From positions 79,429 to 143,428 of the forward strand of contig CABMDC010000001.1 in the NCBI GenBank assembly GCA_902384795.1: a DNA stretch of 64,000 nt, written 5' to 3'. Source of the stretch: Candidatus Gugararchaeum adminiculabundum (GTDB lineage: Archaea > Micrarchaeota > Micrarchaeia > Burarchaeales > Gugararchaeaceae). Below, piece by piece: positions 1 through 64,000 of the stretch; within the stretch, counting starts at the first letter, position 1; the number at the start of each line of letters is the position of its first letter. A model generated the notes under the pieces. That model saw nothing but the letters and a program-made list of their open reading frames with translations. It was not told where the DNA came from and searched no databases. The translations under genes were made by a program, and so were the position numbers.

Positions 1-531
1 GAGGAAAACATAAACCAGGCAATCCAGACAGCTGCCGAGGCAATTCCAACTGCTCCCAGCGCTGGAAGAAAGAAAATAATGCCAGAGCCAATGCCCGAGG
101 AAGAAGTAGCACAGGAAAAGAAGCCCGCAAAGCCGGCTCCAAAAGCCAAGCCAGCAGTTGGCAAGAAGAAACCACTGGCTCCTGCTCCAACAGAGGAAGA
201 GGCGGCTCCAGCGGCCGAAGCAGAGGAAGCAGCCCCTGCAAAGGCGCCGCCAACCTCGAGCGTTGGCAAGGATTTCCTGGAAGCCCGCTACGGAGTTTTG
301 AAAGCCAATATCGAGGAATTTGAAAAGCTTTCCAACAATGCAACCAGCCTGGGAGTGGACGTGATGAAGGAGAGCCAGCAGCTGTTCGCCATTTCGCTTG
401 ATGACGTTGACAACAAGATCACCGAGCAGGATTATGACGAGGCCTGGCGCCTGATTGAGGATGCGATTAAAATTTCCGAGGACTGCGTCACAAGAATTAA
501 TGTGAAACTGAGAAAGGCAAGGGGTATCTGA
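1..531 (+). CDS. Hypothetical protein, probably 5'-partial. It has a K/A/P/E-rich low-complexity N-terminal region and a structured C-terminal half.
   Basis: Frame 1 is open from base 1 through the listed ATG at 79 to the stop at 531. Composition is protein-like. I recognise no motif. Confidence 0.4.
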   Translation, partial: EENINQAIQTAAEAIPTAPSAGRKKIMPEPMPEEEVAQEKKPAKPAPKAKPAVGKKKPLAPAPTEEEAAPAAEAEEAAPAKAPPTSSVGKDFLEARYGVLKANIEEFEKLSNNATSLGVDVMKESQQLFAISLDDVDNKITEQDYDEAWRLIEDAIKISEDCVTRINVKLRKARGI

Positions 532-568
532 TTATAATTAAAAGGCATCCCGACAAACTATTTCTCCT

Positions 569-1591
569 ATGGTCAAATGCATCAAGGTAAAGAAAACAGA
601 GTGCGAGCCCCTGCGCAAAAAGCTAATCTCACAAGGAGCCCTGGACCTAAACTACTCCCTGAAGCAGGATGGCGATTTCATCCTTCTCCCAGTGGTGCGC
701 GCAATCCCCGGCCAGAAATTGGTTGAAGCAAAACTGGAGAAAAGAAAGCTTGAGCCGCACTCGCTCAGCCAAGCGCTTGCTGGCAAACTGACTGAAAAAG
801 AGCTCAAGCAACTGGTCACCTCATTCGACATGATCGGCTCAATCGCGGTTGTTGAAATCCCTGTTTCCCTCCTGAAAAAGGAGAAGATGATTGCAGATGC
901 AATAATGAAAGTCAATAGGAGAATCAAGACAGTGGCAAAGAAAACAAGCCCAATGCAGGGCAAATTCCGCGTTCGGAAAATGAAAGTGATTGGCGGAAAA
1001 AAATCCCTGGAAACAATTTACAGGGAAAGCGGATGCTCGTTCAAACTAGATGTTTCCAAGGTTTATTTCTCCCCTAGATTGGCAACTGAGCGCGAAAGAA
1101 TTGCAAACCAGGTGAAGAAAGGAGAAAGAGTTTTGGCGCTCTTCGCAGGAGTAGCCCCATTCCCAATCGTTATTGCAAGCAAAGTTCCAAATTGCGAAAT
1201 AGCCGCCATTGAACTCAACCCTGCTGCGACAAAATACGCCAAGGAAAACGTCAAGCTCAACAAGTTTGAAAAGCAGATTCAGATTTTCACAGGTGATGTG
1301 CGCAAAATAGTCCCTCAAAAATTCAAGGGCTGGGCAGACCGCGTTCTCATGCCGCTTCCCAAATCCGCCGAGCAATTCCTGGACATCGCCCTGATGGGGG
1401 CAAAGAAAGGGGCAACAATTCATTTCTACTCATTTGGCAATGTGGAAAGCCCTTTCAGCAATGCCAGGGATTTCATCTCCCAGGCGGCCCTTTCCTCAGG
1501 CAGGTCGGTCAGGATAGTCAACGAGCACATTGTCCGCCCCTATGCCCCGCGCGTGGTGCAGGTGACCGTGGACTTCATCACCCTCAACTGA
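569..1591 (+). CDS. trm5: tRNA (guanine37-N1)-methyltransferase of the Trm5/Taw2 (Met-10+) family
   Basis: 340 aa. Class I SAM-MTase core (LALFAGVAPFPIVIA, ELNPAA, TGDVRKI) with the N-terminal D1-like domain typical of archaeal Trm5. Confidence 0.6.
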   Translation: MVKCIKVKKTECEPLRKKLISQGALDLNYSLKQDGDFILLPVVRAIPGQKLVEAKLEKRKLEPHSLSQALAGKLTEKELKQLVTSFDMIGSIAVVEIPVSLLKKEKMIADAIMKVNRRIKTVAKKTSPMQGKFRVRKMKVIGGKKSLETIYRESGCSFKLDVSKVYFSPRLATERERIANQVKKGERVLALFAGVAPFPIVIASKVPNCEIAAIELNPAATKYAKENVKLNKFEKQIQIFTGDVRKIVPQKFKGWADRVLMPLPKSAEQFLDIALMGAKKGATIHFYSFGNVESPFSNARDFISQAALSSGRSVRIVNEHIVRPYAPRVVQVTVDFITLN

Positions 1592-1652
1592 ATGGCGAAT
1601 GCCCGGATCACAACTAATTACTATTATATACTCCAAAACCCAATATTTTTGC

Positions 1653-2522
1653 ATGCCTCCCAAAAAGAAGATCAGCGAAGCGGACGAGGAAGCCAATTCG
1701 CATCTCACTGACGAAGAGTTCGGCGACGAGGAGGAAAGGGAAAAGGAGCAGCAGAAGAACGAATTTCTAAGTGAAGGAGCGTACGGCGGGCAAAAGGAGC
1801 TAAATTTAGAAAAGTTAGTTTCGCTTCCCACCTGGCGCGAAATGATCCTTGATTTGGTTGAAAGCGAGAAATTAGATCCCTGGAACATAGACATGGCAGA
1901 GGTCACTGACAAATACATCCAGCGCGTGCGCAAAATGCAGACCCTTGATTTGCGTGTTCCTGCCAACCTAATATTAGCAGCCGCAATTCTTTTGAAATTC
2001 AAGAGCGATGCGCTCAAATTCGAGGAACAGGAGCAGGTCGCAGAGGACAATGTTTTCATTGACGAGGGGGCGGCAGGAGATGTGGAAGAAGTTCCAGTTC
2101 TAGAGCTGCGCACAAGAATTCCCCCGAAAACAAAAGTCACCCTTGAAGAATTGATGACAGCAATGGAGGAAGTTTTCGAGGATCAGAGGAAGCGCGAAAT
2201 GAAACTGCTGGATGCGGTTCCCGAGTCGGGCTCCCCGCTTCAGATTAATGTCCCCAAATACGACATGGAGGACAGGATGAAGGAAATGCTCACGCGCATA
2301 GAAGAGACAACCGATTCAGAAGGGCTTGTGCTCTTTTCCTCCCTGCTCACGGAGAAAACCTCGGAGCAGCTGATAATGACATTGCTCCCGTTGCTCCACC
2401 TGGCGCAAAACAATAAAATATCCCTTAAGCAGGAAAAGATGTTCGGCGAAATTATAATTAGGCTCCTAAGCCTAAAGAACGATGATATAAATGGTTCGGA
2501 AACAAAAGAAGCAGCAGAGTAA
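1653..2522 (+). CDS. scpA: Segregation and condensation protein A (ScpA kleisin)-like
   Basis: The core LDLVESEKLDPWNIDMAEVTDKYIQ...LRVPANLILAAAILLKFKS matches the ScpA N-terminal winged-helix region. The likely start is ATG 1653 (MPPKKK), with TATA ttatata at 1624-1630 about 26 bp upstream, so the transcript is probably leaderless. Confidence 0.6.
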   Translation: MPPKKKISEADEEANSHLTDEEFGDEEEREKEQQKNEFLSEGAYGGQKELNLEKLVSLPTWREMILDLVESEKLDPWNIDMAEVTDKYIQRVRKMQTLDLRVPANLILAAAILLKFKSDALKFEEQEQVAEDNVFIDEGAAGDVEEVPVLELRTRIPPKTKVTLEELMTAMEEVFEDQRKREMKLLDAVPESGSPLQINVPKYDMEDRMKEMLTRIEETTDSEGLVLFSSLLTEKTSEQLIMTLLPLLHLAQNNKISLKQEKMFGEIIIRLLSLKNDDINGSETKEAAE

Positions 2523-3441
2523 ACCAGTTGAAAAGGCGACGAAGATGAAATCAGCCCTTTCTCTTTTGCGAAAAGAGAAAGCCCCGAATGGGAAAGAGAA
2601 AACCGTTGAAAAGGCGACAAAAATGAAAAGTAAAAAACCGACTAAGGCTACTGTGCAGAAAGCTGCCAAAAAGAAATCCGCTCCTCGAGTTTCACCGGAT
2701 TCAGATCCATCCCTGGAGGTAGTTGACATTCAGCACGATTTGCAGTCAGCGGAAATCCCGGACGAATCCGCCCTTGATTTACAGGAAGAGGAGCCGGACC
2801 TGGAAAAAACCGGAATACGGGCAGAAGAACCCGCCCCGGCAAGCGAAGTCGAGCAGATAGCCGAACAAATACAGGAGCCAAAGCAGGAAGAAAAAAAAGA
2901 AATAGCAGCCATCGTATCCTCGGAACCGGTTCAGGCAATTCTCGCTCCAGAGCAGCCGGCGGCAATTATAATACCAAAAACAGTCGGCAATCCCGATGCA
3001 CGCAGGGTGATTGAGGCATCGCTTTTCACGGCTTCAGCGCACCTTACAATTGAAGAGTTGGCAAAAGTCGTTGGCACGCGCTCCATTCCTTTCGTACAAA
3101 GTGAAATCGCAATTCTCCAGAAGGAATACGACGACAGGCAGAGCGCCATTTCCATCAACCAGGAGGATGGCAAATACATCATGCGCGTGAAATCCAACTA
3201 TGCGCCAAAAGTAAAACCACTTACAAAAGAAACCGAAATTTCCAAGGGCGCTCTCAAAGTATTAGGCTTCATTTACAAGAGCGATGGAATCACCAAGAAC
3301 TCGCTCGTCAGAAAACTGGGCTCAACCGTCTACCAATACGTGGCCGAGCTGACGGAAAACGAGTTCATAGTCCAAAAGCCGAAAGGAAGGACAAAATCGC
3401 TCCATACGACGCAGAAGTTCAAGGGATACTTCGGGGTTTGA
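2491..3441 (+). CDS. scpB: Segregation and condensation protein B (ScpB)-like with a Lys-rich repetitive N-terminus
   Basis: The C-terminal 170 aa (RRVIEASLFTASAHLTIEELAKVV...KGALKVLGFIYKSDGITK...GRTKSLHTTQKFKGYFGV) match the ScpB tandem winged-helix. It overlaps the scpA 3' end by 32 nt and carries the SD-like GATGATATAAATGG context. The N-terminus repeats VEKATKMKS twice. Confidence 0.6.
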   Translation: MVRKQKKQQSKPVEKATKMKSALSLLRKEKAPNGKEKTVEKATKMKSKKPTKATVQKAAKKKSAPRVSPDSDPSLEVVDIQHDLQSAEIPDESALDLQEEEPDLEKTGIRAEEPAPASEVEQIAEQIQEPKQEEKKEIAAIVSSEPVQAILAPEQPAAIIIPKTVGNPDARRVIEASLFTASAHLTIEELAKVVGTRSIPFVQSEIAILQKEYDDRQSAISINQEDGKYIMRVKSNYAPKVKPLTKETEISKGALKVLGFIYKSDGITKNSLVRKLGSTVYQYVAELTENEFIVQKPKGRTKSLHTTQKFKGYFGV

Positions 3442-3685
3442 GACGGTTCCCTTGCCCACAATCTATATAAACCATTTCTCCCATATCAATACAGAGCTTT
3501 AAGTGATGGCAAACCCGGCCAATAATTGGGCCTCATTGATTTAAAGCATAAAGACAGTTCGCTGGCCCTTTTTTGCTTGAGGCAAAAAAGCCCCAGGGGA
3601 AAAGGGAAAACGGAGTTTTTCTGTTAGCACTGCTCGCAGAAATTTTTTCGTCAAGTTAACTTTCGTCATAAATACGTGATGCCAC

Positions 3686-4666
3686 ATGGCAATGAAAAAC
3701 AGGCACCGACACGGATCATTGGCTTTCAGGCCAAGAGTGCGCGCATGGAAACAGGTACCGCGCGTGAATAGCTGGGCACCCAGCGAGCACACCGGCCTCC
3801 TGGGTTTCGCAGGCTATAAGGCAGGCATGACTCACATTCAAATGACCGAAGACGAGGAATCCCCGGCAAAAGGCCAGGAAGTCTCGGTCCCGGTCACGAT
3901 TTTAGAGGCGCCCGCAATCACCATCTATGGTGTGCGCGCCTACAAAGGAACCTATGACAAGTGCGTTTCCTTTGACATTATTTCGGACGATGAAAAAATC
4001 CTGAAAGCGATCGGCGTTAACACCTCGAAAAAGAAAAAAGTCGAACCTCCTTCTGATGTTGATAAAAAGCTCGCATCCGTGCGCTCCATTTTTGTTCTCT
4101 GCTATGTTTCCTCTTCAGCCACAGGCATTGGCAAGAAAATAAACGAGAAAATGGAAATCGCGGTTGGCGGAAAAAGCGTGAAGGAACAATTTGAATTCGC
4201 AAAAACACTCCTTGGCAAGACAGTGAAGGCAAGCGAAGTTTTCAAGCCAGGGGAATACGTTGACGCAATCGGAGTCACAAAAGGAAAGGGCTGGCAGGGC
4301 GCAGTGAAAAGATTCGGCGTTGCCCAGCAAAGGCCCAAGGCCACGAGCAAGAGAAGGCACGTGGGCACTCTCGGCCCCTGGACTCCCTCCTACGTTATGT
4401 ACACAACCCCCATGGCAGGGCAGATGGGTTATCACAGCAGGACCGAATTGAACAAAAGAATTTTGAAAATCGGCGCTGGAACCGAGGTAAACCCCAAGGG
4501 CGGTTTCCTCCAATACGGAATTGTGAAGAACGATTACATTATGGTAAAAGGCTCGGTCGCAGGCCCGAGAAAAAGATTAATCCGCCTGAGAAAATCAGTG
4601 AGAAAAATCGGCGATGTGAAGGCGCCCGATGTGAGTTACATTTCAGTTGAATCAAAACAGCAGTAA
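3686..4666 (+). CDS. rpl3: 50S ribosomal protein L3 (uL3)
   Basis: GSLAFRPRVRA N-terminus and the QMGYHSRTE motif, at the canonical first position of the archaeal cluster. GTGAT SD lies 5 nt upstream. Confidence 0.92.
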   Translation: MAMKNRHRHGSLAFRPRVRAWKQVPRVNSWAPSEHTGLLGFAGYKAGMTHIQMTEDEESPAKGQEVSVPVTILEAPAITIYGVRAYKGTYDKCVSFDIISDDEKILKAIGVNTSKKKKVEPPSDVDKKLASVRSIFVLCYVSSSATGIGKKINEKMEIAVGGKSVKEQFEFAKTLLGKTVKASEVFKPGEYVDAIGVTKGKGWQGAVKRFGVAQQRPKATSKRRHVGTLGPWTPSYVMYTTPMAGQMGYHSRTELNKRILKIGAGTEVNPKGGFLQYGIVKNDYIMVKGSVAGPRKRLIRLRKSVRKIGDVKAPDVSYISVESKQQ

Positions 4667-4695
4667 TGATAGAATGAAAATAATTTGTGATGTTC

Positions 4696-5490
4696 ATGAA
4701 AGCAGATGTTTTATCCATTGAAGGAAAAGTCCTGAAGCAGGTAGAACTGCCGGCGCAGTTCGGGAACTTTGTGCGCGTAGAGCTAATCAGGCGCGCGGTT
4801 CTTTCCGAGCAGAGCGAGCGCTACCAGCCAAAAGGCCCTTACAAATACGCAGGATTGGAAACATCCGCAAAATACAGGGGAAGAAAAGAGGCCTATGCTT
4901 CCAACAAAAATAAAGGAGAATCCATGCTCCCGCACGAGGTTTTGCCCAAGGGCAGGTACGGAAAAGTCAAGAGGATTCCCAGCGCCGTAAAAGGAAGGCG
5001 CGCACATCCGCCCAAGCCAGAGCACATCATAGTTGAAAGAATCAATGCCAAGGAACACGAAAAAGCGATTGCATCGGCAATTGCGGCAACCGCGAGCGCA
5101 CAATACGTGAAAGCACGCGGCCATGTTTTCGACGCAAAAATAAAGCTTCCATTAATACTCGAAACAAAAGTCGAAGAAATCGCAAAGGCAAAGGACTTTG
5201 CTTCGCTCATTGAAAAGCTCGGCATCGCATCCGATGTGGAGCGCGCCAAGGACAGGGCGAAGAAGAGAAGCGGAGTAAGGAAGAGGAAAGCAGGCAGGGT
5301 AATGCCCCGCTCTATATTAGTAGTGGCAGGCGATGCGAACGCGGCAATCCTAAAGGCAGCGCGCAACATCGCAGGCGTTGACGTTGCAAGCATAGATGAA
5401 TTGGACGCGGAAATGCTCGCGCCAGGCTCAAACCCAGGGAGATTGACACTCTGGACCGAGAGTGCGATTGAGAAGTTAAGGGGCGCATAA
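4696..5490 (+). CDS. rpl4: 50S ribosomal protein L4 (uL4)
   Basis: Cluster position. Start placed at ATG 4696 after GTGATGTTCATG (MKADVL). Archaeal L4 length. Confidence 0.88.
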   Translation: MKADVLSIEGKVLKQVELPAQFGNFVRVELIRRAVLSEQSERYQPKGPYKYAGLETSAKYRGRKEAYASNKNKGESMLPHEVLPKGRYGKVKRIPSAVKGRRAHPPKPEHIIVERINAKEHEKAIASAIAATASAQYVKARGHVFDAKIKLPLILETKVEEIAKAKDFASLIEKLGIASDVERAKDRAKKRSGVRKRKAGRVMPRSILVVAGDANAAILKAARNIAGVDVASIDELDAEMLAPGSNPGRLTLWTESAIEKLRGA

Positions 5491-5492
5491 AC

Positions 5493-5744
5493 ATGGCATT
5501 AATCAAATACCCAATAACAACGGAAAAGGCAATCGGAATGATTGAGCTGCAGAACAAGATAGTGTTCGTAGTTGACAAGAGCGCAACCAAGCCCGGAGTA
5601 AAAGAGGAAGTCGAGAAAACATTCGGGGTCAAGGTCGCGCAGGTCAACATCCTCATAACCCCCAAGGGGCAGAAGCGCGCCTATGTCAAGCTGGCAAAAG
5701 GATTCTCAGCCGACGAGGTCGCTGCGAAGATGGGCGTCGCGTAG
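5493..5744 (+). CDS. rpl23: 50S ribosomal protein L23 (uL23)
   Basis: 83 aa at the expected cluster position, with a typical L23 fold signature (KIVFVVDKSATKPGVKEEVEKTFGVKV). Confidence 0.9.
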   Translation: MALIKYPITTEKAIGMIELQNKIVFVVDKSATKPGVKEEVEKTFGVKVAQVNILITPKGQKRAYVKLAKGFSADEVAAKMGVA

Positions 5745-5787
5745 GGCAGTTAACGTTGAATGTAGATGACAATTAATCGGTGAACAA

Positions 5788-6537
5788 ATGGGAAAGAGAC
5801 TAAGACCACAACGAAGAGGAAAAGGAACTTTCGCTTACAGCGCGCCTAGCCACAAGTACAAGGCAAACGTGCGCTTCAGGAAATTAGACGAGCTCGAGGA
5901 GCTAAACGTAATCGGAGCATCGGTCATGGAATTCATCGATGACCCGGGGAGATCAAGTTTACTAATGATGCTCAAATTGGACAATGGCGAGAAGCTCATG
6001 CTCATTGCGCCCGAGGGAATACAAGTGGGCGACCGAGTTGAAATCGGCGCAGGCGCAGGAGTAAGTCTGGGAAATGTTCTCCCGCTTTCAAGCATTCCGG
6101 ACGGCGCTCCAGTATTTAATTTGGAGCTCGCACCCGGAGACGGCGGAAAATTCGTCCGCGCATCCGGCACCAGCGCCACGGTAGTTTCGCGCGAAGGTGC
6201 AAACGTGATAATCAAGCTTCCTTCCAAGAGGATGTTGACATTCGGCGCCCAATGCCGCGCGCAGCTCGGAGTAGTTGCAGGCGGAGGGGCACTGGAAAAA
6301 CCGCTGATGACAGCAGGCAAGAGCCACTACAAGCACCACGCCCAGAACAGGACGTGGCCGTATGTGAGAGGAGTTGCCATGAACGCAGTCGCCCACCCGC
6401 ACGGAGGCAAGCAGCACCATGTCGGAAAGGGAACCGCGGTCAGCAGGAACGCACCGCCGGGACAGAAGGTCGGGCACATTGCGGCAAGAAGCACGGGAAG
6501 GAGAAAGGGAAAGAAAATCATGAATGAGCAGGAATGA
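5788..6537 (+). CDS. rpl2: 50S ribosomal protein L2 (uL2)
   Basis: Highly conserved C-terminal motif (GVAMNAVAHPHGGKQHHVGKGTAVSRNAPPGQKVG). Confidence 0.95.
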   Translation: MGKRLRPQRRGKGTFAYSAPSHKYKANVRFRKLDELEELNVIGASVMEFIDDPGRSSLLMMLKLDNGEKLMLIAPEGIQVGDRVEIGAGAGVSLGNVLPLSSIPDGAPVFNLELAPGDGGKFVRASGTSATVVSREGANVIIKLPSKRMLTFGAQCRAQLGVVAGGGALEKPLMTAGKSHYKHHAQNRTWPYVRGVAMNAVAHPHGGKQHHVGKGTAVSRNAPPGQKVGHIAARSTGRRKGKKIMNEQE

Positions 6538-6563
6538 GCAGCGAGTAATTTTGAGTGATGTTT

Positions 6564-6968
6564 ATGGCACGTGAAGAAACAACTTTCAAAGGAAAATCCA
6601 AGGAGGAATTGCTGAGCATGCCTCTTGACCAGGCACTGAAGCTGCTGAACTCCCGCTCGCGCCGCGCGGTCAAGCGCACATCAAAGCAGAATTACCGGTT
6701 CAAGGATCTGATGAAACACGTTGCACAAATTCGCAAAGCAGGGCAGAAGAAACCCATCCGGACACAGGTGCGCGATGCGGTGATAATGCCCGACTGGCTC
6801 GGAATGCAGTTCGCGGTGCACAATGGAAAGGATTACAAATTGGTTGATATTACCGTCGAGAAAATCGGCTACAGGCTCGGGGATTTCGCGCACACAACCG
6901 GCAGGGTTTTGCACTCTGGCCCAGGAGTTGGCGCAACCAGGAGCTCCAAGTTTATCCCGCTCAAGTAA
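6564..6968 (+). CDS. rps19: 30S ribosomal protein S19 (uS19)
   Basis: GKDYKLVDITVEKIGYRLGDFAHTTGRVLHSGPGVGAT. Start at ATG 6564 after GTGATGTTTATG. Confidence 0.93.
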   Translation: MAREETTFKGKSKEELLSMPLDQALKLLNSRSRRAVKRTSKQNYRFKDLMKHVAQIRKAGQKKPIRTQVRDAVIMPDWLGMQFAVHNGKDYKLVDITVEKIGYRLGDFAHTTGRVLHSGPGVGATRSSKFIPLK

Positions 6969-6981
6969 GCATGTGATAATT

Positions 6982-7560
6982 ATGCCAAATTTCGGATATG
7001 GATTCAAGGAAGAAAAAGGAAGGCAGTACGCCTATGCCCAGCGCTACGATGTGAACGCGAGCTACAAGGATTTGGCATGCGTGTGCGACAATGTGCGCTA
7101 CAGAAGGATTGAGGATGCCATCGGCTATTTGGAACTCGCGGCCGAGGGAAAGCAGGCAGTGCGCTTCAGGCATTACAACAAGAGGCTCGCGCACCGGAAG
7201 GAGCTCGGCGGAAGGAAAGGAAAATTCCCCATGCTCGCCTCCAGCTATGTGCTTGACCTGGTGAGAAATCTCGGGGCAAACGCCGAGGCAAAGGGACTCA
7301 TGGAACCGGTTATCGCTCACATCTCTGCGAACAAGCAGCAGATTTACCCGCGCACAGCTCCGCGCGGAAGATGGAGGAGAAACAATTACGAGACCGCAAG
7401 GCTCGAGGCCGTTGCCTGCGAGGCAAAGGGATTCGAGAAGGCAAGGCTTGTGGGCAAGGTAAAGACAGACCTGAAGGTTATGAAAAAGGAAAAAGTAAAA
7501 ATCAAAAAAGAAGTGAAACAGGAGCAAAAAGTCCATGAGAAAGTCGCGATACCCGCGTAA
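6982..7560 (+). CDS. rpl22: 50S ribosomal protein L22 (uL22)
   Basis: YAYAQRYDVNASYKDLACV...ISANKQQIYPR is L22-like. ATG 6982 follows GTGATAATTATG immediately after the rps19 stop. Confidence 0.85.
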   Translation: MPNFGYGFKEEKGRQYAYAQRYDVNASYKDLACVCDNVRYRRIEDAIGYLELAAEGKQAVRFRHYNKRLAHRKELGGRKGKFPMLASSYVLDLVRNLGANAEAKGLMEPVIAHISANKQQIYPRTAPRGRWRRNNYETARLEAVACEAKGFEKARLVGKVKTDLKVMKKEKVKIKKEVKQEQKVHEKVAIPA

Positions 7561-7581
7561 AGTTTATACCGAGGTTGTTGA

Positions 7582-8355
7582 ATGGTAGTTGAAAGGAAAT
7601 TTATTGAAGATGCGATTGCGCGCTACAATGTTAGCAAATTCCTAGAGGGAGAACTGGACAGGGCGGGCTTTTCGAAAGTCGACATCCAGAGGACCCCCAT
7701 GGTCACGCGCATCAGCGTTTCAGTAACCACCCCCGGTAGAGTAATCGGCCGCAAGGGCAAGAGCATTCGCGATTTGACAGAGGCAATTGAAAAGGAATTT
7801 GACATCAGCAACCCGCAGATTTCCGTTGCCAGCGTTTCCGAGCCTTCGCTTGACCCGAGATTAATGGCTAAGAAGGCAGTGAAAGGAATTGAAATGGGCA
7901 AGAACCTGCGCAGAATTTTGCAATTTTTACTCAAGGAAATCATGGACGCAGGAGCGCTGGGCGCAGAAATTGTCGCCAGTGGAAAAATCGTTGCCAAGGG
8001 AGGCCGCGCAAAAACCAAGAGAGTGTTCGCAGGCTATATCCCAAAGGCAGGTGAGCCCGCACGTTTGGTTCACGAGGCCCATGTTACCGCTTACCCGAAA
8101 TCCGGAGCAATCGGAGTGCTGGTGAGAATCGTAATGCCAGGCACGGAATTCCCGGACAAGAAGATACTCAAGCCGCTCGCATTGCCCAGGGTAATCGCAG
8201 CCGCAACCGAGGATGAAATCAATTCCAGCAGGGAAGAAACCGAGGCGGCCGATGCGGAGAAGAAGAAGCTCGCAGCAGCGGCCCAGGACGCCCGCAGAAG
8301 GATGCCCGCCCAGAAGAGGTCGGCTCCGCGCAGGCACCCGCAAAAGAGGCGTTAA
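7582..8355 (+). CDS. rps3: 30S ribosomal protein S3 (uS3) with a C-terminal K/A/R-rich tail
   Basis: KH-domain N-terminus (RISVSVTTPGRVIGRKGKSIRDL) and conserved S3 core. Confidence 0.93.
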   Translation: MVVERKFIEDAIARYNVSKFLEGELDRAGFSKVDIQRTPMVTRISVSVTTPGRVIGRKGKSIRDLTEAIEKEFDISNPQISVASVSEPSLDPRLMAKKAVKGIEMGKNLRRILQFLLKEIMDAGALGAEIVASGKIVAKGGRAKTKRVFAGYIPKAGEPARLVHEAHVTAYPKSGAIGVLVRIVMPGTEFPDKKILKPLALPRVIAAATEDEINSSREETEAADAEKKKLAAAAQDARRRMPAQKRSAPRRHPQKRR

Positions 8356-8397
8356 GCGATTAGCAGAATGAAAATGCAAAATTGAAGTGTGAAGTTT

Positions 8398-8790
8398 ATG
8401 GCAATAATAAGAAGCGAAGAAGCGCGGGAACTGAATCCCAATGAAATACAGCACAGGCTCGTGGAGCTGGAGAAGGAGTACAACTCAGAGCTTGGAAAAA
8501 TCGCGGGAGGAGGCAGGCCCGAGAACCCGGGAAGAGTGCGCGAAATAAAAAAGACAATCGCACGCCTGCTCACCATAATCAAGGAGGCAGGAACGAAGAA
8601 AAGAAAATCCACGGGAAAGCGCGCCGAAAGGATTGCCCGCGGAAAAAAGCAGGCAGCTGCGAAAGCCGAGGCAAAAATAAAAGAGGCAAAGGAAAAGAAA
8701 GCCGCAGCAAAGAAGGAAAGCGAGGATGCGGCTGCGAAGTCCGAAAAATCTGACGATAACAAATCAAAGAAATTAGAAGGTGATGACTAG
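8398..8790 (+). CDS. rpl29: 50S ribosomal protein L29 (uL29) with a roughly 65-aa Lys/Ala-rich C-terminal extension
   Basis: The N-terminal 65 aa form the L29 helical hairpin (ELNPNEIQHRLVELEKEYNSEL). ATG 8398 follows GTGAAGTTTATG. Confidence 0.85.
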   Translation: MAIIRSEEARELNPNEIQHRLVELEKEYNSELGKIAGGGRPENPGRVREIKKTIARLLTIIKEAGTKKRKSTGKRAERIARGKKQAAAKAEAKIKEAKEKKAAAKKESEDAAAKSEKSDDNKSKKLEGDD

Positions 8791-8791
8791 A

Positions 8792-9097
8792 ATGGTTGAG
8801 ACATGCCCGAAATGTGGACTGATGAAGGATATCTGCGCTTGTGATGTGCTCGAAAAGGAGGACACCCTCAAGATCAAGATATACACGACCAAGAAAAAAT
8901 TTGGAAAGCTCGTGACAATCGTCGAGGGGCTTGAGGGGGAAAAGCTGGAAAAGACAGCCAAGGAACTCAAGCACAAGCTCGCAACAGGCGGCACGGCCAA
9001 AGACGGCGTGATAGTCCTTCAGGGGAATCTCAGGGACAAGGCCTTCAAGGCATTGGTGGCGCTTGGCTATGCTGAAAACAGCATCGCCCTGAGATAA
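8792..9097 (+). CDS. sui1: Translation initiation factor aIF1 / SUI1
   Basis: N-terminal zinc-ribbon-like CPKCGL...CAC followed by the SUI1 fold (KIKIYTTKKKFGKLVTIVEGL...DGVIVLQGNLRDKAFKALVALGY). Conserved position between L29 and Rpp29. Confidence 0.85.
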   Translation: MVETCPKCGLMKDICACDVLEKEDTLKIKIYTTKKKFGKLVTIVEGLEGEKLEKTAKELKHKLATGGTAKDGVIVLQGNLRDKAFKALVALGYAENSIALR

Positions 9098-9115
9098 TTG
9101 TGAATTGAACGGCAG

Positions 9116-9424
9116 GTGTTTGGATTCATAAACAAGCAAAACATTTCAGTGCATGAGTTCATCGGGCTCAGGTGCACAGTGGTGAAATCAACTTCGCTCG
9201 CGCACACAAACCTTTCGGGGATTGTGGTCGATGAGACGAAGAACACGCTGGTGCTTGGGGCGGATGGCGGCAAAGGGGGGAAAAAGGATCTGGTGGTTCC
9301 GAAAAAAACCAGCACATTCCGCTTCACCCTTCCAACCAAAGAAACCATTGATGTGGACGGCGCGAAAATTTGTTTTGCGCCCGAGGACAGGCCCAAGAAG
9401 CTGTTCGAGAGATTGAAGTTATGA
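9116..9424 (+). CDS. rnp1: RNase P protein component 1 (Rpp29/Pop4-like)
   Basis: Conserved archaeal position between aIF1 and S17. Sm-like barrel signature (EFIGLRCTVVKSTSLAHTNLSGIVVDETKNTLVL). Confidence 0.65.
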   Translation: MFGFINKQNISVHEFIGLRCTVVKSTSLAHTNLSGIVVDETKNTLVLGADGGKGGKKDLVVPKKTSTFRFTLPTKETIDVDGAKICFAPEDRPKKLFERLKL

Positions 9425-9458
9425 TTGAAGTTTGAAAATTTGAATTTGGTGTATGATC

Positions 9459-9809
9459 ATGGCAAAGAAAAAAGAAGCAAAAAAAGAAGGCGCTGATGAA
9501 GGCTCCTGCGGAGACATCAACTGCTTCAGGCACGGCGAGCTGCCAACGCGCGGCGCGGTGCTCGAAGGGGAAGTGGTGAGCGACAAGGGAAAGCGCACGG
9601 TCATAGTTGAAAGGGAACTCGTGCAGTACGTTCCGAAATACGAGCGCAGTGCAAGGACCCATTCGCGCATTCCGGCTCACAACCCGGACTGCATCGGGGC
9701 AAAGCTCGGTGATCTCGTGCACATCGCCGAGACCAGGAAAATCAGCAGTACCAAGGCATGGACCGTGGTCGACATCGTAAAGCGAAACACTGAAGGTGCG
9801 AAGAAATGA
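9459..9809 (+). CDS. rps17: 30S ribosomal protein S17 (uS17)
   Basis: GEVVSDKGKRTVIVERELVQYVPKYERSARTHSRIPAHNPD...GDLVHIAETRKISSTKAWTVV. Confidence 0.92.
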   Translation: MAKKKEAKKEGADEGSCGDINCFRHGELPTRGAVLEGEVVSDKGKRTVIVERELVQYVPKYERSARTHSRIPAHNPDCIGAKLGDLVHIAETRKISSTKAWTVVDIVKRNTEGAKK

Positions 9810-10204
9810 AAGGACTTCCGACAAACGTAACCAAGGGTTTGACAACCAGCTCACGATTGGTGTGCGATGACAACAGCGGCGCAAAGCTGCTCATGATTAT
9901 CGGGGCAATCGGAACCAAGGGAAAGCTCGCCAGAAACCCAAGCGTTGGAGTCGGCGACATTGTGATCGTTTCAGTGAAAAAAGGAGACCCAAAAATCAGG
10001 AAGAAAGTGGAACGCGCCGTTATCACAAGGCAGCGAAAAGAATTCAGGCGCGCGAACGGAGTGCGCATCATGTTCGAGGACAATGCAGGTGTTTTGGTTG
10101 ATGACCAGAACCTGCCCAAGGGAACGGAAATCAAGGGCGCAATCGCCCGCGAGGTTGCGGAAAGATACCCTAAGGTCGCGGCTATCGCAGCAGCAGTAAT
10201 ATAG
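9806..10204 (+). CDS. rpl14: 50S ribosomal protein L14 (uL14)
   Basis: SRLVCDDNSGAK...GDIVIVSVKKG. Overlaps the rps17 stop by 4 nt. Confidence 0.93.
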   Translation: MKGLPTNVTKGLTTSSRLVCDDNSGAKLLMIIGAIGTKGKLARNPSVGVGDIVIVSVKKGDPKIRKKVERAVITRQRKEFRRANGVRIMFEDNAGVLVDDQNLPKGTEIKGAIAREVAERYPKVAAIAAAVI

Positions 10205-10213
10205 ATGATGTTT

Positions 10214-10585
10214 ATGGCAATGACAAAAACAAGGAAGAAAAGGCAACAGCACAAGTACCGTGCGCAGGCAGGCCTGCATCTCAAGCAGAGGTTCGTGCAC
10301 TGCCACCTGTCCAAGGAATTGCGCGCCAAGCTCGCGACCAAGAAGCGGGCGGTGCAGCTGCGCAAGGGCGACAAGGTGAAGGTTCTTGTGGGCGAGAAAA
10401 AGGGCACAACCGGAAAAGTGAGCGAGGTTGACCTGAACAATTCAAAGGTTTACATTGAAGGAATCACATCCAAGAAGGCAAAGGGAAACGAGGTCCTTGC
10501 GCCGGTTGACCCGAGCAACCTGGAAATAATCGAGGGGGATTTCTCGGACGCGGACAGGAAGAGGGTGCTTGAAAGAAGCAAGTAG
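10214..10585 (+). CDS. rpl24: 50S ribosomal protein L24 (uL24)
   Basis: KOW motif (LRKGDKVKVLVGEKKGTTGKVSEVD). ATG 10214 follows GATGATGTTTATG. Confidence 0.9.
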   Translation: MAMTKTRKKRQQHKYRAQAGLHLKQRFVHCHLSKELRAKLATKKRAVQLRKGDKVKVLVGEKKGTTGKVSEVDLNNSKVYIEGITSKKAKGNEVLAPVDPSNLEIIEGDFSDADRKRVLERSK

Positions 10586-10605
10586 AAATTTCGTTGGTGA
10601 AGCTT

Positions 10606-11331
10606 ATGGCAAGAAAAGGAAGATCAAATCATCTGGCTCTTTTGAGCTCGCCCGTTGCGTGGAATCTGCCGCGCAAGGGAAGGATGTGGGCCCAGAAGCC
10701 GGTCCCAGGGCCGCACGGGCTAGAGGACTCCATTCCGCTCACAGTGCTGCTGCGCGATGTGCTCAAATACGTCGAGTCGGCGCACGAGGCAAAGAAAGTT
10801 TTGCAAAAGGGATTGCTCGTTGACGGGAGAAAAATCACGGACCTGCGCTTCCCCATCGGATTGATGGACGTTCTTTCCATTCCTTCGGAAGGCAAATCCT
10901 ACAGGATCCTGATTGATTCCAAGGGAAGGTTGATGCCCGTTGAAATCAGCGAAAAGGATGCCAAGGTGAAACTCTGCAAAGTAAAAAAGAAAGTGACCAT
11001 CGCAGGCAAGAAAATCCAGATCGGCCTGCATGATGGCAGGACATTCCTCGGTGACAATCATTACAAGGTCGGTGACAGCGTGAAGTTCGATTTGCACGCG
11101 AAAAAAGTTTCCGAGAAACTCGAGCTCAAGAACGGCGCAAGATGCCTGGTGACCCAGGGAAGGCACGCCGGCAAGGTTGCCAAGCTCGAGGAAATCATCG
11201 AGAGGGCCGGAAGCATGGACGCGCAGGTGCGCATGAAGTCCAAGCACGCCGAGTTCACAACGCTCAAGAATTATGTGTTTGTGATTGATGATTCGATAAA
11301 GGAGCACGAAAGCAAGGAAGAGGGAAAATAA
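10606..11331 (+). CDS. rps4e: 30S ribosomal protein S4e
   Basis: Archaea/eukaryote-specific S4e (RKGRSNHLALLS...PLTVLLRDVLKYV...). Confidence 0.9.
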   Translation: MARKGRSNHLALLSSPVAWNLPRKGRMWAQKPVPGPHGLEDSIPLTVLLRDVLKYVESAHEAKKVLQKGLLVDGRKITDLRFPIGLMDVLSIPSEGKSYRILIDSKGRLMPVEISEKDAKVKLCKVKKKVTIAGKKIQIGLHDGRTFLGDNHYKVGDSVKFDLHAKKVSEKLELKNGARCLVTQGRHAGKVAKLEEIIERAGSMDAQVRMKSKHAEFTTLKNYVFVIDDSIKEHESKEEGK

Positions 11332-11359
11332 ATTTTGAAATTATATTTCGGTGAATTAA

Positions 11360-11869
11360 ATGGCAGGACCCATGAACGAAATCATTGTAGAAAAAGTCAC
11401 AGTCAACGTCGGCGTTGGCGAGTCGGGGCAGAAGCTGGAAAGCATCCGCACCCTGATCGGCACCATGACCGGCGCAAAGACAGTGGCAACAATATGCAAA
11501 GTCCGCAACCCTGTCTGGTCCATCAAGCTGGGAGACAAAATCGGCGTGAAATCCACGCTGAGGAAAACCCAGGCGCTGGAATTCCTGAAGAAGGCATTGC
11601 ATGCCAAGGACAACAGGGTGAGCGAAAGGAGCTTTGACAAGAAGGGCAACTTTTCGTTTGGCGTTCCCGAGTACATCGATTTCCCAGGAGTGAAATACGA
11701 TGCAAAAATCGGAATCATCGGCTTTGACGTGTGCGTGACACTCGCAAAGAAAGGAAACAGGATAACCAAGAGGAAGCGCGCAGCGGCAATTTTGGGAACC
11801 CGCGCCCGCGTGACCACCGAAGAGGGAATCGAGTTTGCAAAAAGCAAGCTGGGAATTGAAGTTTATTAG
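11360..11869 (+). CDS. rpl5: 50S ribosomal protein L5 (uL5)
   Basis: NEIIVEKVTVNVGVGESG...GIIGFDVCVTL. Confidence 0.92.
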   Translation: MAGPMNEIIVEKVTVNVGVGESGQKLESIRTLIGTMTGAKTVATICKVRNPVWSIKLGDKIGVKSTLRKTQALEFLKKALHAKDNRVSERSFDKKGNFSFGVPEYIDFPGVKYDAKIGIIGFDVCVTLAKKGNRITKRKRAAAILGTRARVTTEEGIEFAKSKLGIEVY

Positions 11870-11910
11870 AAATCAAAATGAATTGAAATGAAATTTGAAA
11901 GATGGTTTGA

Positions 11911-12099
11911 ATGGAACAAAAAGAAAAAAAGAAACTGAACCCGATTGAGCGCGAACTCATGCACAAGTTCAAGGGAAAGAACGCACGCAAGTGCAGGTTC
12001 TGCGGAACTGCCCGCGGATTAATCCGCAAGTACAAGCTGCAGATTTGCAGGCGGTGCTTCCGCGAGGTTGGCGAGAAAATCGGATTCAGGAAATATTAG
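11911..12099 (+). CDS. rps14: 30S ribosomal protein S14 type Z (zinc-binding, uS14)
   Basis: 62 aa with CRFCG...CRRC zinc ribbon. Confidence 0.92.
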
Positions 12100-12107
12100 G
12101 TGAACCC

Positions 12108-12497
12108 ATGGCAAATGATCCTCTAAGCGACGCAATGAACGTAATCAAGACGCACGAAATGGCTGGCAGGGAGCAGTGCATAGTCAAGCCCGCGAGCAAA
12201 GTGATAATGCGCGTGCTGGAAATTTTCAAGGAGCGCGGCTACATTTCCGGATTCGAGTTCAACGACAACGGAAAGAGCGGCTCGATCACAGTCAAGCTTC
12301 TGGGAAGAATCAACAAGTGCGGAACCATCAAGCCCCGCTTCGCCATCGGCTATGCGGAATGGGCCAAATGGGAGCAGAGATACATCCCCGGAAAGGGCTT
12401 CGGAGTAATTATAGTGAGCACGCCCCAGGGCATGACCACCAACGAGGACGCCCAGAAGAAGAAAATCGGAGGAAGGCTGATTGCCTATGTCTATTAG
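12108..12497 (+). CDS. rps8: 30S ribosomal protein S8 (uS8)
   Basis: MANDPLSDAMNVIKTHEMAGR...IIVSTPQGMTTNEDAQKKKIGGRLIAYVY. SD GGTGAACCCATG. Confidence 0.92.
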   Translation: MANDPLSDAMNVIKTHEMAGREQCIVKPASKVIMRVLEIFKERGYISGFEFNDNGKSGSITVKLLGRINKCGTIKPRFAIGYAEWAKWEQRYIPGKGFGVIIVSTPQGMTTNEDAQKKKIGGRLIAYVY

Positions 12498-12975
12498 CAT
12501 ACCTGAAGGAATCACAGTAACTGCCGATGCAGGCAAGGTTTCAGTCAAGGGACCCAAGGGCTCCCTGTCTGATTCGTTCAAGGACGTTTCGCTGAAAATC
12601 GAGGGAAAAGACGTCGTTGCGACCACCAAGGACCCGGTGATGGTCGGCACAGTGGAGGCGCATTTGCGCAACATGTTCATCGGAGTGACCCAGGGCTACA
12701 CGGTCAACATGAAAATAATCTACTCGCACTTTCCGCTCACGCTTGAAATAAAAGGAAAGGAAATCCTGATCAAGAATTTCGGCGGTGAAAAAATTCCGCG
12801 CAAATGCAAAATTGTCGGCGAGACAAAAGTGCAGGTCGCTGCGCAGAATGTCACGGTTACAGGAATCAGCAAATATGATGTGGGCCAGACAGTGGCAAAC
12901 CTGAGGCAGGCAACAAGGACAAAGAAAAAGGACTCAAGGGTTTTCCAGGACGGCGTTTACATCAGCGAAGAGTAA
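12487..12975 (+). CDS. rpl6: 50S ribosomal protein L6 (uL6)
   Basis: IPEGITVTADAGKVSVKGPKGSL... Confidence 0.92.
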   Translation: MSISIPEGITVTADAGKVSVKGPKGSLSDSFKDVSLKIEGKDVVATTKDPVMVGTVEAHLRNMFIGVTQGYTVNMKIIYSHFPLTLEIKGKEILIKNFGGEKIPRKCKIVGETKVQVAAQNVTVTGISKYDVGQTVANLRQATRTKKKDSRVFQDGVYISEE

Positions 12976-13023
12976 GTGAAATGGCAAGTTGAATGAATCA
13001 AATGAAAATTCGGTGAAATATTT

Positions 13024-13401
13024 ATGGCAAAAGAACAGGCAAAAACGCAGGCAGTCAAGCGCGCCAAAAAGAAATGGCACCCGAAGTTCGCAAGAATGAA
13101 CCTCGGAAGGAGCTCGCGCTCAAGAGTGGGCGAGAGCTGGAGAAGGCCGCGCGGCATTGACAACAAGCAGAAGCGCAGATGCGCCTATGTGCCAAGCCGC
13201 CCGCGCATCGGCTACGGGAACCCGAAGGAAATCAAGCACCTGCACCCCTGCGGATTGCACGAGGCATTGGTTGAAAATCCCGGACAGGTTGCCAAGCTCC
13301 AGGGCGTTGTTGTAAGAATCGCCTCCGGAGTCGGCGGAAAAAAGAGAAAAGTGATCATCGACGCATGCGTGAAGAAAAACCTCCGCGTGCTGAACGCGTA
13401 G
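13024..13401 (+). CDS. rpl32e: 50S ribosomal protein L32e
   Basis: Archaea/eukaryote-specific L32e (KKWHPKFARMNLGRSS...GYGNPKEIKHLHPCGLHEALV). Confidence 0.9.
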   Translation: MAKEQAKTQAVKRAKKKWHPKFARMNLGRSSRSRVGESWRRPRGIDNKQKRRCAYVPSRPRIGYGNPKEIKHLHPCGLHEALVENPGQVAKLQGVVVRIASGVGGKKRKVIIDACVKKNLRVLNA

Positions 13402-13440
13402 AATGATTGAAGATTCATTTGCATTTAGGAGATTGATGAA

Positions 13441-14118
13441 ATGTCATTGACAACCGTAAAAAGAATCGCATCCGATTTGCTCGGAATCGGCGAGAGCAGG
13501 ATTAGGATTTCGCCAGAACCTGAGCAGACCAAGCGCGCAGCCGAGGCGCTCACGCGCGACGACATCCGCGGGCTCATAGACGAGGGAATCGTTTACACCC
13601 TTCCGACCCAGGGAGTTTCCCGAGGGCGCGCAAGGCACAGGCACTTGCAGCAAAAGAAAGGAAGGCAGCGCGGGCATGGCACTCACAAGGGAGAGAAATA
13701 TTCCATTGTTTCCAAGAAGCAGCACTGGATGCAGAAGGTCCGCTCCCAGAGAAGCATCCTTTTCAGGCTCAAGGAGCAGGGGCTTCTTGCGGACGGAATT
13801 TACAGGATTGCATACCTGATGATCAAGGGCGCGGCATTCAAGTCCAAGGGCGCAATGCTCGTGCACTTCAAGGAAAAGAAATGGCTGACACGGGACATTA
13901 CCGCGGCTGAAATACAGAATCCGCTTGCAGCAGAGCACGCAGCGAAAAAGGCAAAGCTGGAAAAGCCAAGGAACCCTGCGAAGCCGAAGCAGACGGCGAA
14001 AAAGCCGAAAGAGGCCGGCGCGAAAAAAGAGCACGCGCACGTGAAAAAAGAGGCCGAAGAGGAAAAGAAGCACGCCAAGAAAGACGAGGCAAAGCACGAG
14101 GAAAAACATAAGAAGTGA
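13441..14118 (+). CDS. rpl19e: 50S ribosomal protein L19e with a Lys-rich C-terminal tail
   Basis: N-terminal L19e core (KRIASDLLGIGESRIRISPE...). The C-terminus KKAKLEKPRNPAKPKQTAKKPKEAGAKKEHAHVKKEAEEEKKHAKKDEAKHEEKHKK is low complexity. Confidence 0.9.
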   Translation: MSLTTVKRIASDLLGIGESRIRISPEPEQTKRAAEALTRDDIRGLIDEGIVYTLPTQGVSRGRARHRHLQQKKGRQRGHGTHKGEKYSIVSKKQHWMQKVRSQRSILFRLKEQGLLADGIYRIAYLMIKGAAFKSKGAMLVHFKEKKWLTRDITAAEIQNPLAAEHAAKKAKLEKPRNPAKPKQTAKKPKEAGAKKEHAHVKKEAEEEKKHAKKDEAKHEEKHKK

Positions 14119-14123
14119 TGATT

Positions 14124-14621
14124 ATGGGCAGAGCACGAGGACCAACTTACAGTGTAAAATTCCGCAGAAGGAGGGAGAGCCTTACCAATTACAGCAAGAG
14201 GCTCGCGCTAGTGCAATCTGAGACTCCAAGGCTGGTTGTGAGAAAGAGCAACCGCGGAGTGCGCGTTCAATTCATCGAGTACGATGCGCCTGGCGACAAG
14301 ACCATCGCAGCAGCCGATTCCAAGGCATTGGTAAAAATGGGCTGGCCTGCGAAGTGCAACTCGCCAACGGCATACTTGACCGCAATGCTCGCAGCAGTGC
14401 GCGCAAAGAAAAAAGGAATCAGCAAATTCGTGCTTGACATCGGCCTCAACTCCCCGAGCAAGGGCTCGGTGGTTTTCGCGGCACTGAAGGGCGCGCTGGA
14501 CGCTGGGCTTCAGGCAAATGCCGGCGAAGGGCTGTTTGACGAGAAAAGAATCAGGGGCGAGCACCTGAAGACAGACGCTGCATTGTTTGACAAGACAAAG
14601 GCGCACGTGCTCAAGCAGTAA
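14124..14621 (+). CDS. rpl18: 50S ribosomal protein L18 (uL18)
   Basis: GPTYSVKFRRRRESLTNYSKRLALV...PRLVVRKSNR. ATG follows GTGATGATTATG. Confidence 0.9.
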   Translation: MGRARGPTYSVKFRRRRESLTNYSKRLALVQSETPRLVVRKSNRGVRVQFIEYDAPGDKTIAAADSKALVKMGWPAKCNSPTAYLTAMLAAVRAKKKGISKFVLDIGLNSPSKGSVVFAALKGALDAGLQANAGEGLFDEKRIRGEHLKTDAALFDKTKAHVLKQ

Positions 14622-14681
14622 TGAAATTTGAATTTAATAAAAATTGACGAAACGAATGAAATGAATTTAACGGTGATTTGA

Positions 14682-15326
14682 TTGGAAGGAATGGATGACG
14701 AAGCTGAATGGATCCCGAAAACCGAAGTCGGCGCAAAAGTGAAGAGCAAGGAAATAATTTCGCTCAGGGAAATTCTTGAGCAGGGAAAGCCGATTCTCGA
14801 GTACCAGATAGTGGACTTCCTGCTTCCGGAACTCAAGGAAGAGGTCCTTGGGATTTCATCCACCCAGAGAATGACCGCGAACGGAAGGAAAATGCAGTAC
14901 CGCGCAATCGTGGTTATCGGCGACACGCACGGCTATGTCGGGTTCGCTTCAGGAAAAGCGGACGAGGCAAGGCCTGCGATTGAAACCGCATTGAGGAACG
15001 CGAAGAAGGCCATCGCCTACATCCCGTTCGGCTGCGGCTCCTGGGAATGCGGCTGCGGCGCGCCCCACAGCATCCCGATTAAATTGGAAGGAAAAAGCGG
15101 AAGTGTAAAAGTCACGCTCAAGCCGGCACCACGTGGAGTCGGCATCGCAGGGAACGACATTGTGAAAAAAGTTCTCGGCCTCGCAGGAGTGAAGGATGTG
15201 TGGAGCCAGTGCAGGGGAAAAACAGCCACAGTTTACAATAACACGCGCGCGACTTTCAATGCGCTCAATTCGCTCAATAGGATGAGATACCACGGCGAAT
15301 TCGGGGCAAAGAAGGAAAGCGTTTGA
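14682..15326 (+). CDS. rps5: 30S ribosomal protein S5 (uS5)
   Basis: AIVVIGDTHGYVGFASGKA...CGSWECGCGAPHSIPIKL...GVKDVW. Confidence 0.93.
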   Translation: MEGMDDEAEWIPKTEVGAKVKSKEIISLREILEQGKPILEYQIVDFLLPELKEEVLGISSTQRMTANGRKMQYRAIVVIGDTHGYVGFASGKADEARPAIETALRNAKKAIAYIPFGCGSWECGCGAPHSIPIKLEGKSGSVKVTLKPAPRGVGIAGNDIVKKVLGLAGVKDVWSQCRGKTATVYNNTRATFNALNSLNRMRYHGEFGAKKESV

Positions 15327-15336
15327 GGAGATTTGA

Positions 15337-15765
15337 ATGAAGTTATTTGCAATTGTACGGGTAAGGGGGCCGGTAAAGGTCAACTACGAAATCAATGACA
15401 CGCTCGAAATGCTGCGCATCACCAGAGTCAATCATGCGACGCTGGTTGATGACAGGCCGCAATATCTGGGAATGCTCCAGAAGGTCAAGGACTATGTCGC
15501 ATTCGGAGAAATTTCCAAGGAAACGCTCGTAAAACTTCTCACCAAGCGCGGAGTGATCGTTGGCGAGCAGCCGGTGAAAAATCCCAAAGACCTTGCTGAA
15601 AAATTATTCAGCGGCCAGGTGAAGCTGAACGACCCGAGCTTTGAAAATGTTTTCCGGCTCAGGCCTCCAAGCCAGGGCTACAAGTCCACGAAATCCTCGC
15701 AGCCATTCGGCCAGCTCGGTGACATCGGTGCAGACATCAATGACCTGCTTTCAAGAATGCTGTAG
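15337..15765 (+). CDS. rpl30: 50S ribosomal protein L30 (uL30)
   Basis: Archaeal long L30 (FAIVRVRGPVKVNYEINDTLEMLRITRVNHATLV). Confidence 0.9.
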   Translation: MKLFAIVRVRGPVKVNYEINDTLEMLRITRVNHATLVDDRPQYLGMLQKVKDYVAFGEISKETLVKLLTKRGVIVGEQPVKNPKDLAEKLFSGQVKLNDPSFENVFRLRPPSQGYKSTKSSQPFGQLGDIGADINDLLSRML

Positions 15766-15844
15766 AAAATTATTGAGAAAATTAAAATGAAAAAATAAGA
15801 ATGAAAAAAATGAAAATGAAATTTATGATTGATTGGTGAAGCCT

Positions 15845-16468
15845 ATGACCAGACGATTCAAAAGAGCGCACAGGAAAAGACTCGGACGCGGAAGGGTCCA
15901 CGGAAGAGGCAATGCCAAGCACGGAAGAGGAGGCGGAGAGCGCGGAGGAGTAGGTCTCGGAGGAGGCCAGAAGCAGAGATGGACATGGATGATCCGCTAC
16001 ATGCCGGGCCACTTCGGTGTGCATGGATTCCAGCCCCCGCAGAACAATGATGTTGCTACCACTAATTTGTATGATATAGACCAGCTGGCTCTTGCAGGAA
16101 AGCTCAAGAAAGAGGGCGACAAGCTCCTGTTTGAATTCAAGGGCAAGGTGCTCGGAACAGGCGCACTGCATTTCCCGATTGCGGCAACCGCGGACAGCTT
16201 TTCCAAGCATGCGATTGAGAAAATCCAGAAGGCAGGGGGAAGCGCAACAGCAACCAAGCCTCCTAAAATGAAAAAGGAAAAGCCAGCGCCCGGAGCAAAA
16301 CCAGCACAGGCACAAGCACCGAAGCAATCCGCGCCAAAGCCAGCGCAAACAGCAAAACCCGCTGCCCCCGTTCAAGCGCCAAAGCCGTCACAGGCTCAGA
16401 AACCAGCAGCACCCGCGCACACTCACGCTCCAAAGCCAGCTCCTGCGCAGGCCCCGAAGAAAGAATAA
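15845..16468 (+). CDS. rpl15: 50S ribosomal protein L15 (uL15) with a roughly 70-aa Pro/Ala/Lys/Gln-rich C-terminal tail
   Basis: Gly/Arg-rich N-terminus and L15 core. The tail APGAKPAQAQAPKQSAPKPAQTAKPAAPVQAPKPSQAQKPAAPAHTHAPKPAPAQAPKKE is unusual. ATG follows GGTGAAGCCTATG. Confidence 0.88.
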   Translation: MTRRFKRAHRKRLGRGRVHGRGNAKHGRGGGERGGVGLGGGQKQRWTWMIRYMPGHFGVHGFQPPQNNDVATTNLYDIDQLALAGKLKKEGDKLLFEFKGKVLGTGALHFPIAATADSFSKHAIEKIQKAGGSATATKPPKMKKEKPAPGAKPAQAQAPKQSAPKPAQTAKPAAPVQAPKPSQAQKPAAPAHTHAPKPAPAQAPKKE

Positions 16469-16555
16469 TTCCCGTCGTTTGCGCCAAACTTAAAAACACT
16501 CTTTAAATAGTTTGCTAACTGAATATTTCGCAAACAGCCATCCACTGGTTTTACT

Positions 16556-18019
16556 ATGAAACTTGACGCACTCAGGCCCATTGTCTCGCTTTTGCCAGAA
16601 GTAAAGGCGCCAAAACAGGCCCCTTCAATAATGCAAAAGCTCCAGTGGACAACAATCGCGCTCATCATCTTCTTTGTGATGTACCACATCTTCCCCATTG
16701 GGGTGGTGCAGAAAGTGGGCGGAGAATTCGAATTCCTGCAGGTCATCACGGCAAGCAGGATCGGCTCATTAATCACTACCGGTATCGGCCCGATAATTCT
16801 CGCATCAATTTTCCTCCAGCTTTTCAAGGGCGCGAAAATAATCGACATCGACCTCCACGACCCCGAGGGAAAGGCGCTTTTCCAGGGAACGCAGAAGCTC
16901 CTTGCAATCCTTCTCTGTTTCTTTGAAGCAGGCATCTACATCATGACCGGAAGCATTCTCACCTATGGAATGGAGGGCTCTGGCTTTAATCCGCTCCTCG
17001 GAAGTTTCACCTTCACACAAATTTTAGTCATCACCCAGATCGCCCTTGGTTCCATCATCCTTATGTACCTGGACGAGGTGGTTTCCAAGTACGGAATCGG
17101 AAGCGGGATTAGTTTATTCATTGCAGCAGGAGTTTCGCTTTCAGTGGTTCTTGGGACAGTGCAGCTGATTGTGGGCCAGGGCGGAGTTATCTCCATGCTC
17201 ACCGGCTCGGGCGCAGGCGCAAGCGCGCTTTCGGACGCGCTCATAGTCATGCTCCCGGTTTTCTTCACCGCTGTTGTTTTCCTTATAGTCGTCTACGCAG
17301 AGGGGATTAAGGTTGAAATCCCGCTCGCGCTCGGCACAGCCCGCGGCTTCGGCGCGCGCTACCCGATCAAGTTCATGTATGTTTCCAATATCCCGGTGAT
17401 TCTTGCCAGCGCTCTTACGCTCAACATACAGATCATGGCGCGGGCCCTTGCAGGGAAAGTTTTCATGCTTGGCAATACAAACATCGTCCCGCTCATAGGA
17501 ATGGTGCGGACCGACGGCTACCTGACCGACGGGTTCCTTTATTTCGTCACTCCGATCCGCGCGAACCTGCTGACCATGCGCTCGCTCACGGCATACTTCG
17601 GATACCTCGGGACCCCTACTCCCGTGACCGGGCTTCCCGAGTGGTTCCACCTGCTCACCTACACAGTTTCACTCGTGATTTTGTGCGTGATTTTCGGAAA
17701 GTTCTGGATTGAGACAACGGGCATGGGCTCCAAGGATGTGGCAGAGCAATTGCAGCAGCAGGGATTGCAGATCCCCGGATACAGAAGGGACCCGCGCGTG
17801 ATTGAAGGCGTGCTTGACCGCTACATCCCGACCATCACAATCTTAGGAAGCATTTTCGTAGGACTGCTCGCGGCATTCGCGGACATTGCGGGCGCGCTGG
17901 GAACAGGCACGGGAATTCTGCTCACCGTCGGAATATTGCGCAAGATGTACGAAGACCTGGAGGCGCAGCAGATGTTTGACCTGCACCCGGGCCTGAAGAA
18001 TATCGTGGGCGGGGACTAG
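16556..18019 (+). CDS. secY: Preprotein translocase subunit SecY
   Basis: 487 aa with 10 TM segments, at the canonical position after L15. Confidence 0.95.
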   Translation: MKLDALRPIVSLLPEVKAPKQAPSIMQKLQWTTIALIIFFVMYHIFPIGVVQKVGGEFEFLQVITASRIGSLITTGIGPIILASIFLQLFKGAKIIDIDLHDPEGKALFQGTQKLLAILLCFFEAGIYIMTGSILTYGMEGSGFNPLLGSFTFTQILVITQIALGSIILMYLDEVVSKYGIGSGISLFIAAGVSLSVVLGTVQLIVGQGGVISMLTGSGAGASALSDALIVMLPVFFTAVVFLIVVYAEGIKVEIPLALGTARGFGARYPIKFMYVSNIPVILASALTLNIQIMARALAGKVFMLGNTNIVPLIGMVRTDGYLTDGFLYFVTPIRANLLTMRSLTAYFGYLGTPTPVTGLPEWFHLLTYTVSLVILCVIFGKFWIETTGMGSKDVAEQLQQQGLQIPGYRRDPRVIEGVLDRYIPTITILGSIFVGLLAAFADIAGALGTGTGILLTVGILRKMYEDLEAQQMFDLHPGLKNIVGGD

Positions 18020-18054
18020 TCGCATATTTAAAAGTAAACTGAAAAGGTGAACAT

Positions 18055-18600
18055 ATGATAATTGTAACCGGTTTGCCTGGCGCTGGAAAAAGCACTGTTC
18101 TCAATGGTGCGAGTTCCGGCTGGAAGATGCTGAATTACGGCGACCTGATGTTCGAAATCGCCCAGAAGGAAAAACTGGTTTCAGACCGCGACGAGATGCG
18201 CAAGCTGGCCGTGGACAAGCAGAAAAAAATCCAGGCAGCTGTCGCCAAATCGCTTTCCAAGGAGACAGGAAAAATAATCCTTGACACTCATGCCGCAATC
18301 AAAACCAAGCGCGGCTATTTGCCCGGCCTTCCATTTTCGCTTCTCAAGGACCTCAAGGTTGAGGGGCTGGTTTTCATCCAGGCTCCTGTTGAGCAGATCC
18401 TGCGCCGGCGCTCGGCCGACAAGTCGCGCGTGCGCGAGCTCGAGTCCCGCGAAGAAATCGAGGAGCATCTTTCCATTTGCAAGGCATACATTGCCGCCTA
18501 TTCTGCATTTTGCGGGGTGCCTGCAGTGATCATAAGCAACGAGGATAACGGGCTGGAAAAGGCAGTGCAGAAGCTCAGGGATTTCCTCGCAGGCGCGTGA
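18055..18600 (+). CDS. adkA: Archaeal-type adenylate kinase (AdkA)
   Basis: P-loop GLPGAGKST. Archaeal Adk length and position after secY. Confidence 0.85.
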   Translation: MIIVTGLPGAGKSTVLNGASSGWKMLNYGDLMFEIAQKEKLVSDRDEMRKLAVDKQKKIQAAVAKSLSKETGKIILDTHAAIKTKRGYLPGLPFSLLKDLKVEGLVFIQAPVEQILRRRSADKSRVRELESREEIEEHLSICKAYIAAYSAFCGVPAVIISNEDNGLEKAVQKLRDFLAGA

Positions 18601-18639
18601 ATAAAAGCGCAGAATTGCGCACAAACTTTTGGTGCATAA

Positions 18640-19140
18640 ATGGCTTACATGTTCGGAATGGATTACGAAGTTTTCGCTTTTTGCGCGGTAACGCTAGTGG
18701 CAATCCTCTACGCGATTTTCTCGCACTTCATCACCCTCAAGCTGGGCAACCGGCAGCGCGTGAAGGAAATCCAGGCGCGCGTTAACCAGATCACCAAGGA
18801 GGTGCAGGAGGCCAGCAAGCGCGGCGATTCCAAAACAGCGGAAAAACTGCAGGGCGAAATGTCCCCTCTTCTCATGGAATCAATGAAGCACCAGTTCAAG
18901 CCCCTGCTCGTGATTTTTCCGCTGCTGTTCATTTTACCCGGAATGCTCCGGAGCTACTTTCCGTTCTATTCGATAAAATTGGGCTTCGCGCTTCCCGTTT
19001 TCATACAGAATTTCGACCGCTTCCCCAACTGGCGCGATTTCTTCGGGCCGGTGGGCTGGTTCTGGGTGTTCGTCCTTTTCTTCTCGCTTTTCCTGCAGCT
19101 CGTCTTTTCCATGAAAGACAGGTTCGCCAAAAAGAAATAG
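18640..19140 (+). CDS. DUF106 membrane protein (archaeal YidC/Oxa1/EMC3-like insertase)
   Basis: 3 TM segments with an amphipathic coiled-coil loop (NRQRVKEIQARVNQITKEVQEASKRGD). Conserved secY-adk-DUF106-cmk order. Confidence 0.7.
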   Translation: MAYMFGMDYEVFAFCAVTLVAILYAIFSHFITLKLGNRQRVKEIQARVNQITKEVQEASKRGDSKTAEKLQGEMSPLLMESMKHQFKPLLVIFPLLFILPGMLRSYFPFYSIKLGFALPVFIQNFDRFPNWRDFFGPVGWFWVFVLFFSLFLQLVFSMKDRFAKKK

Positions 19141-19200
19141 GAATAAAAAGCAAATGCTCCCCAATGTTTAGCCCAACTTACAGCATGTGGTCGATGTTAT

Positions 19201-19722
19201 ATGATAATCTGCATTTCAGGATTGGCAGGAAGCGGCAAGTCAGCCATCGGAGACATAGTGGCGAAAAGGCTCGGGCTCAGGCACATTAATTTCACGTTCA
19301 AGGACATCGCCAAGCAGGAGGGGGTGGACCTGATGAAAATGCAGGACAACGCCCGCGCAGACAAGAAAATCGACCTTGACCTGGATGCGAAAATCGCCGA
19401 GGAGGCGCGCAAGGGCAACTGCGTTGTCACCACCTGGCTCGCGCCCTGGACAATAAAAAATGCCGATTTGAAAATCTGGCTGGACGCAACCCAGGAAGTG
19501 CGCGCAAAAAGGGTCGCGCCCCGCGACGGGATGACCTACGGCGGAGCGCTCAGCCACATAAAAAAGAGGGACGAGGACAATCACAGGCGCTACATTTCGC
19601 TCTACAAGATTGACATTTACGATCACAAGAATTTCGACCTGATTTTGGATACCAACAATCTTCCTCTTGACCGCGTTGCCGAGGAAATTATAAAACTCGC
19701 GAACACTAAAAAAAAGAAATAG
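19201..19722 (+). CDS. cmk: Cytidylate kinase
   Basis: P-loop ISGLAGSGKS. Archaeal Cmk length. Confidence 0.85.
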   Translation: MIICISGLAGSGKSAIGDIVAKRLGLRHINFTFKDIAKQEGVDLMKMQDNARADKKIDLDLDAKIAEEARKGNCVVTTWLAPWTIKNADLKIWLDATQEVRAKRVAPRDGMTYGGALSHIKKRDEDNHRRYISLYKIDIYDHKNFDLILDTNNLPLDRVAEEIIKLANTKKKK

Positions 19723-19755
19723 AACAGAAGTAAGCACCATAAGTAGTCGGTCTCT

Positions 19756-20715
19756 ATGAAAATTCGAAAAGAGTTCACCACTAATCCTGCGTTCGGGACT
19801 CAGCCCGAAAAGCGTTCTATCGAGCAGCTGCTCCGCTCGGGCATAGTGCTGATCAACAAGCCCTGCGGCCCTTCTTCGCACGAGGTTTCCGCATTTGTTG
19901 CAAAAATTCTGGGCATAGAAAAATCAGGCCACACCGGTACTCTTGACCCGCAGGTTTCCGGAGTCCTGCCGGTGATGCTCGGCAGCGCGACAAAAATTTC
20001 CCGCTTCATCACAGCGAAAGACAAGGAGTACGTTGGCATCATGAAACTGCACAAGGACATTTCCACTGAGAAAATTCTCGCAGGAATGAAATCATTTGTT
20101 GGCGAAATAACCCAGCTGCCCCCGTTGAAAAGCGCGGTTGCGCGCAGGTTCCGCCAGAGAAAAATTTATGATTTCAAGTTCATTGAAAAAAATGGCCCGC
20201 AGGTTTTATTTTCCTGCAGATGCGAGGCAGGCACCTACATCCGGACTCTTTGCGCTGACCTGGGAAAGAAACTTGGGACCGGTGCGCACATGATTGAACT
20301 CAGGAGGACAGCGGTTGGCAGGCTTTCGGAAAAAGACTGTTTCACGCTCCAGGAGCTGAGCGATGCCTTTTGGCTCCACAAGCACAAGGGCGAGGAGGGG
20401 GAAATCCGCAAAATCCTCAGGCCCGTGGAATCCCTCATAGACCTCAAAAAAGTGGTTATAGACGACCTTGCCGCCGGAGCGGTCTGCGCAGGCGCCCAGC
20501 TCGCCGTACCCGGCGTCGTGGCTACCGACGAAAACATTAATAAAGGTGAGCTGATAAATATTTTGACCCTGAAGAATGAGCTTGTCTCAATTTCTCAGGC
20601 TGAAATGAGCACTGAACAGATGTTAAGTGAAGAGCGAGGAATAGTTGCGAGAACAGTGCGAGTAGTCATGCCGCGGGGTGTTTACCCCGAGAAACGGCCG
20701 ACTGCGGATAGCTAA
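19756..20715 (+). CDS. cbf5: tRNA/rRNA pseudouridine synthase Cbf5 (H/ACA RNP catalytic subunit)
   Basis: TruB catalytic motif (GHTGTLDPQVSGVLPVMLG) and C-terminal PUA domain. Confidence 0.9.
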   Translation: MKIRKEFTTNPAFGTQPEKRSIEQLLRSGIVLINKPCGPSSHEVSAFVAKILGIEKSGHTGTLDPQVSGVLPVMLGSATKISRFITAKDKEYVGIMKLHKDISTEKILAGMKSFVGEITQLPPLKSAVARRFRQRKIYDFKFIEKNGPQVLFSCRCEAGTYIRTLCADLGKKLGTGAHMIELRRTAVGRLSEKDCFTLQELSDAFWLHKHKGEEGEIRKILRPVESLIDLKKVVIDDLAAGAVCAGAQLAVPGVVATDENINKGELINILTLKNELVSISQAEMSTEQMLSEERGIVARTVRVVMPRGVYPEKRPTADS

Positions 20716-20727
20716 TGTTCTCCACAT

Positions 20728-20750
20728 CCGCCTTTTTACAAAAAAGGCGG
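20728..20750 (+). terminator. Perfect 10-bp stem hairpin ccgccttttt-aca-aaaaaggcgg immediately after cbf5, terminator-like
   Basis: Inverted repeat seen directly. Sits at the operon end before the tRNA-Ser promoter. Confidence 0.5.
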
Positions 20751-20841
20751 AAGCGAAAAACTTCTCTGAAGCCCCCAAAACTCTGCTCCTCAGCAAAATC
20801 AAAGGTAAATAATATTTGCCCTGTGAATTTTTGCATATCAT

Positions 20842-20925
20842 GCCGAGGTGGCAGAACCTGGTAACGCGCTAGACTGGAAATCTAGTGCCCTTTCGGGCTT
20901 AGGAGTTCAAATCTCCTCCTCGGCG
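20842..20925 (+). tRNA. tRNA-Ser (anticodon GGA) with a long variable arm
   Basis: Acceptor GCCGAGG/CCTCGGC. Anticodon loop CTGGAAA within stem CTAGA/TCTAG. Variable arm TGCCCTTTCGGGCTTAGG. T-arm GGAGTTCAAATCTCC. Confidence 0.85.
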
Positions 20926-21036
20926 TTGCGCTTTTTAGAAAAAAGCGCCCAAAAACCGAAGGTACGGGGCTTTGCCCCGAAACCCCGTTCATGCTCGTTA
21001 TTCGCGAGAGAAAAGTTGCATTTGCAGTTGATTGTA

Positions 21037-21813
21037 ATGGCTGTTGGAAAAACAAAAAAGAAATTCAAGAACAAGGAGCCCCCGCGGGCCCATGGCGCAA
21101 AGCAGGAAGAGAGGAAAATAGACGAGAACAAGAAGCTTGCGTCGGGAGTAATGTTCAAGGACATCCGCGGTATCGTCCGCCTAAGCGGCAAAGATGTTCC
21201 GGGTGAAACAGACCTGAAGCACGCGCTCGCAAAAGTAAAAGGCATAGGCGAAAGGCTCGCCCAAATTTTACACCCGGTCATTATTTCCGAATTGCACTTG
21301 CACGAAAAGGCTGTAATCGGCGAACTGAACGACGAACAGCTCGACCACATGGAAAAAATTCTTTCTAATCCTTTGCAATACAAGATTCCTGCATTTCTGG
21401 TAAACCGGCAGGGCGATGCCCAGGCAGCCGGGGAAACCAGGCACCTGATCGGCAATGATCTTTCATTCGCCACCAGGCAGGATATTGAGCGCGAGAAAAA
21501 CCTATTTACCTGGAAAGGCTACAGGCATGCCTATGGCCAGAAAGTAAGAGGACAGCACACCCGCACCAGCGGAAGACAGGGAATGACGGTCGGAGTCATG
21601 AGGTCTGCGCTCAAGGCAGCGGCAGGAGCCGGAGTGCCCGACGCAGCAGCGGCCCAGAAGGCGGCAATAGACGCAGCAACCGGGGCAGCACCCAAGGCAG
21701 GGCCTGCACCCAAAGGGGCAGCAAAAGGAGCAGCACCGGCAGCCGGAAAAGCGCCGGCAGCAGGAGCGGCACCGGCAGCAAAACCAGCGGCCAAGCCAGC
21801 TGAGAAAAAGTAA
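21037..21813 (+). CDS. rps13: 30S ribosomal protein S13 (uS13) with a roughly 100-aa Ala/Pro/Lys/Gly-rich C-terminal tail
   Basis: FKDIRGIVRLSGKDVPG...GIGERLAQ core. The tail AAAGAGVPDAAAAQKAAIDAATGAAPKAGPAPKGAAKGAAPAAGKAPAAGAAPAAKPAAKPAEKK is low complexity. Confidence 0.85.
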   Translation: MAVGKTKKKFKNKEPPRAHGAKQEERKIDENKKLASGVMFKDIRGIVRLSGKDVPGETDLKHALAKVKGIGERLAQILHPVIISELHLHEKAVIGELNDEQLDHMEKILSNPLQYKIPAFLVNRQGDAQAAGETRHLIGNDLSFATRQDIEREKNLFTWKGYRHAYGQKVRGQHTRTSGRQGMTVGVMRSALKAAAGAGVPDAAAAQKAAIDAATGAAPKAGPAPKGAAKGAAPAAGKAPAAGAAPAAKPAAKPAEKK

Positions 21814-21844
21814 TTTTATTGTCAATTGATTTTTAGGTGAACAA

Positions 21845-22510
21845 ATGGGAGACCCACGAAGATTAACCAACAAATACGAGACCCCAAGAAAAGTCTGGGA
21901 CGTGCAGAGGCTGGAAGAGGAATCAGCACTCCTAAAGGAATACGGCCTCAAGAACATGCGCGAGTTGTGGGTAATTTCCAAGGAGCTGAAGCGCATAAGG
22001 CGTGAGGCAAGGAAAATGCTTTCATTGGGAGAAGAGGGCGCGAAGAAAGCAGAGCCCCTGCTCACAAAAGTCAAAAAGTTAGGATATCTTTCAGGAGACA
22101 TCACACTAGACAGTTTGCTTTCGCTTGATATCAAATCACTTCTTGAGCGCAGATTGCAAACCCAGGTTGTAAGGCGCGGCTTGGCCCGCACATTCAAGCA
22201 GTCACGCCAGCTCGTGACCCACGGATTCGTAATGATAAACGGCAGAAAAGTCAATGTTCCAAGCTACATTGTTCCAATCAGCGAGGAAAGCACACTTTCC
22301 TATTACAAGGCAATCGACATCGGCGCAGCCCCGGTCGGCGGCACTGAAAAACCAGGAAGATCTGAAGAGCACGGAAGGTTTGACCGGCGCGGCGGAAGAG
22401 GCGGCGGGCGTGGCGGTGGCCGCGGCGGATTCAGGCAGCAGAGGCATTCTTCGCCAGCAGCCCCGGCAGCACCTACAGCAGCGCCAAAGCCAGCGGAAAA
22501 ATCCGAATAA
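21845..22510 (+). CDS. rps4: 30S ribosomal protein S4 (uS4) with a C-terminal RGG-repeat tail
   Basis: S4 domain (QVVRRGLARTFKQSRQLVTHGFVMINGRKVNVPSYIV). The tail DRRGGRGGGRGGGRGGFRQQRHSSPAAPAAPTAAPKPAEKSE is unusual. Confidence 0.88.
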   Translation: MGDPRRLTNKYETPRKVWDVQRLEEESALLKEYGLKNMRELWVISKELKRIRREARKMLSLGEEGAKKAEPLLTKVKKLGYLSGDITLDSLLSLDIKSLLERRLQTQVVRRGLARTFKQSRQLVTHGFVMINGRKVNVPSYIVPISEESTLSYYKAIDIGAAPVGGTEKPGRSEEHGRFDRRGGRGGGRGGGRGGFRQQRHSSPAAPAAPTAAPKPAEKSE

Positions 22511-22541
22511 ACATTTATGATTCAATTTTCACGGTGAACTC

Positions 22542-23129
22542 ATGAGCGAAAAAGAAAAACCCAAGGAAGAAAAAAAGCACGAGAAGGATGCCGAGAAGCC
22601 CAAGGCCGAGAAGAAGCACGAGCACACCGAGCCCAAGAAAGAGGGAAAGCCCGAGGAGAAAAAATCCGAAGCCAAGGGCGATGAAAAAGCACCCGCAGCA
22701 TCCGAAGCTCCGGCGCCAATAGTGGTTGATGAAAGAAAGCCCATGAAAAGAAGGTGGGCGATCGCACACGTTTTCTCATCCAAGAACGACACCATAATCA
22801 CGATCACAGATGTAAGCGGCGCAGAAACAATTGCGCGTGTTTCAGGTGGAATGATAGTGAAAGCTGACAGGGAAGAGGGTTCACCCTATGCCGCAATGCA
22901 GGCCGCGATCCAGGCCGCAACGCAGGCGAAAAACAAAGGAATCACCGGAGTGCACATCCGCATCCGCGCACCAGGAGGCTCGGGAAGTTTCAACCCGGGG
23001 CCAGGAGCGCAGGCGGTTGTCCGTGCCCTTGCAAGGTCAGGACTGAGAATCGGAAAGATTGAAGACGTCACTCCGATTCCGACCGACTCGACCAAGAGGC
23101 CTGGAGGAAGGAGGGGAAGAAGGGTATGA
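22542..23129 (+). CDS. rps11: 30S ribosomal protein S11 (uS11) with a roughly 65-aa K/E-rich N-terminal extension
   Basis: Core [50 protein letters not shown]... Confidence 0.9.
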
Positions 23130-23695
23130 AAATCGAAATCCATAAGGATGAAGATCACGTGCTCGAGTTCACGCTCAAGGATGCCACCACGGCTTTTGCC
23201 AACGGGATTCGCCGCTGCTGCATGGGACAGGTTCCCACGTTCGCAATCCAGAAGGTCACGATTTACGAGAATACGAGCGCCATGTTTGACGAGTATGTCA
23301 CCAACAGGCTTGGCATGATTCCGCTCAAGAGCGAGTCCAAGCACACGGACAAGGATGAGATAATGTTCACCCTTGACGCCGAGGGCCCGTGCACCGTGAC
23401 GAGCAAGGACCTGAAGAGCAGCGACTCGAAAATCAAGGTCGCGAACCAGAATCTTCCGATCATGAAACTGCTGGACAAGCAGAAGCTCAGGCTCGAAGCG
23501 ACCGCAATCCTCGGAAAAGGGAGGGTCCATGGGAAATTCCAGCCGGGAATCGCATCCTACAAAATGGACAAGTCCGGCGCATTCAAGTTCAAGGTTGAAT
23601 CATTCGGGCAGTTAAATGCAAAACACATCGTTTTGCAGGCGACCCGCATTTTGGAAGAGAAATGCGAGGAGCTCGAGAAATTATTGAAGGAGTAA
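23126..23695 (+). CDS. rpoD: DNA-directed RNA polymerase subunit D (Rpo3), short form
   Basis: Dimerisation domain ([60 protein letters not shown]). Conserved position after S11. Confidence 0.75.
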
Positions 23696-23725
23696 GGAGT
23701 GAATTTCAGCGCCCCTCAATCAGCT

Positions 23726-23810
23726 GCGGGGGTGGCAGAGCCTGGTCAAATGCGCAAGGTTGAGGGCCTTGTGACTTAGGTCTACAAGGGTTCAAATCCC
23801 TTCTCCCGCA
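23726..23810 (+). tRNA. tRNA-Leu (anticodon GAG) with a long variable arm
   Basis: Acceptor GCGGGGG/CTCCCGC. Anticodon loop TTGAGGG in stem CAAGG/CCTTG. Variable arm TGACTTAGGTCTACA. T-arm AGGGTTCAAATCCCT. Confidence 0.85.
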
Positions 23811-23860
23811 TTGCGTTCACAGAGAGAAAATCAAAACAAAAAAAAAGAAAAGTGACAATT

Positions 23861-24220
23861 ATGAAATCAGGACCGGAAAACGAGCACATCATCGATCTCG
23901 CGCGCTTCCTGCGCAAACAATCAGTGGAGCACAAGGCTCCCATATGGCGCAGGATTGCCGACGACCTCACAGCCCCGCGCAGGAACAAGATTGAAGTGAA
24001 CATCAGCAAGCTCGCGCGCCTTTCCCAGGACGGAAAAGTCATCCTGGTGGCTGGAAAGGTTCTGGGCTCTGGAAGGATTGACAAGAAGGTTGAAGTGGCC
24101 GCGGTTGCATTCTCAAAAACCGCCCGCGAAATGATTACAAAGGCAGGCGGAAAATGCCTGGAGATTAAGCAGGTAGTTGAAAGCAAGCCAACAGGAAACG
24201 GCGTGCATTTAGTAAAATAG
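23861..24220 (+). CDS. rpl18e: 50S ribosomal protein L18e
   Basis: Archaeal L18e (HIIDLARFLRKQSVEHKAPIWRRIADDL...RRNKIEVNISKL). ATG follows GTGACAATTATG. Confidence 0.85.
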   Translation: MKSGPENEHIIDLARFLRKQSVEHKAPIWRRIADDLTAPRRNKIEVNISKLARLSQDGKVILVAGKVLGSGRIDKKVEVAAVAFSKTAREMITKAGGKCLEIKQVVESKPTGNGVHLVK

Positions 24221-24255
24221 AATTTATTTGAAAATAAAATTTACAGATGATATTT

Positions 24256-24699
24256 ATGGCAAAACAGCTTGTAATTGACGCGAACAATGGCGTACTGGGC
24301 AGGATCGCAGCCAGGGTTGCAAAGCACCTGCTGGGCGGCGATTCCATAGTCCTGGTCAATGCAGAAAAGCTGGTAATCTCCGGGGATCCGGCAGTGACCG
24401 CCGAGAAATACCTCGCGCGCAGAAGGGTGAAGAACAAGGCAAACCCCGAGCACTCGCCCAAGTGGCCGCGCAGGCCTGACTTCCTGGTGCGCAGGGTAAT
24501 CCGCGGAATGCTCCCATTCTATTCCAGACGGGGAAGGAATGCATTCAAGAACCTGAGAGTTTACATTGGTATTCCTGAAGAGTTCGCAAACGCAAAGCTG
24601 ATGGAATTCGAGCAGGCGAGCGCAAACCTTCTTGATTCAAAGAAAAGATGCACGGTCGAGCAATTGTGCACAAGAATGGGCTTCAGATTAGAGAAATAG
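24256..24699 (+). CDS. rpl13: 50S ribosomal protein L13 (uL13)
   Basis: VIDANNGVLGRIAARVAKHLLGGDSIVLVNAEKLVISG. ATG follows GATGATATTTATG. Confidence 0.9.
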   Translation: MAKQLVIDANNGVLGRIAARVAKHLLGGDSIVLVNAEKLVISGDPAVTAEKYLARRRVKNKANPEHSPKWPRRPDFLVRRVIRGMLPFYSRRGRNAFKNLRVYIGIPEEFANAKLMEFEQASANLLDSKKRCTVEQLCTRMGFRLEK

Positions 24700-24751
24700 A
24701 TGAAATAAAATTGAACGATGAAAAAGAAACGCGAAAATTAATGTGATATTT

Positions 24752-25201
24752 ATGGACGCAACCGCAACACCGAAACCAAAGAAAAAGAAGGCAGCAGCGA
24801 AATCCAAATCAATAACTGAGAGAGGAAAGCGCAAGGAGAGCGTTGCGCGCGCATCCATCAAAAAAGGAAAGGGAACGGTCCGCGTGAACAGGTTCAATGT
24901 GAACGCGCTCCCTGACAAATATTTGAAGGCAGTAATCACCCAGCCGCTCGCCATCGCAGGCGCCGCGGTGAATGATGTTGACATCGATGTCACTGTTTAC
25001 GGCGGAGGCCCCATGGGCCAGGCCCAGGCAGTGGCGAATGCGATCACAAAAGCGATTCTCGCCTACACCAAGGACGATTCCCTCAGGCACAGGTTCCTGG
25101 AGATCGACAAGTTCCTGGTGGTTGAGGATTCAAGAAGGGTTGAGCCCAAGAAATACAAGGGACCCAAGGCAAGGGCCAGGTTCCAGAAGAGTTACCGTTA
25201 A
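24752..25201 (+). CDS. rps9: 30S ribosomal protein S9 (uS9)
   Basis: GKRKESVARASIKKGKGTVRVN...GGGPMGQAQAVANAITKAIL...RFQKSYR. Confidence 0.92.
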   Translation: MDATATPKPKKKKAAAKSKSITERGKRKESVARASIKKGKGTVRVNRFNVNALPDKYLKAVITQPLAIAGAAVNDVDIDVTVYGGGPMGQAQAVANAITKAILAYTKDDSLRHRFLEIDKFLVVEDSRRVEPKKYKGPKARARFQKSYR

Positions 25202-25233
25202 ACAAACAGCCATTGGCTGGATTGGTGGTATGA

Positions 25234-25431
25234 ATGTTATTCCCCATAAGATGTTTCACCTGCGGCGCAGTGATTGCTGACAAGTACGAGGATTTCGTTG
25301 AAAAGACGCGCGAAGGCGAGGACAAGGGCAAGGTATTGGACAAGCTCGGAGTGGAGAGATACTGCTGCCGAAGGATGTTCCTCACGCACGTGAATGTAAT
25401 AGACGACATATCGCTTTGCGATAGGTTCTAG
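25234..25431 (+). CDS. rpoN: DNA-directed RNA polymerase subunit N (Rpo10)
   Basis: 65 aa. [13 protein letters not shown]...CCRRM zinc-binding motif. Confidence 0.88.
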
Positions 25432-25456
25432 GTCCATAAAATTCATAAAATCGGAA

Positions 25457-25529
25457 GGGGCTGTGGGCTAACCTGGCATGCTTCCAGCTTGGGGTGCTGG
25501 CGATCTGAGTTCAAATCTCGGCAGCCCCA
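25457..25529 (+). tRNA. tRNA-Pro (anticodon GGG)
   Basis: Acceptor GGGGCTG/CAGCCCC. Anticodon loop TTGGGGT in stem CCAGC/GCTGG. T-arm GAGTTCAAATCTC. The overlapping minus-strand ORF is spurious. Confidence 0.85.
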
Positions 25530-25537
25530 TTGCCCAT

Positions 25538-25562
25538 CCTTTTCTTTTGCGAAAAGAAAAGG
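25538..25562 (+). terminator. Perfect 11-bp stem hairpin ccttttctttt-gcg-aaaagaaaagg just downstream of tRNA-Pro
   Basis: Inverted repeat seen directly. Terminator or processing hairpin. Confidence 0.45.
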
Positions 25563-25769
25563 CTGGTCGAATCCAAAAGAAAAAATGAGTGACAAGCAAG
25601 AACTCGAAAACGCGCGGATGAAAAGCTCGCGATAACTCGCTCGCTTTTCCTCCCAACATTATATTTGCGCAAGTTCTCCCGAAGAAGTGGATGAAAGCGC
25701 CGGTTGCCATCGGCTGCCGGCAGGGTGCTTTCGCGCCTATTGCCTGCGGGGCTCTTGTACGGTGATTAA

Positions 25770-26600
25770 ATGAGTGATTTGTTAATACAGCAGGAAAAAT
25801 ATCTTGAGGCAGGAGTGCACATCGGCACAAAAATAAAATGCGCCGACATGATCCGCTTCATCTACAAGGAGCGCGAAGACCGCCTTTTCGTTTTAGACCT
25901 TAGAAAAATTGACGAGAGGATCAAATACGCCGCAAAAGTAATTGCCAATTACAAGCCCGAGGATGTCGCCGTTGTCGCTTCCCGTTTGTACGCTGAAAAC
26001 GCGGCAAGAAAATTCTGCGAGCTCACCGGAGCAAAACTGATTTCCGGAAGATTCGTTCCGGGAATGTTTACCAACACAATCAGGCCCAACTTCGCAGAGC
26101 CGAAGCTGGTTCTCATCTGCGATCCAAGAGGCGAGAGGCAGGCTGCAATTGAGGCCGGCCAGCGCGGAGTTGCGGTGATCGGATTGTGCGACACTGACAA
26201 CCGCACCTCATTCATAGACTTCGTAATCCCCTGCAACAACAAGGGGCGAAAGTCGCTTGCACTTATTTTCTACCTTCTGGCGCGCGAGCTCCTGAAGGCA
26301 AAGGGAGTGATCTCCGACTATTCGGACTTCGCGGCCAAGCTCGAGGAATTCGAGGAATTCAAGGACGAGCCGGTCGAAGGCGAAGGGGCGGAAGGAGAAG
26401 GCGCGGCTGGAGCAGAGAAATCCGAAGAGGCTGCGGACTCCAAGCAGGTCCTTGAAGTGGAAAAAACCATTGAAGAGGCAAAAAAGCCCTCAAAACCAAG
26501 GAAAAAGAAAGAGCCTGCTGAAGGCGAAGCGACCGAAGCTGCGGCAAAGGACGAGTCTGCATCAGCCAAAGCTCCGGCTGAAGAAAAACCCGACGAATAA
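25770..26600 (+). CDS. rps2: 30S ribosomal protein S2 (uS2) with a roughly 75-aa acidic/Ala-rich C-terminal tail
   Basis: YLEAGVHIGTKIKCADMIRFIYKEREDRLFVLDL...LICDPRGERQAAIEA. TATA cattatattt at 25657-25666 and SD GGTGATTAAATG. Confidence 0.9.
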   Translation: MSDLLIQQEKYLEAGVHIGTKIKCADMIRFIYKEREDRLFVLDLRKIDERIKYAAKVIANYKPEDVAVVASRLYAENAARKFCELTGAKLISGRFVPGMFTNTIRPNFAEPKLVLICDPRGERQAAIEAGQRGVAVIGLCDTDNRTSFIDFVIPCNNKGRKSLALIFYLLARELLKAKGVISDYSDFAAKLEEFEEFKDEPVEGEGAEGEGAAGAEKSEEAADSKQVLEVEKTIEEAKKPSKPRKKKEPAEGEATEAAAKDESASAKAPAEEKPDE

Positions 26601-26659
26601 GGAATACGGGAAAATCGCGGCCGCAGTCCAGCGAGCCAATTGAACACACGTTATTCGAT

Positions 26660-27955
26660 CTAGCCAATGCTATTGTACAGGTAGCCGTCATCCGCTGGCG
26701 GCGCCGCAGTCTTTCCTATCTTGTTGCACTCGTTTATCATGTATTGGTTCGATGCGGTCGGAGCAATCTCGCCGCACAATGCCGTATTATTCTGCGCCAC
26801 CGCCACGTTGTAGAAGCAGTTTGCCTGGCACGAATCGTCAAAGTTTATATTTCTGCATCCCTGTGCTGAAAGTCTTGAGGTGTAATCTGGATTGGTGGAA
26901 ATCTGCAAGCAGCAGACATACAATCTCTGGTAGTCATTCTCCGCAGAGGCGCAGTCGCCCGGGTTTGCAGTCGCCTTTGCAACTGCAATAACACAGCCGT
27001 CCCTGTTCATAATGGTGAGGACGTTCTTGCAAACACTTACGTCCTGCAGCAGGAGCGCCATTTTTGTGTAGCAGTCATTCCTTGCCGGCTCGGTGTACAA
27101 ACTCTTGCAAAGCGTGGCATCCTTCTTCCGTTCAGCCATTGTCTGGTAGCAGTCATTGATGTAAAATTCCTTGGTGGTGGAAGCGCATGCGTTCGCGTCA
27201 TTCTTATTGAACGCATAGAGCTCGTAGCACAAGTCCCGCGAAACGGTTATCTCAGGGTTTGCGCAGTAGGACCAGTCGCTCGAAACAATGGCCTTGCAGG
27301 CATAGCCATAGGCTGAATTTGTTATCACGCTGCAGGCCGCAAAATCGTTCCTTTGTATCGCATACTGGAGCATGCAGTCATTGGGCGCAGGCGAATCAGT
27401 GCACCTGGTCACATCGTTCTTGTCCAGTGCACGACACAATGTCTTGTTGGAAAGGTCGTCTATCCCCGCGCAGGGCGCGTTGGTTTTGCCCAGGCACTCG
27501 GCCTTTAGCGTTTCGTTTTCAATCGCATTGCAATAGGCGCTGGAATTTTTGGTTTGCGCGGCAAGCAAAAGGCAGGTGTCGCGCTTCATTTCGCTCGTTA
27601 TCTGGCTGCACAACTTGGTGTCTTTCAATGCCTGCGAGTAGAAGCAGTCATCCCTGATATTCATGTTTGTAATCCGCCCGCACATGGCGGAATCTCCTTT
27701 TGAAAGGCTCTCCTGGAAATAGCAGTTGTCCATATCGTTTATATCGGTCATCTCCTGGCATCCTTTCAGCGCCACATCTGTGGAGTCGTTCACTACCGTT
27801 CCTCCCCCGTTGTCCGAACCGTTTCCAATCGTTCCATTCCCTGTCCCAGGCTTCACCACCGGCTGGGGCGTGCCAGTGCATCCTGCGAGCAAAAGCATGG
27901 ACGCGACAATAACAATAAGCAATGCAATCCTCGAATCAGTGTTTTTCATAGCCAT
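26660..27955 (-). CDS. Secreted lipoprotein built from about 17 tandem Cys-rich repeats of roughly 22 aa
   Basis: Signal peptide with lipobox LLLAGC. Recurring unit C-x(8-9)-(R/N)D-x-C-(Y/F/L)-x3-A-x(5-8). About 36 Cys. The 7-nt gap to the upstream KaiC-like gene suggests co-transcription. Confidence 0.7.
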   Translation of the reverse strand: MAMKNTDSRIALLIVIVASMLLLAGCTGTPQPVVKPGTGNGTIGNGSDNGGGTVVNDSTDVALKGCQEMTDINDMDNCYFQESLSKGDSAMCGRITNMNIRDDCFYSQALKDTKLCSQITSEMKRDTCLLLAAQTKNSSAYCNAIENETLKAECLGKTNAPCAGIDDLSNKTLCRALDKNDVTRCTDSPAPNDCMLQYAIQRNDFAACSVITNSAYGYACKAIVSSDWSYCANPEITVSRDLCYELYAFNKNDANACASTTKEFYINDCYQTMAERKKDATLCKSLYTEPARNDCYTKMALLLQDVSVCKNVLTIMNRDGCVIAVAKATANPGDCASAENDYQRLYVCCLQISTNPDYTSRLSAQGCRNINFDDSCQANCFYNVAVAQNNTALCGEIAPTASNQYMINECNKIGKTAAPPADDGYLYNSIG

Positions 27956-27961
27956 GGAATT

Positions 27962-28708
27962 TCACGCCCTTTTTTTTGTTATACTTACTCCGCCTTTCCC
28001 AATTATAAAAACATAGGGTGAGTCATCAATGTGCGTCAGGCGCATTTTCAGCACTTCAATCATGCGCGTCCGCTTTCCCTCTATATTGGCGTGCATCATG
28101 CGCACGACCCCGTCGCACACATACTCGCTCACCGTGTCGCGCGAAAGGAAATGGGTGGATTCCGGAAGCTCGGAAATGACCAATGACGTGGCCCCGATTC
28201 CCTTGAGCTTTCCCACAAGCCCCATAATGGCCCCGCGCCGGACAGCCTCGCTCTGGGGAATCTCCCGGTGCTCGCTCCTTACGCCCATCATCTGCAAAAG
28301 CTCCACCCCGGCAAGCACTTCGCTGTATACTCCGAGCACAGTAATGGAATCAATGACAATCCGCTTGGCCTTCAGCCTCTTTGCCTCTGCCTCAATGGAG
28401 TTGATTATATTGACCGGGTGTGTGGCAGACATGTTGAAATTCAGCAGCCTGAGAAATCCCCTTTTCTCGCATCCCTCCAAATCCCAGCCAAACTGCCTTG
28501 CCTGCTCAAGCACCAATGGCCGGTTCTCCTCGAAAGTCACATAAAGCGCAGGCTCGCCTGTGGCAATTCCCGCATAAACATACTGGAGGCCCATGATGGA
28601 CTTGCCGCATCCCGGAGAGCCGCTCACCAATACGGTCGAGCCCTCTGGAATCCCGCCGTCCATCAGCTCGTCAAGCCCTGGCACTCCTGTCTTGACTAGA
28701 GGAATCAT
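27962..28708 (-). CDS. KaiC/RadA/ArlH-like single-domain RecA-superfamily ATPase
   Basis: TGVPGLDELMDGGIPEGSTVLVSGSPGCGKS (Walker A) and KRIVIDSITVL (Walker B). 248 aa. Confidence 0.8.
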   Translation of the reverse strand: MIPLVKTGVPGLDELMDGGIPEGSTVLVSGSPGCGKSIMGLQYVYAGIATGEPALYVTFEENRPLVLEQARQFGWDLEGCEKRGFLRLLNFNMSATHPVNIINSIEAEAKRLKAKRIVIDSITVLGVYSEVLAGVELLQMMGVRSEHREIPQSEAVRRGAIMGLVGKLKGIGATSLVISELPESTHFLSRDTVSEYVCDGVVRMMHANIEGKRTRMIEVLKMRLTHIDDSPYVFIIGKGGVSITKKRA

Positions 28709-28773
28709 AGTATCGGGTAATAGAATGAATAGATACTATATAAATATTGGGTAAAGATTAGGAAAAATCGGGT

Positions 28774-30849
28774 TTGCATACAACTCAGTTTTCCCAAGTA
28801 CTCCGCACCGTAAGATTTAAGGCAATAGCTAGTTTAACTAGAATTATGACTGAGAAGAAACCAGATTATCTCGGCGAGTATAGAATACATGGCGATAACA
28901 TTGTTGAATGCGAGCGAACATTAGATTTGATTTCAGAAGCTTTCGAGCTAGAAATTAGTTATGATCGCGGTCCAATGTATGCGCCTATCTACAACCTCGA
29001 CAAAGACGGAACGAACGTCGCTTCTGTCCAGCTATTCCCAGGATATGATAGATGGGGCGTGAATATCCAAAAGATACTAAAGCAAAATGGCGCCCCTCTG
29101 CGCGAAGCCGCCGATGCGATACTTACGAGGTTGACATCTAAGAATAAAGAGGAGATAATCTTTTCAATCGAATTCTGTAATGCGTTGCCTGCAGGAAATA
29201 ATGCGTGGCAGAGAACTGGCCGAGCTCTGGCTACTGCATCTGCAGGAATACCGTATTTGTATTATGCAGACTTGGGTGGTGTTGAACTCGACGAAGAAAG
29301 AGGGACAAAAGCACACAGATACCCAAACCCTCTAGTTCCATTCTCGTATATCACTCTTGGTTTGAATTATGGAGCTCTTTCGATTCCAGTTTACGCTCCG
29401 AGCCCATCAAGTCCTGAGGATGTTCGATTGCAGTTTAGAGAAACGTTCGGTCTTAGGGAAGGAAAGGAACTTGTGAAGTGTTTAATATCGGGAGTATCCA
29501 CCGATGCAGTCAAGAAAACGCTTACAGAACGAACGCTGATATTAGTAGAGCTGCTAGCAAGCCTTCGCAGACAAGATGATACGTTCAAAGGTTCTGATTG
29601 GAGAAAGTTTTTAGGACTGAAAAAAACAGAAGAGAAGATTAAGTGGCTGGAGAGTAAAGGGATGCGTTGGTCAAAGAAAAATGCCTCCAAGGTCAGAACA
29701 ACAAATACATTTCAGAAATTGATTTCTCTTGTAACTGGCGCGGGCAGTATCTCTGTTGGTGCGAGCGACATCCCAATATGTTTGATACCTGCCACGAAAA
29801 GAGGCAACTTAGCTAAGAGAATAAGTGAGTTATATGGTTCTTCGAAGCGTGATAAGTTTTATGAATGGTTTACCTCTAAAAAGTCCGCGCTTTTGATTGT
29901 CTGGATAACAGGATTTAAACCGCACGGGGACGATTCCCGGCCGGATCGGGGCTTGGTTCCACTCGCCCGTATGCTATTTGGCCAGGATATAGATGTATTG
30001 AGTATAGTTTACGGGCCAGCACCATCGAGTACGTGGAGTAAATTGAAAGCATCCCCCGCTGAGTTGGCTGAAGATAACGGCTTATGGGAATCAATCATAA
30101 ATCTTAGCGATGGATTGTTGGTCGATAGTGCAACTCTGCCTCAACGCCCGCTCACCATGTTATTGAGCAGTAAACGTATCCCCGCTAGTCGCAATCATTC
30201 GTTCTCTATGGCTAGCGCAGTTACAAAATTTTCAGAACAAGATGTCGATTCAGTTATACACTTTTTATTCTCAAAAAGTAACCTAACGGATATATTCGAA
30301 TGTATGTGTAACCCTCCAGGTGGTGATTGGAGTGGTCTATCTTTCCTAGATTTTAAAACAAAAATTCAGTATAGATGGACATCTCTGCCGCGGGTTTCGA
30401 AAAGTAACGGAAAAAGACCAGACCATGTAATAGAGATAAAACTAGGCGATGGTCGTGTTGCCGCTTTATCTATAGAATCAAAAGAAAAGGCAGTTGCTTT
30501 TGAAGACGGCATGGGTCTTCGCCTTGATAGATACATTTCTGATTTGATTAAAATGCCACCAAACGTCTATAGAAAAGATTCTGCTGACTGGGTCTTTGAT
30601 GTCAATCCAATTCAACTCAAAGAAAAGATAGTCTATCTTTCCGGTGCTGCTTATTGCTGGCGCGACGCTACAGAGTTAAAAAAAGTATTCAAAAGAGGTA
30701 AATTCGATTTTGTTTTTGCCTTTGAATTTTTTGAAAAAGAAGAACGAATAGTATTGCACGTTAAAGCCAGCGATAGCACTAAATCTATCCTAGAAAAAAT
30801 CTTAGCTAAAATGAACAAGACGGACGCGCTAGAAATCCAAGTACACTGA
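28774..30849 (+). CDS. Large hypothetical protein, candidate restriction endonuclease partner of the adjacent MTases (PD-(D/E)xK-like motif in the C-terminal third)
   Basis: 691 aa with protein-like composition. The C-terminal region has RPDHVIEIKLGDGRVAALSIESKEK, giving PD-x19-ExK spacing. It is convergent with the Dam-like MTase and their 3' ends overlap by about 20 bp. The start is uncertain: TTG at 28774 or ATG at 28846. TATA ctatataaat lies at about 28733. Confidence 0.4.
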   Translation: MHTTQFSQVLRTVRFKAIASLTRIMTEKKPDYLGEYRIHGDNIVECERTLDLISEAFELEISYDRGPMYAPIYNLDKDGTNVASVQLFPGYDRWGVNIQKILKQNGAPLREAADAILTRLTSKNKEEIIFSIEFCNALPAGNNAWQRTGRALATASAGIPYLYYADLGGVELDEERGTKAHRYPNPLVPFSYITLGLNYGALSIPVYAPSPSSPEDVRLQFRETFGLREGKELVKCLISGVSTDAVKKTLTERTLILVELLASLRRQDDTFKGSDWRKFLGLKKTEEKIKWLESKGMRWSKKNASKVRTTNTFQKLISLVTGAGSISVGASDIPICLIPATKRGNLAKRISELYGSSKRDKFYEWFTSKKSALLIVWITGFKPHGDDSRPDRGLVPLARMLFGQDIDVLSIVYGPAPSSTWSKLKASPAELAEDNGLWESIINLSDGLLVDSATLPQRPLTMLLSSKRIPASRNHSFSMASAVTKFSEQDVDSVIHFLFSKSNLTDIFECMCNPPGGDWSGLSFLDFKTKIQYRWTSLPRVSKSNGKRPDHVIEIKLGDGRVAALSIESKEKAVAFEDGMGLRLDRYISDLIKMPPNVYRKDSADWVFDVNPIQLKEKIVYLSGAAYCWRDATELKKVFKRGKFDFVFAFEFFEKEERIVLHVKASDSTKSILEKILAKMNKTDALEIQVH

Positions 30850-31641
30850 CTCGAAAACCGACTGGTTCATTTTGTCCATGACTTTTTTAAATGAGGAATT
30901 ACCAGACTTCAAAAGCAGATGGCGTTCATACACCTCTTCAGGCAGTTTAGTTGGGTAGACGATATCTCCTCTCATTCCGTCATAGGACAAAACATAGTGA
31001 ACGCCTTTATTGTTCAAATCATGAAGTGCTGAAACAAATTCCTCATAGTCTATTTTTCCATAGTACCTACCGCGCGTGTTGAAATACGGGGGATCCAAAT
31101 AAGCAAAATCGGAGCTCGTTGCCATTTTAAGAATCTCCTTATAATCTCCATGTATAAACTCCACCTTCTTGATAACCTTCGACCAATCCTTGATTATTTT
31201 TTCAATTCGCGAAGGTTGAATCCCGCGCCTAGTGTAGTGGAGTGAATTGTTAAACTCGCCATTGCTGTTGAAGCGTATGAGGCCATTTACGCAAGTTCGA
31301 CTTAAGAAAAACAGATCTTCTGGGTTTTGGTTTTCATTGAATCGGTCTCTTATTTCATAAAAGATAGTATGACCCTGGCTCTGTAATCTTTCCCAATCTT
31401 TTGTATACGCCCTTACCAAAGTCTCCGGGTCTTGCTGAATAAGTCTCCATAAGTCGATCAAAGGTTTACAAATGTCACTAGCTACCGCGAAGTCAGGTTT
31501 GCGTTTCTCCAAAACGGCATACAAAACTGATCCTCCACCGAGAAATGGTTCGTAATAGGTTTCGAACTCTGGGAATAGCTCTACCAAAGCATCTGCTTGG
31601 CTTCTTTTACTACCGCTCCATTTTATGACGGGATCAATCAC
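30829..31641 (-). CDS. N6-adenine DNA methyltransferase, alpha class (Dam/DpnM/MboIA-like, D12 family)
   Basis: N-terminal KWSGSKR and FxGxG-like EPFLGGGSV. C-terminal catalytic DPPY (AYLDPPYFN). 270 aa. Confidence 0.85.
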   Translation of the reverse strand: MIDPVIKWSGSKRSQADALVELFPEFETYYEPFLGGGSVLYAVLEKRKPDFAVASDICKPLIDLWRLIQQDPETLVRAYTKDWERLQSQGHTIFYEIRDRFNENQNPEDLFFLSRTCVNGLIRFNSNGEFNNSLHYTRRGIQPSRIEKIIKDWSKVIKKVEFIHGDYKEILKMATSSDFAYLDPPYFNTRGRYYGKIDYEEFVSALHDLNNKGVHYVLSYDGMRGDIVYPTKLPEEVYERHLLLKSGNSSFKKVMDKMNQSVFESVYLDF

Positions 31642-32500
31642 CAGATAACCTCGTTTGTTTCTTATTCTGCTTTTCGTAATCTAGACGTTTATTTGTTAGT
31701 TCTATATATTGCTTTTCAATTTCGAAACCGATAAATCTTCTTCCAAGTTTAAACGCAGCAAGACACTCACTACCAGATCCACAAAATGGCACTAGAACTA
31801 GGTCATTGGGGCGAGAAGTTGCTAAAATAATCCTTTCACATATTCGCAATGGTTTTTGAGTCGGATGTTTACCAAACCGCAACTCTTCCGGTTTTTTATT
31901 GTTTGGGATATCCCATACCGTTCTCATCTGTTTCCCCCGCTTTTTAAGGAGATCTTCTTTACAGTCCATCTCTTTTGTGTCTTGGTAATTAAACGTGTAT
32001 CTACGCCTACCCCCCCCGGTGTGCCCCCATAAAAGAGTCTCATGGCTTGCAGTAAATCTCCTCCCTGCAAGGTTTGGGAAAGAATTCCGTTTGTACCAGA
32101 TGATTTCGTTAATTATCTCTATACCCAGTTTTTGGAATAAAACATTAGTGACTCCTATATTGTGGTATGTCCCATAAACCCATATCGAACCAGTCGGTTT
32201 TAAGACCCTCTTTGCTTCGTTCAACCATATTTGGGTAAAATCCCAGTAATTTTGAAACGTCATATTGTCCCAATCGACTATTACCTTGTCCCAGTTGCCC
32301 CCCATACCATTTAGTTTTACGCTATTGTTCCATCTAAGTGGTTTGCCTTTCGAAAGGTTATATGGCGGGTCAGCAATAATGAGGTCAACAGACTCAGCAG
32401 GCAATTTCTTCATGCCTTCTATACAATCCCCGTTGATAATCCTATTAACGAAAGATGTCAGTTGGGAATCATTAGTGGCACTTTCATTTTTCATCTTCAC
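31634..32500 (-). CDS. N6-adenine/N4-cytosine DNA methyltransferase, beta class (DpnA/MboIB/HinfI-like)
   Basis: N-terminal catalytic IIADPPYN and C-terminal SAM motif VLVPFCGSGSECLAAF. The circularly permuted beta order. Overlaps the downstream MTase by 8 nt, so they form an operon. Confidence 0.85.
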   Translation of the reverse strand: MKMKNESATNDSQLTSFVNRIINGDCIEGMKKLPAESVDLIIADPPYNLSKGKPLRWNNSVKLNGMGGNWDKVIVDWDNMTFQNYWDFTQIWLNEAKRVLKPTGSIWVYGTYHNIGVTNVLFQKLGIEIINEIIWYKRNSFPNLAGRRFTASHETLLWGHTGGGRRRYTFNYQDTKEMDCKEDLLKKRGKQMRTVWDIPNNKKPEELRFGKHPTQKPLRICERIILATSRPNDLVLVPFCGSGSECLAAFKLGRRFIGFEIEKQYIELTNKRLDYEKQNKKQTRLSGD

Positions 32501-32685
32501 ACACCGACCGGACCATATATACGCTATAACTTAATCTTCTAATATAACTTCTTTAAATATCCCCCGAAGCCCGTCATTGCCACTGAAACCTTAATCGTTC
32601 GTCTCGTTTACTCCTCTGCTGCACAGTCCAAAAAAGTCAGGGCTTGGTCTCGCGCTTGTTTCCTCGCCCAGCGTTCGTCAATTAC

Positions 32686-35463
32686 CTATTCAATAAATAT
32701 GCTCGGCTTATTGGGCTGGGAAAACTCCGCCTTCTTTTTGTGCGCCTCTCCCATTTTCGCGGCATCCTCTTCCTTCATCACTGAAAATTCGCAGGAAAAC
32801 TCTTTTCCCAAAAATTCCGCAGCCCCTTCCAGCACTTTCACTTCTTCCTTCTGGCTCATCAACTTCGAACTCAGTCCCGCAACGTTTTTCACATACTGCT
32901 CCACTGCCTTGGCCACCATCTTTGCATAGGGCTTGACTTCAGGCAGAGCCATTGCCTTTTTCATGCTCGTATCAAATCTTTTCTCAGCATAAACAATTTC
33001 ATACACTTTTCTCTTCCAGTCGCTTGCGCAGTAGATTGAAATCTTCTTTGGCGGCTCGGTCCTCTTTATCATCTTCAGGATATTCTCAGTATCCTCAAGC
33101 AATGAAATCACGAGCTGCTCAGCCCTTTCCGCATTCTCATCGTACTTGGCAGACGCCTTTGGAAGCTTCTGCTCCACCACCATTCCTTTCTTCGTTCCTT
33201 CCAGTTTCTCCCAAAGCTCCTCAGCCAGGTGCGGCATGAAAGGTGAAACAAGTAAAACCCATTCTTCCAGAAGCTTCCGCAAATTCTGCTTCCCGTTCCC
33301 GATCCTCTTCTGGTACCACCTAATGTCATTAATCGTATTGTAAAAAATCTCCTGAGCCACTTCTCTTAGCTGCAATTGCTCAAACAATTCCTCGGCGTGG
33401 GCAACTCTTTTCCCCCAGCGTGAGGCAAGCCACTTGTCCGCATCGCTCTTTCCCCACTCCGCTTTGTCCTTGTTTTTCACGCTCTGCTCAATCAAATCAT
33501 TTATGATTTTTATCCTGGCATCAATCCCCTCGGCAAGCGTCTGGTTGAAATCGCTGTCAGCCCCAAGCTCAGCCCCGCTCACCACCGAGAACCGAACAAC
33601 ATCCGCTCCAAACTTTTTGACCGCACTTCTCAGCGAAAGAATATTCCCCAGCGATTTGCTCATTTTCCCGCCGTCCATGAGCACGAACCCATTGGTCACA
33701 ATTTGCCTGGGCCAAAGCTCGTGCGGGAAAATCGCCACATGGTTGAAGATGAAAAATGTCAGGTGATTGTGAATCAGGTCAGCGCCCGAGTGCCTGGAAT
33801 CCAGCGGATACCAATAGAGGAATTCTTTTCTCAGCGCGTCCATTTTCGCATTCCCCTTCCCCTCGCCAAGCAAAACATAGTCAAAGAATTTCTCATCCAA
33901 TTCCTCTGGCTTGAGTTCTGCCAATTTGTGCGCAATAGTATAATATGCCATGTAAATCGTTGAATCAGAAAGCGACTCAATCATTTTTTTCTCATCAAAC
34001 GGGAATTTCGTTCCCAGCCCGCTCGCGCGTGCGCAAGCTTTTTCTTTCAGCCAATTAATCGTATATTCATATTCAGCAATCGCTTTTTTCGGAATAATGC
34101 TCATTTTCGCAAAATGCCCGCGCACCTTTTCTTTCCACTCCTCATTCCCATAATCAATGAACCACTGGTCCTCAACTGTTTTCACTCCGCACAGCGCCCC
34201 GCACCTGCAGAAAACAGGCCCATTGATTATCTCATTCATAATTAGCGCTTTCTTTTCTGCAATCATATCTCCCTTGATTTTCTCCTTTGCTTCCAGTACA
34301 GGCTCTCCCTTGTATTTGCCCACAACCATGGTTCCCCCATGCGCCTCCTTCCTATAAACTTCCTTGGTCGCCTCTTCTGCCTTCGGATCATTCTGATCCT
34401 TTACCTGCATCTTCTCAACAACTTCCTTGGCAGGGAATTCCCCGAACCCCTCGATTTTCAGCACTTGAATAATCCCCTGCGCCTTTCCCAAATCCCTTAG
34501 CGCCAAATAGTCATAGGGCGCATGGGCAGGAACGCTCATCACAATTCCTGAGCCGTTTTTTGAATCAACAAAACTCGCTGGGTAAAGCGGCACTTTCTTT
34601 CCGCCCATGGGATTTTCGCATTCTTCCCCGCTTGCAATCTTCACATTCTTTTCTTCAACTGTCAAATCAGAATGCCGCATTTTCAATTTCTCAGCAGCCT
34701 CGGCCGAGACCACAAATTTCTCCCCGTTGAATTTCACTTTCACATAATTCGCTTTCGGGTTGAACCAGACATTGGTCACTCCGTAAATAGTTTCAGGCCT
34801 GAATGTGGCAGCCACAAGGAAGCCATCCTTATACTTGAATTTTATGAGCACATATTCGCCAAGCTCAGGGTCCACATCTCCCTTGGTATCATGGGAGCCG
34901 ACCGCATTATTGTCGCGCGGGCACCAGGGAACCGGATGCGAGCCCTTGGTAATAAATCCAAGCCGCTTCAATTTTCTAAATTGCCACTCAATGAATTTGT
35001 TGAACCGGGGATCAAAGGTGTAGAACTTCCTTCTCCAGTCAATGGAAAATCCCATCTCCTGCATTCCCTGCTCGATCTCCTTGGAGAAATAGGTCACCAA
35101 TTCCTTTGGGTCAGTCAATTCCGCAGCTTTCCCCCTCGGGATTCCATAAATGGTCTCAAAAATTTTCAGCAGCTCCTCATCCTTTTCGGCAATCCGTTTC
35201 GCCATTGCCAAAATTGGAGTTCCTGTTACGTGAAAAGCCATGGGCAGGAGCACGTTCTTCCCCTGCATCCTCTTGAATCTTGCATAAACGTCAGTAGTGG
35301 TGTAGGTTCTCGCATGGCCGATATGCTGGGGCGAATTCGGGTAGGGGAACGCGGCGGTCAGATAGAATTTTTCCCTTTTATCCGGGTTGCTCTCGTAGGC
35401 TTTCTTTTCGCGCCATTTTTTCTGCCATTTCGATTCAATTAGCTGGTAATCCATCTCTCCCAT
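32686..35463 (-). CDS. leuS: Leucyl-tRNA synthetase (archaeal/eukaryal type)
   Basis: 925 aa. HIGH motif (PYPNSPQHIGHARTY) and KMSKS (GGKMSKSLGN). Confidence 0.95.
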   Translation of the reverse strand: MGEMDYQLIESKWQKKWREKKAYESNPDKREKFYLTAAFPYPNSPQHIGHARTYTTTDVYARFKRMQGKNVLLPMAFHVTGTPILAMAKRIAEKDEELLKIFETIYGIPRGKAAELTDPKELVTYFSKEIEQGMQEMGFSIDWRRKFYTFDPRFNKFIEWQFRKLKRLGFITKGSHPVPWCPRDNNAVGSHDTKGDVDPELGEYVLIKFKYKDGFLVAATFRPETIYGVTNVWFNPKANYVKVKFNGEKFVVSAEAAEKLKMRHSDLTVEEKNVKIASGEECENPMGGKKVPLYPASFVDSKNGSGIVMSVPAHAPYDYLALRDLGKAQGIIQVLKIEGFGEFPAKEVVEKMQVKDQNDPKAEEATKEVYRKEAHGGTMVVGKYKGEPVLEAKEKIKGDMIAEKKALIMNEIINGPVFCRCGALCGVKTVEDQWFIDYGNEEWKEKVRGHFAKMSIIPKKAIAEYEYTINWLKEKACARASGLGTKFPFDEKKMIESLSDSTIYMAYYTIAHKLAELKPEELDEKFFDYVLLGEGKGNAKMDALRKEFLYWYPLDSRHSGADLIHNHLTFFIFNHVAIFPHELWPRQIVTNGFVLMDGGKMSKSLGNILSLRSAVKKFGADVVRFSVVSGAELGADSDFNQTLAEGIDARIKIINDLIEQSVKNKDKAEWGKSDADKWLASRWGKRVAHAEELFEQLQLREVAQEIFYNTINDIRWYQKRIGNGKQNLRKLLEEWVLLVSPFMPHLAEELWEKLEGTKKGMVVEQKLPKASAKYDENAERAEQLVISLLEDTENILKMIKRTEPPKKISIYCASDWKRKVYEIVYAEKRFDTSMKKAMALPEVKPYAKMVAKAVEQYVKNVAGLSSKLMSQKEEVKVLEGAAEFLGKEFSCEFSVMKEEDAAKMGEAHKKKAEFSQPNKPSIFIE

Positions 35464-35527
35464 GGGCTATTCTTTGCGCCGACAACTATTTTTAACTAAC
35501 CCCGCGGATTGGAGGCAGGCAATGAGC

Positions 35528-36691
35528 CTAGCCCCCCTCAATGCCCTCAACAAGCAGGCCTTTTGCAAAAGCAGTTTGGATTTCAGTCCAATTTTGGCCC
35601 AGTTCGCTCCTGTACCTTCCGTCGCTCGAACCTTGCACCAGCTCTTTTATGTGTTTTTCATCCCTGGCTTCAATGGATCCCTTCAATTCCTTGAGCAGAT
35701 CGATTCTTTTCGCGATTTCAGGAAATTTCGCCCTGAGTTCTTCGTCTTTTACTCTGATCACTTTTTCAAGCGTGCCCATTTCCTTTTCCATGGCAATGCG
35801 CGCATCGTCCCATCTCACATCCCATTTGCCTTTCGCGCCCATTGCATTGTTTATTTCCCTCTGGGTAACCTGCATTGCGGAGAAAACTTTCCTGGCGCTT
35901 GCCCTGCTTCCGGTCTCCCCCCGCACCTCGTCTCTTACTTCGATTATCGGCCTGGGCGCATCGCCCTCTCTCAGGTCCTCTTCCACATACCTTCTTTGTA
36001 TCGCGCTGACATCTTTTCCATCCAGGCGGGTTCCATCCGGCCTTTCATAGAGCCGGGCCGACTGGTTGTAAACATATCTCCTGCCATCCTCTGTTTCAAT
36101 GTAGGATTTCCCGTCATCCGTTGCCCCCATTGTCCAGTTCTGAATTTTTTTCTCCTCTTCCTTTGTTATCCCCAGCGCAGGCCCCAGGGGCGAGGCCGCG
36201 GTCACATCCGGCGTTTCCGCTTTGGTCTTACCCTGAACCATCACAATCTGTTCCTGCGTTCTCTTGACCGCCTCTTCCAGTTGAATTCCATCAGCCATAA
36301 AATTTTCAAAAAGCGCGAATTTTCCTTCCACATACAGTTTCCAGCTGTGCTCATCCATAAAATTTTGCGGAGCCGTGTCCTTGACCATGTTCGCGCTCCT
36401 GCTGCTCTCAACCTGCTGCTGGCGCGCATTATTCAGGGTCTGCATAACCGCCGCCTGGCCCAGCAACATCCTCGCATCCATCTCCAGTTTTGTGGATTTT
36501 GCGAGATTCTCGAGAATCGTTTGCCAGCCGGGCTTATTCACGCCCAGGGCTCTGAAAAGAAGATTCTGGTCATTCTTGAAAGTTTCCCTGATAAACCGGC
36601 TATTGTTCCAAACATTATTGATTGCCTGCAGCACTTGCGCGGGAATTTCGTTTTTCAGCTGCGAAGATTGCGCCCCATCAGATCCCGCCAA
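35528..36691 (-). CDS. Hypothetical soluble protein (387 aa, charged, no TM or signal peptide), divergently transcribed from the paralog array
   Basis: Protein-like composition. The antisense ORFs on + (35462-36872) have garbage-like composition. Confidence 0.6.
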   Translation of the reverse strand: MAGSDGAQSSQLKNEIPAQVLQAINNVWNNSRFIRETFKNDQNLLFRALGVNKPGWQTILENLAKSTKLEMDARMLLGQAAVMQTLNNARQQQVESSRSANMVKDTAPQNFMDEHSWKLYVEGKFALFENFMADGIQLEEAVKRTQEQIVMVQGKTKAETPDVTAASPLGPALGITKEEEKKIQNWTMGATDDGKSYIETEDGRRYVYNQSARLYERPDGTRLDGKDVSAIQRRYVEEDLREGDAPRPIIEVRDEVRGETGSRASARKVFSAMQVTQREINNAMGAKGKWDVRWDDARIAMEKEMGTLEKVIRVKDEELRAKFPEIAKRIDLLKELKGSIEARDEKHIKELVQGSSDGRYRSELGQNWTEIQTAFAKGLLVEGIEGG

Positions 36692-36807
36692 GGCATCACC
36701 GCTAATTCACGCTCATCCGTCATTTATATTCCTTGTTCTTCCCCTTTGCCAAGCAGGTTTGCCGATGGCAATAATTTTTAAGCTGGAACCAGCAAATTCC
36801 CCCTTGC

Positions 36808-38106
36808 ATGATGCTCGAATCGCTAGCCTTACTAGCCCTGGACCCGGCTGCCATAGCCTACAACTTTGCTAACGGCTGGGGGCCTATAGCGCTAATCGCC
36901 TTAGCAGTCTCCTTCATCACCACCGCCCTGTCATTCATGTTCTCCGACGTCCTGAACTCCCCTGAGCTGAAGGCCTGGGCGAAAAACGAGCTGAACGAGG
37001 CGCTGATTTCCGGCTTCCTGGTGATTTCCCTCCTGACCCTTCTCACCATCTCAAGCAGCCTGATCCAGGGAATGACCGGCTCCAACGATCATTTTGCGCT
37101 CGGCAGGGAATACCTGGAATTCATGCACACCCGCCTGCGCACCCTCTACTATTCCATGCTCTGGAAGGATTTCTACATCGGCATCATCTCCTCCATGGGA
37201 ATGTCGGTTCCTGTGCCCGAGCCGGGAATACTGAACATAGGAATGCAGCTCCAGCCCCTGCTCGGGCTGATGCAGATAAACAACGCGCTCACGCTCCTGC
37301 TCGATTCGGTTGCGGTAATGGAAGTTTCCATCGTCGCGCAGCAGGCGATACTGGATTTCGTGCGAGACTACGCACTCCTGGTTTTCCTGCCCATAGGGCT
37401 CACCCTGCGCGCGTTCGTGCTCACGCGCAAGGTCGGCTCGACCCTTATCGCCGTCGCAGTGGCCATGGCGCTGGTCTATCCCCTTGCGCTCTACCTGAAC
37501 CTGCAAATAATCGAGAATACCAGCATGGCGCCGCACCAGGTGAACCCCTATTTCTACAACGAGTCCTACAAAAAAGGCTCGGTCCTGACCGATACGCAGA
37601 AAGGCGTTTTCGGAGGGCTCAACCTGGAGCTTTCCCAGTCGGACAGCATTCTCAAGCCCAGCGATAGCTGCCCTGACGGGACCTCGCCGGTTTCCACCTC
37701 CGATTCCATCGCAGGCCTGCGCTCGTGCTTTGTGAAACAGGTCGTTGAATACGACCCGTACAACAAGAATAGCGGGGTCAACTGCGACCCTTCGTTCTAC
37801 TCGTGCAAGCTGGCGGCCGCCTACAGCAACGCGAAAATGTTCATGAAAAACATTTATGTGAAATCAGTCACCTTCTTCAAGACAATGTACACGTTCATCT
37901 CGAATTTCATGTTCTTCTCGCCAGCGGATTACGCGAACATGGCCTATGCGAGCCTGATGACAGACCTCGACCCGGTAATGCAATTGATGGTCGCGGCAGT
38001 CCTTCTCCCGTTCCTGGACATCATAATCGTTGTGACATTTTTCCGGAGCATCTCGCTCACGCTTGGCGGAGAGGCGCAGCTGTTCGGAATGCAGAAATAC
38101 GTTTAG
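36808..38106 (+). CDS. Polytopic membrane protein, paralog 1 of 6 of a novel family (AWAKNE / LPxGxxLRxFxxTR motifs)
   Basis: 432 aa with about 5-6 TM segments. AWAKNE at 36973-36990. FLPIGLTLRAFVLTRKVGSTLIAVAVAMALVYP. A large Cys-containing extracytoplasmic loop. TATA aataattttta about 30 bp upstream. Confidence 0.8.
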   Translation: MMLESLALLALDPAAIAYNFANGWGPIALIALAVSFITTALSFMFSDVLNSPELKAWAKNELNEALISGFLVISLLTLLTISSSLIQGMTGSNDHFALGREYLEFMHTRLRTLYYSMLWKDFYIGIISSMGMSVPVPEPGILNIGMQLQPLLGLMQINNALTLLLDSVAVMEVSIVAQQAILDFVRDYALLVFLPIGLTLRAFVLTRKVGSTLIAVAVAMALVYPLALYLNLQIIENTSMAPHQVNPYFYNESYKKGSVLTDTQKGVFGGLNLELSQSDSILKPSDSCPDGTSPVSTSDSIAGLRSCFVKQVVEYDPYNKNSGVNCDPSFYSCKLAAAYSNAKMFMKNIYVKSVTFFKTMYTFISNFMFFSPADYANMAYASLMTDLDPVMQLMVAAVLLPFLDIIIVVTFFRSISLTLGGEAQLFGMQKYV

Positions 38107-38214
38107 TGGTTAAAATAAAAAATGAAACAGAAAATGGGATGAAGAATGGAAACAAAAAACGAAAGATGAAAAATAAACTGAAATAAAAAGAATCGAAGCA
38201 TGGGATGAAGCAAA
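38107..38214 (+). repeat. Purine-only (A/G) spacer with reiterated ATGAAA/ATGGAA units between paralogs 1 and 2
   Basis: The + strand is almost entirely A and G. Contains a K-rich mini-ORF (MKNGNKKRKMKNKLK). Confidence 0.6.
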
Positions 38215-39102
38215 ATGGTCTGTGACATAAACGTGGGATTCAACCTGGACGTGGGCATTGCGCTAATGCTCATGCTGCTATTGGTCTCCATAGCCTACAT
38301 GCTTTCCCAGGCTTTCAAGCGCCAGGACTGGGAGCTTTGGGCGCGCATGGAACTGGTGCAGGTCGGAGTCTCATTCCTTATCGTGATTTTCATAGGCGGC
38401 TTTGCCTATTCCATGTGCAGCGCGTCTGTTTTCCTGGCAGGCGGCGACCCTTTTGAAATCAGCGAGCAGTACATCTCAAACATCAACTGGCACTACCTGT
38501 TCCCCGCACATTACCAGCTCCAGGTTTTGAGCTTCCAGTCAAGCGCGCTTTCAACGCTTTACACAAAATTTGGCACTGGCAACTGGAATTTCCAATTCCC
38601 CGTTTTCCCCGGAGTGGGGGGAATTTCCCAGGTGAGCACAACGCTCATGGTCATGCTGAGCCCCATAAGCCTGAGCATGGTTTCGCAGCTGGTGCTACTC
38701 CAGTTCATACAGACCATCGCCCTGCAGGCGATCCTTCCGGTCGGGCTCATACTGCGGATTTTCCCGGTCACGCGCGATGCCGGCTCGTTCCTGATCGCGA
38801 GCGCAATCGCGTTCTACATAATTTTCCCCTGGACCTATGTGGTGAATGCCAAGGCGTTCGAATCGATCTGGGGCAATGACCCGATTGCAAAAATGACCGA
38901 AAGCGTAAATGCCCATTTCTCCATGGCGAATTTCATGCCGGGATTTTTCACAGGTTTCATGAACCCCGAACGATTCATGCTCCTCTACGCGACGCTCGCG
39001 CGCACAATCCCCCAGGCGCTTTTCCTGCCCGCGCTTTCCATGGTGATCACGGTCACGTTCATCAAGGCGTTCACCAAAGTGATGATTCGGAAATTGAATT
39101 GA
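38215..39102 (+). CDS. Polytopic membrane protein, paralog 2 of 6 (shortest, 295 aa)
   Basis: YMLSQAFKRQDWELWARMEL and ILPVGLILRIFPVTRDAGSFLIASAIAFYIIFP. Lacks the C-terminal LTxLI tail. Confidence 0.75.
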   Translation: MVCDINVGFNLDVGIALMLMLLLVSIAYMLSQAFKRQDWELWARMELVQVGVSFLIVIFIGGFAYSMCSASVFLAGGDPFEISEQYISNINWHYLFPAHYQLQVLSFQSSALSTLYTKFGTGNWNFQFPVFPGVGGISQVSTTLMVMLSPISLSMVSQLVLLQFIQTIALQAILPVGLILRIFPVTRDAGSFLIASAIAFYIIFPWTYVVNAKAFESIWGNDPIAKMTESVNAHFSMANFMPGFFTGFMNPERFMLLYATLARTIPQALFLPALSMVITVTFIKAFTKVMIRKLN

Positions 39103-39121
39103 CATTATTAGGTTGGTTGAA

Positions 39122-40357
39122 ATGACGGCATTGCTCGCAATTTCGGTATTCGGGCTATGGAGCTCGTGGTTTGCGGTAGCCATGCTCGCGGTCGTCATTT
39201 CCTTTTTCGTTGTCGCGTTTGTTTACATGGTAAGCCGGATTCTTTCGAGCCCGCAGCTGCTGGCCTGGGCAAAGCAGGAGCTGGGGCAGGCAATCGCGTC
39301 CGCGGCGATAGTTGCCGGCCTGCTGGCGTTCCTTTTCCTGTTCAACCAGGTGATCGTAGGGGTGGTGAATTCCGAAGTCCAGGGCGGCGGCCCGCTTTCG
39401 GCAAGCGGTGTCATATGCAACGACCAGCACATCGACACCTGCCACGTCGACCTCGCGCTCTATTACGTCGACCTCATGTTCCTGAATGTGGAGGCCATGA
39501 GCAATTCAATCCTAAGGATGCACTCGCTCGCCATGATGTGGGGCAACACCATCGTCTATTCCGAACAATTAATAGAGCCCTGGGGCAGCTTCACCATCCA
39601 GCCGTTTGCCAGCGTGACCATTATCGCCGAAACCCTGGGGGTCGCGTTTGACATCCTTATGAAATCCATGTTCATCATCCGCATCCAATACTACCTCCTG
39701 TGGTATTTGCGCGAGGCCATTTTCCCGGTGCTCCTGGTGTTCGGGGTGATCCTGCGCACATTCTTTTTCACGCGCAGGCTCGGGGGCCTGCTCATCGCCA
39801 TCGCCATCTGCTCCTACATAATAATGCCCATGATGTACATCGCCGGCTTCATGCTCCTCAGCCAGAATACGGACGGCAATTACGTGGCGTTCCTGGACAC
39901 CTCCAAGCTCGAGGCAATCTCCTCGCCCACCTTTGACATAACCACGGACCCGAACTATGCCCAGGGCATGAGCCTGGATGCCGCGGGCCAGAGCAAGTTC
40001 AACCTGATGATCAAGCGGATCAAGCAGTTCACCCAATCAGGGCTGGTCAAGTCATTCGGGAACAGCATTGCGCCTGATTTGTCTGACGCCAACAAAATTG
40101 CCAAAGACCCCTATAACCCAACTGTGCTCAGGCCCGAATGCCTTTTGACCCGGCCCGAGCCGGAGCGCGACACGGTAATCTGCGACAACACCTGGCTGCT
40201 TTCCAAGAACGGGGTGCTCGGCTCGGTCGCGCTGCTGCTGATCTATGCCTCAGTCATCCCATTCATCGCAATGCTCGCAACCATCACCGGAATAAAGAGC
40301 CTGTCACCGCTGCTCGGAGGGGACGTGGAAATAGCAGGCCTGACCCATTTGATTTAA
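39122..40357 (+). CDS. Polytopic membrane protein, paralog 3 of 6
   Basis: YMVSRILSSPQLLAWAKQEL. LLVFGVILRTFFFTRRLGGLLIAIAICSYIIMP. C-terminal GDVEIAGLTHLI. SD AGGTTGG lies 6 nt before ATG 39122. Confidence 0.8.
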   Translation: MTALLAISVFGLWSSWFAVAMLAVVISFFVVAFVYMVSRILSSPQLLAWAKQELGQAIASAAIVAGLLAFLFLFNQVIVGVVNSEVQGGGPLSASGVICNDQHIDTCHVDLALYYVDLMFLNVEAMSNSILRMHSLAMMWGNTIVYSEQLIEPWGSFTIQPFASVTIIAETLGVAFDILMKSMFIIRIQYYLLWYLREAIFPVLLVFGVILRTFFFTRRLGGLLIAIAICSYIIMPMMYIAGFMLLSQNTDGNYVAFLDTSKLEAISSPTFDITTDPNYAQGMSLDAAGQSKFNLMIKRIKQFTQSGLVKSFGNSIAPDLSDANKIAKDPYNPTVLRPECLLTRPEPERDTVICDNTWLLSKNGVLGSVALLLIYASVIPFIAMLATITGIKSLSPLLGGDVEIAGLTHLI

Positions 40358-40428
40358 TTTGAATAAAATAAAACGAAGTGAAATAAAATGGAAAAAGTAA
40401 GAAAACGGAAAAGATAAAGTGAAATGAA
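40358..40428 (+). repeat. Purine-only spacer between paralogs 3 and 4
   Basis: gaataaaataaaacgaagtgaaataaaatggaaaaagtaagaaaacggaaaagataaagtgaaatgaaatgg. A/G-only with ATG-initiated K/R-rich mini-ORFs. Confidence 0.6.
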
Positions 40429-41721
40429 ATGGAAGAAAAAATAGAAAACAAAAAAACAAACGCGCGCGCAAGGATTCCCGAGCTCGTGCTTCTTTCGCTA
40501 TTGGTGATCGCATCCTTCTACGTTCCGTTCGCGCTCGCGCTTCCGGCAATTCCCACCGCTTCTCTCCAAATAGTCCCCTCCGGAACAATAACCGCGCTGC
40601 CCGAGGACACAACCTCTGTTCCAAAAACCGATTTGGGAAGCGGGTTCGGCCAGGCGCTCAGCTGCGACGCTTCCTCCATTTTCAGCTTCAGCTGGCTTCC
40701 CATGGCGCTGGTGGCAATACTTGCGGTCATACTGATGCTCGCGCTGGCCTACATGATGTCCGTGATTTTCGCGCTCCAGCCCCTGGCGGTGTGGGCAAAG
40801 AACGAGGCAAGCCAAATCGCGGTCACAACCCTGCTAATCATACTGCTTCTCCCCTCAACGCAAGTTTTCTCCAATCTCGGTTGCGCCATACACAAGGAAA
40901 ACACCTTTGACCGCGCCATCGGCTATGTGAAATCAGTGAGGATGAAACTGCTGGTCGATTTCGGGGCCCTCACATCGCTCAATGTTTTCATAGGCCTGAT
41001 CTCCTCGGTGCAGATCAACCTCACCCCGCTGCGTATGGGCGTGTTCTTCAGCTTCGGCTCTGCGTTCAAGCCGATACTTGACTGGATCGGAATCGGCTCC
41101 CAGGCGATGCTTCTGGGAATAGGCGAAATGACCGTGCACGAGCTCGCGCTCTATTTCGTGCGCGACCAGATGTTCGCGCTCTTCCTGCCCCTGGGAATTT
41201 TCCTGCGCAGCACGCCTTTCACGCGCAGGACAGGCAGCGCGCTCATTGCCATTGCCATCGGGCTTTACTTCGTTCTCCCAATCACGCTCCTGGTGAACCA
41301 GGTCATCTACGACGACCACTATGGAAGATATGCGGATGATTTCGCGGCCTATGCCAAGGCCTATGGGCTCGGGGACGTCTGCGCTCCCACCCAGACCTCA
41401 TCCCTGGCCGCCCCCTGCCTTTCGCGCAGCATCGCATCCCCTATTTTGATTTACGTCCATAATTTCATGACGCACTTCGGGCTTCTCACAATCATGGGCC
41501 TAGCCTTCGGCGTGCTCGCCCAGGCGGCCACTGCCCCGCTCATAGTCGCCGGCATGGTCACGCTGGTGTTCTCGGTTGCCAATGATTTGATTTTCATGCT
41601 GGTGATATTCTGCATACTGCTGCCGATCATAAACATCACGCTCACGCTTTCATTCATAGCATCGCTTGCCAAGGCGCTGGACAGCGACATAAATCTGAGC
41701 GCGCTGACAAAATTGATTTGA
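40429..41721 (+). CDS. Polytopic membrane protein, paralog 4 of 6 (extra N-terminal signal/TM segment)
   Basis: YMMSVIFALQPLAVWAKNE. FLPLGIFLRSTPFTRRTGSALIAIAIGLYFVLP. C-terminal DINLSALTKLI. Confidence 0.8.
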   Translation: MEEKIENKKTNARARIPELVLLSLLVIASFYVPFALALPAIPTASLQIVPSGTITALPEDTTSVPKTDLGSGFGQALSCDASSIFSFSWLPMALVAILAVILMLALAYMMSVIFALQPLAVWAKNEASQIAVTTLLIILLLPSTQVFSNLGCAIHKENTFDRAIGYVKSVRMKLLVDFGALTSLNVFIGLISSVQINLTPLRMGVFFSFGSAFKPILDWIGIGSQAMLLGIGEMTVHELALYFVRDQMFALFLPLGIFLRSTPFTRRTGSALIAIAIGLYFVLPITLLVNQVIYDDHYGRYADDFAAYAKAYGLGDVCAPTQTSSLAAPCLSRSIASPILIYVHNFMTHFGLLTIMGLAFGVLAQAATAPLIVAGMVTLVFSVANDLIFMLVIFCILLPIINITLTLSFIASLAKALDSDINLSALTKLI

Positions 41722-41840
41722 AAAATAAAAATGGAAAGAATGGAAATGAAAAAATGGAAGAAAAAAAGAAAATAAAAAGAAAATGAAAAACAGAAAATAG
41801 AATTTAAATGAAAAAATGAAAATAAGAAGAGGAATAGATT
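41722..41840 (+). repeat. Purine-only spacer between paralogs 4 and 5
   Basis: 119 nt of A/G with repeated (a)atggaa / atgaaaa units. Contains the mini-ORF MERMEMKKWKKKRK. Confidence 0.6.
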
Positions 41841-43208
41841 ATGATTGAAATATTGGCTCTGCAAGGAATACAAAAATTCACGACCCTCCTAGACGCACTC
41901 CCGCTTCCAGGCCAGTTCCTTCCCACTAGCAATGCACCGGATCTCGCCTGCACGCTTGCGAAGCCGGTTGCAACCGCCTGGGATTCCGTGAGCCAGGGCA
42001 TCCCCTGCATGTGCCACTCCTCCTGGGTCAGCAATTCGTGGCAGGTAAACTGGTTCGCCTGGCAGGGCATAGGCCTCCTGGCGATCATGATCGGCGCGTT
42101 CCTAATTGCGGTCGTTTACATGCTAAGCGAAATCCTCGGGGGCATGAACCTCCTTGCCTGGCACAGGATGGAAGTAACCCCTCCGCCATCGGGCAATGCC
42201 GGAATGAAGGCCTGGGCAAAAAATGAGATGTTCCAGGTTTTCACCACTGCGATAATCTTCCTCAGCATAGTGGGGCTTGTGAATTTCGCCTGCGCAGTGA
42301 ACACCACTTCCATCTTCTTTTCAGGATACAAATATACCGCGCTGGATACGAACAATAACATAGTCCAGGTGCCCCCCTACCAGAACATGTTTGACGAGGC
42401 GATCCGCTACCTGGATTCGCTCTCCTTTTACTCGGGCTTTGCATTCCTCTATTCGTTTTTCAGCAATCTGGGAATCTCGTTCGTCCAGGGCTTCATCTGG
42501 ACAAGCAGGCCCGGAGGACTTGGCGTGATGGCCCAGCCCCTGGCAGGCCTTTCGCCGCTCATGAGTTCCTCGGGAATGGTGATGTCCACAACCATGATCG
42601 CCTTCCTGACCGCGGCAGTGCAAGTCCAGGTTCTCAGGTTTGTGCAGGCCACCATGCTCAGCGTTTTCCTTCCCATCGGTCTTCTCTGCCGGTGCATCGA
42701 GCCCCTGCGCGGGTTTGGCGGAATGCTCATCGGCCTTGCGCTGGTGATGTTCATCCTCTATCCTGCGCTGCTGGTGATGAACGAGGCGGTTGTCGCGCCA
42801 TCGCTTGCCTCCTACCAGTGGAGCGCGAATTTCTATTTCGAAAAAACAATCCCGGCCGAACCAGACCCAAACGACCCCACCAAGGAGATCCCGACCACCA
42901 TGTACGGAGTTGGCGGATTCGCCAACAAGTTTGCAGCCTCTGACCCTAACGACCCGAACAGCGGGGCAAGTTTCTTCTCAAGCCCTACGGCCTACTCCGC
43001 CAGCGCGCTTCCGAAAACAATGTTTGACAAACTGGTCTCCCCATTCAGCTACCTATACTCGGCAATAATCCGCCTTGTTGCGGTAATTTTCGTAGGAGTC
43101 TTCGCGCTCACGGCCCTGAATTTCGTGATACTCACCGCAGCCGTGCGCGAGCTTACAAAGCTTCTCGGAGAAGAAGCCGACATAACCAACCTGACAAGGA
43201 TGATATGA
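41841..43208 (+). CDS. Polytopic membrane protein, paralog 5 of 6 (extra Cys-containing N-terminal domain)
   Basis: YMLSEILGG...KAWAKNEM. FLPIGLLCRCIEPLRGFGGMLIGLALVMFILYP. C-terminal EADITNLTRMI. Confidence 0.8.
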   Translation: MIEILALQGIQKFTTLLDALPLPGQFLPTSNAPDLACTLAKPVATAWDSVSQGIPCMCHSSWVSNSWQVNWFAWQGIGLLAIMIGAFLIAVVYMLSEILGGMNLLAWHRMEVTPPPSGNAGMKAWAKNEMFQVFTTAIIFLSIVGLVNFACAVNTTSIFFSGYKYTALDTNNNIVQVPPYQNMFDEAIRYLDSLSFYSGFAFLYSFFSNLGISFVQGFIWTSRPGGLGVMAQPLAGLSPLMSSSGMVMSTTMIAFLTAAVQVQVLRFVQATMLSVFLPIGLLCRCIEPLRGFGGMLIGLALVMFILYPALLVMNEAVVAPSLASYQWSANFYFEKTIPAEPDPNDPTKEIPTTMYGVGGFANKFAASDPNDPNSGASFFSSPTAYSASALPKTMFDKLVSPFSYLYSAIIRLVAVIFVGVFALTALNFVILTAAVRELTKLLGEEADITNLTRMI

Positions 43209-44341
43209 TGCCCATGAATCTGATTCCATCTGCCATTGGCGGAATTCCCGCGCTGCTCCAGGGCGCCTCATTCATCGAGACCGGGCAGCCGGTGCAGGGC
43301 GGATTCCGCGACGTGTGGACAGGAAGCCTGGCCGGCGGCCAGAGCTGGGAATGGTACGCATTGGCGGCAATCATGCTCACATTTTTCGCAGCCCTGCTCA
43401 TGTACATGTTCTCCATCATCATGCAGTCGGACAGCATGAAGAAATGGGCGCAGAGGAATTTCATCGAAGTGCTCGCCTCGGTCCTCATAGTGGTTCTTCT
43501 CATGGGAATCGTTTCCGGAGTAATTGCCAGCGTCGGGGTACTTACCGAGACCATGGCGCACGACTACCATTTCGACCTGACCGTGATCGCCATGGGGAAA
43601 AATCCGCAAAGCCCGTTCGACCTGACCTACGCGTTCCTTTCAAAGCAGATAGGGTGCGAGAAGAAATACTTCATGTATTCCTACTGGGCGAACTATGCGG
43701 TCGAGTTCGTTGAGAAATCCACCATCGGCACCGTCTGGGGAGAGCCGATTTCCGGCTGGCCGCTCGCCCCGAGCACAAACCTGTTCCATTCCATCAACCA
43801 TTCCATCTCCTACCTGCTGATTGGGCAGTACCTCATGTGGCACCTGCTCTGGTTCTGCGAGCACACCATGTTCGTGTTCTTCCTCCCGCTCGGAATAGTC
43901 CTCAGGACCTTCCCGCTCACGCGCGGGGTCGGCGCATTTCTCATGGCGCTTGCCATCGGCATGTTCCTTATTCTTCCGCTCACTTTCTCCCTGCAGATCG
44001 TGCTCTATACTAGGGGGCTTCCGCAGACCGCGAGCAGCACGAGTTCTGTGACCGGCTGCGCGATCCAGCCGGTTTCCGCGGACATGAGCGCCCTGGTGCA
44101 GGAGCAGTGCAACAACGGGGAGGCAAGCACCGTGGGCGCGCAGGTTTACGAATACCTGAAAAACAGGGACAAGTCCATCGGCATGGGCGAGCGCCTGAAA
44201 GCCGAATTGACTATGCTCACATTCATCCCCTTCTGGTTCGCGCTCGCGGCGGTAATGACCCTGACCGCGGTGCGCGCCATGGCGCAGCTTTTCGGGACAG
44301 ACACGCAGGAGCTGGGCAGGGGAATGTTCAAATTGCTGTAG
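43205..44341 (+). CDS. Polytopic membrane protein, paralog 6 of 6
   Basis: YMFSIIMQSDSMKKWAQRNF. FLPLGIVLRTFPLTRGVGAFLMALAIGMFLILP. Overlaps paralog 5 by 4 nt (ATGA), indicating translational coupling. Confidence 0.8.
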   Translation: MMPMNLIPSAIGGIPALLQGASFIETGQPVQGGFRDVWTGSLAGGQSWEWYALAAIMLTFFAALLMYMFSIIMQSDSMKKWAQRNFIEVLASVLIVVLLMGIVSGVIASVGVLTETMAHDYHFDLTVIAMGKNPQSPFDLTYAFLSKQIGCEKKYFMYSYWANYAVEFVEKSTIGTVWGEPISGWPLAPSTNLFHSINHSISYLLIGQYLMWHLLWFCEHTMFVFFLPLGIVLRTFPLTRGVGAFLMALAIGMFLILPLTFSLQIVLYTRGLPQTASSTSSVTGCAIQPVSADMSALVQEQCNNGEASTVGAQVYEYLKNRDKSIGMGERLKAELTMLTFIPFWFALAAVMTLTAVRAMAQLFGTDTQELGRGMFKLL

Positions 44342-44404
44342 AGCGCACAGTGTACGAACAGAACCGCTCTACCCTTTCAATATCCAGAGCGAAACCATAA
44401 CTCC

Positions 44405-44448
44405 GCGAAGCAAGACTCCGAAGGCGCAGCTTCGTCGCTTGCTTCGCT
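44405..44448 (+). terminator. Nested inverted repeat gcgaagcaag ... cttgcttcgc downstream of the paralog array
   Basis: 10-bp arms separated by a roughly 24-nt loop that itself contains cgaagg...cttcg. Followed by an A-rich tract. Confidence 0.4.
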
Positions 44449-44515
44449 CTCTTGCCGTTCACTAAAAATAGAAAATAAAAAAAGAAGAAAAAAATAAAAA
44501 AAGAAATTCAGCCGC

Positions 44516-44920
44516 TTATTTCGCAGCTTCAAAATATTCCTTCACTGATTTGTCCACCCACAATATGTAGATGTAAATCAAGCCAATTATCGTTCCTACC
44601 GGAACTGCAGTGAGGTTCAGAACTGCGCCCACTGTGACAAGAATTCTTGCCCAGCTCTTTCCTTTCAAAAGCTGCAATGCGACGAAAATTCCAACGGCCC
44701 CGGCAACTATCATGAGCACTCCGAAGATCCCGAGCATTCCGGCTATCGCGGCAGCCATGCTTCCCATTCCCGCCTGTTCCAGCGCCTGGGTTATCGCCCC
44801 GGTCACCAGTCCTGCCGCGACTATGAGCAGCAATCCTGCTAGCGCCGCAACTGCGGATTCAATCGCAACGAGCGCTCCTATTATTGTCAATAATGTCGGC
44901 CTTTCCGCCACTAAAACCAC
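44516..44920 (-). CDS. Small membrane protein (134 aa, about 4 TM segments). GTG start.
   Basis: Hydrophobic Gly/Ala-rich TM segments. Shares a duplicated leader/promoter with the next gene. SD GAGGTGG lies 5 nt before GTG. Confidence 0.6.
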   Translation of the reverse strand: MVLVAERPTLLTIIGALVAIESAVAALAGLLLIVAAGLVTGAITQALEQAGMGSMAAAIAGMLGIFGVLMIVAGAVGIFVALQLLKGKSWARILVTVGAVLNLTAVPVGTIIGLIYIYILWVDKSVKEYFEAAK

Positions 44921-44972
44921 CTCTGGAATAAGTAGTCTCGTTACTTCCTATATTAATCTTTTCATCTGTGTT
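44908..44972 (-). promoter_or_regulatory. Promoter/leader copy 1 (TATA ttaatatagg plus SD GAGGTGG) for the 134-aa membrane protein gene
   Basis: A 25-nt core identical to that at 45315-45339, plus a conserved TATA element. Confidence 0.5.
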
Positions 44973-45033
44973 TCGATTAAGCAAAAGAGAAAAAAAAGAA
45001 AAAAAATATAAAGTAAAAAAGAAAAAGCCAGCT

Positions 45034-45327
45034 TCACCGGTCTTCCAGGCTTATGGGCGGCCTTTCATCCGTCAAAAGATAGTGGTACGATACGAACTCG
45101 AACATTTTCTTGACATAGCGCGCGCTCCACTTGTGGAAGCTTTCGCTTCTCTTTTTGGCGAACAATATGTGGAACCATTGCAGGAAAATGCAAAAAGCTC
45201 CAATGAACCCGACAATCATGAGCACCAGGTAAATCGGAATCCAGTAGACGCATCTCACCAGCAGTTCCATTCTGCTAGCGTTTTCCTCATAGCCGATATC
45301 GATTTTCACGCTTTCCACTAAAACCAC
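45034..45327 (-). CDS. Small membrane protein (97 aa, 2 TM segments). GTG start.
   Basis: The same leader CCACTAAAACCACCTCTGGAATAAG and TATA as the upstream gene. N-terminus MVLVE like its neighbour. Confidence 0.55.
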   Translation of the reverse strand: MVLVESVKIDIGYEENASRMELLVRCVYWIPIYLVLMIVGFIGAFCIFLQWFHILFAKKRSESFHKWSARYVKKMFEFVSYHYLLTDERPPISLEDR

Positions 45328-45380
45328 CTCTGGAATAAGAACTCGCTTTGCGCCCTATATTAATGTTTTCTTCCTTCGCA
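45315..45380 (-). promoter_or_regulatory. Promoter/leader copy 2 for the 97-aa membrane protein gene
   Basis: Duplicate of 44908-44972. Confidence 0.5.
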
Positions 45381-45527
45381 GTTCCGATCGGTTTCATTGC
45401 ATGGCCAACTTCGCTTTCCAGCATAGGCCCTGCAACCCTCATGATACGGTAAAAACAAGAAACCTTCGAAAAGCGGCTCGCGATCACTCGCTCGCAGTTT
45501 TTCTCAGCATTAGAGAAATAATTTTTC

Positions 45528-46958
45528 TTAACCTTTCGCAGTCCCGATTGGTTTCATCCTTGCCAATATTTTTGACAGTCCCGCAAGCTCAACGGATTTC
45601 ACAACCTCGTCCACATCCTTGTACGCACCCGGTGCCTCTTCAGAAATCAGTTCGTACTCAGTCGCCTTAACATAAATTCCCTTGTCCGCCAGTTCCTTTT
45701 GGATGTCCGCGCCTTTCCAGCTCCTGATCGCAGCCGCCCTGCTCATTATTCTCCCTGCCCCATGGCAGGTTGAGCCAAAAGTTTCCTTTAACGAGCCCTG
45801 GGCTCCAATCAAAACATAGCTCGCCGTTCCCATGCTTCCTGGAATCAGCACCGGCTGGCCGACATCCCTGTAAGCTTTAGGAATCTCGCTTCTCCCTGCT
45901 GGCAATGCGCGGGTCGCGCCTTTCCTGTGCACCAGTACGCGCTTCCTCTGCCCCTCCACTTCATGCTCCTCGTATTTCGCAATATTGTGGCAGACATCAT
46001 AGATAACTTTCATGCTCTCGCTCGTTCCCTTTCCAAAAACTTTGTCAAACGCCTCGCGCACCCAGTGCGTCATCACCTGTCGATTAGTAAATGCATAATT
46101 CACAGCGCAGTTCATTGCCTTCAAATACCTGTCAGCTTCAGGCGTGTGCAGCGGCACGCAGCACAATTCCCTTTCAGGCAAATCAATCTTGTACTTATTT
46201 ATTGCCGCATCATACATCTCCCTGACATTATCATCGCAAATCTGGTGCCCGAACCCCCTGCTTCCGCAGTGGAGCATCACGGCAACGTTCCCTTTTTGCA
46301 GCCCGATTTTCGCAGCAAGTTTCTCATCCGCCACTTCCGAGATTTCCTGCATTTCCAAAAAGTGATTTCCAGCGCCAAGGGTTCCAAACTGCGGCATTCC
46401 CCTTTTCTTTGCCTTGTCTGTCACAGCAGCGGGATCAGCGCCAGCTATCCCCCCGTTCTCCTCAGTGTGCTCCAAATCCTCGCTCCAGCCATAGCCTTTT
46501 TTTACTGCCCAGCCAGCCCCTTCACTAATCGCTTTATCCAACTCGCGTGCGTCAATTCTCAGCCTTCCTTTTGCGCCAACCCCTGAAGGAACGGCAGTGA
46601 AAAGCTCGTTCACCAATTGTTTTATCTTCTCCTTCACTTCAGCCAAGCTCAATTCAGTTCTGATCAAACGGACGCCGCAATTTATGTCGTAGCCGACTCC
46701 GCCCGGAGAAACAACCCCCTCATTCTCATCAAAAGCGGCAACTCCTCCAATCGGGAACCCGTACCCCTCATGGCCGTCGCTCATCACGCTCGCATGGCTC
46801 ACGATTCCCGGCAGGCTGGCGACATTTTTCAATTGCCCCATGGTCCTGTCCTTTTGCATCACTTCAAACAATTTTTTTGTAGCGTACACCCTGGCCGGGA
46901 CGCGCATTTTTCCCTGTTTTTCAAATTCCCAAATAGCTTCGCCGATTTGTTTTACCAT
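45528..46958 (-). CDS. rtcB: RNA-splicing ligase RtcB (3'-phosphate/5'-hydroxyl tRNA ligase)
   Basis: 476 aa with conserved RtcB metal-binding His/Cys and GTP-binding motifs (GHEGYGFPIGGVAAFD, NHF...HCGSRG, HNIA). Confidence 0.95.
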   Translation of the reverse strand: MVKQIGEAIWEFEKQGKMRVPARVYATKKLFEVMQKDRTMGQLKNVASLPGIVSHASVMSDGHEGYGFPIGGVAAFDENEGVVSPGGVGYDINCGVRLIRTELSLAEVKEKIKQLVNELFTAVPSGVGAKGRLRIDARELDKAISEGAGWAVKKGYGWSEDLEHTEENGGIAGADPAAVTDKAKKRGMPQFGTLGAGNHFLEMQEISEVADEKLAAKIGLQKGNVAVMLHCGSRGFGHQICDDNVREMYDAAINKYKIDLPERELCCVPLHTPEADRYLKAMNCAVNYAFTNRQVMTHWVREAFDKVFGKGTSESMKVIYDVCHNIAKYEEHEVEGQRKRVLVHRKGATRALPAGRSEIPKAYRDVGQPVLIPGSMGTASYVLIGAQGSLKETFGSTCHGAGRIMSRAAAIRSWKGADIQKELADKGIYVKATEYELISEEAPGAYKDVDEVVKSVELAGLSKILARMKPIGTAKG

Positions 46959-47029
46959 GGAAAACTACCAATCTGCTTTTGCAGTTTTTATTTACTTCAG
47001 CTGCTTCATGAGTATTTAGGCTAAATGAT

Positions 47030-47929
47030 TTAAATAAGCGAACTAATCAGCCCCATCGCCTTTGCTATTTCGTTTACGTTCTCCCTTTCCTGCTCGTGTG
47101 CCATAAGCACTGCAACCCAAAGAATAGTCAGGGACGTTCCCACCGCCCCTTCTTCGCTCATTTCAGCCGGAGTCTTATCCGTTTTCCTGGCTTCTTGCTC
47201 GTAAACTTTTCTTCCCAGAGCCAGCGCGCTGTCCGCTATTTTTTTCGGGTCATCCATTTCAAGAATTTCATTTATTTTCCTGCCAATCCACCCGCTGCCT
47301 GCAGGCCCCTCGTCCTGCGGTTCGAGCAGCCGCATTTTGCTGAAAAGGAGACAGCTTGCTTCTTCAAATGTCTCCTTCACGAGTTTATTCTCCTCTTCAT
47401 CTCCCTTGCCTTCCTGGCTAGCTGGCGGGTATTTGGCAAAAAAATCGCATATGTGCCTGGCAAATTCTGCGCAAGACATCTTTATCGGGTCCCCGGCTAT
47501 GGTTCTTATTTCCGCAGGGCCTTTTACCACGCCCATAATCTTTTCTGCCATCAGTTCTACTTCCATCGCAATCCCGATCTCCCAATTCTCGCGCGCATAG
47601 CCCCAGATCCTGTCCACCACAGCGCCGTCCATGGCCGGGACGCAAAATCTTTCCCACAGCATAAGCCTGACATACTCGAGCAGGCTTTCCTCCTCCAGTG
47701 TCATCGTTATGCAAAGGGTTACAACGCAGAGCCCTTTCTCCTGTTTAGTCGCTTTCAATTGTACGTCATTCAGGAGTTTTGCCACCCTATCCTCTATGCT
47801 GTCAGCAAAAGCATTGAATTCTTTTCTTTCCACCGGACCTTTGCCGGCATTCCTCTGGGCAAATTCTCTGGCAAACTGCTCAATCTGCTTGACTTGAAGA
47901 AGGGCCATTCCTACGCATTTTTCAGGCAC
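47030..47929 (-). CDS. Hypothetical cytoplasmic protein (299 aa) upstream of rtcB
   Basis: Protein-like composition. The overlapping + strand ORF 47096-48019 is F/H/C/R-rich antisense noise. Confidence 0.55.
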   Translation of the reverse strand: MPEKCVGMALLQVKQIEQFAREFAQRNAGKGPVERKEFNAFADSIEDRVAKLLNDVQLKATKQEKGLCVVTLCITMTLEEESLLEYVRLMLWERFCVPAMDGAVVDRIWGYARENWEIGIAMEVELMAEKIMGVVKGPAEIRTIAGDPIKMSCAEFARHICDFFAKYPPASQEGKGDEEENKLVKETFEEASCLLFSKMRLLEPQDEGPAGSGWIGRKINEILEMDDPKKIADSALALGRKVYEQEARKTDKTPAEMSEEGAVGTSLTILWVAVLMAHEQERENVNEIAKAMGLISSLI

Positions 47930-48130
47930 GCCGATCTTCCTCAGCGCTTCAGCATAGGACCTAGCGCCCTCTCCCCCCGGACCTCAAACTTCGGTATCAT
48001 GCTTAAAATTCTGCCGTGATAAGAATAAAAAACAAGTGGTAATAAGCGAAAGGAAATGCTTACGTAGAATTTCACTTCCACAGCGCCGCCAGCGCAATAC
48101 TAATATAGTATAGCGCCACAATTTTCCCCT

Positions 48131-51100
48131 ATGAAGCGTGCGGGAGTCAGGTTTGAGCTAATATTAGCATCATTGCTCATTCTCATTTCAGCGGTTTTCG
48201 TCTACGCGCAAAGCGCTCCCTCGCCCGGCTCGCTCACTATCACTGACTTTGACGGAAATGCGGTCGCTTTCCAGGCGCAGTTTTTCCTGCCAGGCACCCA
48301 GGTGCAGAAATCCCCGAACGACGGCGGAGCCTATGATGTGCAGATCACGGTGAACAATTTCCCTGCAACCATTCACCTCAACCGCACAATCTATTCCGGC
48401 CAGACCCTAATCAAAGTTTCCCAGCCCGCTCCAACAAACCCGCCAGCCCGCTACACCCTTTCCAGCTCGCTCCGCGTAGTCGTCCAATCCGATTCCTCGT
48501 TTGAAACAATCGAAGTGCGCAAGCCGGCTTCTTCCCCTGTGATTTTCGAATGCAATAATTTCAATGAAAACAAGAACGAATGCCCCTCCTGGTCCCGCGC
48601 CAAGGCGCTGAACCCAAAAATCGGGGACGAATACCGCTATTCAACGCGCACTTCGCAAATAGTCCTTGCAGAAGGGACGCTTGACCCGAATGCAAAAACG
48701 CTCACAGGAAAAGTGAAGGTGCGCGACCGGGCGGGCACTGAAATAATCCTGGGCCAGGCGGAGCTTTTCGAGCCGGGCACCACGCTCGCCGCTGAATCCG
48801 ATTCCCAGGTCGCGGACGCGAACGTGAACATTTACGGAAAAAAAGTAAGGAGCATAAGATTCCACGGCCTTGACCTGAACCGGACAACCATCGACCTGAG
48901 CGTTGATAATGCGCCCAATGCAATAATAAACGGAAAAACATACCTCAAGTCGTTTTCCATTGACACGACCGGATTGAATTTCACCTCGGCCACTGTCACC
49001 TATGACAGCACAGGCGGCCCGCTTTACAAATGCAAGGATTGGAATTTCGCCACTTCCAAATGCCTGGGCGAATGGGTTACGGTGCCCACGGCCTCGTCTG
49101 ATATCCTTGGTTACATGACCTTTGAAATATTCCCCGGCGACCCGCTCTACACCCAGGGCTATACCTACAACTTCACGTTGAACTATTCCTCGGTGACTTC
49201 CTCCACCTGGACCAATGCGGCCTATGTCAATGCCAGCGACACGGGCTATGCGACCTGCACCGCAAAGACAAAGCGAATGATACTCGCGCTAACTCCCCTT
49301 ACCGTAGGGGGAACCGGCGATCGAATTACCAGCGTGGTAATGGCAACCCGGTGGAAAGCAAGCTCCACCGATGCCACGGACGGTATAACATTGACTCCCT
49401 ATTTCAGCGGAGTTGCCGGCACCGCATCAAGCTACTTCGGCTGCTCGACCACCGAAGCATACAAGCAATTCGACATCACCTCCCAAAAATCACCCTGGAC
49501 CTGGGCCGATGTAAACTCACTCTCCTATGCAGTTGACTCGGTTGCCTCGGGAAGCTATGGCTGCGGCACCATAAGCGACAACTACATTTACATAAATGTC
49601 TCATTTGTCCCGGACGCCACAGGGCCGACAGTCCAGCTCACCTCTCCTGCGAACATCACCATATACTCCGGAGGGTCTGTCAATTTCACCTACAATGTGA
49701 CCGATGCCTCGACCATTGCCAACTGCACCCTATGGGTCGACAATGTGGCGGTGATCAACGACACCACCTCCACCTTCACCATGAACACCACATTGAATTT
49801 CACCTACACTCCCACGGGCACATCAACACACACCTGGAATATCCAGTGCACCGACACCTCGTTCAACAAGAATGTTGCAAATGCCACGAGGAATTACACC
49901 CTTATTCCAGACACCACTGCGCCGGTTGTCACGCTCCTAGGCCCCGCCACTTCCGCTTCCTATAACGCCTCCAATGTCACGTTCTATTATAGCGTGACAG
50001 ACCTTTCGGGCATTCAAACATGCTCCCTGTTTTTGCAGGGAAACGCGGTTTTGAACAGGTCGATGTTAATCACCAACCAGTCCTCCACTAACTTCACGCA
50101 ATACAACCTGCCGGTCGGCACCTACAATTGGAGCGTCAAGTGCACTGACAATTCGACATTCCAGACAAACAGCGCGACCGCAGCAAACAATTCCATCACC
50201 ATCACTACTTCCACTGCATCGCTAACCGTGTCCGACAATGAAATGGACAACGAGTCAATGGGCATTCCTCCTGGCTATTCGGCAGTAAACGGAATCGGTT
50301 CCAGCACTGACGCCTTTTTCTTCGCAAACTACACCGATGCCGGAGGCAATGAAATCCCCCCGAAGTGGCACGATTCAGTGTTTAGCATGGCTTACACCAC
50401 CCTGGGGAACATAACCATGATGCGCAACCCGAACGAACTGCTCTGGGTCACGGCACCAGGTGCTGCTACCATAACATCTATTAAGGCAGACCTGCGTCAC
50501 ACCGGAGTGAAATCCGATGTAATCGTAGTGGTGATGAGCCTAGGTCTATACGCCTATGACCAGTTCGGGAATCTTCTGTGGACCTTTCCAATTGCAACTA
50601 CAAACACCAACTCCCCCCTGGCAATAGGCGACTTTGACAAGGACGGATATGAGGACGATACCATTTTCAGTGACGGCATGTATGTCTATATATTCAATGA
50701 GAGCGGCGACGTGCTCGCAAACTCCTCATTGTTTTACGGCCATCATTCCATAGCATCAGTGGCTGTAGCAGACTTTGACGGGGACGGCTACAGGGCAGAG
50801 GCAGCAGTGGCGGCCTATTCCAACGACACTAGCGGTGCAAATCCGGACGTGGTCGCTTTCATGAACGGTTCGCTCGGAAATTACCAGAACTTCACTTTTG
50901 CCTCGCTTGCCCGCGGCCTTGGGACTCCGCGCCACAATTACTTGGCACTAGGCGACTTTGACAGCGACGGATATGAGGATGATTTGGCCGTTGCGACCTA
51001 TTCCACCAGCACCTATGCCATCAAGAATGACTCAACGCTCATCTGGAACTATACTACGCCAGCAAACCAGAATTCCACGCGCGTGGCTGCTATAGACTAC

Positions 51101-53884
51101 TCCCGCTCCGGGATTAAAAACGGGGTCGTGGCAGTTCAGTATTTCAATACCACCATAGGCTACATCGCTGTTCTTAATTCCAGCGGCCAGGCTTCTTGCA
51201 TTATAAATACAACCACCTGGGATTCATCTCCAAACGATATCGTAGCAACGGACTTTGACTCCAGCGGTTATCAGGATGATTTCTACGCTTCTATCTACGC
51301 CAAAAACGTGTCTGCCTACAACAGCTCCTGCGGTCCAATTTGGAATTATCCCGCAGGCAGCACGGTAGCATACTACTACCTGGCCATTGGCAATCTGGAT
51401 GAGAACGGTTATGTCCAGGATGACGTCCTGTCTTCTGGTACCTTGGCATCGAGTATTGTCGCATTGACTGCGCTTAAAAATGACGGCACCTATCTCTGGA
51501 ACTTCACGCAAGCATCCATTATCGGGGATGTTGCAGTGGGCAACTTTGAAAACTCCTACCGCGGCTGTACCATTTACTTCGCTGACCGAAAAACTCCAGA
51601 GCAGATGAGCTACAACTCTACTGGCAAATATTACTATTACGAGCGCCGCTTCTATTCCAACGGCACCAAGACCTACAACATCGACTGCCAGGGAAGGGAT
51701 TATGATACGAAAAATGCGAGCGGCACAACCTATGTCGGCCCGCCAGCTGCCCTGACAATTGCGAACCTGAGCATTTACACCGGCACCGAGTTCAGCACAC
51801 TCGGCTCAGGCACCCAGGTCTGCAGCATCACCTCATCTTTCGGAGATAACATTTCCACAGGCTCCTGCGCGAATAATTTAATGCAGGGCACACGCTACCG
51901 CGCGGAAATTCTCGTATGCAATGACGGCGGGTACAACGCAAGCAATGCGCGTTTCAACACGCTGAAGTTCAGCAACCTTTCCACCAGCATGATAAGCACG
52001 CTGGGAACCGGCTGTGGCTATGGCGATTATGGCGGGGCAATCACAGCAATTTCCAGCGGCTGCTCCTATTCCAGCGGAACGCTGACCATCACTTCCAATT
52101 ACGGGGTCAGCCTTCCAACCGGCACCGCGCGCTCCACAACCAATTGCAAAACATTCGCATTCAATTTCACGGCAGGCACGCCAAGCGCAGCATATATTCA
52201 CAACACATCGCTCAGCATTACCGGAGCCGATTTCGGAGTAAACCCAGACACCAACACAATAACAGTGAACACCAGCTCGCCTCCTGCGCTCCACGTTGCG
52301 CAGCTGCGCATTTTCCAGAGCTCTGATTTCAGCACGCTCGGCTCGGGCACTACCAAATGCAACGTGAAATCGCTTTGCAGCAATGTGGCCGGAATGGACG
52401 ATTTCCTGGGAACCACAATCGACATTGGTTACTGGGCTTCATCTGCTGCTGCGGATCTGCCCATAACCCAGAACAACAGAATAGTGATGAACGGCACATC
52501 CACTTCCGCCGACCCGCAGATGTCAAGTTTATTTTCCACCACGTTCCTCCCCTACAATGTAACGGCTGACATGGCAATTGACGGGACCACCTTTGACATC
52601 ACTGCCCCAAGCCCATCCCCGGTTGCCCTCGGGTTCCTGTCAATTGACGACCAGTCTTCAGCCACGCATTTCTACGCGCAGCTTGCCATCTCTCCAGCGG
52701 ATAACGCCGGCACCAAATCAGCGGTAGTCATCGCTCTCTTTTCAAACGAGAGCGGGGAATCCCCTGAAGGGCCAGTTATTCTCGGCACTGTCGGGCTGAA
52801 CGAAACCCTAACCGGCTATATACTATATAACTATACGAACAAGAGCGTGATAGTCGGATACAACGGGACCTCCTCCGGCTCCACCCAGTTTACTGGAATG
52901 GATTTCACTCCCGCAAGCACCGTCAATCTGCTGGGAGTGCTGAATGCGCAGGGCGGGTCCATAAATTTCACGGCCGACAATTTCATTGCATTTACAAATT
53001 CCACCTGGGGCACGTGCGGAAACATTACCACCGCGAATTGCGCGGGGCAGCTCTCATCGAATTCCAACTACCGCACGGAAATAAGATTATGCAATGATGT
53101 TGATGCAAACGGCAACACCAACGCCACTTTCACGACCCTGAAGCACAGCAACCTCACGGACAATTTAATATACGGGATCGGAACCGGCTGCGGCTATGGG
53201 GACACATCCATTTCCGCGCTCGGAGGCGGCTGCGCCTATTCGACAGGGACAGTGACCCTCACCGACAACAATGCGCTCGGCATCCCGCCAGCGGATACGC
53301 GCTCGGACTCCAATTGCGAATGGTTCGCGTACAATTTCACAACCGGCGCGCCAACAAATGATTACATCCACAATTCGTCCATCAGCACTACGGGCGTGAA
53401 TCTCGGCACCAATCCGGACACCAACACGATACAGATAAATCTCACCGGGCTCGTGGCAATAAGCTTCACGGTTTCCTATCCATCCTCAGGCTGCTCCAAT
53501 GGCAAGGGCTGCGCAACAGGCGGATGCAGCGCGTGCACAAGATGCTGGTTCGAAACCACTGACCTCACCGGCCTCGCGACCGAATCAAACGTGAATTGCG
53601 AAGGCCAGAGTTCAGGCACCGCTTTCTTCAGGTTCACGAACACCGGCAGCTCAACTTTGAAATGGCAGGTGAAGCTTGAAAGCGCGCTCCCGGCAACTTT
53701 CGCCTACAAGATGGCGAATGACACCCCGGCCCCTGCCTATGCGCAAACAATCGGCACAAGTTTCGCCACCATAAAAAGCGGCATAGCCGCTTCGGCCTAT
53801 GCCGATGCCTGGGCCTACGGGGATTTCAACACTGCTCCGGGAGGCTCGGCCTCAAGCACACTGACTGTAAATGGAACTACCTGA
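48131..53884 (+). CDS. Giant secreted surface protein (1917 aa) with an FG-GAP/integrin-alpha-like repeat region and an internal roughly 165-aa duplication. Heavily sequon-rich (N-x-S/T).
   Basis: N-terminal signal peptide. Five D-F-D-x-D-G-Y-x-D-D calcium-binding-like repeats between about 50630 and 51425. Duplicated Cys-containing modules at about 51765-52280 and 52980-53450. Dozens of N-x-S/T sites. No C-terminal TM. TATA taatatag at 48101-48108, so probably leaderless. Confidence 0.85.
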   Translation: MKRAGVRFELILASLLILISAVFVYAQSAPSPGSLTITDFDGNAVAFQAQFFLPGTQVQKSPNDGGAYDVQITVNNFPATIHLNRTIYSGQTLIKVSQPAPTNPPARYTLSSSLRVVVQSDSSFETIEVRKPASSPVIFECNNFNENKNECPSWSRAKALNPKIGDEYRYSTRTSQIVLAEGTLDPNAKTLTGKVKVRDRAGTEIILGQAELFEPGTTLAAESDSQVADANVNIYGKKVRSIRFHGLDLNRTTIDLSVDNAPNAIINGKTYLKSFSIDTTGLNFTSATVTYDSTGGPLYKCKDWNFATSKCLGEWVTVPTASSDILGYMTFEIFPGDPLYTQGYTYNFTLNYSSVTSSTWTNAAYVNASDTGYATCTAKTKRMILALTPLTVGGTGDRITSVVMATRWKASSTDATDGITLTPYFSGVAGTASSYFGCSTTEAYKQFDITSQKSPWTWADVNSLSYAVDSVASGSYGCGTISDNYIYINVSFVPDATGPTVQLTSPANITIYSGGSVNFTYNVTDASTIANCTLWVDNVAVINDTTSTFTMNTTLNFTYTPTGTSTHTWNIQCTDTSFNKNVANATRNYTLIPDTTAPVVTLLGPATSASYNASNVTFYYSVTDLSGIQTCSLFLQGNAVLNRSMLITNQSSTNFTQYNLPVGTYNWSVKCTDNSTFQTNSATAANNSITITTSTASLTVSDNEMDNESMGIPPGYSAVNGIGSSTDAFFFANYTDAGGNEIPPKWHDSVFSMAYTTLGNITMMRNPNELLWVTAPGAATITSIKADLRHTGVKSDVIVVVMSLGLYAYDQFGNLLWTFPIATTNTNSPLAIGDFDKDGYEDDTIFSDGMYVYIFNESGDVLANSSLFYGHHSIASVAVADFDGDGYRAEAAVAAYSNDTSGANPDVVAFMNGSLGNYQNFTFASLARGLGTPRHNYLALGDFDSDGYEDDLAVATYSTSTYAIKNDSTLIWNYTTPANQNSTRVAAIDYSRSGIKNGVVAVQYFNTTIGYIAVLNSSGQASCIINTTTWDSSPNDIVATDFDSSGYQDDFYASIYAKNVSAYNSSCGPIWNYPAGSTVAYYYLAIGNLDENGYVQDDVLSSGTLASSIVALTALKNDGTYLWNFTQASIIGDVAVGNFENSYRGCTIYFADRKTPEQMSYNSTGKYYYYERRFYSNGTKTYNIDCQGRDYDTKNASGTTYVGPPAALTIANLSIYTGTEFSTLGSGTQVCSITSSFGDNISTGSCANNLMQGTRYRAEILVCNDGGYNASNARFNTLKFSNLSTSMISTLGTGCGYGDYGGAITAISSGCSYSSGTLTITSNYGVSLPTGTARSTTNCKTFAFNFTAGTPSAAYIHNTSLSITGADFGVNPDTNTITVNTSSPPALHVAQLRIFQSSDFSTLGSGTTKCNVKSLCSNVAGMDDFLGTTIDIGYWASSAAADLPITQNNRIVMNGTSTSADPQMSSLFSTTFLPYNVTADMAIDGTTFDITAPSPSPVALGFLSIDDQSSATHFYAQLAISPADNAGTKSAVVIALFSNESGESPEGPVILGTVGLNETLTGYILYNYTNKSVIVGYNGTSSGSTQFTGMDFTPASTVNLLGVLNAQGGSINFTADNFIAFTNSTWGTCGNITTANCAGQLSSNSNYRTEIRLCNDVDANGNTNATFTTLKHSNLTDNLIYGIGTGCGYGDTSISALGGGCAYSTGTVTLTDNNALGIPPADTRSDSNCEWFAYNFTTGAPTNDYIHNSSISTTGVNLGTNPDTNTIQINLTGLVAISFTVSYPSSGCSNGKGCATGGCSACTRCWFETTDLTGLATESNVNCEGQSSGTAFFRFTNTGSSTLKWQVKLESALPATFAYKMANDTPAPAYAQTIGTSFATIKSGIAASAYADAWAYGDFNTAPGGSASSTLTVNGTT

Positions 53885-53981
53885 TGCAGCAGATTCATAT
53901 TTTTCCAGTTGTTTATTCCTTCTTGGAATTTTTCGAAACCTATTTATACCCCGCCCTACAATCTTTAGTTAATAATCTGAG

Positions 53982-54545
53982 GTGATTTGTTTGAATAAAA
54001 TGCCGTTTTTAGCACTATTCATGGTGACCATGTTCGTGGGGTTCGCTTTTGCCGACACCATCTCCACAACAGTTCACTTTAACGTGCAGACCCAAACTTC
54101 GTTCACTGTGACGCTTCCGGGCGGGAGTGCCGTTGCCTCTGGCACAACTTCAGACATTGAATTCAACTCAACATCAGGCACCCAGGTCAAGGTGAATGCA
54201 AGCGTTGTGGGCGCACCTTCAAACGTGCAGACCAGCTCCATCCCGATATTCGTTTACTCGAACACCGGAAACGTGGACATCAATGTCAATCTTACACTTG
54301 ATTCCACCTACACTGGAATCACGGTAAAGGCGGCAAATGCCAATGCTGACTGGGAATCAAGCTGTTCCTCCACTGCAATGCCCGATTCGGGCAAGTGCGT
54401 GGCTGTTTCAACTGCCTCACGGAGAGTTGCAGGCACTTTGGCAGCAGGCGGGACCCAGAATGTTTGGATGTGGGCTGACTTCTCATCCGTTGCAGGAGGG
54501 ACTTCGGTTTCGAAAACACTGACGCATACCAGTGCTGCAAGTTAA
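53982..54545 (+). CDS. Secreted Thr/Ser-rich beta-rich protein (187 aa)
   Basis: Signal peptide MPFLALFMVTMFVGFAFA, then alternating beta-strand-like segments with N-x-S/T sequons. Start is ambiguous among GTG 53982, TTG 53991 and ATG 54000. Confidence 0.6.
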   Translation: MICLNKMPFLALFMVTMFVGFAFADTISTTVHFNVQTQTSFTVTLPGGSAVASGTTSDIEFNSTSGTQVKVNASVVGAPSNVQTSSIPIFVYSNTGNVDINVNLTLDSTYTGITVKAANANADWESSCSSTAMPDSGKCVAVSTASRRVAGTLAAGGTQNVWMWADFSSVAGGTSVSKTLTHTSAAS

Positions 54546-54563
54546 AATTAATGGGGCTGATTT

Positions 54564-55493
54564 ATGATGAAAAATACAAAAATTTTGTTTGGATTGCTTG
54601 TGGCGCTGATGCTTTTGTTCGGCTGCACAGGCGGAGCGGGCGAGCAGCCTGCGGCTGGGACTGGCAATAATACGGTAGCTCCGGTGAAAAATGACACCGT
54701 GGCCCCAGAACCCACGGCATTGGAAAAAAGGATTGCCGAAGACCTGGCTGTTGCAGAGAAACTGAAAACAAGGCCTGACTATGGATTTGGAATCACGGGC
54801 GCATCAGTCCTGTTCCAGAAGCTTCCGGCATTTCCAACGGACTTTTACAAAATGAGGGTCCAGGTGAGATACAACCGGATAACCGACCTCACTAATTTGG
54901 ATGCGAAATACTACAAGCAGCCCGAGTTCTACCCCGGATTTGACGACGGCTTCCAGGCTGCGGGACAGGGCGCAAAGCTCTATGCAGCACCTCCTGAAGG
55001 AAGGTGGGGAGCATTCGGCTATGGCACCTACCCTGCCGATGCACAGGTGACAACCGCAGCGGGACAGGAATTCAAGCTGACGACTTTCTTCCACACTGGC
55101 TGGCTTGTCGAATCCTACCAGGGAACAAGGCTGACCGCATCCTACCCTGAAACGGCCTCACTCCCAAACCAGGAAATGACCGGCGCAAACAGCATGGTGC
55201 AGGACCCGGTGAAAACCGCCGGATACTTCGATGTAACGGTGACTCCGAACGTATTCCTGCTTGATCCCGCATTCCCGCAATTCGGCGAGAACTGGGCGCA
55301 GAAAGTGATTGTTGACGTTAAGGTAAAGGAAGGCACGCCCAAGGGAGTTTATGTGATCGGAATCAACCCGAGCGCGCCGCCTGCAGAACAGAATGATGCC
55401 TGGGCAACTCAATACACCACTGCCTACACAACTGCGGGAGCAGCAACATCGCTTGACAGGCCGTTCTACCAGATTGCGGTAGACGTGAAGTAA
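54564..55493 (+). CDS. Lipoprotein (309 aa), predicted extracellular
   Basis: Signal peptide with lipobox LLFGC. Confidence 0.65.
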   Translation: MMKNTKILFGLLVALMLLFGCTGGAGEQPAAGTGNNTVAPVKNDTVAPEPTALEKRIAEDLAVAEKLKTRPDYGFGITGASVLFQKLPAFPTDFYKMRVQVRYNRITDLTNLDAKYYKQPEFYPGFDDGFQAAGQGAKLYAAPPEGRWGAFGYGTYPADAQVTTAAGQEFKLTTFFHTGWLVESYQGTRLTASYPETASLPNQEMTGANSMVQDPVKTAGYFDVTVTPNVFLLDPAFPQFGENWAQKVIVDVKVKEGTPKGVYVIGINPSAPPAEQNDAWATQYTTAYTTAGAATSLDRPFYQIAVDVK

Positions 55494-55496
55494 GCG

Positions 55497-57299
55497 TTGA
55501 TTAGCGTGCAAACGCGCAAACTTCTTTTCTTTTCTTTTTTCTTTCTATTTTTCCTAGCCCAATTTTCATCAACCGAATCAGTTTCAACTCAGACCTATTT
55601 CCGCTCCGTTGACCTCCACCCGCGCATTTCAATCATCGCTTTCACCGTAATCCCTTCCAGCATTAACAAGGGCGGCAGCGGAGACCTGGCAGTGACCTTC
55701 AGGAACACGGGAGGCTCGGTTGCCGCCGCAACCGCAACAGCGCAGATTTTTGACGGCTCGGGCAATCTTCTGCAGACACTGGAATTCTCGGAAATAGAAG
55801 TTCCTCCCGGCCCATCCATAGTGGCAATGAAATCATTTTCTGTAGGCAGTTCGCCTGTGGGCATTTACCGCGTGTTTGTGAACGCAACCTATGGCGAGGA
55901 AAACATTACCAACACCCCGGACACTTCATTTACAGTGGTCACCCCTGTTTCAGAAATAGTGCCCCCTGAATCCACCACCGGCCTTCCAACTCCCATCGTC
56001 CCGCCCGGCTCGCTTCCGCCTGCAATCACTCCCATCAAGGGTGACATCAGCATGGTGAAAAGCATAGTGCGCAGCGACATTGTGCTGGGCCAGGGAACGG
56101 TTTCCAGCATCTCCATGAAAAACGTGGGCGATTCGGCTGCGAGGATCTCATTTGAAATTTCAGGTATAAGCAGCAGCTGGCTTGTGGAAAAGCCCAAGGA
56201 CACAATTGTCCTTCCGCAGGAAACGCGCGTGGTCAACCTCCCGTTTTCCATTCCGGCGAACGCTCCAACCGGGGATTATCTGGTGAAAATAAAAGTCACC
56301 TCCAAGCCCACAACAACCTCCGTTTCAGGAAGCAATGGAAACGGAGTCAAGGGAAATGGCGGCCCGTCAATTCTTTTGCTTGACAGCGCAGGCGCAGCGC
56401 AGTCCGAAAGCACCGACTACATCCTGCTGCGCGTGAAGAACGCGCCGGCCCCTACTGACAAGCCCTATGTGCTCCGCACCCTGAGCACCGATTCGGTCAC
56501 CGGCAAAACCACGGTCACGCTCATCATCCGAAACCCGTCAGCTTCGGTTTACAAAAACCTGCTCGTTTCAGAATTAATCCCGCGCGAACTCGCCCTGGAC
56601 TCATCAAAAATTTCCTTCAGCGACAAGCAGGGCGTTGTTTCAGACACCGGCAAGGGAGTCGAGGTAAACTGGCTCATTGACCTGAATGCCAACGATGAAT
56701 TGAGAATCACCTACTCCATTTCCAGCGTGCTTTCGGAATATTCGGTCTACTATGACTGGCAGCTGAACACCCTTGCCACGGAACAGAAAACCGCGCTCGA
56801 GGATTTGCTTTCCGTTGTGCAGATTGAGAGCGAGCAAATTTCCGCAGGGGGCGTTGGAAAAATCCATGCAGTGGTCCTTTACACTGGCGACACTCCTGTG
56901 CCCATAACCGCGTTCCTGGAAGTTCCCAGCGGGTTCGGCTCCAAGCCCCAGTCCCTTGTGCGCACGCTCCCCGCGCGCAGCTACAGCGACCTGGATTTTG
57001 AAATCCAGACTCCTGAGAATTCCGGCGGCTCGTCTTCGGTGAACCTGGTAATCCTGAGCGGAAGCACGCAATTGCGCGCAACCACCCCGGTGATAATCTC
57101 CTCCCCGCACCCGGCCACTGGCGGAATCGACATTTCAAAAATCGGAGTGATCATCGCGGCAGTCATCGCTGCCATAGTCCTGTTTTTCGGCCTGAAATTC
57201 GTGCGCTCAAGCCTCGACCGCTCGCGCTACAGCAATGATAGGGTTAAAAATCTCATGCAGTTTAAACGCATGATAGACATTGATACCGAGAAAAAATAG
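55497..57299 (+). CDS. Cell-surface protein with CARDB-like beta-sandwich repeats, a Pro/Thr linker and a C-terminal TM anchor (600 aa)
   Basis: N-terminal signal. Ig-like repeats. PPESTTGLPTPIVPPGSLPP linker. C-terminal TM segment IGVIIAAVIAAIVLFFGLKFV followed by a basic tail. Confidence 0.7.
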   Translation: MISVQTRKLLFFSFFFLFFLAQFSSTESVSTQTYFRSVDLHPRISIIAFTVIPSSINKGGSGDLAVTFRNTGGSVAAATATAQIFDGSGNLLQTLEFSEIEVPPGPSIVAMKSFSVGSSPVGIYRVFVNATYGEENITNTPDTSFTVVTPVSEIVPPESTTGLPTPIVPPGSLPPAITPIKGDISMVKSIVRSDIVLGQGTVSSISMKNVGDSAARISFEISGISSSWLVEKPKDTIVLPQETRVVNLPFSIPANAPTGDYLVKIKVTSKPTTTSVSGSNGNGVKGNGGPSILLLDSAGAAQSESTDYILLRVKNAPAPTDKPYVLRTLSTDSVTGKTTVTLIIRNPSASVYKNLLVSELIPRELALDSSKISFSDKQGVVSDTGKGVEVNWLIDLNANDELRITYSISSVLSEYSVYYDWQLNTLATEQKTALEDLLSVVQIESEQISAGGVGKIHAVVLYTGDTPVPITAFLEVPSGFGSKPQSLVRTLPARSYSDLDFEIQTPENSGGSSSVNLVILSGSTQLRATTPVIISSPHPATGGIDISKIGVIIAAVIAAIVLFFGLKFVRSSLDRSRYSNDRVKNLMQFKRMIDIDTEKK

Positions 57300-57323
57300 C
57301 GAATACTGCGCGGGCGTGTTAAG

Positions 57324-58106
57324 ATGCGTGAAAAGAGGGTTGTCGGAATAGTTTCAGGCAAGGGCGGGGTAGGCAAGAGCACCATTTCCGTGAATCTCAG
57401 CGCCCTGATGAGCGAGCACAATTTGAGCATCCTTCTCATAGACTCGGACATCGGCAACCCCTGCGTGGGCGTGCACCTGGGAATCTGGCAGCACACCGCA
57501 GGCCTGCAGGACGCGCTCGCAGGAAAGGCGAAGCCCGAGCAGCTGATAATCTCACACCCGGCCACGGGCATCCGCGTTCTTCCCGCTTCATTGCAATACA
57601 AGCATGCGAGCATGGATAACCTCAAGGACATAGTTTCCAAAATAGAGGGATTTGAAATCATAGTCATAGATTCGCCGCCCGGGATCACCGAGGAGGTGGA
57701 AGCCATAATCGACGCCTGCACAGACCTGGTGGTTGTCACCACCGCGGACCTGCCCAGCGTTTCCTCGGCCACCAAGATTGTGGAGCTCGCGCGCGGAAAG
57801 AACAAGCATGTAATCGGCATCGCGCTCAACCGCGTGATAAGCAAGAAATACGAGCTTCATCCGCGCGAAATAGAGGCCATGACCGACTGCCGCCTGCTGA
57901 CCATAATCCCCGAGGACCGCGCGGTCCCTGAAAGCATAGGCGCCGGCATCCCCCTGGTCCTCTACCGGAGAAGCAGCGACGCATCCCTGAAAATGGTCGA
58001 GCTGGCGGGCCAGGTTTCAGCCTATTGCGGCATCCGCGAGGGCTATTCCCAGATGGGCATAATCCAGCGCCTGCTCCTCGCCATCCGGAGAATCCTACCG
58101 ATTTAA
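57324..58106 (+). CDS. MinD/ParA-family ATPase
   Basis: Deviant Walker A GKGGVGKST. DSPPG Walker B. 260 aa, typical archaeal MinD-like. Confidence 0.85.
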   Translation: MREKRVVGIVSGKGGVGKSTISVNLSALMSEHNLSILLIDSDIGNPCVGVHLGIWQHTAGLQDALAGKAKPEQLIISHPATGIRVLPASLQYKHASMDNLKDIVSKIEGFEIIVIDSPPGITEEVEAIIDACTDLVVVTTADLPSVSSATKIVELARGKNKHVIGIALNRVISKKYELHPREIEAMTDCRLLTIIPEDRAVPESIGAGIPLVLYRRSSDASLKMVELAGQVSAYCGIREGYSQMGIIQRLLLAIRRILPI

Positions 58107-58138
58107 ATATATCAAGTGCGCAATAGTAGTACTAGTAA

Positions 58139-58516
58139 TTGGAAAGTTGTGGTTTTATGGTTTCGTTCGAGGATGTCAAACTGTATTCCTTTGCAGCGCT
58201 GCTGGCGCTCGAAGCAATGGTGATCACCTGCGCGGCATTCCTGGCAATCCTTTCGCTCACATCCCCGGCTGATTTTGCGTCCGTTTCCTCGTCCCTTAAA
58301 TTCTCGGCCCTGGGAATCCAGCCCTCGGTTTCAGGGCAGGAGGCGCCTCCGGAAACTTTCCTGGCAGAAACCAAAATCATAACCAAGGATCAAAACGGCA
58401 CCGACCAGCTCTCGCTCAGGAACGACATTTACTGCAAAACCGGCCCCTCGGCCTATTCCCTGTGCGGCTACGACTGCCCGAGTGCGGACCTCGCCTCCTG
58501 CTCCGAGAGAAAATAA
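58139..58516 (+). CDS. Small membrane/secreted protein (125 aa) with a Cys-containing C-terminus
   Basis: Hydrophobic N-terminal segment. Weak evidence. Confidence 0.4.
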   Translation: MESCGFMVSFEDVKLYSFAALLALEAMVITCAAFLAILSLTSPADFASVSSSLKFSALGIQPSVSGQEAPPETFLAETKIITKDQNGTDQLSLRNDIYCKTGPSAYSLCGYDCPSADLASCSERK

Positions 58517-58627
58517 GGGGCAAAATAGGCACAATTCTCCATTTTACGCACTAACTCTCAATCAATAACTTTTATATACACCCCCATCATAAATAACACA
58601 GTTCTAAATAATGTTTTACACTGGGAG

Positions 58628-60325
58628 GTGTATCCAATGAAATTTTTTGCAGCCCGAACTCCGAATACTACCAATCAAAATGCCGCAACCGCGCAGCAAA
58701 GGAACAAATTCCTCACCGTAGCATTGCTTAGCGCATCCATTGTTGCAACATCCGCCACCTCCGCCTTTGCAGCAAACGTATACAAGAAGTTCAAGCAGGC
58801 AAAGAACGGGGATGAAATAGTTTTGACTTACAAGGGCGCAAACAACAAAACCCGAACCCGCAGGGGCATCATTGAAAACATGTATGAAAAGAAAGGCAAG
58901 GACGGGAAGCCTTATTTTGGATGCTATCTCACAGTGGCAGAAGGGAAAATCGAAGTGACCGGTTCCAAGATGCAAAACCTCAAGATTATCCCCAATGTAA
59001 TCCCTTCCAAGCCAATATTTGTCAAGCTGCCAGGGGCAAAATCCAAGGACTGCCCCTGCCCGAAATCAAAGGCAAAGCCGAAGCAGGCGCACAAGAAAGT
59101 GCAGCCCAAGGCAAAACCCAAGGAACAACCAAAGCAACTGGCAAAAGCGAAACCAAAAGAGCCGGAAAAAAAGGACAAGCCCAAGGACAAGGAACCCAAG
59201 CTAGGAAAAACATTCGGGCCTGAGCTGCCGAAAGAGCCGGCGCCAGAAGCAAAGCAGAAGCAAAAACCTGCAAAGGAAAAATCAAAAGTTAAACCAGTCG
59301 AAAAACCCCCTGAAGAAGAAAAGGGATTGCCACTAAAACTCTCCCCCGCCCCTGAGGAAGAAAAACAATCAAAGGACAAGCCCAAGGGCAAGGAAAAGAA
59401 AGTGGCGCAAAAACCAACAAAGGAAAAGCCTGCGCACAAAAAAGGCCCGGTTGCCGCAATTGACATACGGGCCGATTCTTCCGAAAGCAACGGCGTTGGC
59501 GGAAGAGTGAACTTCAGCACCAAGAACTTTATCGGCGGACTCTCCGCCAGGGTGGCGCGAAGTTTTGACGTAATGTTCTCGCACCGCGTGCGCAAGACCA
59601 CGGGCACAGGAATAGACGGCGTGAATCCACGTCCGGTTGAAACAGAGGCGGCCGATACCACTATCGGGGGCGTTAGATGGTTCAATGAAAGATTCGCCTG
59701 GCTCAAAGTCGGCCTAAGAGACACCGTGACCACTGTCAGCGGAAAAGGGCGCTCAGAAACAGCGCAATCCACCTATTTCGAAGCAGGCGCGGAAACGCCC
59801 AAGCACAAAGTTAGGGTCAACAACAAGGGTGAAAGTGAAATAGAAATCAGCGGGCAAAGGAAGAGCTACACCGCCGTAGCCGGCGCATCCACCGAGGAAG
59901 ACAAATTCGAGCCGGTAGACCTGGGCAAAAAAGTCAATCCTGACAACGCATCCAAACGCAAGGCGAAATCAAGGTATTTTGGAGTTTCCAAGCGAGTGAC
60001 CAAAAAAACAGAAATCGGCATGAGGGGCGAGCAAGGGGTAGACAAAGTATCCAACTGGCCCAAGACAAAGGAAATAAGGACCAAGACCCGCTCCCTGGTC
60101 GCCACGGTGCGCAGGACCTTTGGAAGAACCACTGTTACGGCCGAAGTCGGCAGGGTCCACGGAGAGGACAGCATTGGCAATGGCCCGGGAGAAAAATTTG
60201 GCTACCAGAAAGCCGGAGTTGGCATAAGCAGGGAAATCGGAAACAAGGGCGCTTCCCTTGAGTTCCAGTACAACAAAAGCGGCCAGGACGAATATATCTA
60301 CGGTGGCGTAAAGTTCGTCAAATAA
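58628..60325 (+). CDS. Secreted protein with a long Lys/Pro-rich (KPK/EPK) spacer and a C-terminal beta-strand-rich domain of about 260 aa (565 aa)
   Basis: Hydrophobic segment LTVALLSASIVATSATSAFA. About 120 aa of KPKxxPK repeats. A C-terminal domain with alternating hydrophobic pattern ending YIYGGVKFVK. Confidence 0.65.
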   Translation: MYPMKFFAARTPNTTNQNAATAQQRNKFLTVALLSASIVATSATSAFAANVYKKFKQAKNGDEIVLTYKGANNKTRTRRGIIENMYEKKGKDGKPYFGCYLTVAEGKIEVTGSKMQNLKIIPNVIPSKPIFVKLPGAKSKDCPCPKSKAKPKQAHKKVQPKAKPKEQPKQLAKAKPKEPEKKDKPKDKEPKLGKTFGPELPKEPAPEAKQKQKPAKEKSKVKPVEKPPEEEKGLPLKLSPAPEEEKQSKDKPKGKEKKVAQKPTKEKPAHKKGPVAAIDIRADSSESNGVGGRVNFSTKNFIGGLSARVARSFDVMFSHRVRKTTGTGIDGVNPRPVETEAADTTIGGVRWFNERFAWLKVGLRDTVTTVSGKGRSETAQSTYFEAGAETPKHKVRVNNKGESEIEISGQRKSYTAVAGASTEEDKFEPVDLGKKVNPDNASKRKAKSRYFGVSKRVTKKTEIGMRGEQGVDKVSNWPKTKEIRTKTRSLVATVRRTFGRTTVTAEVGRVHGEDSIGNGPGEKFGYQKAGVGISREIGNKGASLEFQYNKSGQDEYIYGGVKFVK

Positions 60326-60399
60326 ATCTCCAAACTGGTTGGGCTAGTCAGCTAGCCTTTCTTTTTTCTTTTTCATTTTTTTAGTAAAACGTTCGCGCG

Positions 60400-61045
60400 A
60401 AAACCAGCAACGCAAGCCGCCTTCAGGCGGTGGATGAAGCGCGAACATCTTTTTCTTTTTGAGCCAAATTAGTCTCTAGCGGCGGCGCGGGCGCCTTCGG
60501 CGCCCCATTAGTGTAATCACCGCCACTGGAGATGTAGAATATGTTTAGTGGAAACTTTGCAAATAATAAACATAGCGTTGGAATCAACGCCTTTCACCTT
60601 GAATGGTGCACAAAATACAGGTATAAACTGCTGCATGGAAGCATAGTGAACAGAGTCCTCAGGGAAAGCATCTGTGCGACCAGCCAGCAATACGGGATGC
60701 AAATACTTGCAATGGAGATAGGTTTTGACCACATCCACCTGTTTGTGAGCCTGCCATCAACTATGGCAGTTTCCACCGCCTTGCAACTTTTCAAGGGCAG
60801 AAGCTCAAGGGAAATTTTTGCAGCATGCCGCTCTTTCAGAGGTTTGTACCATAAAGGGCATTTTTGGTCAAGAGGAATTTTCTACCGCTCAGTCAGCAAT
60901 GTTTGTTCCAGTACTGTCTACAACTACATTTCGCAGCACAAAACCAGGGAGCTGCAGAATACAATCTACTCCGCGAAAAGTGAAGCTAGCCAGCTAAGTC
61001 TGTTGAATTTTTTCTAGGCGAAAACCCCCGCCTTTAGGCGGGGGT
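60400..61045 (+). mobile_element. IS200/IS605-family insertion sequence (tnpA only) with subterminal hairpins at both ends
   Basis: Left-end nested palindromes (gttcgcgc...gcgcgaac enclosing gccgcc-ttca-ggcgg, and gggcgcc-ttc-ggcgccc). Right-end hairpin cccccgcc-ttta-ggcggggg at 61025-61044. Encloses the 158-aa HuH transposase gene. About 650 bp, typical IS200 size. Confidence 0.65.
60541..61017 (+). CDS. tnpA: IS200/IS605 transposase TnpA (Y1 HuH)
   Basis: HSVGINAFHLEWCTKYRYKLL (YHxVWxxKYR-like). HuH motif FDHIHLFVSLP. Catalytic Tyr region VYNYISQHK. 158 aa. Confidence 0.8.
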   Translation: MFSGNFANNKHSVGINAFHLEWCTKYRYKLLHGSIVNRVLRESICATSQQYGMQILAMEIGFDHIHLFVSLPSTMAVSTALQLFKGRSSREIFAACRSFRGLYHKGHFWSRGIFYRSVSNVCSSTVYNYISQHKTRELQNTIYSAKSEASQLSLLNFF

Positions 61046-61077
61046 AATTTATATTCTTTTTCTCCTAAAATGATTGC

Positions 61078-62976
61078 ATGCGAATACTGACTGTGCACGC
61101 GGATTTCATCGAATTCGAGCCCCTGAAAAAGGCGGGCAAATTCGCCGAGGAAATCACGCCGGGCAAACGGCGCTTTGAGGAATGCCTAGTCGTATTCATG
61201 GCAGTGGAAAAAGGCGATGAGCAAATCGAAGCATCGGCCAAGCTAGGGGCAGATGAAATAGTCAAGGTATGCGAACAGGTGAAAACCAAAGCAATAGTCC
61301 TCTACCCTCTGGTCCATCTTACCTCCAATCCCTCGTCTATTGATGTGGCGCAAAAGGTCCTATTTGAAACGCAAAAGATTCTCGCCCATGCGGGCTACAA
61401 AACAGAGCACGCGCCCTTTGGCTGGTACAAATCCTATGACCTGAAATGCAAGGGGCACCCGCTTTCCGAGCTTTCTCGCGAACTGCATGCATCCGGAAAA
61501 GAGGAAGCAAAAACAGGCGAGAAAGGAAAAGAGACCACTGAAAAAACCGAAAAAATCATAGTCTCCGAATCTCTGAAAAAAGAATCAGAAATGAAAAGCA
61601 AATTTTATGTTCTTACTCCCTCCGGCGAATTAGTCGAACAGGAGAAATTCAAGTATGGAGATCACAAGGACCTCAAGAAGTTCGTTGACTATGAAGTGAA
61701 GAAGGTGCGCTCCTATTCCAGCGAGCCGCCCCACATCAAGCTGATGAAGGAGCACTCGCTCCTTGACTATGAGCCAGGAAGCGACAGCGGAAATTTCCGC
61801 TGGTATCCCAAGGGCAGGCTCATGAAAAAGCTGCTCGAAAACGCAATTACCAATATGTGCATCAGCTATGGCGCAGTGGAAGTCGAGACTCCGATAATGT
61901 ACGATTATCAGCACCCGGCGCTCAAAAAATACCTCAACCGTTTCCCCGCGCGCCAATACGTGGTTGAAAGCGATGACAAGAATTTCTTCCTAAGATTCTC
62001 GGCCTGCTTCGGCCAATTTTTGATTGCGCACGATGCGGTCATCTCCTACAAAATTCTCCCGCTCAAAATGTTCGAGCTCACCAAATATTCCTTCCGCCGC
62101 GAGCAGTCCGGGGAGCTTGCGGGCTTGAAGCGCCTGCGCGCATTCACCATGCCTGACATGCACACGCTCTGCTCGTCCGTTGATTCTGCGAAAACAGAGT
62201 TCGAGTCCCAGTTCAAGAAATCCATGGAATGGATGGACATGGTGCAGCTCACCTATGAGGCAGGCTTCAGGGTGCAGCGCTCGTTCTTTGATGAGAACCG
62301 CAAATGGTACGAATCACTGGTAAAGAAGCTCGGCAAGCCAATCATGCTCGAGTTATTCGAGGAGCGCTATGCCTATTTCATCACCAAATTCGAGTTCAAT
62401 TATGTTGATAATTTAGACAAGGCAAGCGCGCTTTCCACAGTGCAGATAGACGTGGAAAACTCCGAAACCTTTGACATCAATTATGTGAACGACACTGGCA
62501 GCAAAGTTCGCCCAACAATTTTGCACGCATCATTCTCGGGCAGCATTGAGCGCGTGATTTACGCCCTGCTGGAAAAAGAGGCAATGAAAATAAAGCAGGG
62601 GAAAAAGGCAATGTTCCCAGTCTGGCTCTCGCCCACCCAGATCCGCATAATTCCGATTTCAGATGCGCACACTGACAAGTGTTTAGGGCTCGCAGCCGAG
62701 CTCGGCAAATTCCGCTGTAGGGTTGATGTGGATGACCGGCAGGAGACTTTGCAAAAGAGAATTCGTGATGCAGAGCTCGAATGGATTCCCTTTACCGCGG
62801 TAGTCGGGGATAGGGAAGCCGAGTCAGGCAAGCTCGCAGTCACCATCCGCTCCACTGGCGAAAAGAAGCAATTCTCAGTTGAAGAGCTTAGCAAATTAGT
62901 GGAAAAGGAAAACGCAGGCAAGCCGTTCGAGCCCCTTTCGTTGCCCCAGAAGCTGAGCAAGCGGCCGATAATCTAA
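61078..62976 (+). CDS. thrS: Threonyl-tRNA synthetase, archaeal type with an N-terminal D-aminoacyl-tRNA-deacylase-like editing domain
   Basis: N-terminus MRILTVHADFIEFEP...CKGHPLSELSRE (archaeal ThrRS editing domain). Class II motif 2 FRREQSGELAGLKRLRAFTMPDMH. C-terminal anticodon-binding domain. TATA aatttatatt is 27 bp upstream, so leaderless. Confidence 0.9.
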   Translation: MRILTVHADFIEFEPLKKAGKFAEEITPGKRRFEECLVVFMAVEKGDEQIEASAKLGADEIVKVCEQVKTKAIVLYPLVHLTSNPSSIDVAQKVLFETQKILAHAGYKTEHAPFGWYKSYDLKCKGHPLSELSRELHASGKEEAKTGEKGKETTEKTEKIIVSESLKKESEMKSKFYVLTPSGELVEQEKFKYGDHKDLKKFVDYEVKKVRSYSSEPPHIKLMKEHSLLDYEPGSDSGNFRWYPKGRLMKKLLENAITNMCISYGAVEVETPIMYDYQHPALKKYLNRFPARQYVVESDDKNFFLRFSACFGQFLIAHDAVISYKILPLKMFELTKYSFRREQSGELAGLKRLRAFTMPDMHTLCSSVDSAKTEFESQFKKSMEWMDMVQLTYEAGFRVQRSFFDENRKWYESLVKKLGKPIMLELFEERYAYFITKFEFNYVDNLDKASALSTVQIDVENSETFDINYVNDTGSKVRPTILHASFSGSIERVIYALLEKEAMKIKQGKKAMFPVWLSPTQIRIIPISDAHTDKCLGLAAELGKFRCRVDVDDRQETLQKRIRDAELEWIPFTAVVGDREAESGKLAVTIRSTGEKKQFSVEELSKLVEKENAGKPFEPLSLPQKLSKRPII

Positions 62977-63039
62977 TGCCATCATTCCGTTCAGCCAATC
63001 CTGGCTAATTATATAAACCACCTCTTCCAATAACTCTTT

Positions 63040-64000
63040 GTGGGAGAAAGATCAGCTCTTCTGGCAATAGTTCTGCTCCTGTTTTCAATACCTTTCACGC
63101 TGGCTTCCACCCAGGTTCTTTCCCTGCAAAAATCAGGCGAAAATTACCTTCTTCTAGCCTCTTTTGACTCTTCATCTCCCGCAACCCTGGAGCTCACCAA
63201 TGGCAGCATCTATTCACTCACCCGTGGGAAAACCGGCCTCCTCCGCCCCATCGGTCTCTCCTTTTCGCTCACCAGCTCCTCCTGCTCCAATCAATTATCT
63301 GACTCAGGGCAAAGCGTTTACCAGCTTTCCCGCACCACTGTAAGCAACGATGAATGCTGGTGCGGAAACAAGGATTCCTACTTCTGCGCAAACGTGAATC
63401 ACGCGCGGAGCTCATACGGCGATCCGCTTTCCTGCAATCGCATTTTAGACAGCAGGATCCAGCGCTATACTTACGTGTACATTTTCAGGGCAAGCAGCAA
63501 GGTGTTTTCCATCAAGTCAGCCGCATCCCAAGCCACCCCTACCTATTCACTTTCACTTTCGCTCATGGACACTTCCTCTTCATCCATTCAGCTTAATTCC
63601 ACTGATGCGAAAAGCTTCTCTTCAACTGCGAGCGCCAGGCTGGTTTCCAACCCGAATATTGATTGCAGCAGCCAGAATTTTGGCCCGCTGTTAACCTCGC
63701 CCAATGGCGAAACCGCTGAATACAGCCAGCCTTACCTGCTTGCCTACAATGTTTCCTACAACCAATACCTCTCCTCGCCATCACTCGCTTCGCTCGATTC
63801 AGCAATAACTTCTTTCACGCAGCTCACAGCAACCAAATTAACCAACTCCGGCTATTCCCCAACTTCCATTTCCCGCCCTTCCTCCTCTCCCCCTCAATTC
63901 GACCCGATCGAATTCACCTTCAGCGGCGATCCATTCTACGATATTCCCGCCGCCTCCCGGCCAAGCACCAACCTAACAATTCTAACCCAGGGAAACCTCT
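63040..64000 (+). CDS. Secreted Ser/Thr-rich protein, GTG start, 3'-truncated by the window end. Not in the ORF track.
   Basis: Frame 1 is open from the TAA at 63031-63033 to the window end (over 320 codons). GTG at 63040 gives the signal peptide VGERSALLAIVLLLFSIPFTLAST. TATA ttatataa at 63009-63016 lies 27 bp upstream, the leaderless geometry. Many N-x-S/T sequons and a CWCGNKDSYFC motif. Confidence 0.5.
   Translation, partial: MGERSALLAIVLLLFSIPFTLASTQVLSLQKSGENYLLLASFDSSSPATLELTNGSIYSLTRGKTGLLRPIGLSFSLTSSSCSNQLSDSGQSVYQLSRTTVSNDECWCGNKDSYFCANVNHARSSYGDPLSCNRILDSRIQRYTYVYIFRASSKVFSIKSAASQATPTYSLSLSLMDTSSSSIQLNSTDAKSFSSTASARLVSNPNIDCSSQNFGPLLTSPNGETAEYSQPYLLAYNVSYNQYLSSPSLASLDSAITSFTQLTATKLTNSGYSPTSISRPSSSPPQFDPIEFTFSGDPFYDIPAASRPSTNLTILTQGNL

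Follow-up and report, generated by a model that had tools for sequence, protein, structure and literature searches.

At least nine ribosomal proteins of Candidatus Gugararchaeum, an uncultured member of the Micrarchaeota (DPANN), carry tails of 40-77 residues that are rich in Lys, Ala, Pro and Glu or contain an RGG box. These terminal low-complexity tails are a known kind of ribosomal decoration, of which this genome provides a strong lineage-specific example; they are neither an artefact nor a new system. The window denotes the whole stretch of DNA that was analysed (64,000 nucleotides), and all positions are counted from its first letter.

Tailed proteins of the two subunits

Extension lengths were measured against Thermococcus orthologues at syntenic loci or against the chains of solved archaeal ribosomes. 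The carriers are bona fide ribosomal proteins with intact cores, as assessed by Pfam matches above the curated cut-offs and by near full-length alignment to solved archaeal chains, and the extra segments are terminal, run past the ends of the orthologues and are of low complexity (Thermococcus and PDB lengths; entropy mask and composition). Pfam cores and lengths confirmed the tails that an earlier note on this DNA had listed on L29, L19e, L15, S13, S4, S11, S2 and S3, and alignment to archaeal orthologues, the check that it had proposed, found no such tails in Thermococcus or in any of the solved archaeal ribosomes. Its statement that several proteins are roughly doubled in length holds for uL29 only (1.9x), the rest being 1.2-1.7x. 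The extensions are best read as genuine additions to the ends of universal and archaeal ribosomal proteins and are probably translated, as their core-like codon usage, the SD-like motif ahead of the uS11 extension and their recurrence in relatives indirectly suggest. The large-subunit tails are as follows.

7429..7560, + strand: uL22 C-terminal K-rich tail, residues 150-192 of 192 (gene 6982-7560); +42 residues relative to Thermococcus
8596..8790, + strand: uL29 C-terminal K/A/E tail, residues 70-133, net charge +10; +60 to 64 residues, +60 relative to Thermococcus
13885..14118, + strand: eL19 C-terminal K/A/E/P/H tail, residues 149-225, net charge +9; +74 to 77 residues, +74 relative to Thermococcus
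16256..16468, + strand: uL15 C-terminal P/A/K/Q tail, residues 142-211, net charge +12; +70 residues relative to Thermococcus

The uL22 chain has 192 residues, against 150-155 in archaeal PDB chains and 183-187 in eukaryotes; its tail is K-rich, yet 31% hydrophobic, and aligns weakly, by composition only, with the K-rich C-terminal extension of eukaryotic uL22. The corresponding archaeal PDB chains measure 65-71 residues for uL29 (133 here) and 143-151 for eL19 (225 here), and NCBI annotates eL19 as an identical 225-residue protein (100%, Ca. Gugararchaeum adminiculabundum). The uL15 tail consists of 26% P, 27% A and 20% K. Residues 49-115 of uL29 were predicted as a single continuous helix in which the tail prolongs the core helix (AlphaFold2, run without an alignment), and the eL19 tail as a helix at 155-174, a disordered Pro-rich linker and a helix at 198-224 (AlphaFold2), all at moderate confidence only (pLDDT 67-81). 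On these models, long exposed helices and not pure disorder are probable for the uL29 and eL19 tails, and the resemblance of these tails to the C-terminal helices that are specific to eukaryotes on the same two proteins probably reflects convergence, not common descent.

On the small subunit, extensions were found at both termini, and one tRNA gene bears on their delimitation.

8212..8355, + strand: uS3 C-terminal A/R/K/E-rich tail, residues 211-257, net charge +6; +38 to 47 residues, +38 relative to Thermococcus
20841..20926, + strand: tRNA-Ser(GGA) (ARAGORN, Rfam), overlapping the 5' part of a 321-residue S13 ORF
21037..21153, + strand: probable uS13 N-terminal K-rich extension, residues 1-39; start at 21037 or 21151 uncertain
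21607..21813, + strand: uS13 C-terminal A/P/K/G tail, residues 191-258, net charge +7; +66 residues relative to Thermococcus
22370..22510, + strand: uS4 C-terminal tail, residues 176-221, an RGG box followed by an A/P-rich end; +42 residues relative to Thermococcus
22542..22715, + strand: uS11 N-terminal K/E/P extension, residues 1-58, net charge 0; about +58 residues relative to the solved archaeal chain
26367..26600, + strand: uS2 C-terminal E/A/K tail, residues 200-276, net charge -10; about +75 residues relative to the solved archaeal chain

In uS3 the Pfam S3_C domain stops at residue 183. The 321-residue ORF, taken in the earlier note as S13, was ruled out as the full protein because it overlaps the tRNA-Ser gene, which places the uS13 start no earlier than 21037 and limits the protein to at most 258 residues; no clear SD-like motif precedes the candidate start at 21037. 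The C-terminal tail of uS13 is present as described, with 66-68 residues in place of about 100, and the core (residues 41-190) was aligned to residues 2-146 of a 148-residue solved archaeal chain. Likewise, the uS11 core (68-195) was aligned to residues 10-137 of the 137-residue P. abyssi chain, with an SD-like GGTGA at -9 from the ATG at 22542, and the uS2 core (3-195) to residues 4-196 of a 202-residue archaeal chain. Weak in-frame DNA repeats with periods of 9, 12, 15 and 18 occur within the uS13, uS4, uS2 and eL19 tails, including tandem repeats with periods 12 and 18 in the uS13 C-terminal tail (21673-21780), repeats of period 9 and 15 in uS2 (26341-26406) and a period-12 repeat in the RGG region of uS4 (22389-22428).

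Direct reading of the sequence places the RGG box of uS4, RRGGRGGGRGGGRGGF, at residues 181-196 (nucleotides 22385-22432). Its four RGG units lie 0-1 residues apart and thus fall within the tri-RGG class, which Thandapani et al. are said to have defined in 2013 as at least three RGG units with 0-4 residues between them. Among Micrarchaeota, the nearest uS4 proteins have no RGG. RGG tails, called classically eukaryotic in the earlier note, are not confined to eukaryotes: in 114 of 120 cluster representatives of Bathyarchaeia uS4 the C-terminus is an RGG run, and Bathyarchaeia uS4 has the conserved end ...RGRRGGRGGGRF, for which no description was found in the searched literature. A similar RGG ending thus arose on Bathyarchaeia uS4, and this ...RGRRGGRGGGRF end is the closest natural parallel to the box described here.

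Composition, coding signal and relatives

The residues K/A/P/E/G/Q make up 74% of the tails versus 40% of the cores, and hydrophobic residues 8% versus 33%; aromatic residues are nearly missing, save two Phe around the RGG box. The tails are mostly net-positive, with a total of +56 for the seven Thermococcus-referenced C-terminal tails, the exceptions being the uS2 tail, the only acidic one, and the neutral uS11 extension. Synonymous codon usage in the tails is indistinguishable from that of the cores, and all ten tails are free of stops in frame 0, which holds for none of the alternative frames. ORF length by itself is a weak argument, since 42 or more codons in a row without a stop occur with P=0.19 in sense out-of-frame reads of the region. 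Stronger evidence for real tails comes from their composition, from the core-like codon usage combined with the open frame 0, and from their enrichment on ribosomal proteins, as they were found on 8 of 29 ribosomal proteins versus 1 of 38 other proteins of the window (Fisher p=0.008).

Low-complexity segments had also been noted on ScpB, as N-terminal repeats, and on the first ORF, and both are present.

79..264, + strand: N-terminal 62 residues of the first ORF (79-531, no Pfam match), P/A/E/K-rich
2491..3006, + strand: ScpB N-terminal extension of ~170 residues with K-rich and E/P/A-rich blocks, outside 7582-26600

The ScpB Pfam domain is limited to residues 173-316 and the extension contains VEKATKMKS twice; an overlap between this ORF and the end of ScpA leaves the start codon uncertain. 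The ORF at 58628-60325 has a low-complexity block similar to the ribosomal tails.

Independent Micrarchaeota and Iainarchaeota genomes, the closest relative found having 66% SecY identity, encode tails of a similar kind, scattered as a patchwork over the same set of proteins, in which composition is kept, sequences are unalignable and lengths differ. The tails are not specific to one lineage, as every well-covered locus of these two groups has some of them on a varying subset of proteins; since this subset varies and the sequences cannot be aligned, their proposed use as a taxonomic marker is a poor one if a discrete marker is meant. On a scale in which Thermococcus is the zero reference by definition, summed tail lengths reach 42-282 residues in genomes of related orders and 15 in a second Thermococci genome, with no tails among the few proteins covered in Nitrososphaerales and almost none in two relatives (L004 and L018). 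Among the genomes sampled, the present one has the most extreme and the most cationic tails; the net charge of K/E tails in relatives is often near-neutral, about 0 at many loci. Repeatedly tailed in independent lineages are uS3 (10-113 residues), uS4, uS13, uL22, uL29 and uL15 (0-44 residues), and eL19 shows +0 to +12 in the four closest loci. N-terminal extensions span 30-70 residues on uS13 in relatives and 45-75 residues on uS11 in the closest ones. Only the short uS13 A/P/K tail is fairly consistent, with 13-59 residues in 17 related loci of the set and an ending that is typically ...EKK/KK.

Known systems

C-terminal low-complexity tails on prokaryotic ribosomal proteins have already been described: A/E/K-rich regions of this kind are common and lie on the ribosome surface, few archaeal ribosomal proteins (S3, S24e, L10, L12) have them, and overall the low-complexity regions of archaea show no enrichment of Ala (Ntountoumi et al. 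2019, PMC6821194). The present tails resemble those regions in being mostly C-terminal and dominated by A/E/K and in their presumed place on the surface of the ribosome, and uS3 is common to both. However, here at least nine proteins of one cluster carry Pro/Ala/Lys-rich tails of 40-77 residues and an RGG box, and uL29, eL19, uL15, uS13, uS4, uS11, uS2 and uL22 stand outside the archaeal list of that study. An Ala/Lys-rich tail is also found on uS19 of Parcubacteria (PMC9297842), likewise a small-celled lineage with reduced genomes (CPR there, DPANN here), although the carrier differs. A Lys/Ala-rich flexible coat has been reported on eukaryotic ribosomes in a preprint in which membrane or RNA interactions are proposed for such coats (bioRxiv 10.64898/2026.06.18.733196).

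The tails share their terminal position, added length and K/E/A-rich composition with the eukaryote-specific extensions of uL22/L17, uL29/L35, eL19, uS2/SA, uS3 and uS11/S14, and the long helices predicted here have counterparts in the eL19 and uL29 proteins of eukaryotes. The eukaryotic extensions are fixed in sequence and make defined contacts, such as the eL19 helix in bridge eB12, whereas the present tails have no detectable homology to them and are not conserved even between sister orders. The uS4 box resembles eukaryotic RGG/GAR regions (fibrillarin, the uS5/Rps2 N-terminus) in its four RGG units, flanking Phe and RNA-binding carrier, and differs from them in its archaeal host and its position at the uS4 C-terminus. 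The comparison with histone H1 made in the earlier note is apt for composition and fails at the level of the domain: the H1 C-terminal domain has ~40% Lys with Ala/Pro, S/TPKK motifs and a winged-helix globular domain, and binds DNA, whereas the tails have 15-30% Lys, no S/TPKK motifs and ribosomal carriers. Lys/Ala/Pro-rich 'H1-like' tails are known on the bacterial nucleoid proteins HupB of mycobacteria and AlgP of Pseudomonas; AKP/PAAK-type repeats like theirs occur in the uL15 and uS13 tails, on different carriers and with no DNA-binding role implied.

Origin and role of the tails

The favoured explanation, to which we assign a probability of roughly 0.6, is that genuine tails grown by slippage would act as electrostatic RNA-binding arms on the ribosome surface. 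A neutral origin, with slippage and stop-loss junk tolerated under weak purifying selection, avoidance of hydrophobic, aggregation-prone stretches as the sole constraint and no ribosomal role, is rather unlikely. The DNA repeats indicate slippage, and tail presence, length and sequence change wholly between related orders, down to the two nearly tail-free relatives, but the same six proteins are tailed again and again in independent lineages and ...EKK/KK recurs at the uS13 end. Comparable blocks occur on ScpB, the first ORF and the ORF at 58628-60325, but ribosomal proteins are enriched for tails in the window; the net charge is not conserved among relatives, but the RGG end of uS4 is strongly conserved in Bathyarchaeia, which indicates that selection can act on tails of this sort. 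Added length is also costly on the most abundant proteins of an organism with a small genome and cell.

It is improbable that RGG and Lys-rich tails, with phase-separation-like behaviour of the kind suggested in the earlier note, drive multivalent clustering of ribosomes with RNA, or of ribosomes, nucleoid and membrane, in very small cells. The four-fold RGG box, the many polycationic tails on one particle, the similar blocks on the first ORF and on ScpB (a chromosome-condensation subunit) and the interactions proposed for eukaryotic coats (bioRxiv 10.64898/2026.06.18.733196) are in line with such condensates or tethers, but aromatic 'sticker' residues are almost absent, the RGG box is single, and RGG is missing from relatives, whose tails are often neutral. 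A common evolutionary origin with the extensions that are specific to eukaryotic uL22, uL29, eL19, uS2, uS3 and uS11 is disfavoured as highly improbable: the termini are the same, the helices are predicted alike, lengths are eukaryote-like (eL19 225 vs 180-214, uL22 192 vs 183-187 and uS2 276 vs 245-308 residues) and phmmer alignments run into the eukaryotic tails, but the similarity is compositional only (uL22), the tails are missing or wholly altered in the nearest relatives, as in eL19, and the large uL15 and uS13 tails have no eukaryotic counterpart. False tails from assembly or annotation errors (frameshifts or missed stops) are refuted for the tails as a class, for although this purine-skewed region is rich in long runs without stops and the 321-residue 'S13' ORF was indeed over-extended across a tRNA gene, the ten tails share a biased composition and core-like codon usage, alternative frames contain stops, the same proteins are tailed in independent assemblies and the eL19 gene call is identical.

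For the favoured reading of RNA-binding arms, placement of the tails follows textbook core structures, in which uS3 and uS4 lie at the mRNA entry, uS2 and uS11 at the exit and platform, uS13 in the head, and uL22 and uL29 at the tunnel exit. Codon-repeat slippage combined with drift of stop or start codons would have produced the extensions, and as the termini are assumed from known ribosome structures to project into solvent, added residues would spare assembly. The resulting flexible or helical arms, where Lys-rich or RGG-bearing, would bind rRNA and mRNA phosphates non-specifically and would also help particle solubility. The acidic uS2 tail runs counter to this reading, the near-neutral K/E tails of relatives weaken the simple view of a polycation binding RNA, and the extreme turnover of tails from one order to another is just as compatible with selection that is weak or absent. 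Selection on these ribosomal tails appears to act on composition and charge, and not on sequence.

The ribosomal-protein cluster and its terminal extensions

The archaeal ribosomal-protein supercluster was placed at 3.7-26.6 kb of the window, on the + strand, using the ORF list, Pfam scans and tRNA predictions.

Gene order of the supercluster (window 3.7-26.6 kb; all parts on the + strand)
Part 1: uL3, uL4, uL23, uL2, uS19, uL22, uS3, uL29
Part 2: SUI1, Rpp29
Part 3: uS17, uL14, uL24, eS4, uL5, uS14, uS8, uL6, eL32, eL19, uL18, uS5, uL30, uL15
Part 4: SecY, Adk, a membrane protein (DUF106-like by our own assignment), Cmk, Cbf5, tRNA-Ser
Part 5: uS13, uS4, uS11, RpoD, tRNA-Leu
Part 6: eL18, uL13, uS9, tRNA-Pro, uS2

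Orthologues were collected by iterated HMM searches from 80 syntenic loci around SecY in species-representative genomes, and the C-terminal overhang of each protein was taken as the pairwise BLAST offset against its Thermococcus orthologue. These offsets replaced a MAFFT-based measurement, in which the reference C-termini were smeared into the tails (eL19 +29, uS4 +16). Solved archaeal ribosome chains agree with the Thermococcus-based picture, and the remaining 14 measured ribosomal proteins are at most 9 residues longer than in Thermococcus.

Terminal extensions (extra C-terminal residues versus Thermococcus; comparison with archaeal ribosome chains)
uL22: +42; 192 aa, chains 150-155 aa
uS3: +38
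uL29: +60; 133 aa, chains 65-71 aa
eL19: +74; 225 aa, chains 143-151 aa
uL15: +70
uS13: +66; 258 aa, core 41-190 corresponding to 2-146 of 148
uS4: +42
uS2: ~+75 C-terminal from chain comparison; 276 aa, core corresponding to 4-196 of a 202-aa chain
uS11: ~+58 N-terminal from chain comparison; 195 aa, core 68-195 corresponding to 10-137 of 137

Together, at least nine ribosomal proteins of Gugararchaeum carry over 550 additional residues, charged and of low complexity. The tails described in the earlier note were thus confirmed by both sets of references, and the low-complexity N-termini of the two items beyond the note's stated coordinates are also present, in ScpB (an extension of ~170 aa containing VEKATKMKS twice) and in the first ORF (P/A/E/K-rich). 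The proposed rough doubling of several proteins holds for uL29, the only one really doubled. The uS13 C-terminal tail, put at ~100 aa, measured 66-68 aa, and the 321-aa ORF assigned to this protein overlaps tRNA-Ser(GGA) at 20841-20926; the 5' part of the ORF (20848-21036) is non-coding, the protein is at most 258 aa long and its N-terminal 39 aa hinge on an uncertain start codon (21037 or 21151).

GGTGA at -9/-10 is the usual ribosome-binding motif of the cluster genes. An SD-like GTGAT/GGTGA lying 5-9 nt before the real ATG often contains the first possible start (GTG, TTG or ATG), as at 8389, 24743, 24247, 10205, 14115, 15833 and 10594, so that mechanical ORF calls gain 3-4 false residues (VKFM..., VIFM..., LVKPM...). 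The + strand of window 1-26600 carries a strong coding-strand purine excess (AT skew 0.19-0.35; GC skew up to 0.15), which leaves long open antisense frames and therefore many false antisense ORFs in mechanical lists. RpoD (23126-23695) has only 189 aa, ~60 residues fewer than the Thermococcus protein in pairwise comparison; its orthologues are likewise short in other Micrarchaeota loci and of full length in Iainarchaeota-type loci.

Authenticity, composition and predicted structure

ORF length was rejected as evidence for the tails, because on the purine-skewed strand even non-coding frames can run long without a stop: a sense read out of frame stays open here over at least 42 codons with P=0.19 and over at least 70 with P=0.06. 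Composition was instead tallied over 617 aa of tail, including a 29-aa uS9 N-terminal stretch unchecked against a reference. The residues K/A/P/E/G/Q make up 74% of the tails versus 40% of the cores, and hydrophobic residues 8% versus 33%. Synonymous codon choice for K, E, A, P, G, Q and R is the same in tails and cores (all p>0.05). Frame 0 is free of stop codons in every one of ten tails; none of the other frames is open throughout the set, and in four tails one alternative frame is also stop-free. The SD-like GGTGA seen at -9/-10 of many cluster genes is found before the ATG of the uS11 extension as well. A uniform rule, calling any hydrophobic-poor terminal segment of at least 30 aa, flagged 8 of the 29 ribosomal proteins versus 1 of the 38 other window proteins (Fisher p=0.008), and the tail is part of eL19 as called at NCBI for Candidatus Gugararchaeum adminiculabundum, a protein with 100% identity over 225 aa to that of the window; an exact-match look-up of uS4 gave no hit. 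The frameshift origin that the earlier note had allowed for was rejected in view of the tails on the same proteins in independent assemblies of other genomes, the NCBI eL19 call, codon usage and the frame test, and false tails are unlikely. The tails are genuine terminal sequence in the reading frame of the cores, poor in hydrophobic residues, mostly cationic and repeat-containing, and recur on the same proteins in related lineages.

Outside the ribosomal cluster, the longest low-complexity stretch is in ORF 58628-60325 (565 aa, no Pfam match), where a hydrophobic N-terminal segment precedes a Lys/Pro/Glu-rich block of ~135 aa (residues 138-272). ORF 44968-45321 (117 aa) is Lys-rich at the N-terminus (KREKKEKKYKVKKKK), the codons there forming an A-rich repeat tract; just upstream, 44464-44506 is a 43-nt A-rich run.

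Weak, in-frame repeats were detected in several tails with Tandem Repeats Finder, a pattern consistent with growth by codon-repeat slippage.

Tail repeats (window coordinates, + strand)
14080-14105: eL19, period 12
21673-21780: uS13 tail, periods 12 and 18
22389-22428: uS4 RGG box, period 12
26341-26406: uS2, periods 9 and 15

For structure prediction with AlphaFold2, eL19 was supplied with a 20-sequence alignment and uL29 was folded alone. The eL19 model has a core with pLDDT >90, a helix at 155-174, a low-confidence Pro-rich linker at 175-197 and a second helix at 198-224 (pLDDT 72-80). In the uL29 model the second core helix runs unbroken to residue 115, with the last 18 residues in coil. 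On these models, the tails rich in Lys, Ala and Glu probably form long, exposed helices; those of uL15, uS13 and uS4 are Pro-rich and unlikely to be helical.

Distribution in relatives and the uS4 RGG box

Some tails of at least 10 aa occur in every well-covered Micrarchaeota or Iainarchaeota locus, so that the tails are indeed encoded, on the same proteins, in related genomes. Summed over the same 21 ribosomal proteins, tail length is 42-282 aa in the relatives versus 392 aa in the window, on a scale where Thermococcus is zero by definition and a second Thermococci genome scores 15; no tails were found on the few proteins that the Nitrososphaerales loci cover. Across loci the tails measure 10-113 aa on uS3, 25-131 aa on uL22, 13-76 aa on uS4 and 13-59 aa on uS13, and reach 68 aa on uL29, 44 aa on uL15 and 96 aa on eL32; uS5, uS17 and uL24 are also tailed in some loci. 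Two other archaeal eL19 proteins (P0132, P0133) carry K/A/E/R-rich tails of ~90 aa, and N-terminal extensions of uS11 and uS13 are present in the closest relatives (loci L001, L003, L012 and L017). The window's tail set is the largest and most cationic among the loci (net +56), many relatives being near neutral.

Tail sequences are unalignable between relatives and their presence or absence switches between sister orders, the nearest to a constant being a short A/P/K tail of uS13 ending ...EKK/KK. The tails therefore reflect a tendency at the level of the clade, with rapid turnover, and are not the discrete taxonomic marker that had been suggested. Scans of genome and metagenome contigs reached best SecY identities of 66% and 58%, respectively, with a further 126-aa metagenome fragment at 71%, all too distant for dN/dS or indel analysis. 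In the 66% relative (L001), the uL22 orthologue ends in a 131-aa tail with a long His/Glu-rich run (HEHKHEGEGHSHEGHEHDHAHEGHEHAHEH...), another flavour of low-complexity tail that may bind metal.

The RGG box of uS4, RRGGRGGGRGGGRGGF, spans residues 181-196. The RGG run is absent from all 110 closest uS4 homologues (Micrarchaeota and allies, with A/P/E tails). A separate group of uS4 proteins at ~48-50% identity (P0111-P0120, P0144-P0259) ends ...RGRRGGRGGGRF (for example at 6001-6594 of locus L081) and was identified in a follow-up search as Bathyarchaeia, where the RGG end is kept in 114 of 120 cluster representatives (out of 3510 proteins at E<=1e-40). RGG tails thus exist on an archaeal ribosomal protein and can be conserved, contrary to their description as classically eukaryotic, and the Gugararchaeum box is an independent gain. 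No description of the uS4 RGG end of either Gugararchaeum or Bathyarchaeia was found in the literature searched.

Proposed function, eukaryotic parallels and significance

The tails would project from the ribosome surface: going by known core positions, those of uS3 and uS4 would lie at the mRNA entry, those of uS2 and uS11 at the exit and platform, those of uS13 on the head, and those of uL22 and uL29 at the tunnel exit. In these places they would serve as electrostatic arms that bind RNA non-specifically or aid solubility, with selection on their composition and not on their sequence, a reading to which we assign a probability of about 0.6. Its main rival, that the tails are neutral slippage products, is possible but less likely; the in-frame repeats suit it. 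Condensate formation by the tails, to which the earlier note had alluded as phase-separation-like properties, is unlikely.

Several window proteins are near eukaryotic lengths and extended at the same termini (eL19, 225 versus 180-214 aa; uL22, 192 versus 183-187 aa; uS2, 276 versus 245-308 aa; uS11, also extended N-terminally), whereas the uL15 and uS13 tails are without eukaryotic counterpart. Although phmmer alignments run on into the eukaryotic tails, the residue-level similarity in uL22 is compositional only and the nearest relatives lack or replace these tails. Homology with the eukaryotic extensions was accordingly rejected as unlikely, and convergence is the best reading of the parallel, on the assumption that only some termini are solvent-exposed and free to grow. 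It is an improbable further step that Micrarchaeota-Iainarchaeota independently evolved an 'extended-protein' ribosome, in which charged helical or disordered arms, some of them functional, were repeatedly gained at eukaryote-extended sites (the C-termini of uL22, uL29, eL19, uS2 and uS3 and the N-terminus of uS11). Separate gains of the uS4 RGG end, at the mRNA entry site, in Gugararchaeum and Bathyarchaeia would then suggest that it has a specific part in handling mRNA or rRNA, and the group would be a natural experiment in the origin of ribosomal protein extensions.

Candidatus Gugararchaeum adminiculabundum is known from a single assembly, LFW-121_3, and is the type of the order Gugararchaeales (Micrarchaeota/DPANN); its genome paper (PMC8561730) makes no mention of ribosomal-protein extensions or tails. 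Literature searches found no specific description of DPANN/Micrarchaeota ribosomal protein extensions or of archaeal RGG ribosomal proteins. The kind of feature is already known: prokaryotic ribosomal proteins often have low-complexity regions, which are mostly C-terminal, A/E/K-dominated and surface-located, with mainly S3, S24e, L10 and L12 listed for Archaea (Ntountoumi et al. 2019, PMC6821194), uS19 of Parcubacteria has an Ala/Lys-rich tail (PMC9297842) and eukaryotic ribosomes bear a disordered Lys/Ala-enriched 'coat' (2026 preprint, bioRxiv 10.64898/2026.06.18.733196). What is new is the tail density in one organism, the protein set and the Micrarchaeota-Iainarchaeota patchwork. The earlier observation is thus confirmed and its interpretation partly supported; on present evidence, the tails are a descriptive lineage-level feature with no new mechanism.

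Because of the tails, ribosomal proteins come out longer, and marker-gene HMMs and alignments in DPANN phylogenomics can be thrown off; a Micrarchaeota ribosome structure should show them as unresolved density. Terminal extensions are the main route of ribosomal-protein diversification between domains of life, and their origin is poorly documented. The relatives of Gugararchaeum display the same process at other stages and on other proteins, and the group thereby lends itself to comparison on whether extensions start by neutral slippage, which termini tolerate tails and when they are fixed; the RGG end conserved in uS4 of Bathyarchaeia is an example of such fixation.

Follow-up and report, generated by a model that had tools for sequence, protein, structure and literature searches.

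A KaiC-like ATPase gene and a cysteine-rich repeat lipoprotein gene form a putative lineage-specific operon in the archaeon Candidatus Gugararchaeum adminiculabundum

Introduction

The genomes of DPANN archaea are tiny and the organisms rely strongly on their cell surface, whose proteins mostly lack annotation. A high prevalence of lipoproteins has been predicted for these archaea, and the thioether lipidation of the lipobox Cys, which is AliA/AliB-dependent in archaea, has been shown only in Haloferax (PMC12462473). In other organisms, HcpB/HcpC of Helicobacter and the mitochondrial protein COA7 are Sel1-like-repeat (SLR) alpha/alpha solenoids and provide precedents for disulfides placed within each repeat (PMC8892353).

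The archaeal lipoprotein analysed here resembles Hcp and COA7 in its exported or extracytoplasmic location, its helix-turn-helix repeats and the two conserved Cys per repeat that are thought to staple them, and a role as binding scaffold is presumed for all of them (PMC8892353; AlphaFold2 (AF2) model). It differs in having a repeat of ~26 aa instead of 34-44 aa, 14 units, an archaeal lipobox anchor and disulfides that are predicted. A TPR measures 34 aa and an SLR 36-44 aa, as opposed to a period of 26 aa (units of 20-32) in the lipoprotein. TPR and DHR solenoids, as well as the TPR lipoprotein scaffolds PilF, YbgF/CpoB and YfgM, match it over ~85-130 residues at 1-11% identity; in comparison to these its repeat is shorter and putatively Cys-stapled, and it lacks sequence-level membership in their families.

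The gene upstream encodes a KaiC-like ATPase whose closest solved single-domain relatives are PH0186 (2zts), PH0284 (2dr3) and SSO2452 (2w0m), with profile scores of 141-172 bits. All share a length of ~250 aa, one RecA-like KaiC domain (PF06745), Walker A and B motifs and the catalytic Glu, but the three relatives are stand-alone genes with no known lipoprotein partner, whereas the ATPase described here belongs to a Micrarchaeota-specific subclade. ArlH (FlaH), which regulates a membrane machine in an accessory role, likewise has a single KaiC-like domain. Cyanobacterial KaiC is of the same domain family and has two tandem KaiC domains (~500 aa), twice the length of our ATPase, and these two domain copies explain why it is the top PDB sequence match. 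A role as signalling hubs of archaea has been proposed for KaiC-like ATPases, according to the passages of PMC5847659 that cite Makarova et al. 2017.

Results

Gene order and transcription

We analysed a 64-kb stretch (the window) of the genome of Ca. Gugararchaeum adminiculabundum (Micrarchaeota, DPANN). In agreement with this origin, its products match Ca. Gugararchaeum proteins at 100%. The features of the locus, in window coordinates, are as follows.

26660..28708, minus strand: two-gene locus, KaiC-like ATPase followed by lipoprotein
28737..28744, minus strand: archaeal TATA box TTTATATA, 28 nt 5' of the KaiC ATG, the probable promoter of both genes
27962..28708, minus strand: KaiC-like ATPase gene, 248 aa, Pfam PF06745, stop codon TGA at 27962..27964
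Overlapping the end of the KaiC gene, minus strand: SD-like purine-rich tract AAGGGCGTGA, preceding the lipoprotein ATG
Within the KaiC gene, ~50 nt upstream of the lipoprotein ATG: TATA-like TTTATA
27956..27961, minus strand: spacer of 6 nt between the KaiC stop codon and the lipoprotein ATG
26660..27955, minus strand: lipoprotein gene, an open reading frame of 431 aa
27878..27955, minus strand: predicted signal peptide and lipobox, residues 1-26 (MAMKNTDSRIALLIVIVASMLLLAG, then C), from sequence, with an AF2 helix at 8-24
27761..27877, minus strand: stalk, disordered, Gly/Asn/Thr-rich, residues 27-65 (pLDDT <50 at residues 37-62)
26711..27760, minus strand: repeat domain, residues 66-415, 14 predicted alpha-hairpin units (from the period, the units and AF2)
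26660..26710, minus strand: C-terminal tail of low confidence, residues 416-431, and stop codon (pLDDT <50 at residues 423-431)
26601..26659, no strand: convergent intergenic region, 59 nt, between the lipoprotein gene and that of ribosomal protein S2
25770..26600, plus strand: ribosomal protein S2 gene (rps2), converging on the lipoprotein gene

Both minus-strand reading frames lie where a preliminary description of this DNA had placed them, with a gap of 6 nt and not the 7 nt given there. The upstream flank of the KaiC gene in the window holds a type II R-M system (a type II REase and two methyltransferases). The TATA box lies so close to the KaiC ATG that the mRNA is expected to be leaderless or to have a very short leader.

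This arrangement was compared across the five loci in which the two genes are linked (the window, L002, L005, L006 and L094). The results show a canonical archaeal TATA box 21-28 nt before the KaiC ATG in all five, at 21-22 nt in the four loci other than the window, while a conserved TATA box before the lipoprotein gene is present in none of them, SD-like purine tracts standing there instead. The gap between the genes ranges from -4 to +11 nt. A TATA box before KaiC alone in the five loci indicates that the two genes are transcribed together, and their predicted co-transcription as an operon, already proposed in the preliminary description, is thus well supported.

The KaiC-like ATPase

The ATPase matches PF06745 with 202.2 bits (gathering threshold 26.6, E = 1e-59) and contains a Walker A motif GSPGCGKS (30-37), the catalytic Glu pair in FEE (59-61) and a Walker B motif RIVID (116-120). 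Residues G30, G33, G35, K36, R116 and D120 are invariant in an alignment of 19 homologs, and E60 and E61 are invariant in four sequences of clade A, the clade of the linked loci. These motifs suggest a catalytically intact single-domain protein of the KaiC family. It scores under the cut-off of every NCBIfam equivalog. Profile scores against PDB entries are 172 bits for PH0186 and 162 bits for PH0284, as opposed to 60 and 39 bits for FlaH; judged by these scores, the ATPase is of the PH0186/PH0284 type.

The ArlH-type identity assumed at first does not hold: the ArlH model NCBIfam NF052589 gives 44.2 bits where 215 are required, and the FlaH match in the PDB is weak. Neither arlI nor arlJ lies beside the gene, whose neighbours are the type II REase, the two methyltransferases and lipoprotein/rps2, and the T2SSE and T2SSF families found no match among the larger window ORFs scanned. 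The lack of archaellum genes, which had been taken as an oddity of the locus, is therefore not anomalous, as the ATPase is not ArlH-type. The ATPase was also rejected as a circadian KaiC (NCBIfam NF006799 / TIGR02655: 136 vs 408 bits and 106 vs 546 bits), having one domain in 248 aa; no kaiA or kaiB gene is adjacent to it.

Repeats and fold of the lipoprotein

The downstream protein begins with a K/R n-region and a hydrophobic core, and residues 23-26 form the lipobox L-A-G-C, in agreement with its initial designation as a lipoprotein. The lipobox follows the Sec-type pattern [LVI][ASTVI][GAS]C, and no fewer than 90% of 33 homologs share its Cys. The stalk carries three N-x-S/T sequons, and homologs have NxT-rich linkers at the equivalent place.

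The protein contains 31 Cys, one in the lipobox and 30 in the repeat domain, where the preliminary description had estimated about 36. In the repeat domain their spacing alternates between 12 and 14, which gives a period of 26 aa. The BLOSUM62 autocorrelation has its peak (z = 7.1) at lag 26, in comparison to a maximum of 5.0 over all lags in 1000 shuffles; with all Cys masked, the peak at this lag (z = 4.2) exceeds the 95th percentile of the shuffle maxima but not their highest value, 4.54. The periodicity first noticed by eye is thus statistically supported, but as 14 units of 20-32 aa (mode 26) instead of about 17 repeats of 22 aa. A C-x(8-15)-C pair, most commonly C-x11-C, is present in every unit, and the motif C-x(8-9)-(R/N)D-x-C-(Y/F)-x3-A described earlier is visible in the units. 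The gene has no tandem repeat at the DNA level, suggesting that the protein repeats are old.

The AF2 model of the lipoprotein (pLDDT 88.4, pTM 0.68) is all-alpha, with a pLDDT of ~97 in the repeat region. In the model, 14 long helices of ~15 residues alternate with short helices of ~6, each hairpin consisting of a short and then a long helix. The repeat domain is accordingly modelled as an elongated alpha/alpha solenoid of 14 hairpins, as the early suggestion of a solenoid had it. Of the Sel1/TPR-like fold named there as one to look for, the tandem antiparallel alpha-hairpin solenoid is borne out by the model; at the sequence level, however, no SLR or TPR model of Pfam matches any of 33 family members at E <= 1, and the period is 26 aa. 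Foldseek with the model returned no match at E <= 1e-3 (TM-scores <0.25).

Most likely, each hairpin is braced by one disulfide between the Cys of the short helix and that of the following long helix (C-x11-C). This reading is based on four considerations: the Cys number of the repeat domain is even, the domain begins with a short-helix Cys and finishes with a long-helix Cys, indels among homologs delete whole C-x11-C units, and Hcp and COA7 provide precedents. On the other hand, the source habitat is iron-rich and assumed to be largely anoxic, so that disulfide formation outside the cytoplasm is not assured.

The Cys pairs might instead be metal-binding or redox-active thiols, e.g. for sequestration of Fe or heavy metals or for extracellular redox chemistry in the iron-rich trench water, with the KaiC-like ATPase serving the same stress response. 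The site from which the organism was obtained is rich in iron and contaminated with radionuclides (PMC8561730), and the lipoprotein genes of P0123 stand beside FeoB/FeoA and an iron-dependent repressor, near a thioredoxin-fold gene. The top match of a PDB sequence-profile search is the copper chaperone Cox17, although this match, like all others in that search, is not significant (E = 0.07). We consider metal or redox chemistry most improbable, since CxxC, CxxCH and His-rich motifs are absent from the lipoprotein, its Cys lie in the middle of helices at distances of 12 and 14 residues, which is how they are placed in helical hairpins stapled by disulfides, AF2 needs no cofactor to fold the domain with high confidence, and the FeoB neighbourhood is limited to one subclade.

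A large family of lipoproteins

Pfam, NCBIfam and PADLOC have no match for the lipoprotein. A word-index protein search found one homolog with the lipoprotein alone and three proteins with a profile of 33 sequences; such a search is too insensitive for this repeat protein, and an exhaustive HMMER search was therefore needed. It recovered 3,828 related cluster representatives at E <= 1e-3. The sampled members are collinear lipobox proteins of ~400 aa, annotated as "hypothetical" and mostly from Micrarchaeota. Across 33 homologs at 21-33% identity, 22 Cys columns are invariant, and the C-terminal tail (residues 416-431) is missing in most. The lipoprotein thus belongs to a large, unnamed and uncharacterised family with no counterpart in Pfam, NCBIfam or the PDB. 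With over 3,800 cluster representatives, the family is now defined and confidently modelled, and the window protein offers for it a testable predicted architecture of lipid anchor, glycosylated stalk and Cys-braced solenoid of 14 hairpins.

Conservation of the gene pair

Related loci were sought with KaiC alignments. The order of KaiC followed by lipoprotein is kept in the five linked loci, and all five clade-A KaiC genes found lie immediately upstream of a lipoprotein gene, with stop and start codons abutting or overlapping. In these loci the KaiCs are 46-50% identical, while the sampled lipoproteins are ~25-35% identical to one another and to the window protein. The upstream flanks vary (apgM, a phosphoribosyltransferase-domain gene, a 228-aa gene, a restriction endonuclease). 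The four linked KaiCs included in a neighbour-joining tree form one clade.

The pair is absent from the other loci compared. Seven lipoprotein-family loci have no adjacent KaiC and a TATA box of their own (L001, L088, L089, L090, L091, L092/L093), indicating that the lipoprotein does not need an adjacent ATPase; three of these (L089, L090, L091) are positional orthologs next to rps2. Lipoprotein-family ORFs are also present in L030 and L043, not adjacent to KaiC, and no lipoprotein gene lies downstream of KaiC in any of 80 loci from species-representative genomes with the closest KaiC homologs found in the scan. In Micrarchaeota the lipoprotein gene usually stands alone, beside the rps2 ribosomal cluster. 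The conservation of the two genes as neighbours, expected in the preliminary description, therefore extends to five loci only: the pairing is confined to one small lineage and is a lineage-specific operon. Because of this restriction, a functional link between the two proteins is unproven.

It is conceivable, though rather unlikely in our view, that the two genes are neighbours with no shared function, i.e. that the lipoprotein performs an autonomous housekeeping function in the envelope of Micrarchaeota and that the gene of an unrelated signalling KaiC landed upstream of it in one lineage, the KaiC-like gene borrowing or providing a promoter and the adjacency persisting by inheritance beside the syntenic ribosomal cluster. 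The KaiC-free orthologs beside rps2 and the TATA boxes of unlinked copies fit this well, as does the TTTATA within the KaiC gene of the window. The lipoprotein subclade of P0002/P0123 is placed after a POR operon, close KaiC homologs in DPANN loci have highly diverse neighbour genes, and the two proteins reside in different compartments. The convergent arrangement with S2 seen in the window recurs in L094, L089, L090 and L091, and probably in L005, and conservation of the pair may partly be inherited synteny beside the ribosomal-protein cluster. Mere neighbourhood, however, is hard to reconcile with five of five clade-A KaiCs adjoining the lipoprotein despite ~50% divergence of KaiC, ~70% divergence of the lipoprotein and different upstream flanks. 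Moreover, the four linked loci other than the window have no TATA box before the lipoprotein gene, suggesting that its expression there depends on the KaiC promoter.

Proposed function

With somewhat better than even confidence, we favour as the best explanation a two-gene operon of a surface solenoid lipoprotein and an accessory KaiC-like switch, any functional link between them being indirect. The lipoprotein would be exported by Sec and lipid-anchored through the lipobox Cys, its flexible stalk is probably N-glycosylated, to judge from its motifs, and the solenoid would most likely serve as a rigid scaffold for proteins or ligands on the outer face of the membrane, by analogy with TPR and Sel1-like solenoids. 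From the comparison of loci, one small KaiC subclade appears to have come to sit directly upstream, with one promoter driving both genes. Since the ATPase lacks a membrane segment and no part of the lipoprotein is cytoplasmic, the two are in different compartments and cannot touch, and any link must consist of co-expression or indirect regulation. As the weakest step of this proposal, the KaiC-like switch may reach the envelope process that the lipoprotein serves by way of a membrane partner; a search of the window for a membrane adaptor was negative.

In a bolder form, which we regard as decidedly doubtful, these lipoproteins of ~400 aa would constitute a new class of 26-residue disulfide-stapled alpha-hairpin repeats, a conserved surface scaffold of Micrarchaeota and other DPANN archaea (e.g. 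for envelope organisation or contact with other cells) into which a dedicated KaiC-like switch was wired in one lineage. The switch would control production of the lipoprotein or its membrane partner, and the two would make up a KaiC-based module for control of the envelope, a kind of system that has no described precedent. Should the link between KaiC and lipoprotein be true, it would hint that the archaeal envelope is under KaiC-based control; should it be false, the definition of the family remains useful. The operon adds one comparatively supported case to the idea of KaiC-family regulatory hubs in archaea, as do the separate fusion proteins of related genomes in which a transmembrane helix joins a Cys-rich ectodomain to an inactive KaiC.

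Such fusions, found in Micrarchaeota beside another KaiC clade, are the analogy for a transmembrane signalling pathway, in which the lipoprotein would be an extracellular sensor or ligand arm and the KaiC-like ATPase the cytoplasmic output, with the adaptor encoded elsewhere. Makarova and co-workers are said to have proposed, in 2017, KaiC-like hubs with inactivated-KaiC partners. We hold direct signalling of this kind to be very unlikely here: no TM-iKaiC adaptor was found in the window or in the five linked loci, and the linked KaiC clade is distinct from that beside the fusions. What speaks for it is a protein of ~930-990 residues and 9-12% Cys that precedes the KaiC homolog in L003/L020, L004, L016, L017 and L021 and comprises an ectodomain, a transmembrane helix and a C-terminal domain.

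These Cys-rich ectodomains of the clade-B KaiC loci were also considered as homologs of the solenoid, and this was rejected, as the lipoprotein HMM gives no match to them. Of the proteins that carry them, that of L004 is incomplete at the contig end. In the L003 protein, hhalign matches the C-terminal domain to the KaiC profile (92.7%, E = 4e-7), and the Walker A motif of this domain reads GSGKE.

Layout and co-transcription of the gene pair

The window belongs to the MAG of 'Candidatus Gugararchaeum adminiculabundum' LFW-121_3 (Micrarchaeota, DPANN), which comes from a legacy waste trench rich in iron (PMC8561730), and both proteins of the pair are 100% identical to its database entries. The two reading frames are:

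27962..28708, minus strand, KaiC-family ATPase, 248 aa (Pfam PF06745, 202 bits)
26660..27955, minus strand, lipoprotein, 431 aa, downstream of the KaiC-family frame after 6 nt

The Pfam match bears out the KaiC-like identity proposed in the preliminary description, which had put the gap at 7 nt. The lipoprotein has no match in Pfam or NCBIfam.

The nearest KaiC homologs (46–50% identity) lie in loci L005, L002 and L006 and in L094, the last from a metagenome scan. Directly 3' of each is a lipobox protein of the Cys-repeat family, at gaps of -4, 0, +9 and +11 nt, and a neighbour-joining tree of 102 KaiC sequences places the KaiC of the window, L002, L005 and L006 in one clade (clade A). In all five linked loci a TATA box (TTTATATA, TTTAAATA or TTATAAA) stands 21–28 nt 5' of the KaiC ATG, and SD-like purine tracts alone directly precede the lipoprotein start; the co-transcription claimed earlier is therefore well supported by comparison of the loci. 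The genes upstream of the pair vary: apgM (L002, L005), a phosphoribosyltransferase-domain gene (Pfam Pribosyltran; L006), a 228-aa gene (L094) and a type II restriction enzyme (window).

In L002 a cluster resembling type IV pilus genes (one T2SSE ATPase, two T2SSF genes; L002 1..3924) is found some 2 kb upstream of the pair, with apgM in between on the opposite strand. L002 is the one relative in which this was seen, and no such cluster is seen near the pair in the window.

The ATPase is a KaiC-like protein distinct from ArlH

The ATPase carries intact motifs: Walker A GSPGCGKS, catalytic FEE and Walker B RIVID. It scores below every NCBIfam subfamily cut-off (KaiC, 136 vs 408 bits; thermo_KaiC_1, 126 vs 307; KaiC_arch_3, 125 vs 249; ArlH, 44 vs 215), and its nearest single-domain PDB proteins are PH0186 (172 bits), PH0284 (162 bits) and SSO2452 (141 bits), as opposed to just 60 and 39 bits for FlaH/ArlH structures. 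Because it passes no cut-off and scores low against FlaH/ArlH, its sequence identifies it as a generic stand-alone KaiC-like ATPase; an ArlH-type reading does not hold, and we reject on the same scores an ArlH that lost its archaellum.

The lipoprotein carries a 26-residue cysteine repeat

As proposed previously, the second protein begins with a signal peptide that ends in a canonical lipobox, MAMKNTDSRIALLIVIVASMLLLAG|C. It contains 31 cysteines, one in the lipobox and 30 within residues 66–410, whose successive spacing alternates between about 12 and about 14 residues, which sets the period at 26 residues. Split at every second cysteine, the array gives 14 units of 20–32 residues, six of exactly 26, in place of the roughly 17 units of 22 aa and 36 cysteines first described. 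The periodicity itself is real: BLOSUM62 autocorrelation is highest at lag 26 (z = 7.1; maximum over all lags in 1000 shuffles, 5.0), and with cysteines masked the lag-26 peak (z = 4.2) exceeds the 95th percentile of masked shuffle maxima (3.40), though not the highest (4.54). No tandem repeat was detected at the DNA level, which indicates that the array is ancient.

A k-mer-indexed search returned a single homolog, P0002 (30% identity). An exhaustive HMMER search with a two-sequence profile recovered 3,828 cluster representatives at E <= 1e-3; of these, 1,133 reached E <= 1e-10 and 55 reached E <= 1e-30. The top relatives are collinear (about 380–410 residues), and nearly all share one layout, a signal peptide with lipobox, an NxT/S- or Pro-rich linker and the Cys-repeat domain. 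In an alignment of 33 sequences, whose members are 21–33% identical to the window protein, 22 cysteine columns are invariant and 5 more at least 90% conserved, with a recurring (R/K)DxCYxxxA...C..I consensus. All named members are Micrarchaeota proteins annotated 'hypothetical protein'.

With this alignment as input, AlphaFold2 returned an all-alpha model (mean pLDDT 88.4, about 97 over residues 66–415; pTM 0.68) in which 14 long helices (11–15 residues) alternate with short ones (5–6 residues). The predicted fold is thus an alpha/alpha solenoid after a disordered stalk, in agreement with the original solenoid guess. At the sequence level no Sel1/TPR membership was recovered: none of the 33 members matches TPR, Sel1 or any other Pfam repeat model at E <= 1, and the profile has no significant match among PDB sequences. 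The solenoid is a separate, short-period variant that contains cysteines and falls outside the TPR and SLR families. The KaiC-family ATPase, lipobox lipoprotein and alpha/alpha solenoid are known kinds. The family of 26-residue Cys-braced repeats appears to be undescribed: Pfam, NCBIfam and PDB yielded no match, and no mention was found in the literature.

We infer that each hairpin is stapled by one disulfide in the C-x11-C register, and that C349/C376 is an additional pair specific to the window protein, because the domain has an even cysteine count, opens with a short-helix and closes with a long-helix cysteine, and loses entire C-x11-C units in homolog indels, and because Hcp and COA7 are precedents for disulfide-stapled repeats (PMC8892353).

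Conservation of the pair

Among 80 species-representative genome loci with the nearest KaiC homologs found in the scan (28–49% identity), none has the lipoprotein downstream of KaiC; tandem KaiC genes and a wide range of other neighbours occur there instead. Many Micrarchaeota loci (L007-L012, L014, L015, L018 and others) hold two or three tandem KaiC-like paralogs, and in DPANN loci L008, L025, L026, L030 and L031 KaiC is paired with a conserved protein encoded downstream, about 375 aa long and low in Cys (no Pfam match where tested, L008 and L025).

In the lipoprotein tree the nearest relatives of the window protein are P0129, P0125 and P0126. Their genes are convergent with an L13-S9-RpoN-S2 ribosomal cluster, as in the window, with L18e preceding it where annotated; none has KaiC upstream, and each has its own TATA-like element. 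The order KaiC-lipoprotein-S2 is found in the window and L094, and probably in L005. The P0159 gene stands alone.

Clade A KaiC lies upstream of the lipoprotein in 5/5 cases, whereas 7 of the 12 lipoprotein loci with examined neighbourhoods have no adjacent KaiC. Neighbourhood conservation, raised in the preliminary description, therefore stands for clade A and fails at these seven loci and the 80 other KaiC loci; the operon is a lineage-specific arrangement. Such an asymmetry would be expected if an accessory gene had become attached to a conserved envelope gene; inherited synteny beside the ribosomal cluster fits it as well.

In L089, L090, L091, L094 and the window (23852..27955) the lipoprotein genes are positional orthologs, each convergent with L18e-L13-S9-RpoN-S2; this stable synteny spans several divergent Micrarchaeota and is unusual for a surface-protein gene. 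The S2 proteins at these loci have long acidic or K/E-rich C-terminal tails. In the P0123/P0002 subclade (L092/L093, L001) the lipoprotein gene comes after an operon of four 2-oxoacid:ferredoxin oxidoreductase genes; in L092/L093 its flanks also hold FeoB, FeoA together with an iron-dependent repressor, and a gene for a thioredoxin-fold protein, hinting at a possible redox or iron context.

A putative mechanism

Building on the operon structure, the lipoprotein family and its architecture, the modelled solenoid and the intact ATPase motif set, we propose that the lipoprotein would be exported by Sec, lipid-anchored and N-glycosylated on its stalk, and that its hairpins, with one disulfide each, would form a binding scaffold on the membrane's outer face. 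Predictions indicate that lipoproteins are prevalent among DPANN; AliA and AliB, the lipidation enzymes of archaea, have been identified in Haloferax only (PMC12462473). KaiC would switch as a hexameric ATPase or autokinase. The weakest step is functional coupling: since the two proteins occupy different compartments and cannot touch, the link would be co-expression or an indirect pathway via a putative membrane partner. We hold the overall description to be slightly better than an even bet, and between about a third and a half of that confidence hinges on functional, not merely positional, coupling.

Another Micrarchaeota KaiC clade (clade B; L003/L020, L004, L016, L017, L021) has directly upstream a protein of about 930–990 residues and 9–12% Cys, made up of an ectodomain, a single transmembrane helix and a C-terminal domain; in L004 the contig edge cuts the protein short. 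The L003 representative is:

L003 3337..5964, Cys-rich ectodomain/transmembrane/C-terminal-domain protein, directly upstream of the distinct KaiC clade

Its C-terminal domain aligns with the KaiC profile (hhalign 92.7%, E = 4e-7) and has a degenerate Walker A, GSGKE. The Cys-rich protein and KaiC in these loci are a candidate KaiC-based transmembrane signalling pair of Micrarchaeota. This arrangement indicates that KaiC-like ATPases in Micrarchaeota can be connected to Cys-rich extracytoplasmic modules via an inactivated-KaiC membrane adaptor; no such adaptor was found in the 64-kb window. Makarova et al., as cited in PMC5847659, reportedly set out in 2017 a KaiC-hub concept with inactivated KaiC partners. 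The clade B ectodomain was rejected as a solenoid homolog, as the lipoprotein HMM does not match it.

Other features of the window

A type II restriction-modification island (28774..32500) is divergent from the KaiC gene. GC content is 0.40 at 30–32 kb and about 0.51 elsewhere, a drop that points to acquisition by horizontal transfer. Six tandem paralogs (295–455 aa, 22–28% identity over long alignments), most with hydrophobic N-termini and none with a Pfam match, are an uncharacterised expanded membrane or surface family; a 439-aa ORF of no assigned family precedes them (whole region 35462..44341, plus strand). The 1,917-aa protein is probably a giant surface protein, and is followed by more ORFs without Pfam match and then the MinD/ParA-type ATPase.

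within 28774..32500, type II REase, 691 aa (PADLOC REase_II, 8e-125; no Pfam match)
30829..31641, minus strand, D12 N6-adenine DNA methyltransferase of the island
31634..32500, minus strand, N6_N4 DNA methyltransferase of the island
36808..44341, plus strand, six tandem paralogous genes
48131..53884, plus strand, 1,917-aa protein with bacterial Ig-like (Big_7) and FG-GAP repeats
57324..58106, MinD/ParA-type ATPase
60541..61017, plus strand, IS200-type Y1 transposase (PF01797, 4e-27)

Follow-up and report, generated by a model that had tools for sequence, protein, structure and literature searches.

Purine-rich, C-poor spacers as putative linkers within a conserved six-gene operon of Candidatus Gugararchaeum adminiculabundum

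As a general principle in prokaryotes, internal cistrons of polycistronic mRNAs can be preceded by unstructured, A-rich translation-initiation regions, or ribosome standby sites. Three long spacers described here (S1, S2 and S3) resemble such sites in that they are A-rich, C-poor and single-stranded (predicted folding energy about 0), lie directly ahead of a Shine-Dalgarno (SD)-like core and a start codon, and separate co-directional genes without terminators. They differ in that 71-119 nt is an extreme length for the genome, and 1-6% C with 80-85% purine an extreme purity, and in that the same operon is essentially spacer-free in relatives; a gain in initiation from the extra length finds no support here. 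A second known arrangement is the termination-reinitiation junction with its ATGA or TGATG overlap, known from archaeal and bacterial operons for heteromeric complexes, and paralogous membrane subunits, such as those encoded in this operon, are a class enriched for the stop/start overlaps on which it depends (PMC6728339, PMC10666635). A separation of about 20 nt abolishes this coupling (PMC10666635).

The window, i.e. the whole 64 kb stretch (64,000 nt) analysed here, belongs to the MAG of Ca. Gugararchaeum adminiculabundum, an uncultured DPANN archaeon of the Micrarchaeota. The operon (36808-44341, plus strand) consists of genes A (36808-38106), B (38215-39102), C (39122-40357), D (40429-41721), E (41841-43208) and F (43205-44341), all on the plus strand and recognized by open reading frame and coding score. 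They encode six distantly related polytopic membrane proteins with shared motifs and pairwise identities of 21-29%, for which searches of Pfam, NCBIfam and PDB gave no match. A TATA-like box, AATAATTTTTAAG (plus strand, 36770-36782), is found about 26-38 nt upstream of the gene A ATG. Its layout matches that of the other first-gene promoters in the window (a pyrimidine-rich stretch after a TTATATA-type box that lies about 30 nt upstream of the start), and it is likely to be the operon promoter, in which case gene A would be a leaderless or near-leaderless first cistron. The E/F junction (43205-43208) is an ATGA stop/start overlap of the tight, coupling type, and the B/C junction (39103-39121), with 19 nt to the ATG at 39122 and an SD-like AGGTTGGT at 39110-39117, is an ordinary tight junction. 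Thus the distance typical of stop/start coupling (-4, -1, up to about 10 nt) is found only at E/F and approximately at B/C. The A/B, C/D and D/E junctions, with 108, 71 and 119 nt, are far over the limit of about 20 nt, and the coupling architecture is lost there unless a putative relay of mini-ORFs, considered below, restores it.

These three gaps had been singled out in an earlier sequence-only reading at 38107-38214, 40358-40428 and 41722-41840 of the plus strand, which are exactly the A/B, C/D and D/E inter-ORF gaps, and had been described as almost exclusively A and G. S1 (38107-38214) contains 63 A, 23 G, 15 T and 7 C in its 108 nt (58, 21, 14 and 6%; purine 0.80), S2 (40358-40428) 43 A, 14 G, 12 T and 2 C in 71 nt (61, 20, 17 and 3%; purine 0.80), and S3 (41722-41840) 80 A, 21 G, 17 T and 1 C in 119 nt (67, 18, 14 and 1%; purine 0.85). 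The spacers are therefore A-rich and exceptional, with 80-85% purine, but they are not purine-only, as T amounts to 14-17% and C to 1-6%; 28 of their 44 Ts sit within ATG or ATA. Windows of 71 nt with a purine content of at least 0.78 and at most 0.07 C (about 0.1% of the windows) occur only in S1-S3 when both strands of the 64 kb are scanned. The reiterated units reported previously are also present, with 6 copies of ATGAAA, 5 of ATGGAA and 13 of GAAAA over the three spacers. S1 has a stop-proximal TTAAAATAAAAAA box (38110-38122), an ATGRAA-rich purine tract and an SD-like GGGATGA (38202-38208). In S2 the box is AATAAAATAAAA (40362-40373) and the SD-like core AGTGAAAT (40418-40425), and the A-rich style carries on beyond the spacer through the opening 11 codons of gene D. 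S3 has a AAAATAAAAA box (41722-41731), degenerate tandem units with periods of 11-25 and an SD-like AGAGGAA (41828-41834).

The RNA of these spacers is predicted to be without structure. The minimum free energies of S1, S2 and S3 are -0.1, 0.0 and 0.0 kcal/mol, compared with means of -17 to -33 kcal/mol for coding segments of the operon with the same lengths, and only 13-22% of the spacer bases are predicted to pair when 60-nt flanks are added. Folding revealed no alternative structures (terminator/antiterminator or RBS-sequestering hairpins), and an Rfam 15 search of the window at the gathering score found just three tRNAs and no match in the spacers. The sense strand of S1-S3 has 23 runs of four or more As and not a single run of four or more Ts, the opposite of internal operon terminators (PMC10450193); by sequence, with neither such a run nor a stable hairpin, no terminator is recognized between the operon genes at S1-S3. 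SD-like cores of 4-5 nt begin about 9-16 nt upstream of all five downstream starts (GGGATGA, AGGTTGGT, AGTGAAAT, AGAGGAA and AAGGATGAT), and match the GGTGA motif ahead of the r-protein cistrons, although they are weaker than those of the r-protein operon.

Taken as intra-operon spacers, flanked by co-directional genes of one conserved cluster of six plus-strand genes, S1-S3 are most likely unstructured, lineage-specific filler carrying ribosome-binding sites, and not peptide-coding or recombination elements. The fuller reading, that they are transcribed, U-tract-free, non-coding linkers within one polycistronic transcript of an ancient membrane-protein operon, each ending in an SD-like core, has in our estimation about an even chance of being correct. 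The composition of the spacers, its uniqueness in the window, the lack of structure, the conservation of the operon, the tight junctions of relatives and the internal tandem repeats are observed directly; we infer co-transcription, the use of the SD-like cores and the selective reasons for the composition from the sequence. Two constraints may have shaped the spacers. First, C would be kept out, leaving the RNA single-stranded around the SD-like core and the next start codon, because without C its Gs have no partner. Second, T-runs would be avoided on the sense strand, given that U-tracts end transcription in archaea, and AT-richness would therefore take the form of A. The product would be an unstructured landing zone in which the SD-like core, and not stop/start coupling, allows each downstream cistron to start independently. 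The length of 71-119 nt is not obviously required of neutral filler.

The order A-F, with one-to-one counterparts and six genes throughout, is kept in 21 Micrarchaeota loci, and a close relative of the Gugararchaeum species was not among the protein search matches. In these loci tight, coupling-type junctions (-4/+1; mostly -4 to +10 nt) are the norm, as at termination-reinitiation junctions; the median length is 4 nt and 93 of the 100 junctions are shorter than 30 nt. Because the junctions are tight in relatives, the long S1-S3 appear to be derived, lineage-specific expansions, and in the Gugararchaeum lineage they may have grown out of junctions that were at first tight, as short A-rich units were multiplied by a slippage-type process. 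Tandem arrays in S3 (TRF: 41721-41759, period 14; 41763-41789, period 11, 93%; 41722-41825, period 25) show the head-to-tail short units of slippage-derived simple-sequence repeats. Other junctions, expanded independently in a few relatives, are likewise repeat-built (purine 0.69-0.84, C at most 0.10), and bear ATG and TGA: A/B of locus L020 has 118 nt with five perfect 14-nt copies of GCGAGAATGATGAT, C/D of L009 has 88 nt, and B/C of L021 has 62 nt (A 0.76). A perfect 13-nt x2 array is likewise present among the junctions of relatives. Such purine-rich tandem repeats point to slippage, and the degenerate 11-25-nt units of S1-S3 are like microsatellite expansions in this respect; they are unlike microsatellites in general in being limited to a sense strand that is purine-rich and C-poor. 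An origin of the units in the neighbouring start regions was not significant (P = 0.06-0.64).

It had also been suggested that the homopurine tracts promote recombination and changes in paralog number. This belongs to a wider set of DNA-level explanations, in which the tracts act as recombination or slippage hot spots, as triplex (H-DNA) or as histone-excluding A-tracts, and which we consider very improbable. The DNA is indeed rich in homopurine and A-tracts with a degenerate 11-14-nt periodicity, and the perfect 14-nt x5 repeat of L020 shows that junctions of this kind can be unstable. However, homologous recombination has no substrate here, because the paralogs are only 21-29% identical and the longest exact words common to S1-S3 have just 10-12 nt; moreover, Ts every few bases interrupt the mirror-repeat homopurine runs and no clear 10.5-nt phasing is seen. 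Comparison with relatives gave the same six genes in the same order in all 21 loci, so copy-number change at the tracts is refuted as far as sequence can do so.

The three quoted polybasic peptides, including MEKVRKRKR, had been read correctly from ATG-initiated mini-ORFs, but their proposed role as regulatory or stalling uORFs is not borne out. Lysine and arginine over all frames of the spacers amount to 0.36-0.48, compared with 0.41-0.54 in shuffles of the same bases, the peptides are conserved neither among S1-S3 nor in relatives, which mostly have no spacer, and with folding energies near zero there is no structure to regulate. The longest A-run in S1-S3 is 7, and the A-runs known to cause ribosome sliding are longer. 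Polybasic mini-ORFs thus follow from base composition, and in the linker reading the ATGs, stops and K/R-rich mini-ORFs would be by-products of composition and of the amplified units.

A possible role as a reinitiation track agrees with the sequence. Mini-ORF coverage of the individual spacers is 49-81%, the largest steps being 9-30 nt, and in S1, S2 and S3 alike the last one terminates 8-16 nt beyond the true downstream start. Similar tiling is seen at five of the seven expanded junctions of relatives, ATG is about 3-fold over the mononucleotide expectation in S1-S3 (16 observed against 5.3; p < 0.001) and also in L020 and L009, and the rest of the operon has coupling-type, -4/+1 junctions (PMC10666635). 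Yet the tiling is ordinary under dinucleotide-preserving shuffles (P = 0.15-0.66 for the maximum gap and 0.37-0.68 for coverage), which also give 14.8 ATGs; no SD was found ahead of the mini-ORFs in S1-S3, and tandem amplification of a few seed units by itself raises ATG counts. Functional mini-ORFs, whether very short ORFs relaying ribosomes to restore coupling or polybasic/poly-A stalling uORFs tuning downstream expression, are accordingly improbable. The most specific version is a shade less probable still: the three junctions would be purpose-built tracks that hand the ribosome on stepwise, each with a AAAATAAAA box close to the stop, then a purine tract free of C in which mini-ORFs overlap (ATGA) or lie no more than about 15 nt apart, and a final termination 8-16 nt past the next start. 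If this were true, translational coupling would be kept across about 100 nt, and the ATG/TGA-rich expansions at other operon junctions in relatives would be the same relay invented independently. The recurrence of ATG/TGA enrichment in independent expansions means that a neutral account needs amplified seed units that bear ATG.

The stop-proximal boxes raise another possibility, namely that each long spacer is a promoter followed by a long purine-rich 5' leader, with the AAAATAAAA-type box as an A-rich TATA, so that B, D and E would have transcripts of their own (leaders of about 35-85 nt with an SD-like core), perhaps in addition to read-through. We regard this as rather unlikely, though the boxes themselves agree no less with an internal promoter than with filler. 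A TATA matrix (PWM) built from 17 boxes chosen by eye in the window gives matches of 7.1-10.0 bits within the first 8 nt of S1, S2 and S3, the S1 match being one of just three of at least 10 bits in the window, and matches this early have a joint probability of about 0.002 under shuffling; the matrix is A/T-dominated, however, and the test post hoc. A comparable A-rich box, GTAAATAAAAAC, at about -36 to -27, apparently serves the RtcB gene, AATAAA follows the stop within 25 nt in 7 of 65 genes (about 0.6 expected), and 53% of the operons of M. maripaludis have internal start sites (PMC10450193). On the other hand, two of these seven AATAAA boxes sit too near the next start to serve that gene, and the clear promoters of the window are T/A-alternating (TTATATA), located about 30 nt ahead of the ATG (leaderless), with pyrimidine-rich DNA after them, the opposite of the spacers. 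The putative internal promoters also have no terminator ahead of them, and the 0-10-nt junctions of relatives leave no space for promoters in the same operon.

The C-poor style is not confined to this array. In the window 19 of 44 co-directional gaps are C-poor (at most 12% C), and 16 other intra-operon spacers have C-depletion and the WTGAA motif in common with S1-S3; these 16 gaps contain TGAA 34 times (5.6 expected) and the three array spacers 13 times (3.3 expected). The r-protein spacers cited earlier exist, are C-depleted and carry TGAA-type motifs, which supports the view of a general intercistronic style exaggerated in the array. C-depletion is thus a general rule of intercistronic spacers, and only the array adds to it a strong excess of A over T (T 0.15 and A 0.62 in S1-S3, T 0.32 and A 0.43 in the other intra-operon spacers). 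Runs of five or more Ts number 19 in C-normal gaps and one in C-poor gaps of the window, and come after the ends of transcription units.

Since the r-protein operon has the same sequence style, endonucleolytic processing of the mRNA may be considered: cuts in the spacers would yield segments of unequal stability and hence unequal subunit levels, as described for the r-protein operons of one methanogen. The r-protein operons of Methanolobus are enriched in intergenic processing sites, most of which lie upstream of and near RBSs (PMC5499594), and S1-S3 are long single-stranded tracts directly upstream of ribosome-binding sites. The signature described there, however, has a uridine on the downstream side of the cut, and U is the rarer base in S1-S3; no nuclease motif was identified in the spacers, and relatives manage without them. 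Processing sites are in our judgement improbable as the explanation of S1-S3, on a par with functional mini-ORFs.

An A-rich tract after the last paralog, at 44449-44515, had been grouped with the spacers. It does have plus-strand A-runs (44464-44502), but it is merely 69% purine overall and was misassigned, belonging to the convergent minus-strand neighbour. Read on the minus strand, 44463-44506 is an oligo-T tract (T5, T4, T7, T7, T7) that begins 14 nt after the stop of gene 44516-44920. With several U4+ tracts shortly past a stop it has the form of an archaeal U-tract terminator, and is placed outside the spacer set as the putative terminator of that gene. A second minus-strand tract of the same kind (T5, T6, T8, T8, T4) lies at 44979-45028, downstream of a DUF4389 gene (45034-45327), and both resemble aCPSF1-assisted U-tract terminators, since U-tracts dictate archaeal transcription termination (PMC8716108). 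The antisense strand of S1-S3 also reads as U-tracts, and would stop antisense transcription.

In the self-trained ORF map, the six co-directional membrane-protein genes of the array lie on the plus strand at 36808-38106 (A), 38215-39102 (B), 39122-40357 (C), 40429-41721 (D), 41841-43208 (E) and 43205-44341 (F). The three gaps named by the sequence-only reading are exactly the A/B, C/D and D/E junctions of this map, namely, the spacers S1 (38107-38214), S2 (40358-40428) and S3 (41722-41840); the remaining junctions are 19 nt (B/C) and an ATGA overlap (E/F). S1 (108 nt) is composed of 58% A, 21% G, 14% T and 6% C, S2 (71 nt) of 61% A, 20% G, 17% T and 3% C, and S3 (119 nt) of 67% A, 18% G, 14% T and 1% C. 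The spacers are thus A-rich and nearly C-free, but not almost exclusively A and G as had been described, since T makes up 14–17% of them; 28 of the 44 Ts are within ATG or ATA. On neither strand of the 64 kb does any other 71-nt window combine a purine content of ≥78% with ≤7% C. The spacers contain 16 ATGs where base composition predicts 5.3 (p<0.001), a count fully explained by the dinucleotide content (14.8 expected); ATGRAA was counted 11 times, with 1.7 expected under a mononucleotide model and 6.3 under a dinucleotide model (p=0.016 for the latter). Degenerate tandem units with a period of 11–25 were found inside all three, exact words common to the spacers are no longer than 10–12 nt, and no Rfam family matched them.

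S1-S3 contain 23 runs of at least four A and, on the sense strand, no run of at least four T. The minimum free energy of their RNA is -0.1 (S1), 0.0 (S2) and 0.0 (S3) kcal/mol, whereas coding sequence of equal length from the operon averages -17 to -33, and even with the flanks included only 13–22% of the spacer bases are paired. At the 3' end of each spacer there is a Shine-Dalgarno (SD)-like core, starting about 9–16 nt before the next start codon. Because of the near-zero folding energy, the lack of T-runs and this core, S1-S3 are most likely transcribed linkers, co-transcription and SD use being inferred from the sequence. The linker RNA would present the next ribosome-binding site single-stranded, the U-tract-free sense strand would avoid premature termination, and the same tracts might incidentally terminate antisense transcription. 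The spacers need no new kind of element; an unstructured A-rich initiation region and simple-sequence expansion are the nearest descriptions, here unusually pure and long. They present a clean case of the shaping of non-coding DNA inside an archaeal operon, with cytosine excluded and adenine in place of thymine, and the resulting RNA is unable to fold and lacks a U-tract terminator.

The three quoted mini-ORF peptides had been correctly read from the spacers. Their polybasic character is not a signal, however: the K+R fraction is 0.36–0.48 versus 0.41–0.54 in shuffles, and K and R are the product of A/G-rich codons. A role as regulatory uORFs or ribosome-stalling leaders is likewise not supported, as neither conservation nor a switchable structure was found. 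A relay of reinitiation events along the mini-ORFs is possible but unsupported: the mini-ORFs tile S1-S3 in steps of at most 9–30 nt, the last one stops 8–16 nt beyond the true start in all three spacers, and like tiling is seen in five of seven expanded junctions of relatives, but dinucleotide-preserving shuffles tile equally well (P 0.15–0.68).

A locus scan with an alignment of gene C and two distant homologues as the query, using one genome per species, returned 21 loci, 20 with the label Micrarchaeota/Micrarchaeia and one with "Candidatus ainarchaeum sp."; in all 21, the best match to each of the six genes falls into the order A-F. Because of this constant order and the low pairwise identity of the A-F proteins within Gugararchaeum (merely 21–29%), the array is an old, fixed six-subunit operon and not a recent amplification. 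The proposal that the purine tracts drive recombination or copy-number change of the paralogs is contradicted by the same two observations and by the shortness of the shared words. ORF 35462-36781 was rejected as a seventh member; it shows no alignment with the family and is antisense to a better-scoring minus-strand ORF.

In 100 junctions of relatives, neighbouring genes are separated by a median of 4 nt; 93 of these junctions are shorter than 30 nt, and many are -4 overlaps. Such tight junctions are the pattern tied to termination-reinitiation coupling in heteromeric-complex operons, in which about 20 nt of extra sequence abolishes coupling (PMC10666635), a distance that S1-S3 exceed. As the junctions are tight in relatives, the long S1-S3 represent a derived state of this lineage. 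Other junctions have been independently expanded in a few relatives. In L020, a locus of another Micrarchaeota MAG, A/B is 118 nt and includes a perfect tandem array of five 14-nt units, GCGAGAATGATGAT (L020 6856-6938), a recent and probably length-variable expansion; C/D of locus L009 is 88 nt, with GCGAGGAATGAAT repeats, and B/C of locus L021 is 62 nt and 76% A, with ACGAAATGAAAAA repeats. These expansions have a purine fraction of 0.69–0.84, ≤0.10 C and many ATG/TGA in host genomes of 53–58% GC. Their independent similarity indicates that junction slippage recurs in the group and is filtered for units rich in purine and poor in C, and S1-S3 would have arisen by slippage. A six-subunit operon that is normally tightly coupled can accommodate gaps of about 100 nt; we propose that S1-S3 were tolerated because each downstream gene can be initiated independently. 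Copying of the spacer units from the downstream start region was rejected, since S2 (P 0.11) and L009 (P 0.06) merely hinted at it and S1, S3 and L020 gave no sign of it. In a loose purine-window scan of the relatives, the matches were swamped by purine-rich coding DNA.

A AAAATAAAA-type box, A-rich and TATA-like, is located 0–5 nt after the stop codon in every spacer (38110-38122, 40362-40373 and 41722-41731). In each spacer, the box might mark an internal A-rich promoter with a long purine leader behind it, a serious rival, or a complement, to the linker reading. These boxes score 7.1–10.0 bits with a TATA matrix built from 17 TATA boxes chosen by eye in the window, and the joint shuffle probability of such early matches in all spacers is about 0.002 in a post hoc test; among 65 genes, seven have AATAAA ≤25 nt after the stop where about 0.6 would be expected, each time in a co-directional gap, and archaeal operons commonly have internal starts (PMC10450193). 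The window's clear promoters are different, however: at the head of transcription units, a TTATATA-type box precedes the start codon of the first gene by about 30 nt in a leaderless layout (for example, 532-568, 36770-36807, 48098-48130, 53940-53981, 61040-61077 and 63005-63039), and the sequence between box and ATG is markedly pyrimidine-rich, the opposite skew to that of the intra-operon spacers. Outside the array, AATAAA/AAAATAAAA boxes follow the stops at 14621, 19140, 24220 and 24699; such boxes may serve as A-rich TATA boxes or as processing signals, or may simply reflect composition. mRNA-processing sites in the spacers would be a further possibility, by analogy with those present in the r-protein operons of a methanogen (PMC5499594). 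A function of the mini-ORF chain or of the AAAATAAAA box, if proven, would bear on intra-operon initiation of translation or transcription in archaea after the loss of stop/start coupling.

The window has 44 co-directional gaps of 15 nt or more, and 19 of them are C-poor (≤12% C). The C-normal gaps hold the window's TATA boxes, tRNAs, unannotated genes or T-runs, and runs of five or more T number 19 in C-normal versus one in C-poor gaps. Outside the array there are 16 C-poor gaps, most of them within the r-protein operon; at 18–67 nt, they are shorter than the array spacers, and they typically end with GGTGA 5–9 nt before the start. TGAA occurs 34 times in them (5.6 expected) and 13 times in the array spacers (3.3 expected). 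The T fraction of the two sets is 0.32 and 0.15, respectively. The idea of a general intercistronic signal exaggerated in this array therefore holds, among the window's gaps, for C-depletion and the WTGAA motif, but not for the strong A-over-T bias, which is special to the array. The TGAA copies are not simply additional SD copies, because they are scattered along the whole spacer and mostly preceded by A or T, not G. Among the spacers of the 21 loci, too few to reveal a Micrarchaeota-wide trait, TGAA and C-depletion showed no enrichment. Two gaps of the ORF map are not spacers: 6538-6822 holds an unlisted small ORF beginning ATGGCACGTGAAGAA, and within 11870-11990 the S8 gene probably has its true start near 11912.

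A fourth tract (44449-44515), which had been grouped with the spacers, does not belong to them. Its A-runs (44464-44502) lie directly downstream of the stop of the convergent minus-strand gene 44516-44920 and on that strand read T5/T4/T7/T7/T7; a twin tract (44979-45028, minus strand) follows the next minus-strand gene, encoding a DUF4389 protein. Because U-tracts are the archaeal termination signal (PMC8716108), both are terminator-like tracts of the neighbour genes. The two small tandem genes in 44516-45527, 44516-44920 (no family) and 45034-45327 (DUF4389), have nearly the same upstream sequence (ATTAATATAGG...TTATTCCAGAG-GTG) and each its own multi-T-tract terminator, an arrangement that resembles a duplicated promoter-gene-terminator cassette. 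At 44405-44447, 64 nt past the gene F stop, there is a perfect inverted repeat of 10 bp (GCGAAGCAAG ... CTTGCTTCGC, 23-nt loop), with no T-run after it on the plus strand.

The operon itself is the more interesting by-product, an uncharacterised six-paralog membrane module kept across Micrarchaeota. Its proteins matched no Pfam, NCBIfam or PDB sequence, and a paralog profile search of 5.8 billion proteins returned merely four; the AlphaFold model of B (all-helical, medium confidence, pLDDT 67) had no PDB fold match at E<0.1. Proteins of about 118 aa are encoded upstream of the operon in several relatives (similar-sized neighbours in L010, L011, L016, L018 and L019). Among the scanned neighbours of L011, one of two such proteins is a weak TrbC/VirB2-pilin match, below Pfam thresholds, and downstream is a HerA/VirB4-type ATPase of about 512 aa, with CedD and CedB as best NCBIfam matches, far below the cut-offs; in L007, the array is succeeded by a T2SSE ATPase. 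Judged from these sequences, the operon may supply the membrane portion of a conjugation/Ced-like apparatus in Micrarchaeota.

Archaeal markers in the window include the ribosomal cluster S3-L29-...-L5-S8-L18-S5-L30-L15-SecY, an archaeal LeuRS, RtcB and a ThrRS with the archaeal editing domain. One of the six paralogs shares 100% identity with a protein of Ca. Gugararchaeum adminiculabundum. This Micrarchaeota (DPANN) genome was assembled from a metagenome of an Australian legacy waste site, and its order has no other genome (PMC8561730). A low-GC island (28774-32500; 0.40–0.45 vs 0.51) encodes two DNA methyltransferases (D12 N6-adenine and N6_N4) and a 691-aa protein without family, and is probably an acquired restriction-modification unit. 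The gene at 48131-53884 encodes a likely giant surface protein of 1917 aa that contains Ig-like (Big_7) and FG-GAP repeats; downstream are genes without family and a MinD/ParA-type ATPase (57324-58106). A 40-nt pyrimidine tract (55521-55560; 93% C/T, several T4-T6 runs) just within the predicted 5' end of ORF 55497-57299 is probably an internal terminator after 54564-55493, the next gene beginning further downstream. In the region 60326-61077, a T-rich terminator tract (60355-60385) precedes an IS200-like Y1 transposase gene (60541-61017), which lies between GC-rich hairpins (GGCGCCTTCGGCGCC upstream and CCCCCGCCTTTAGGCGGGGG downstream).
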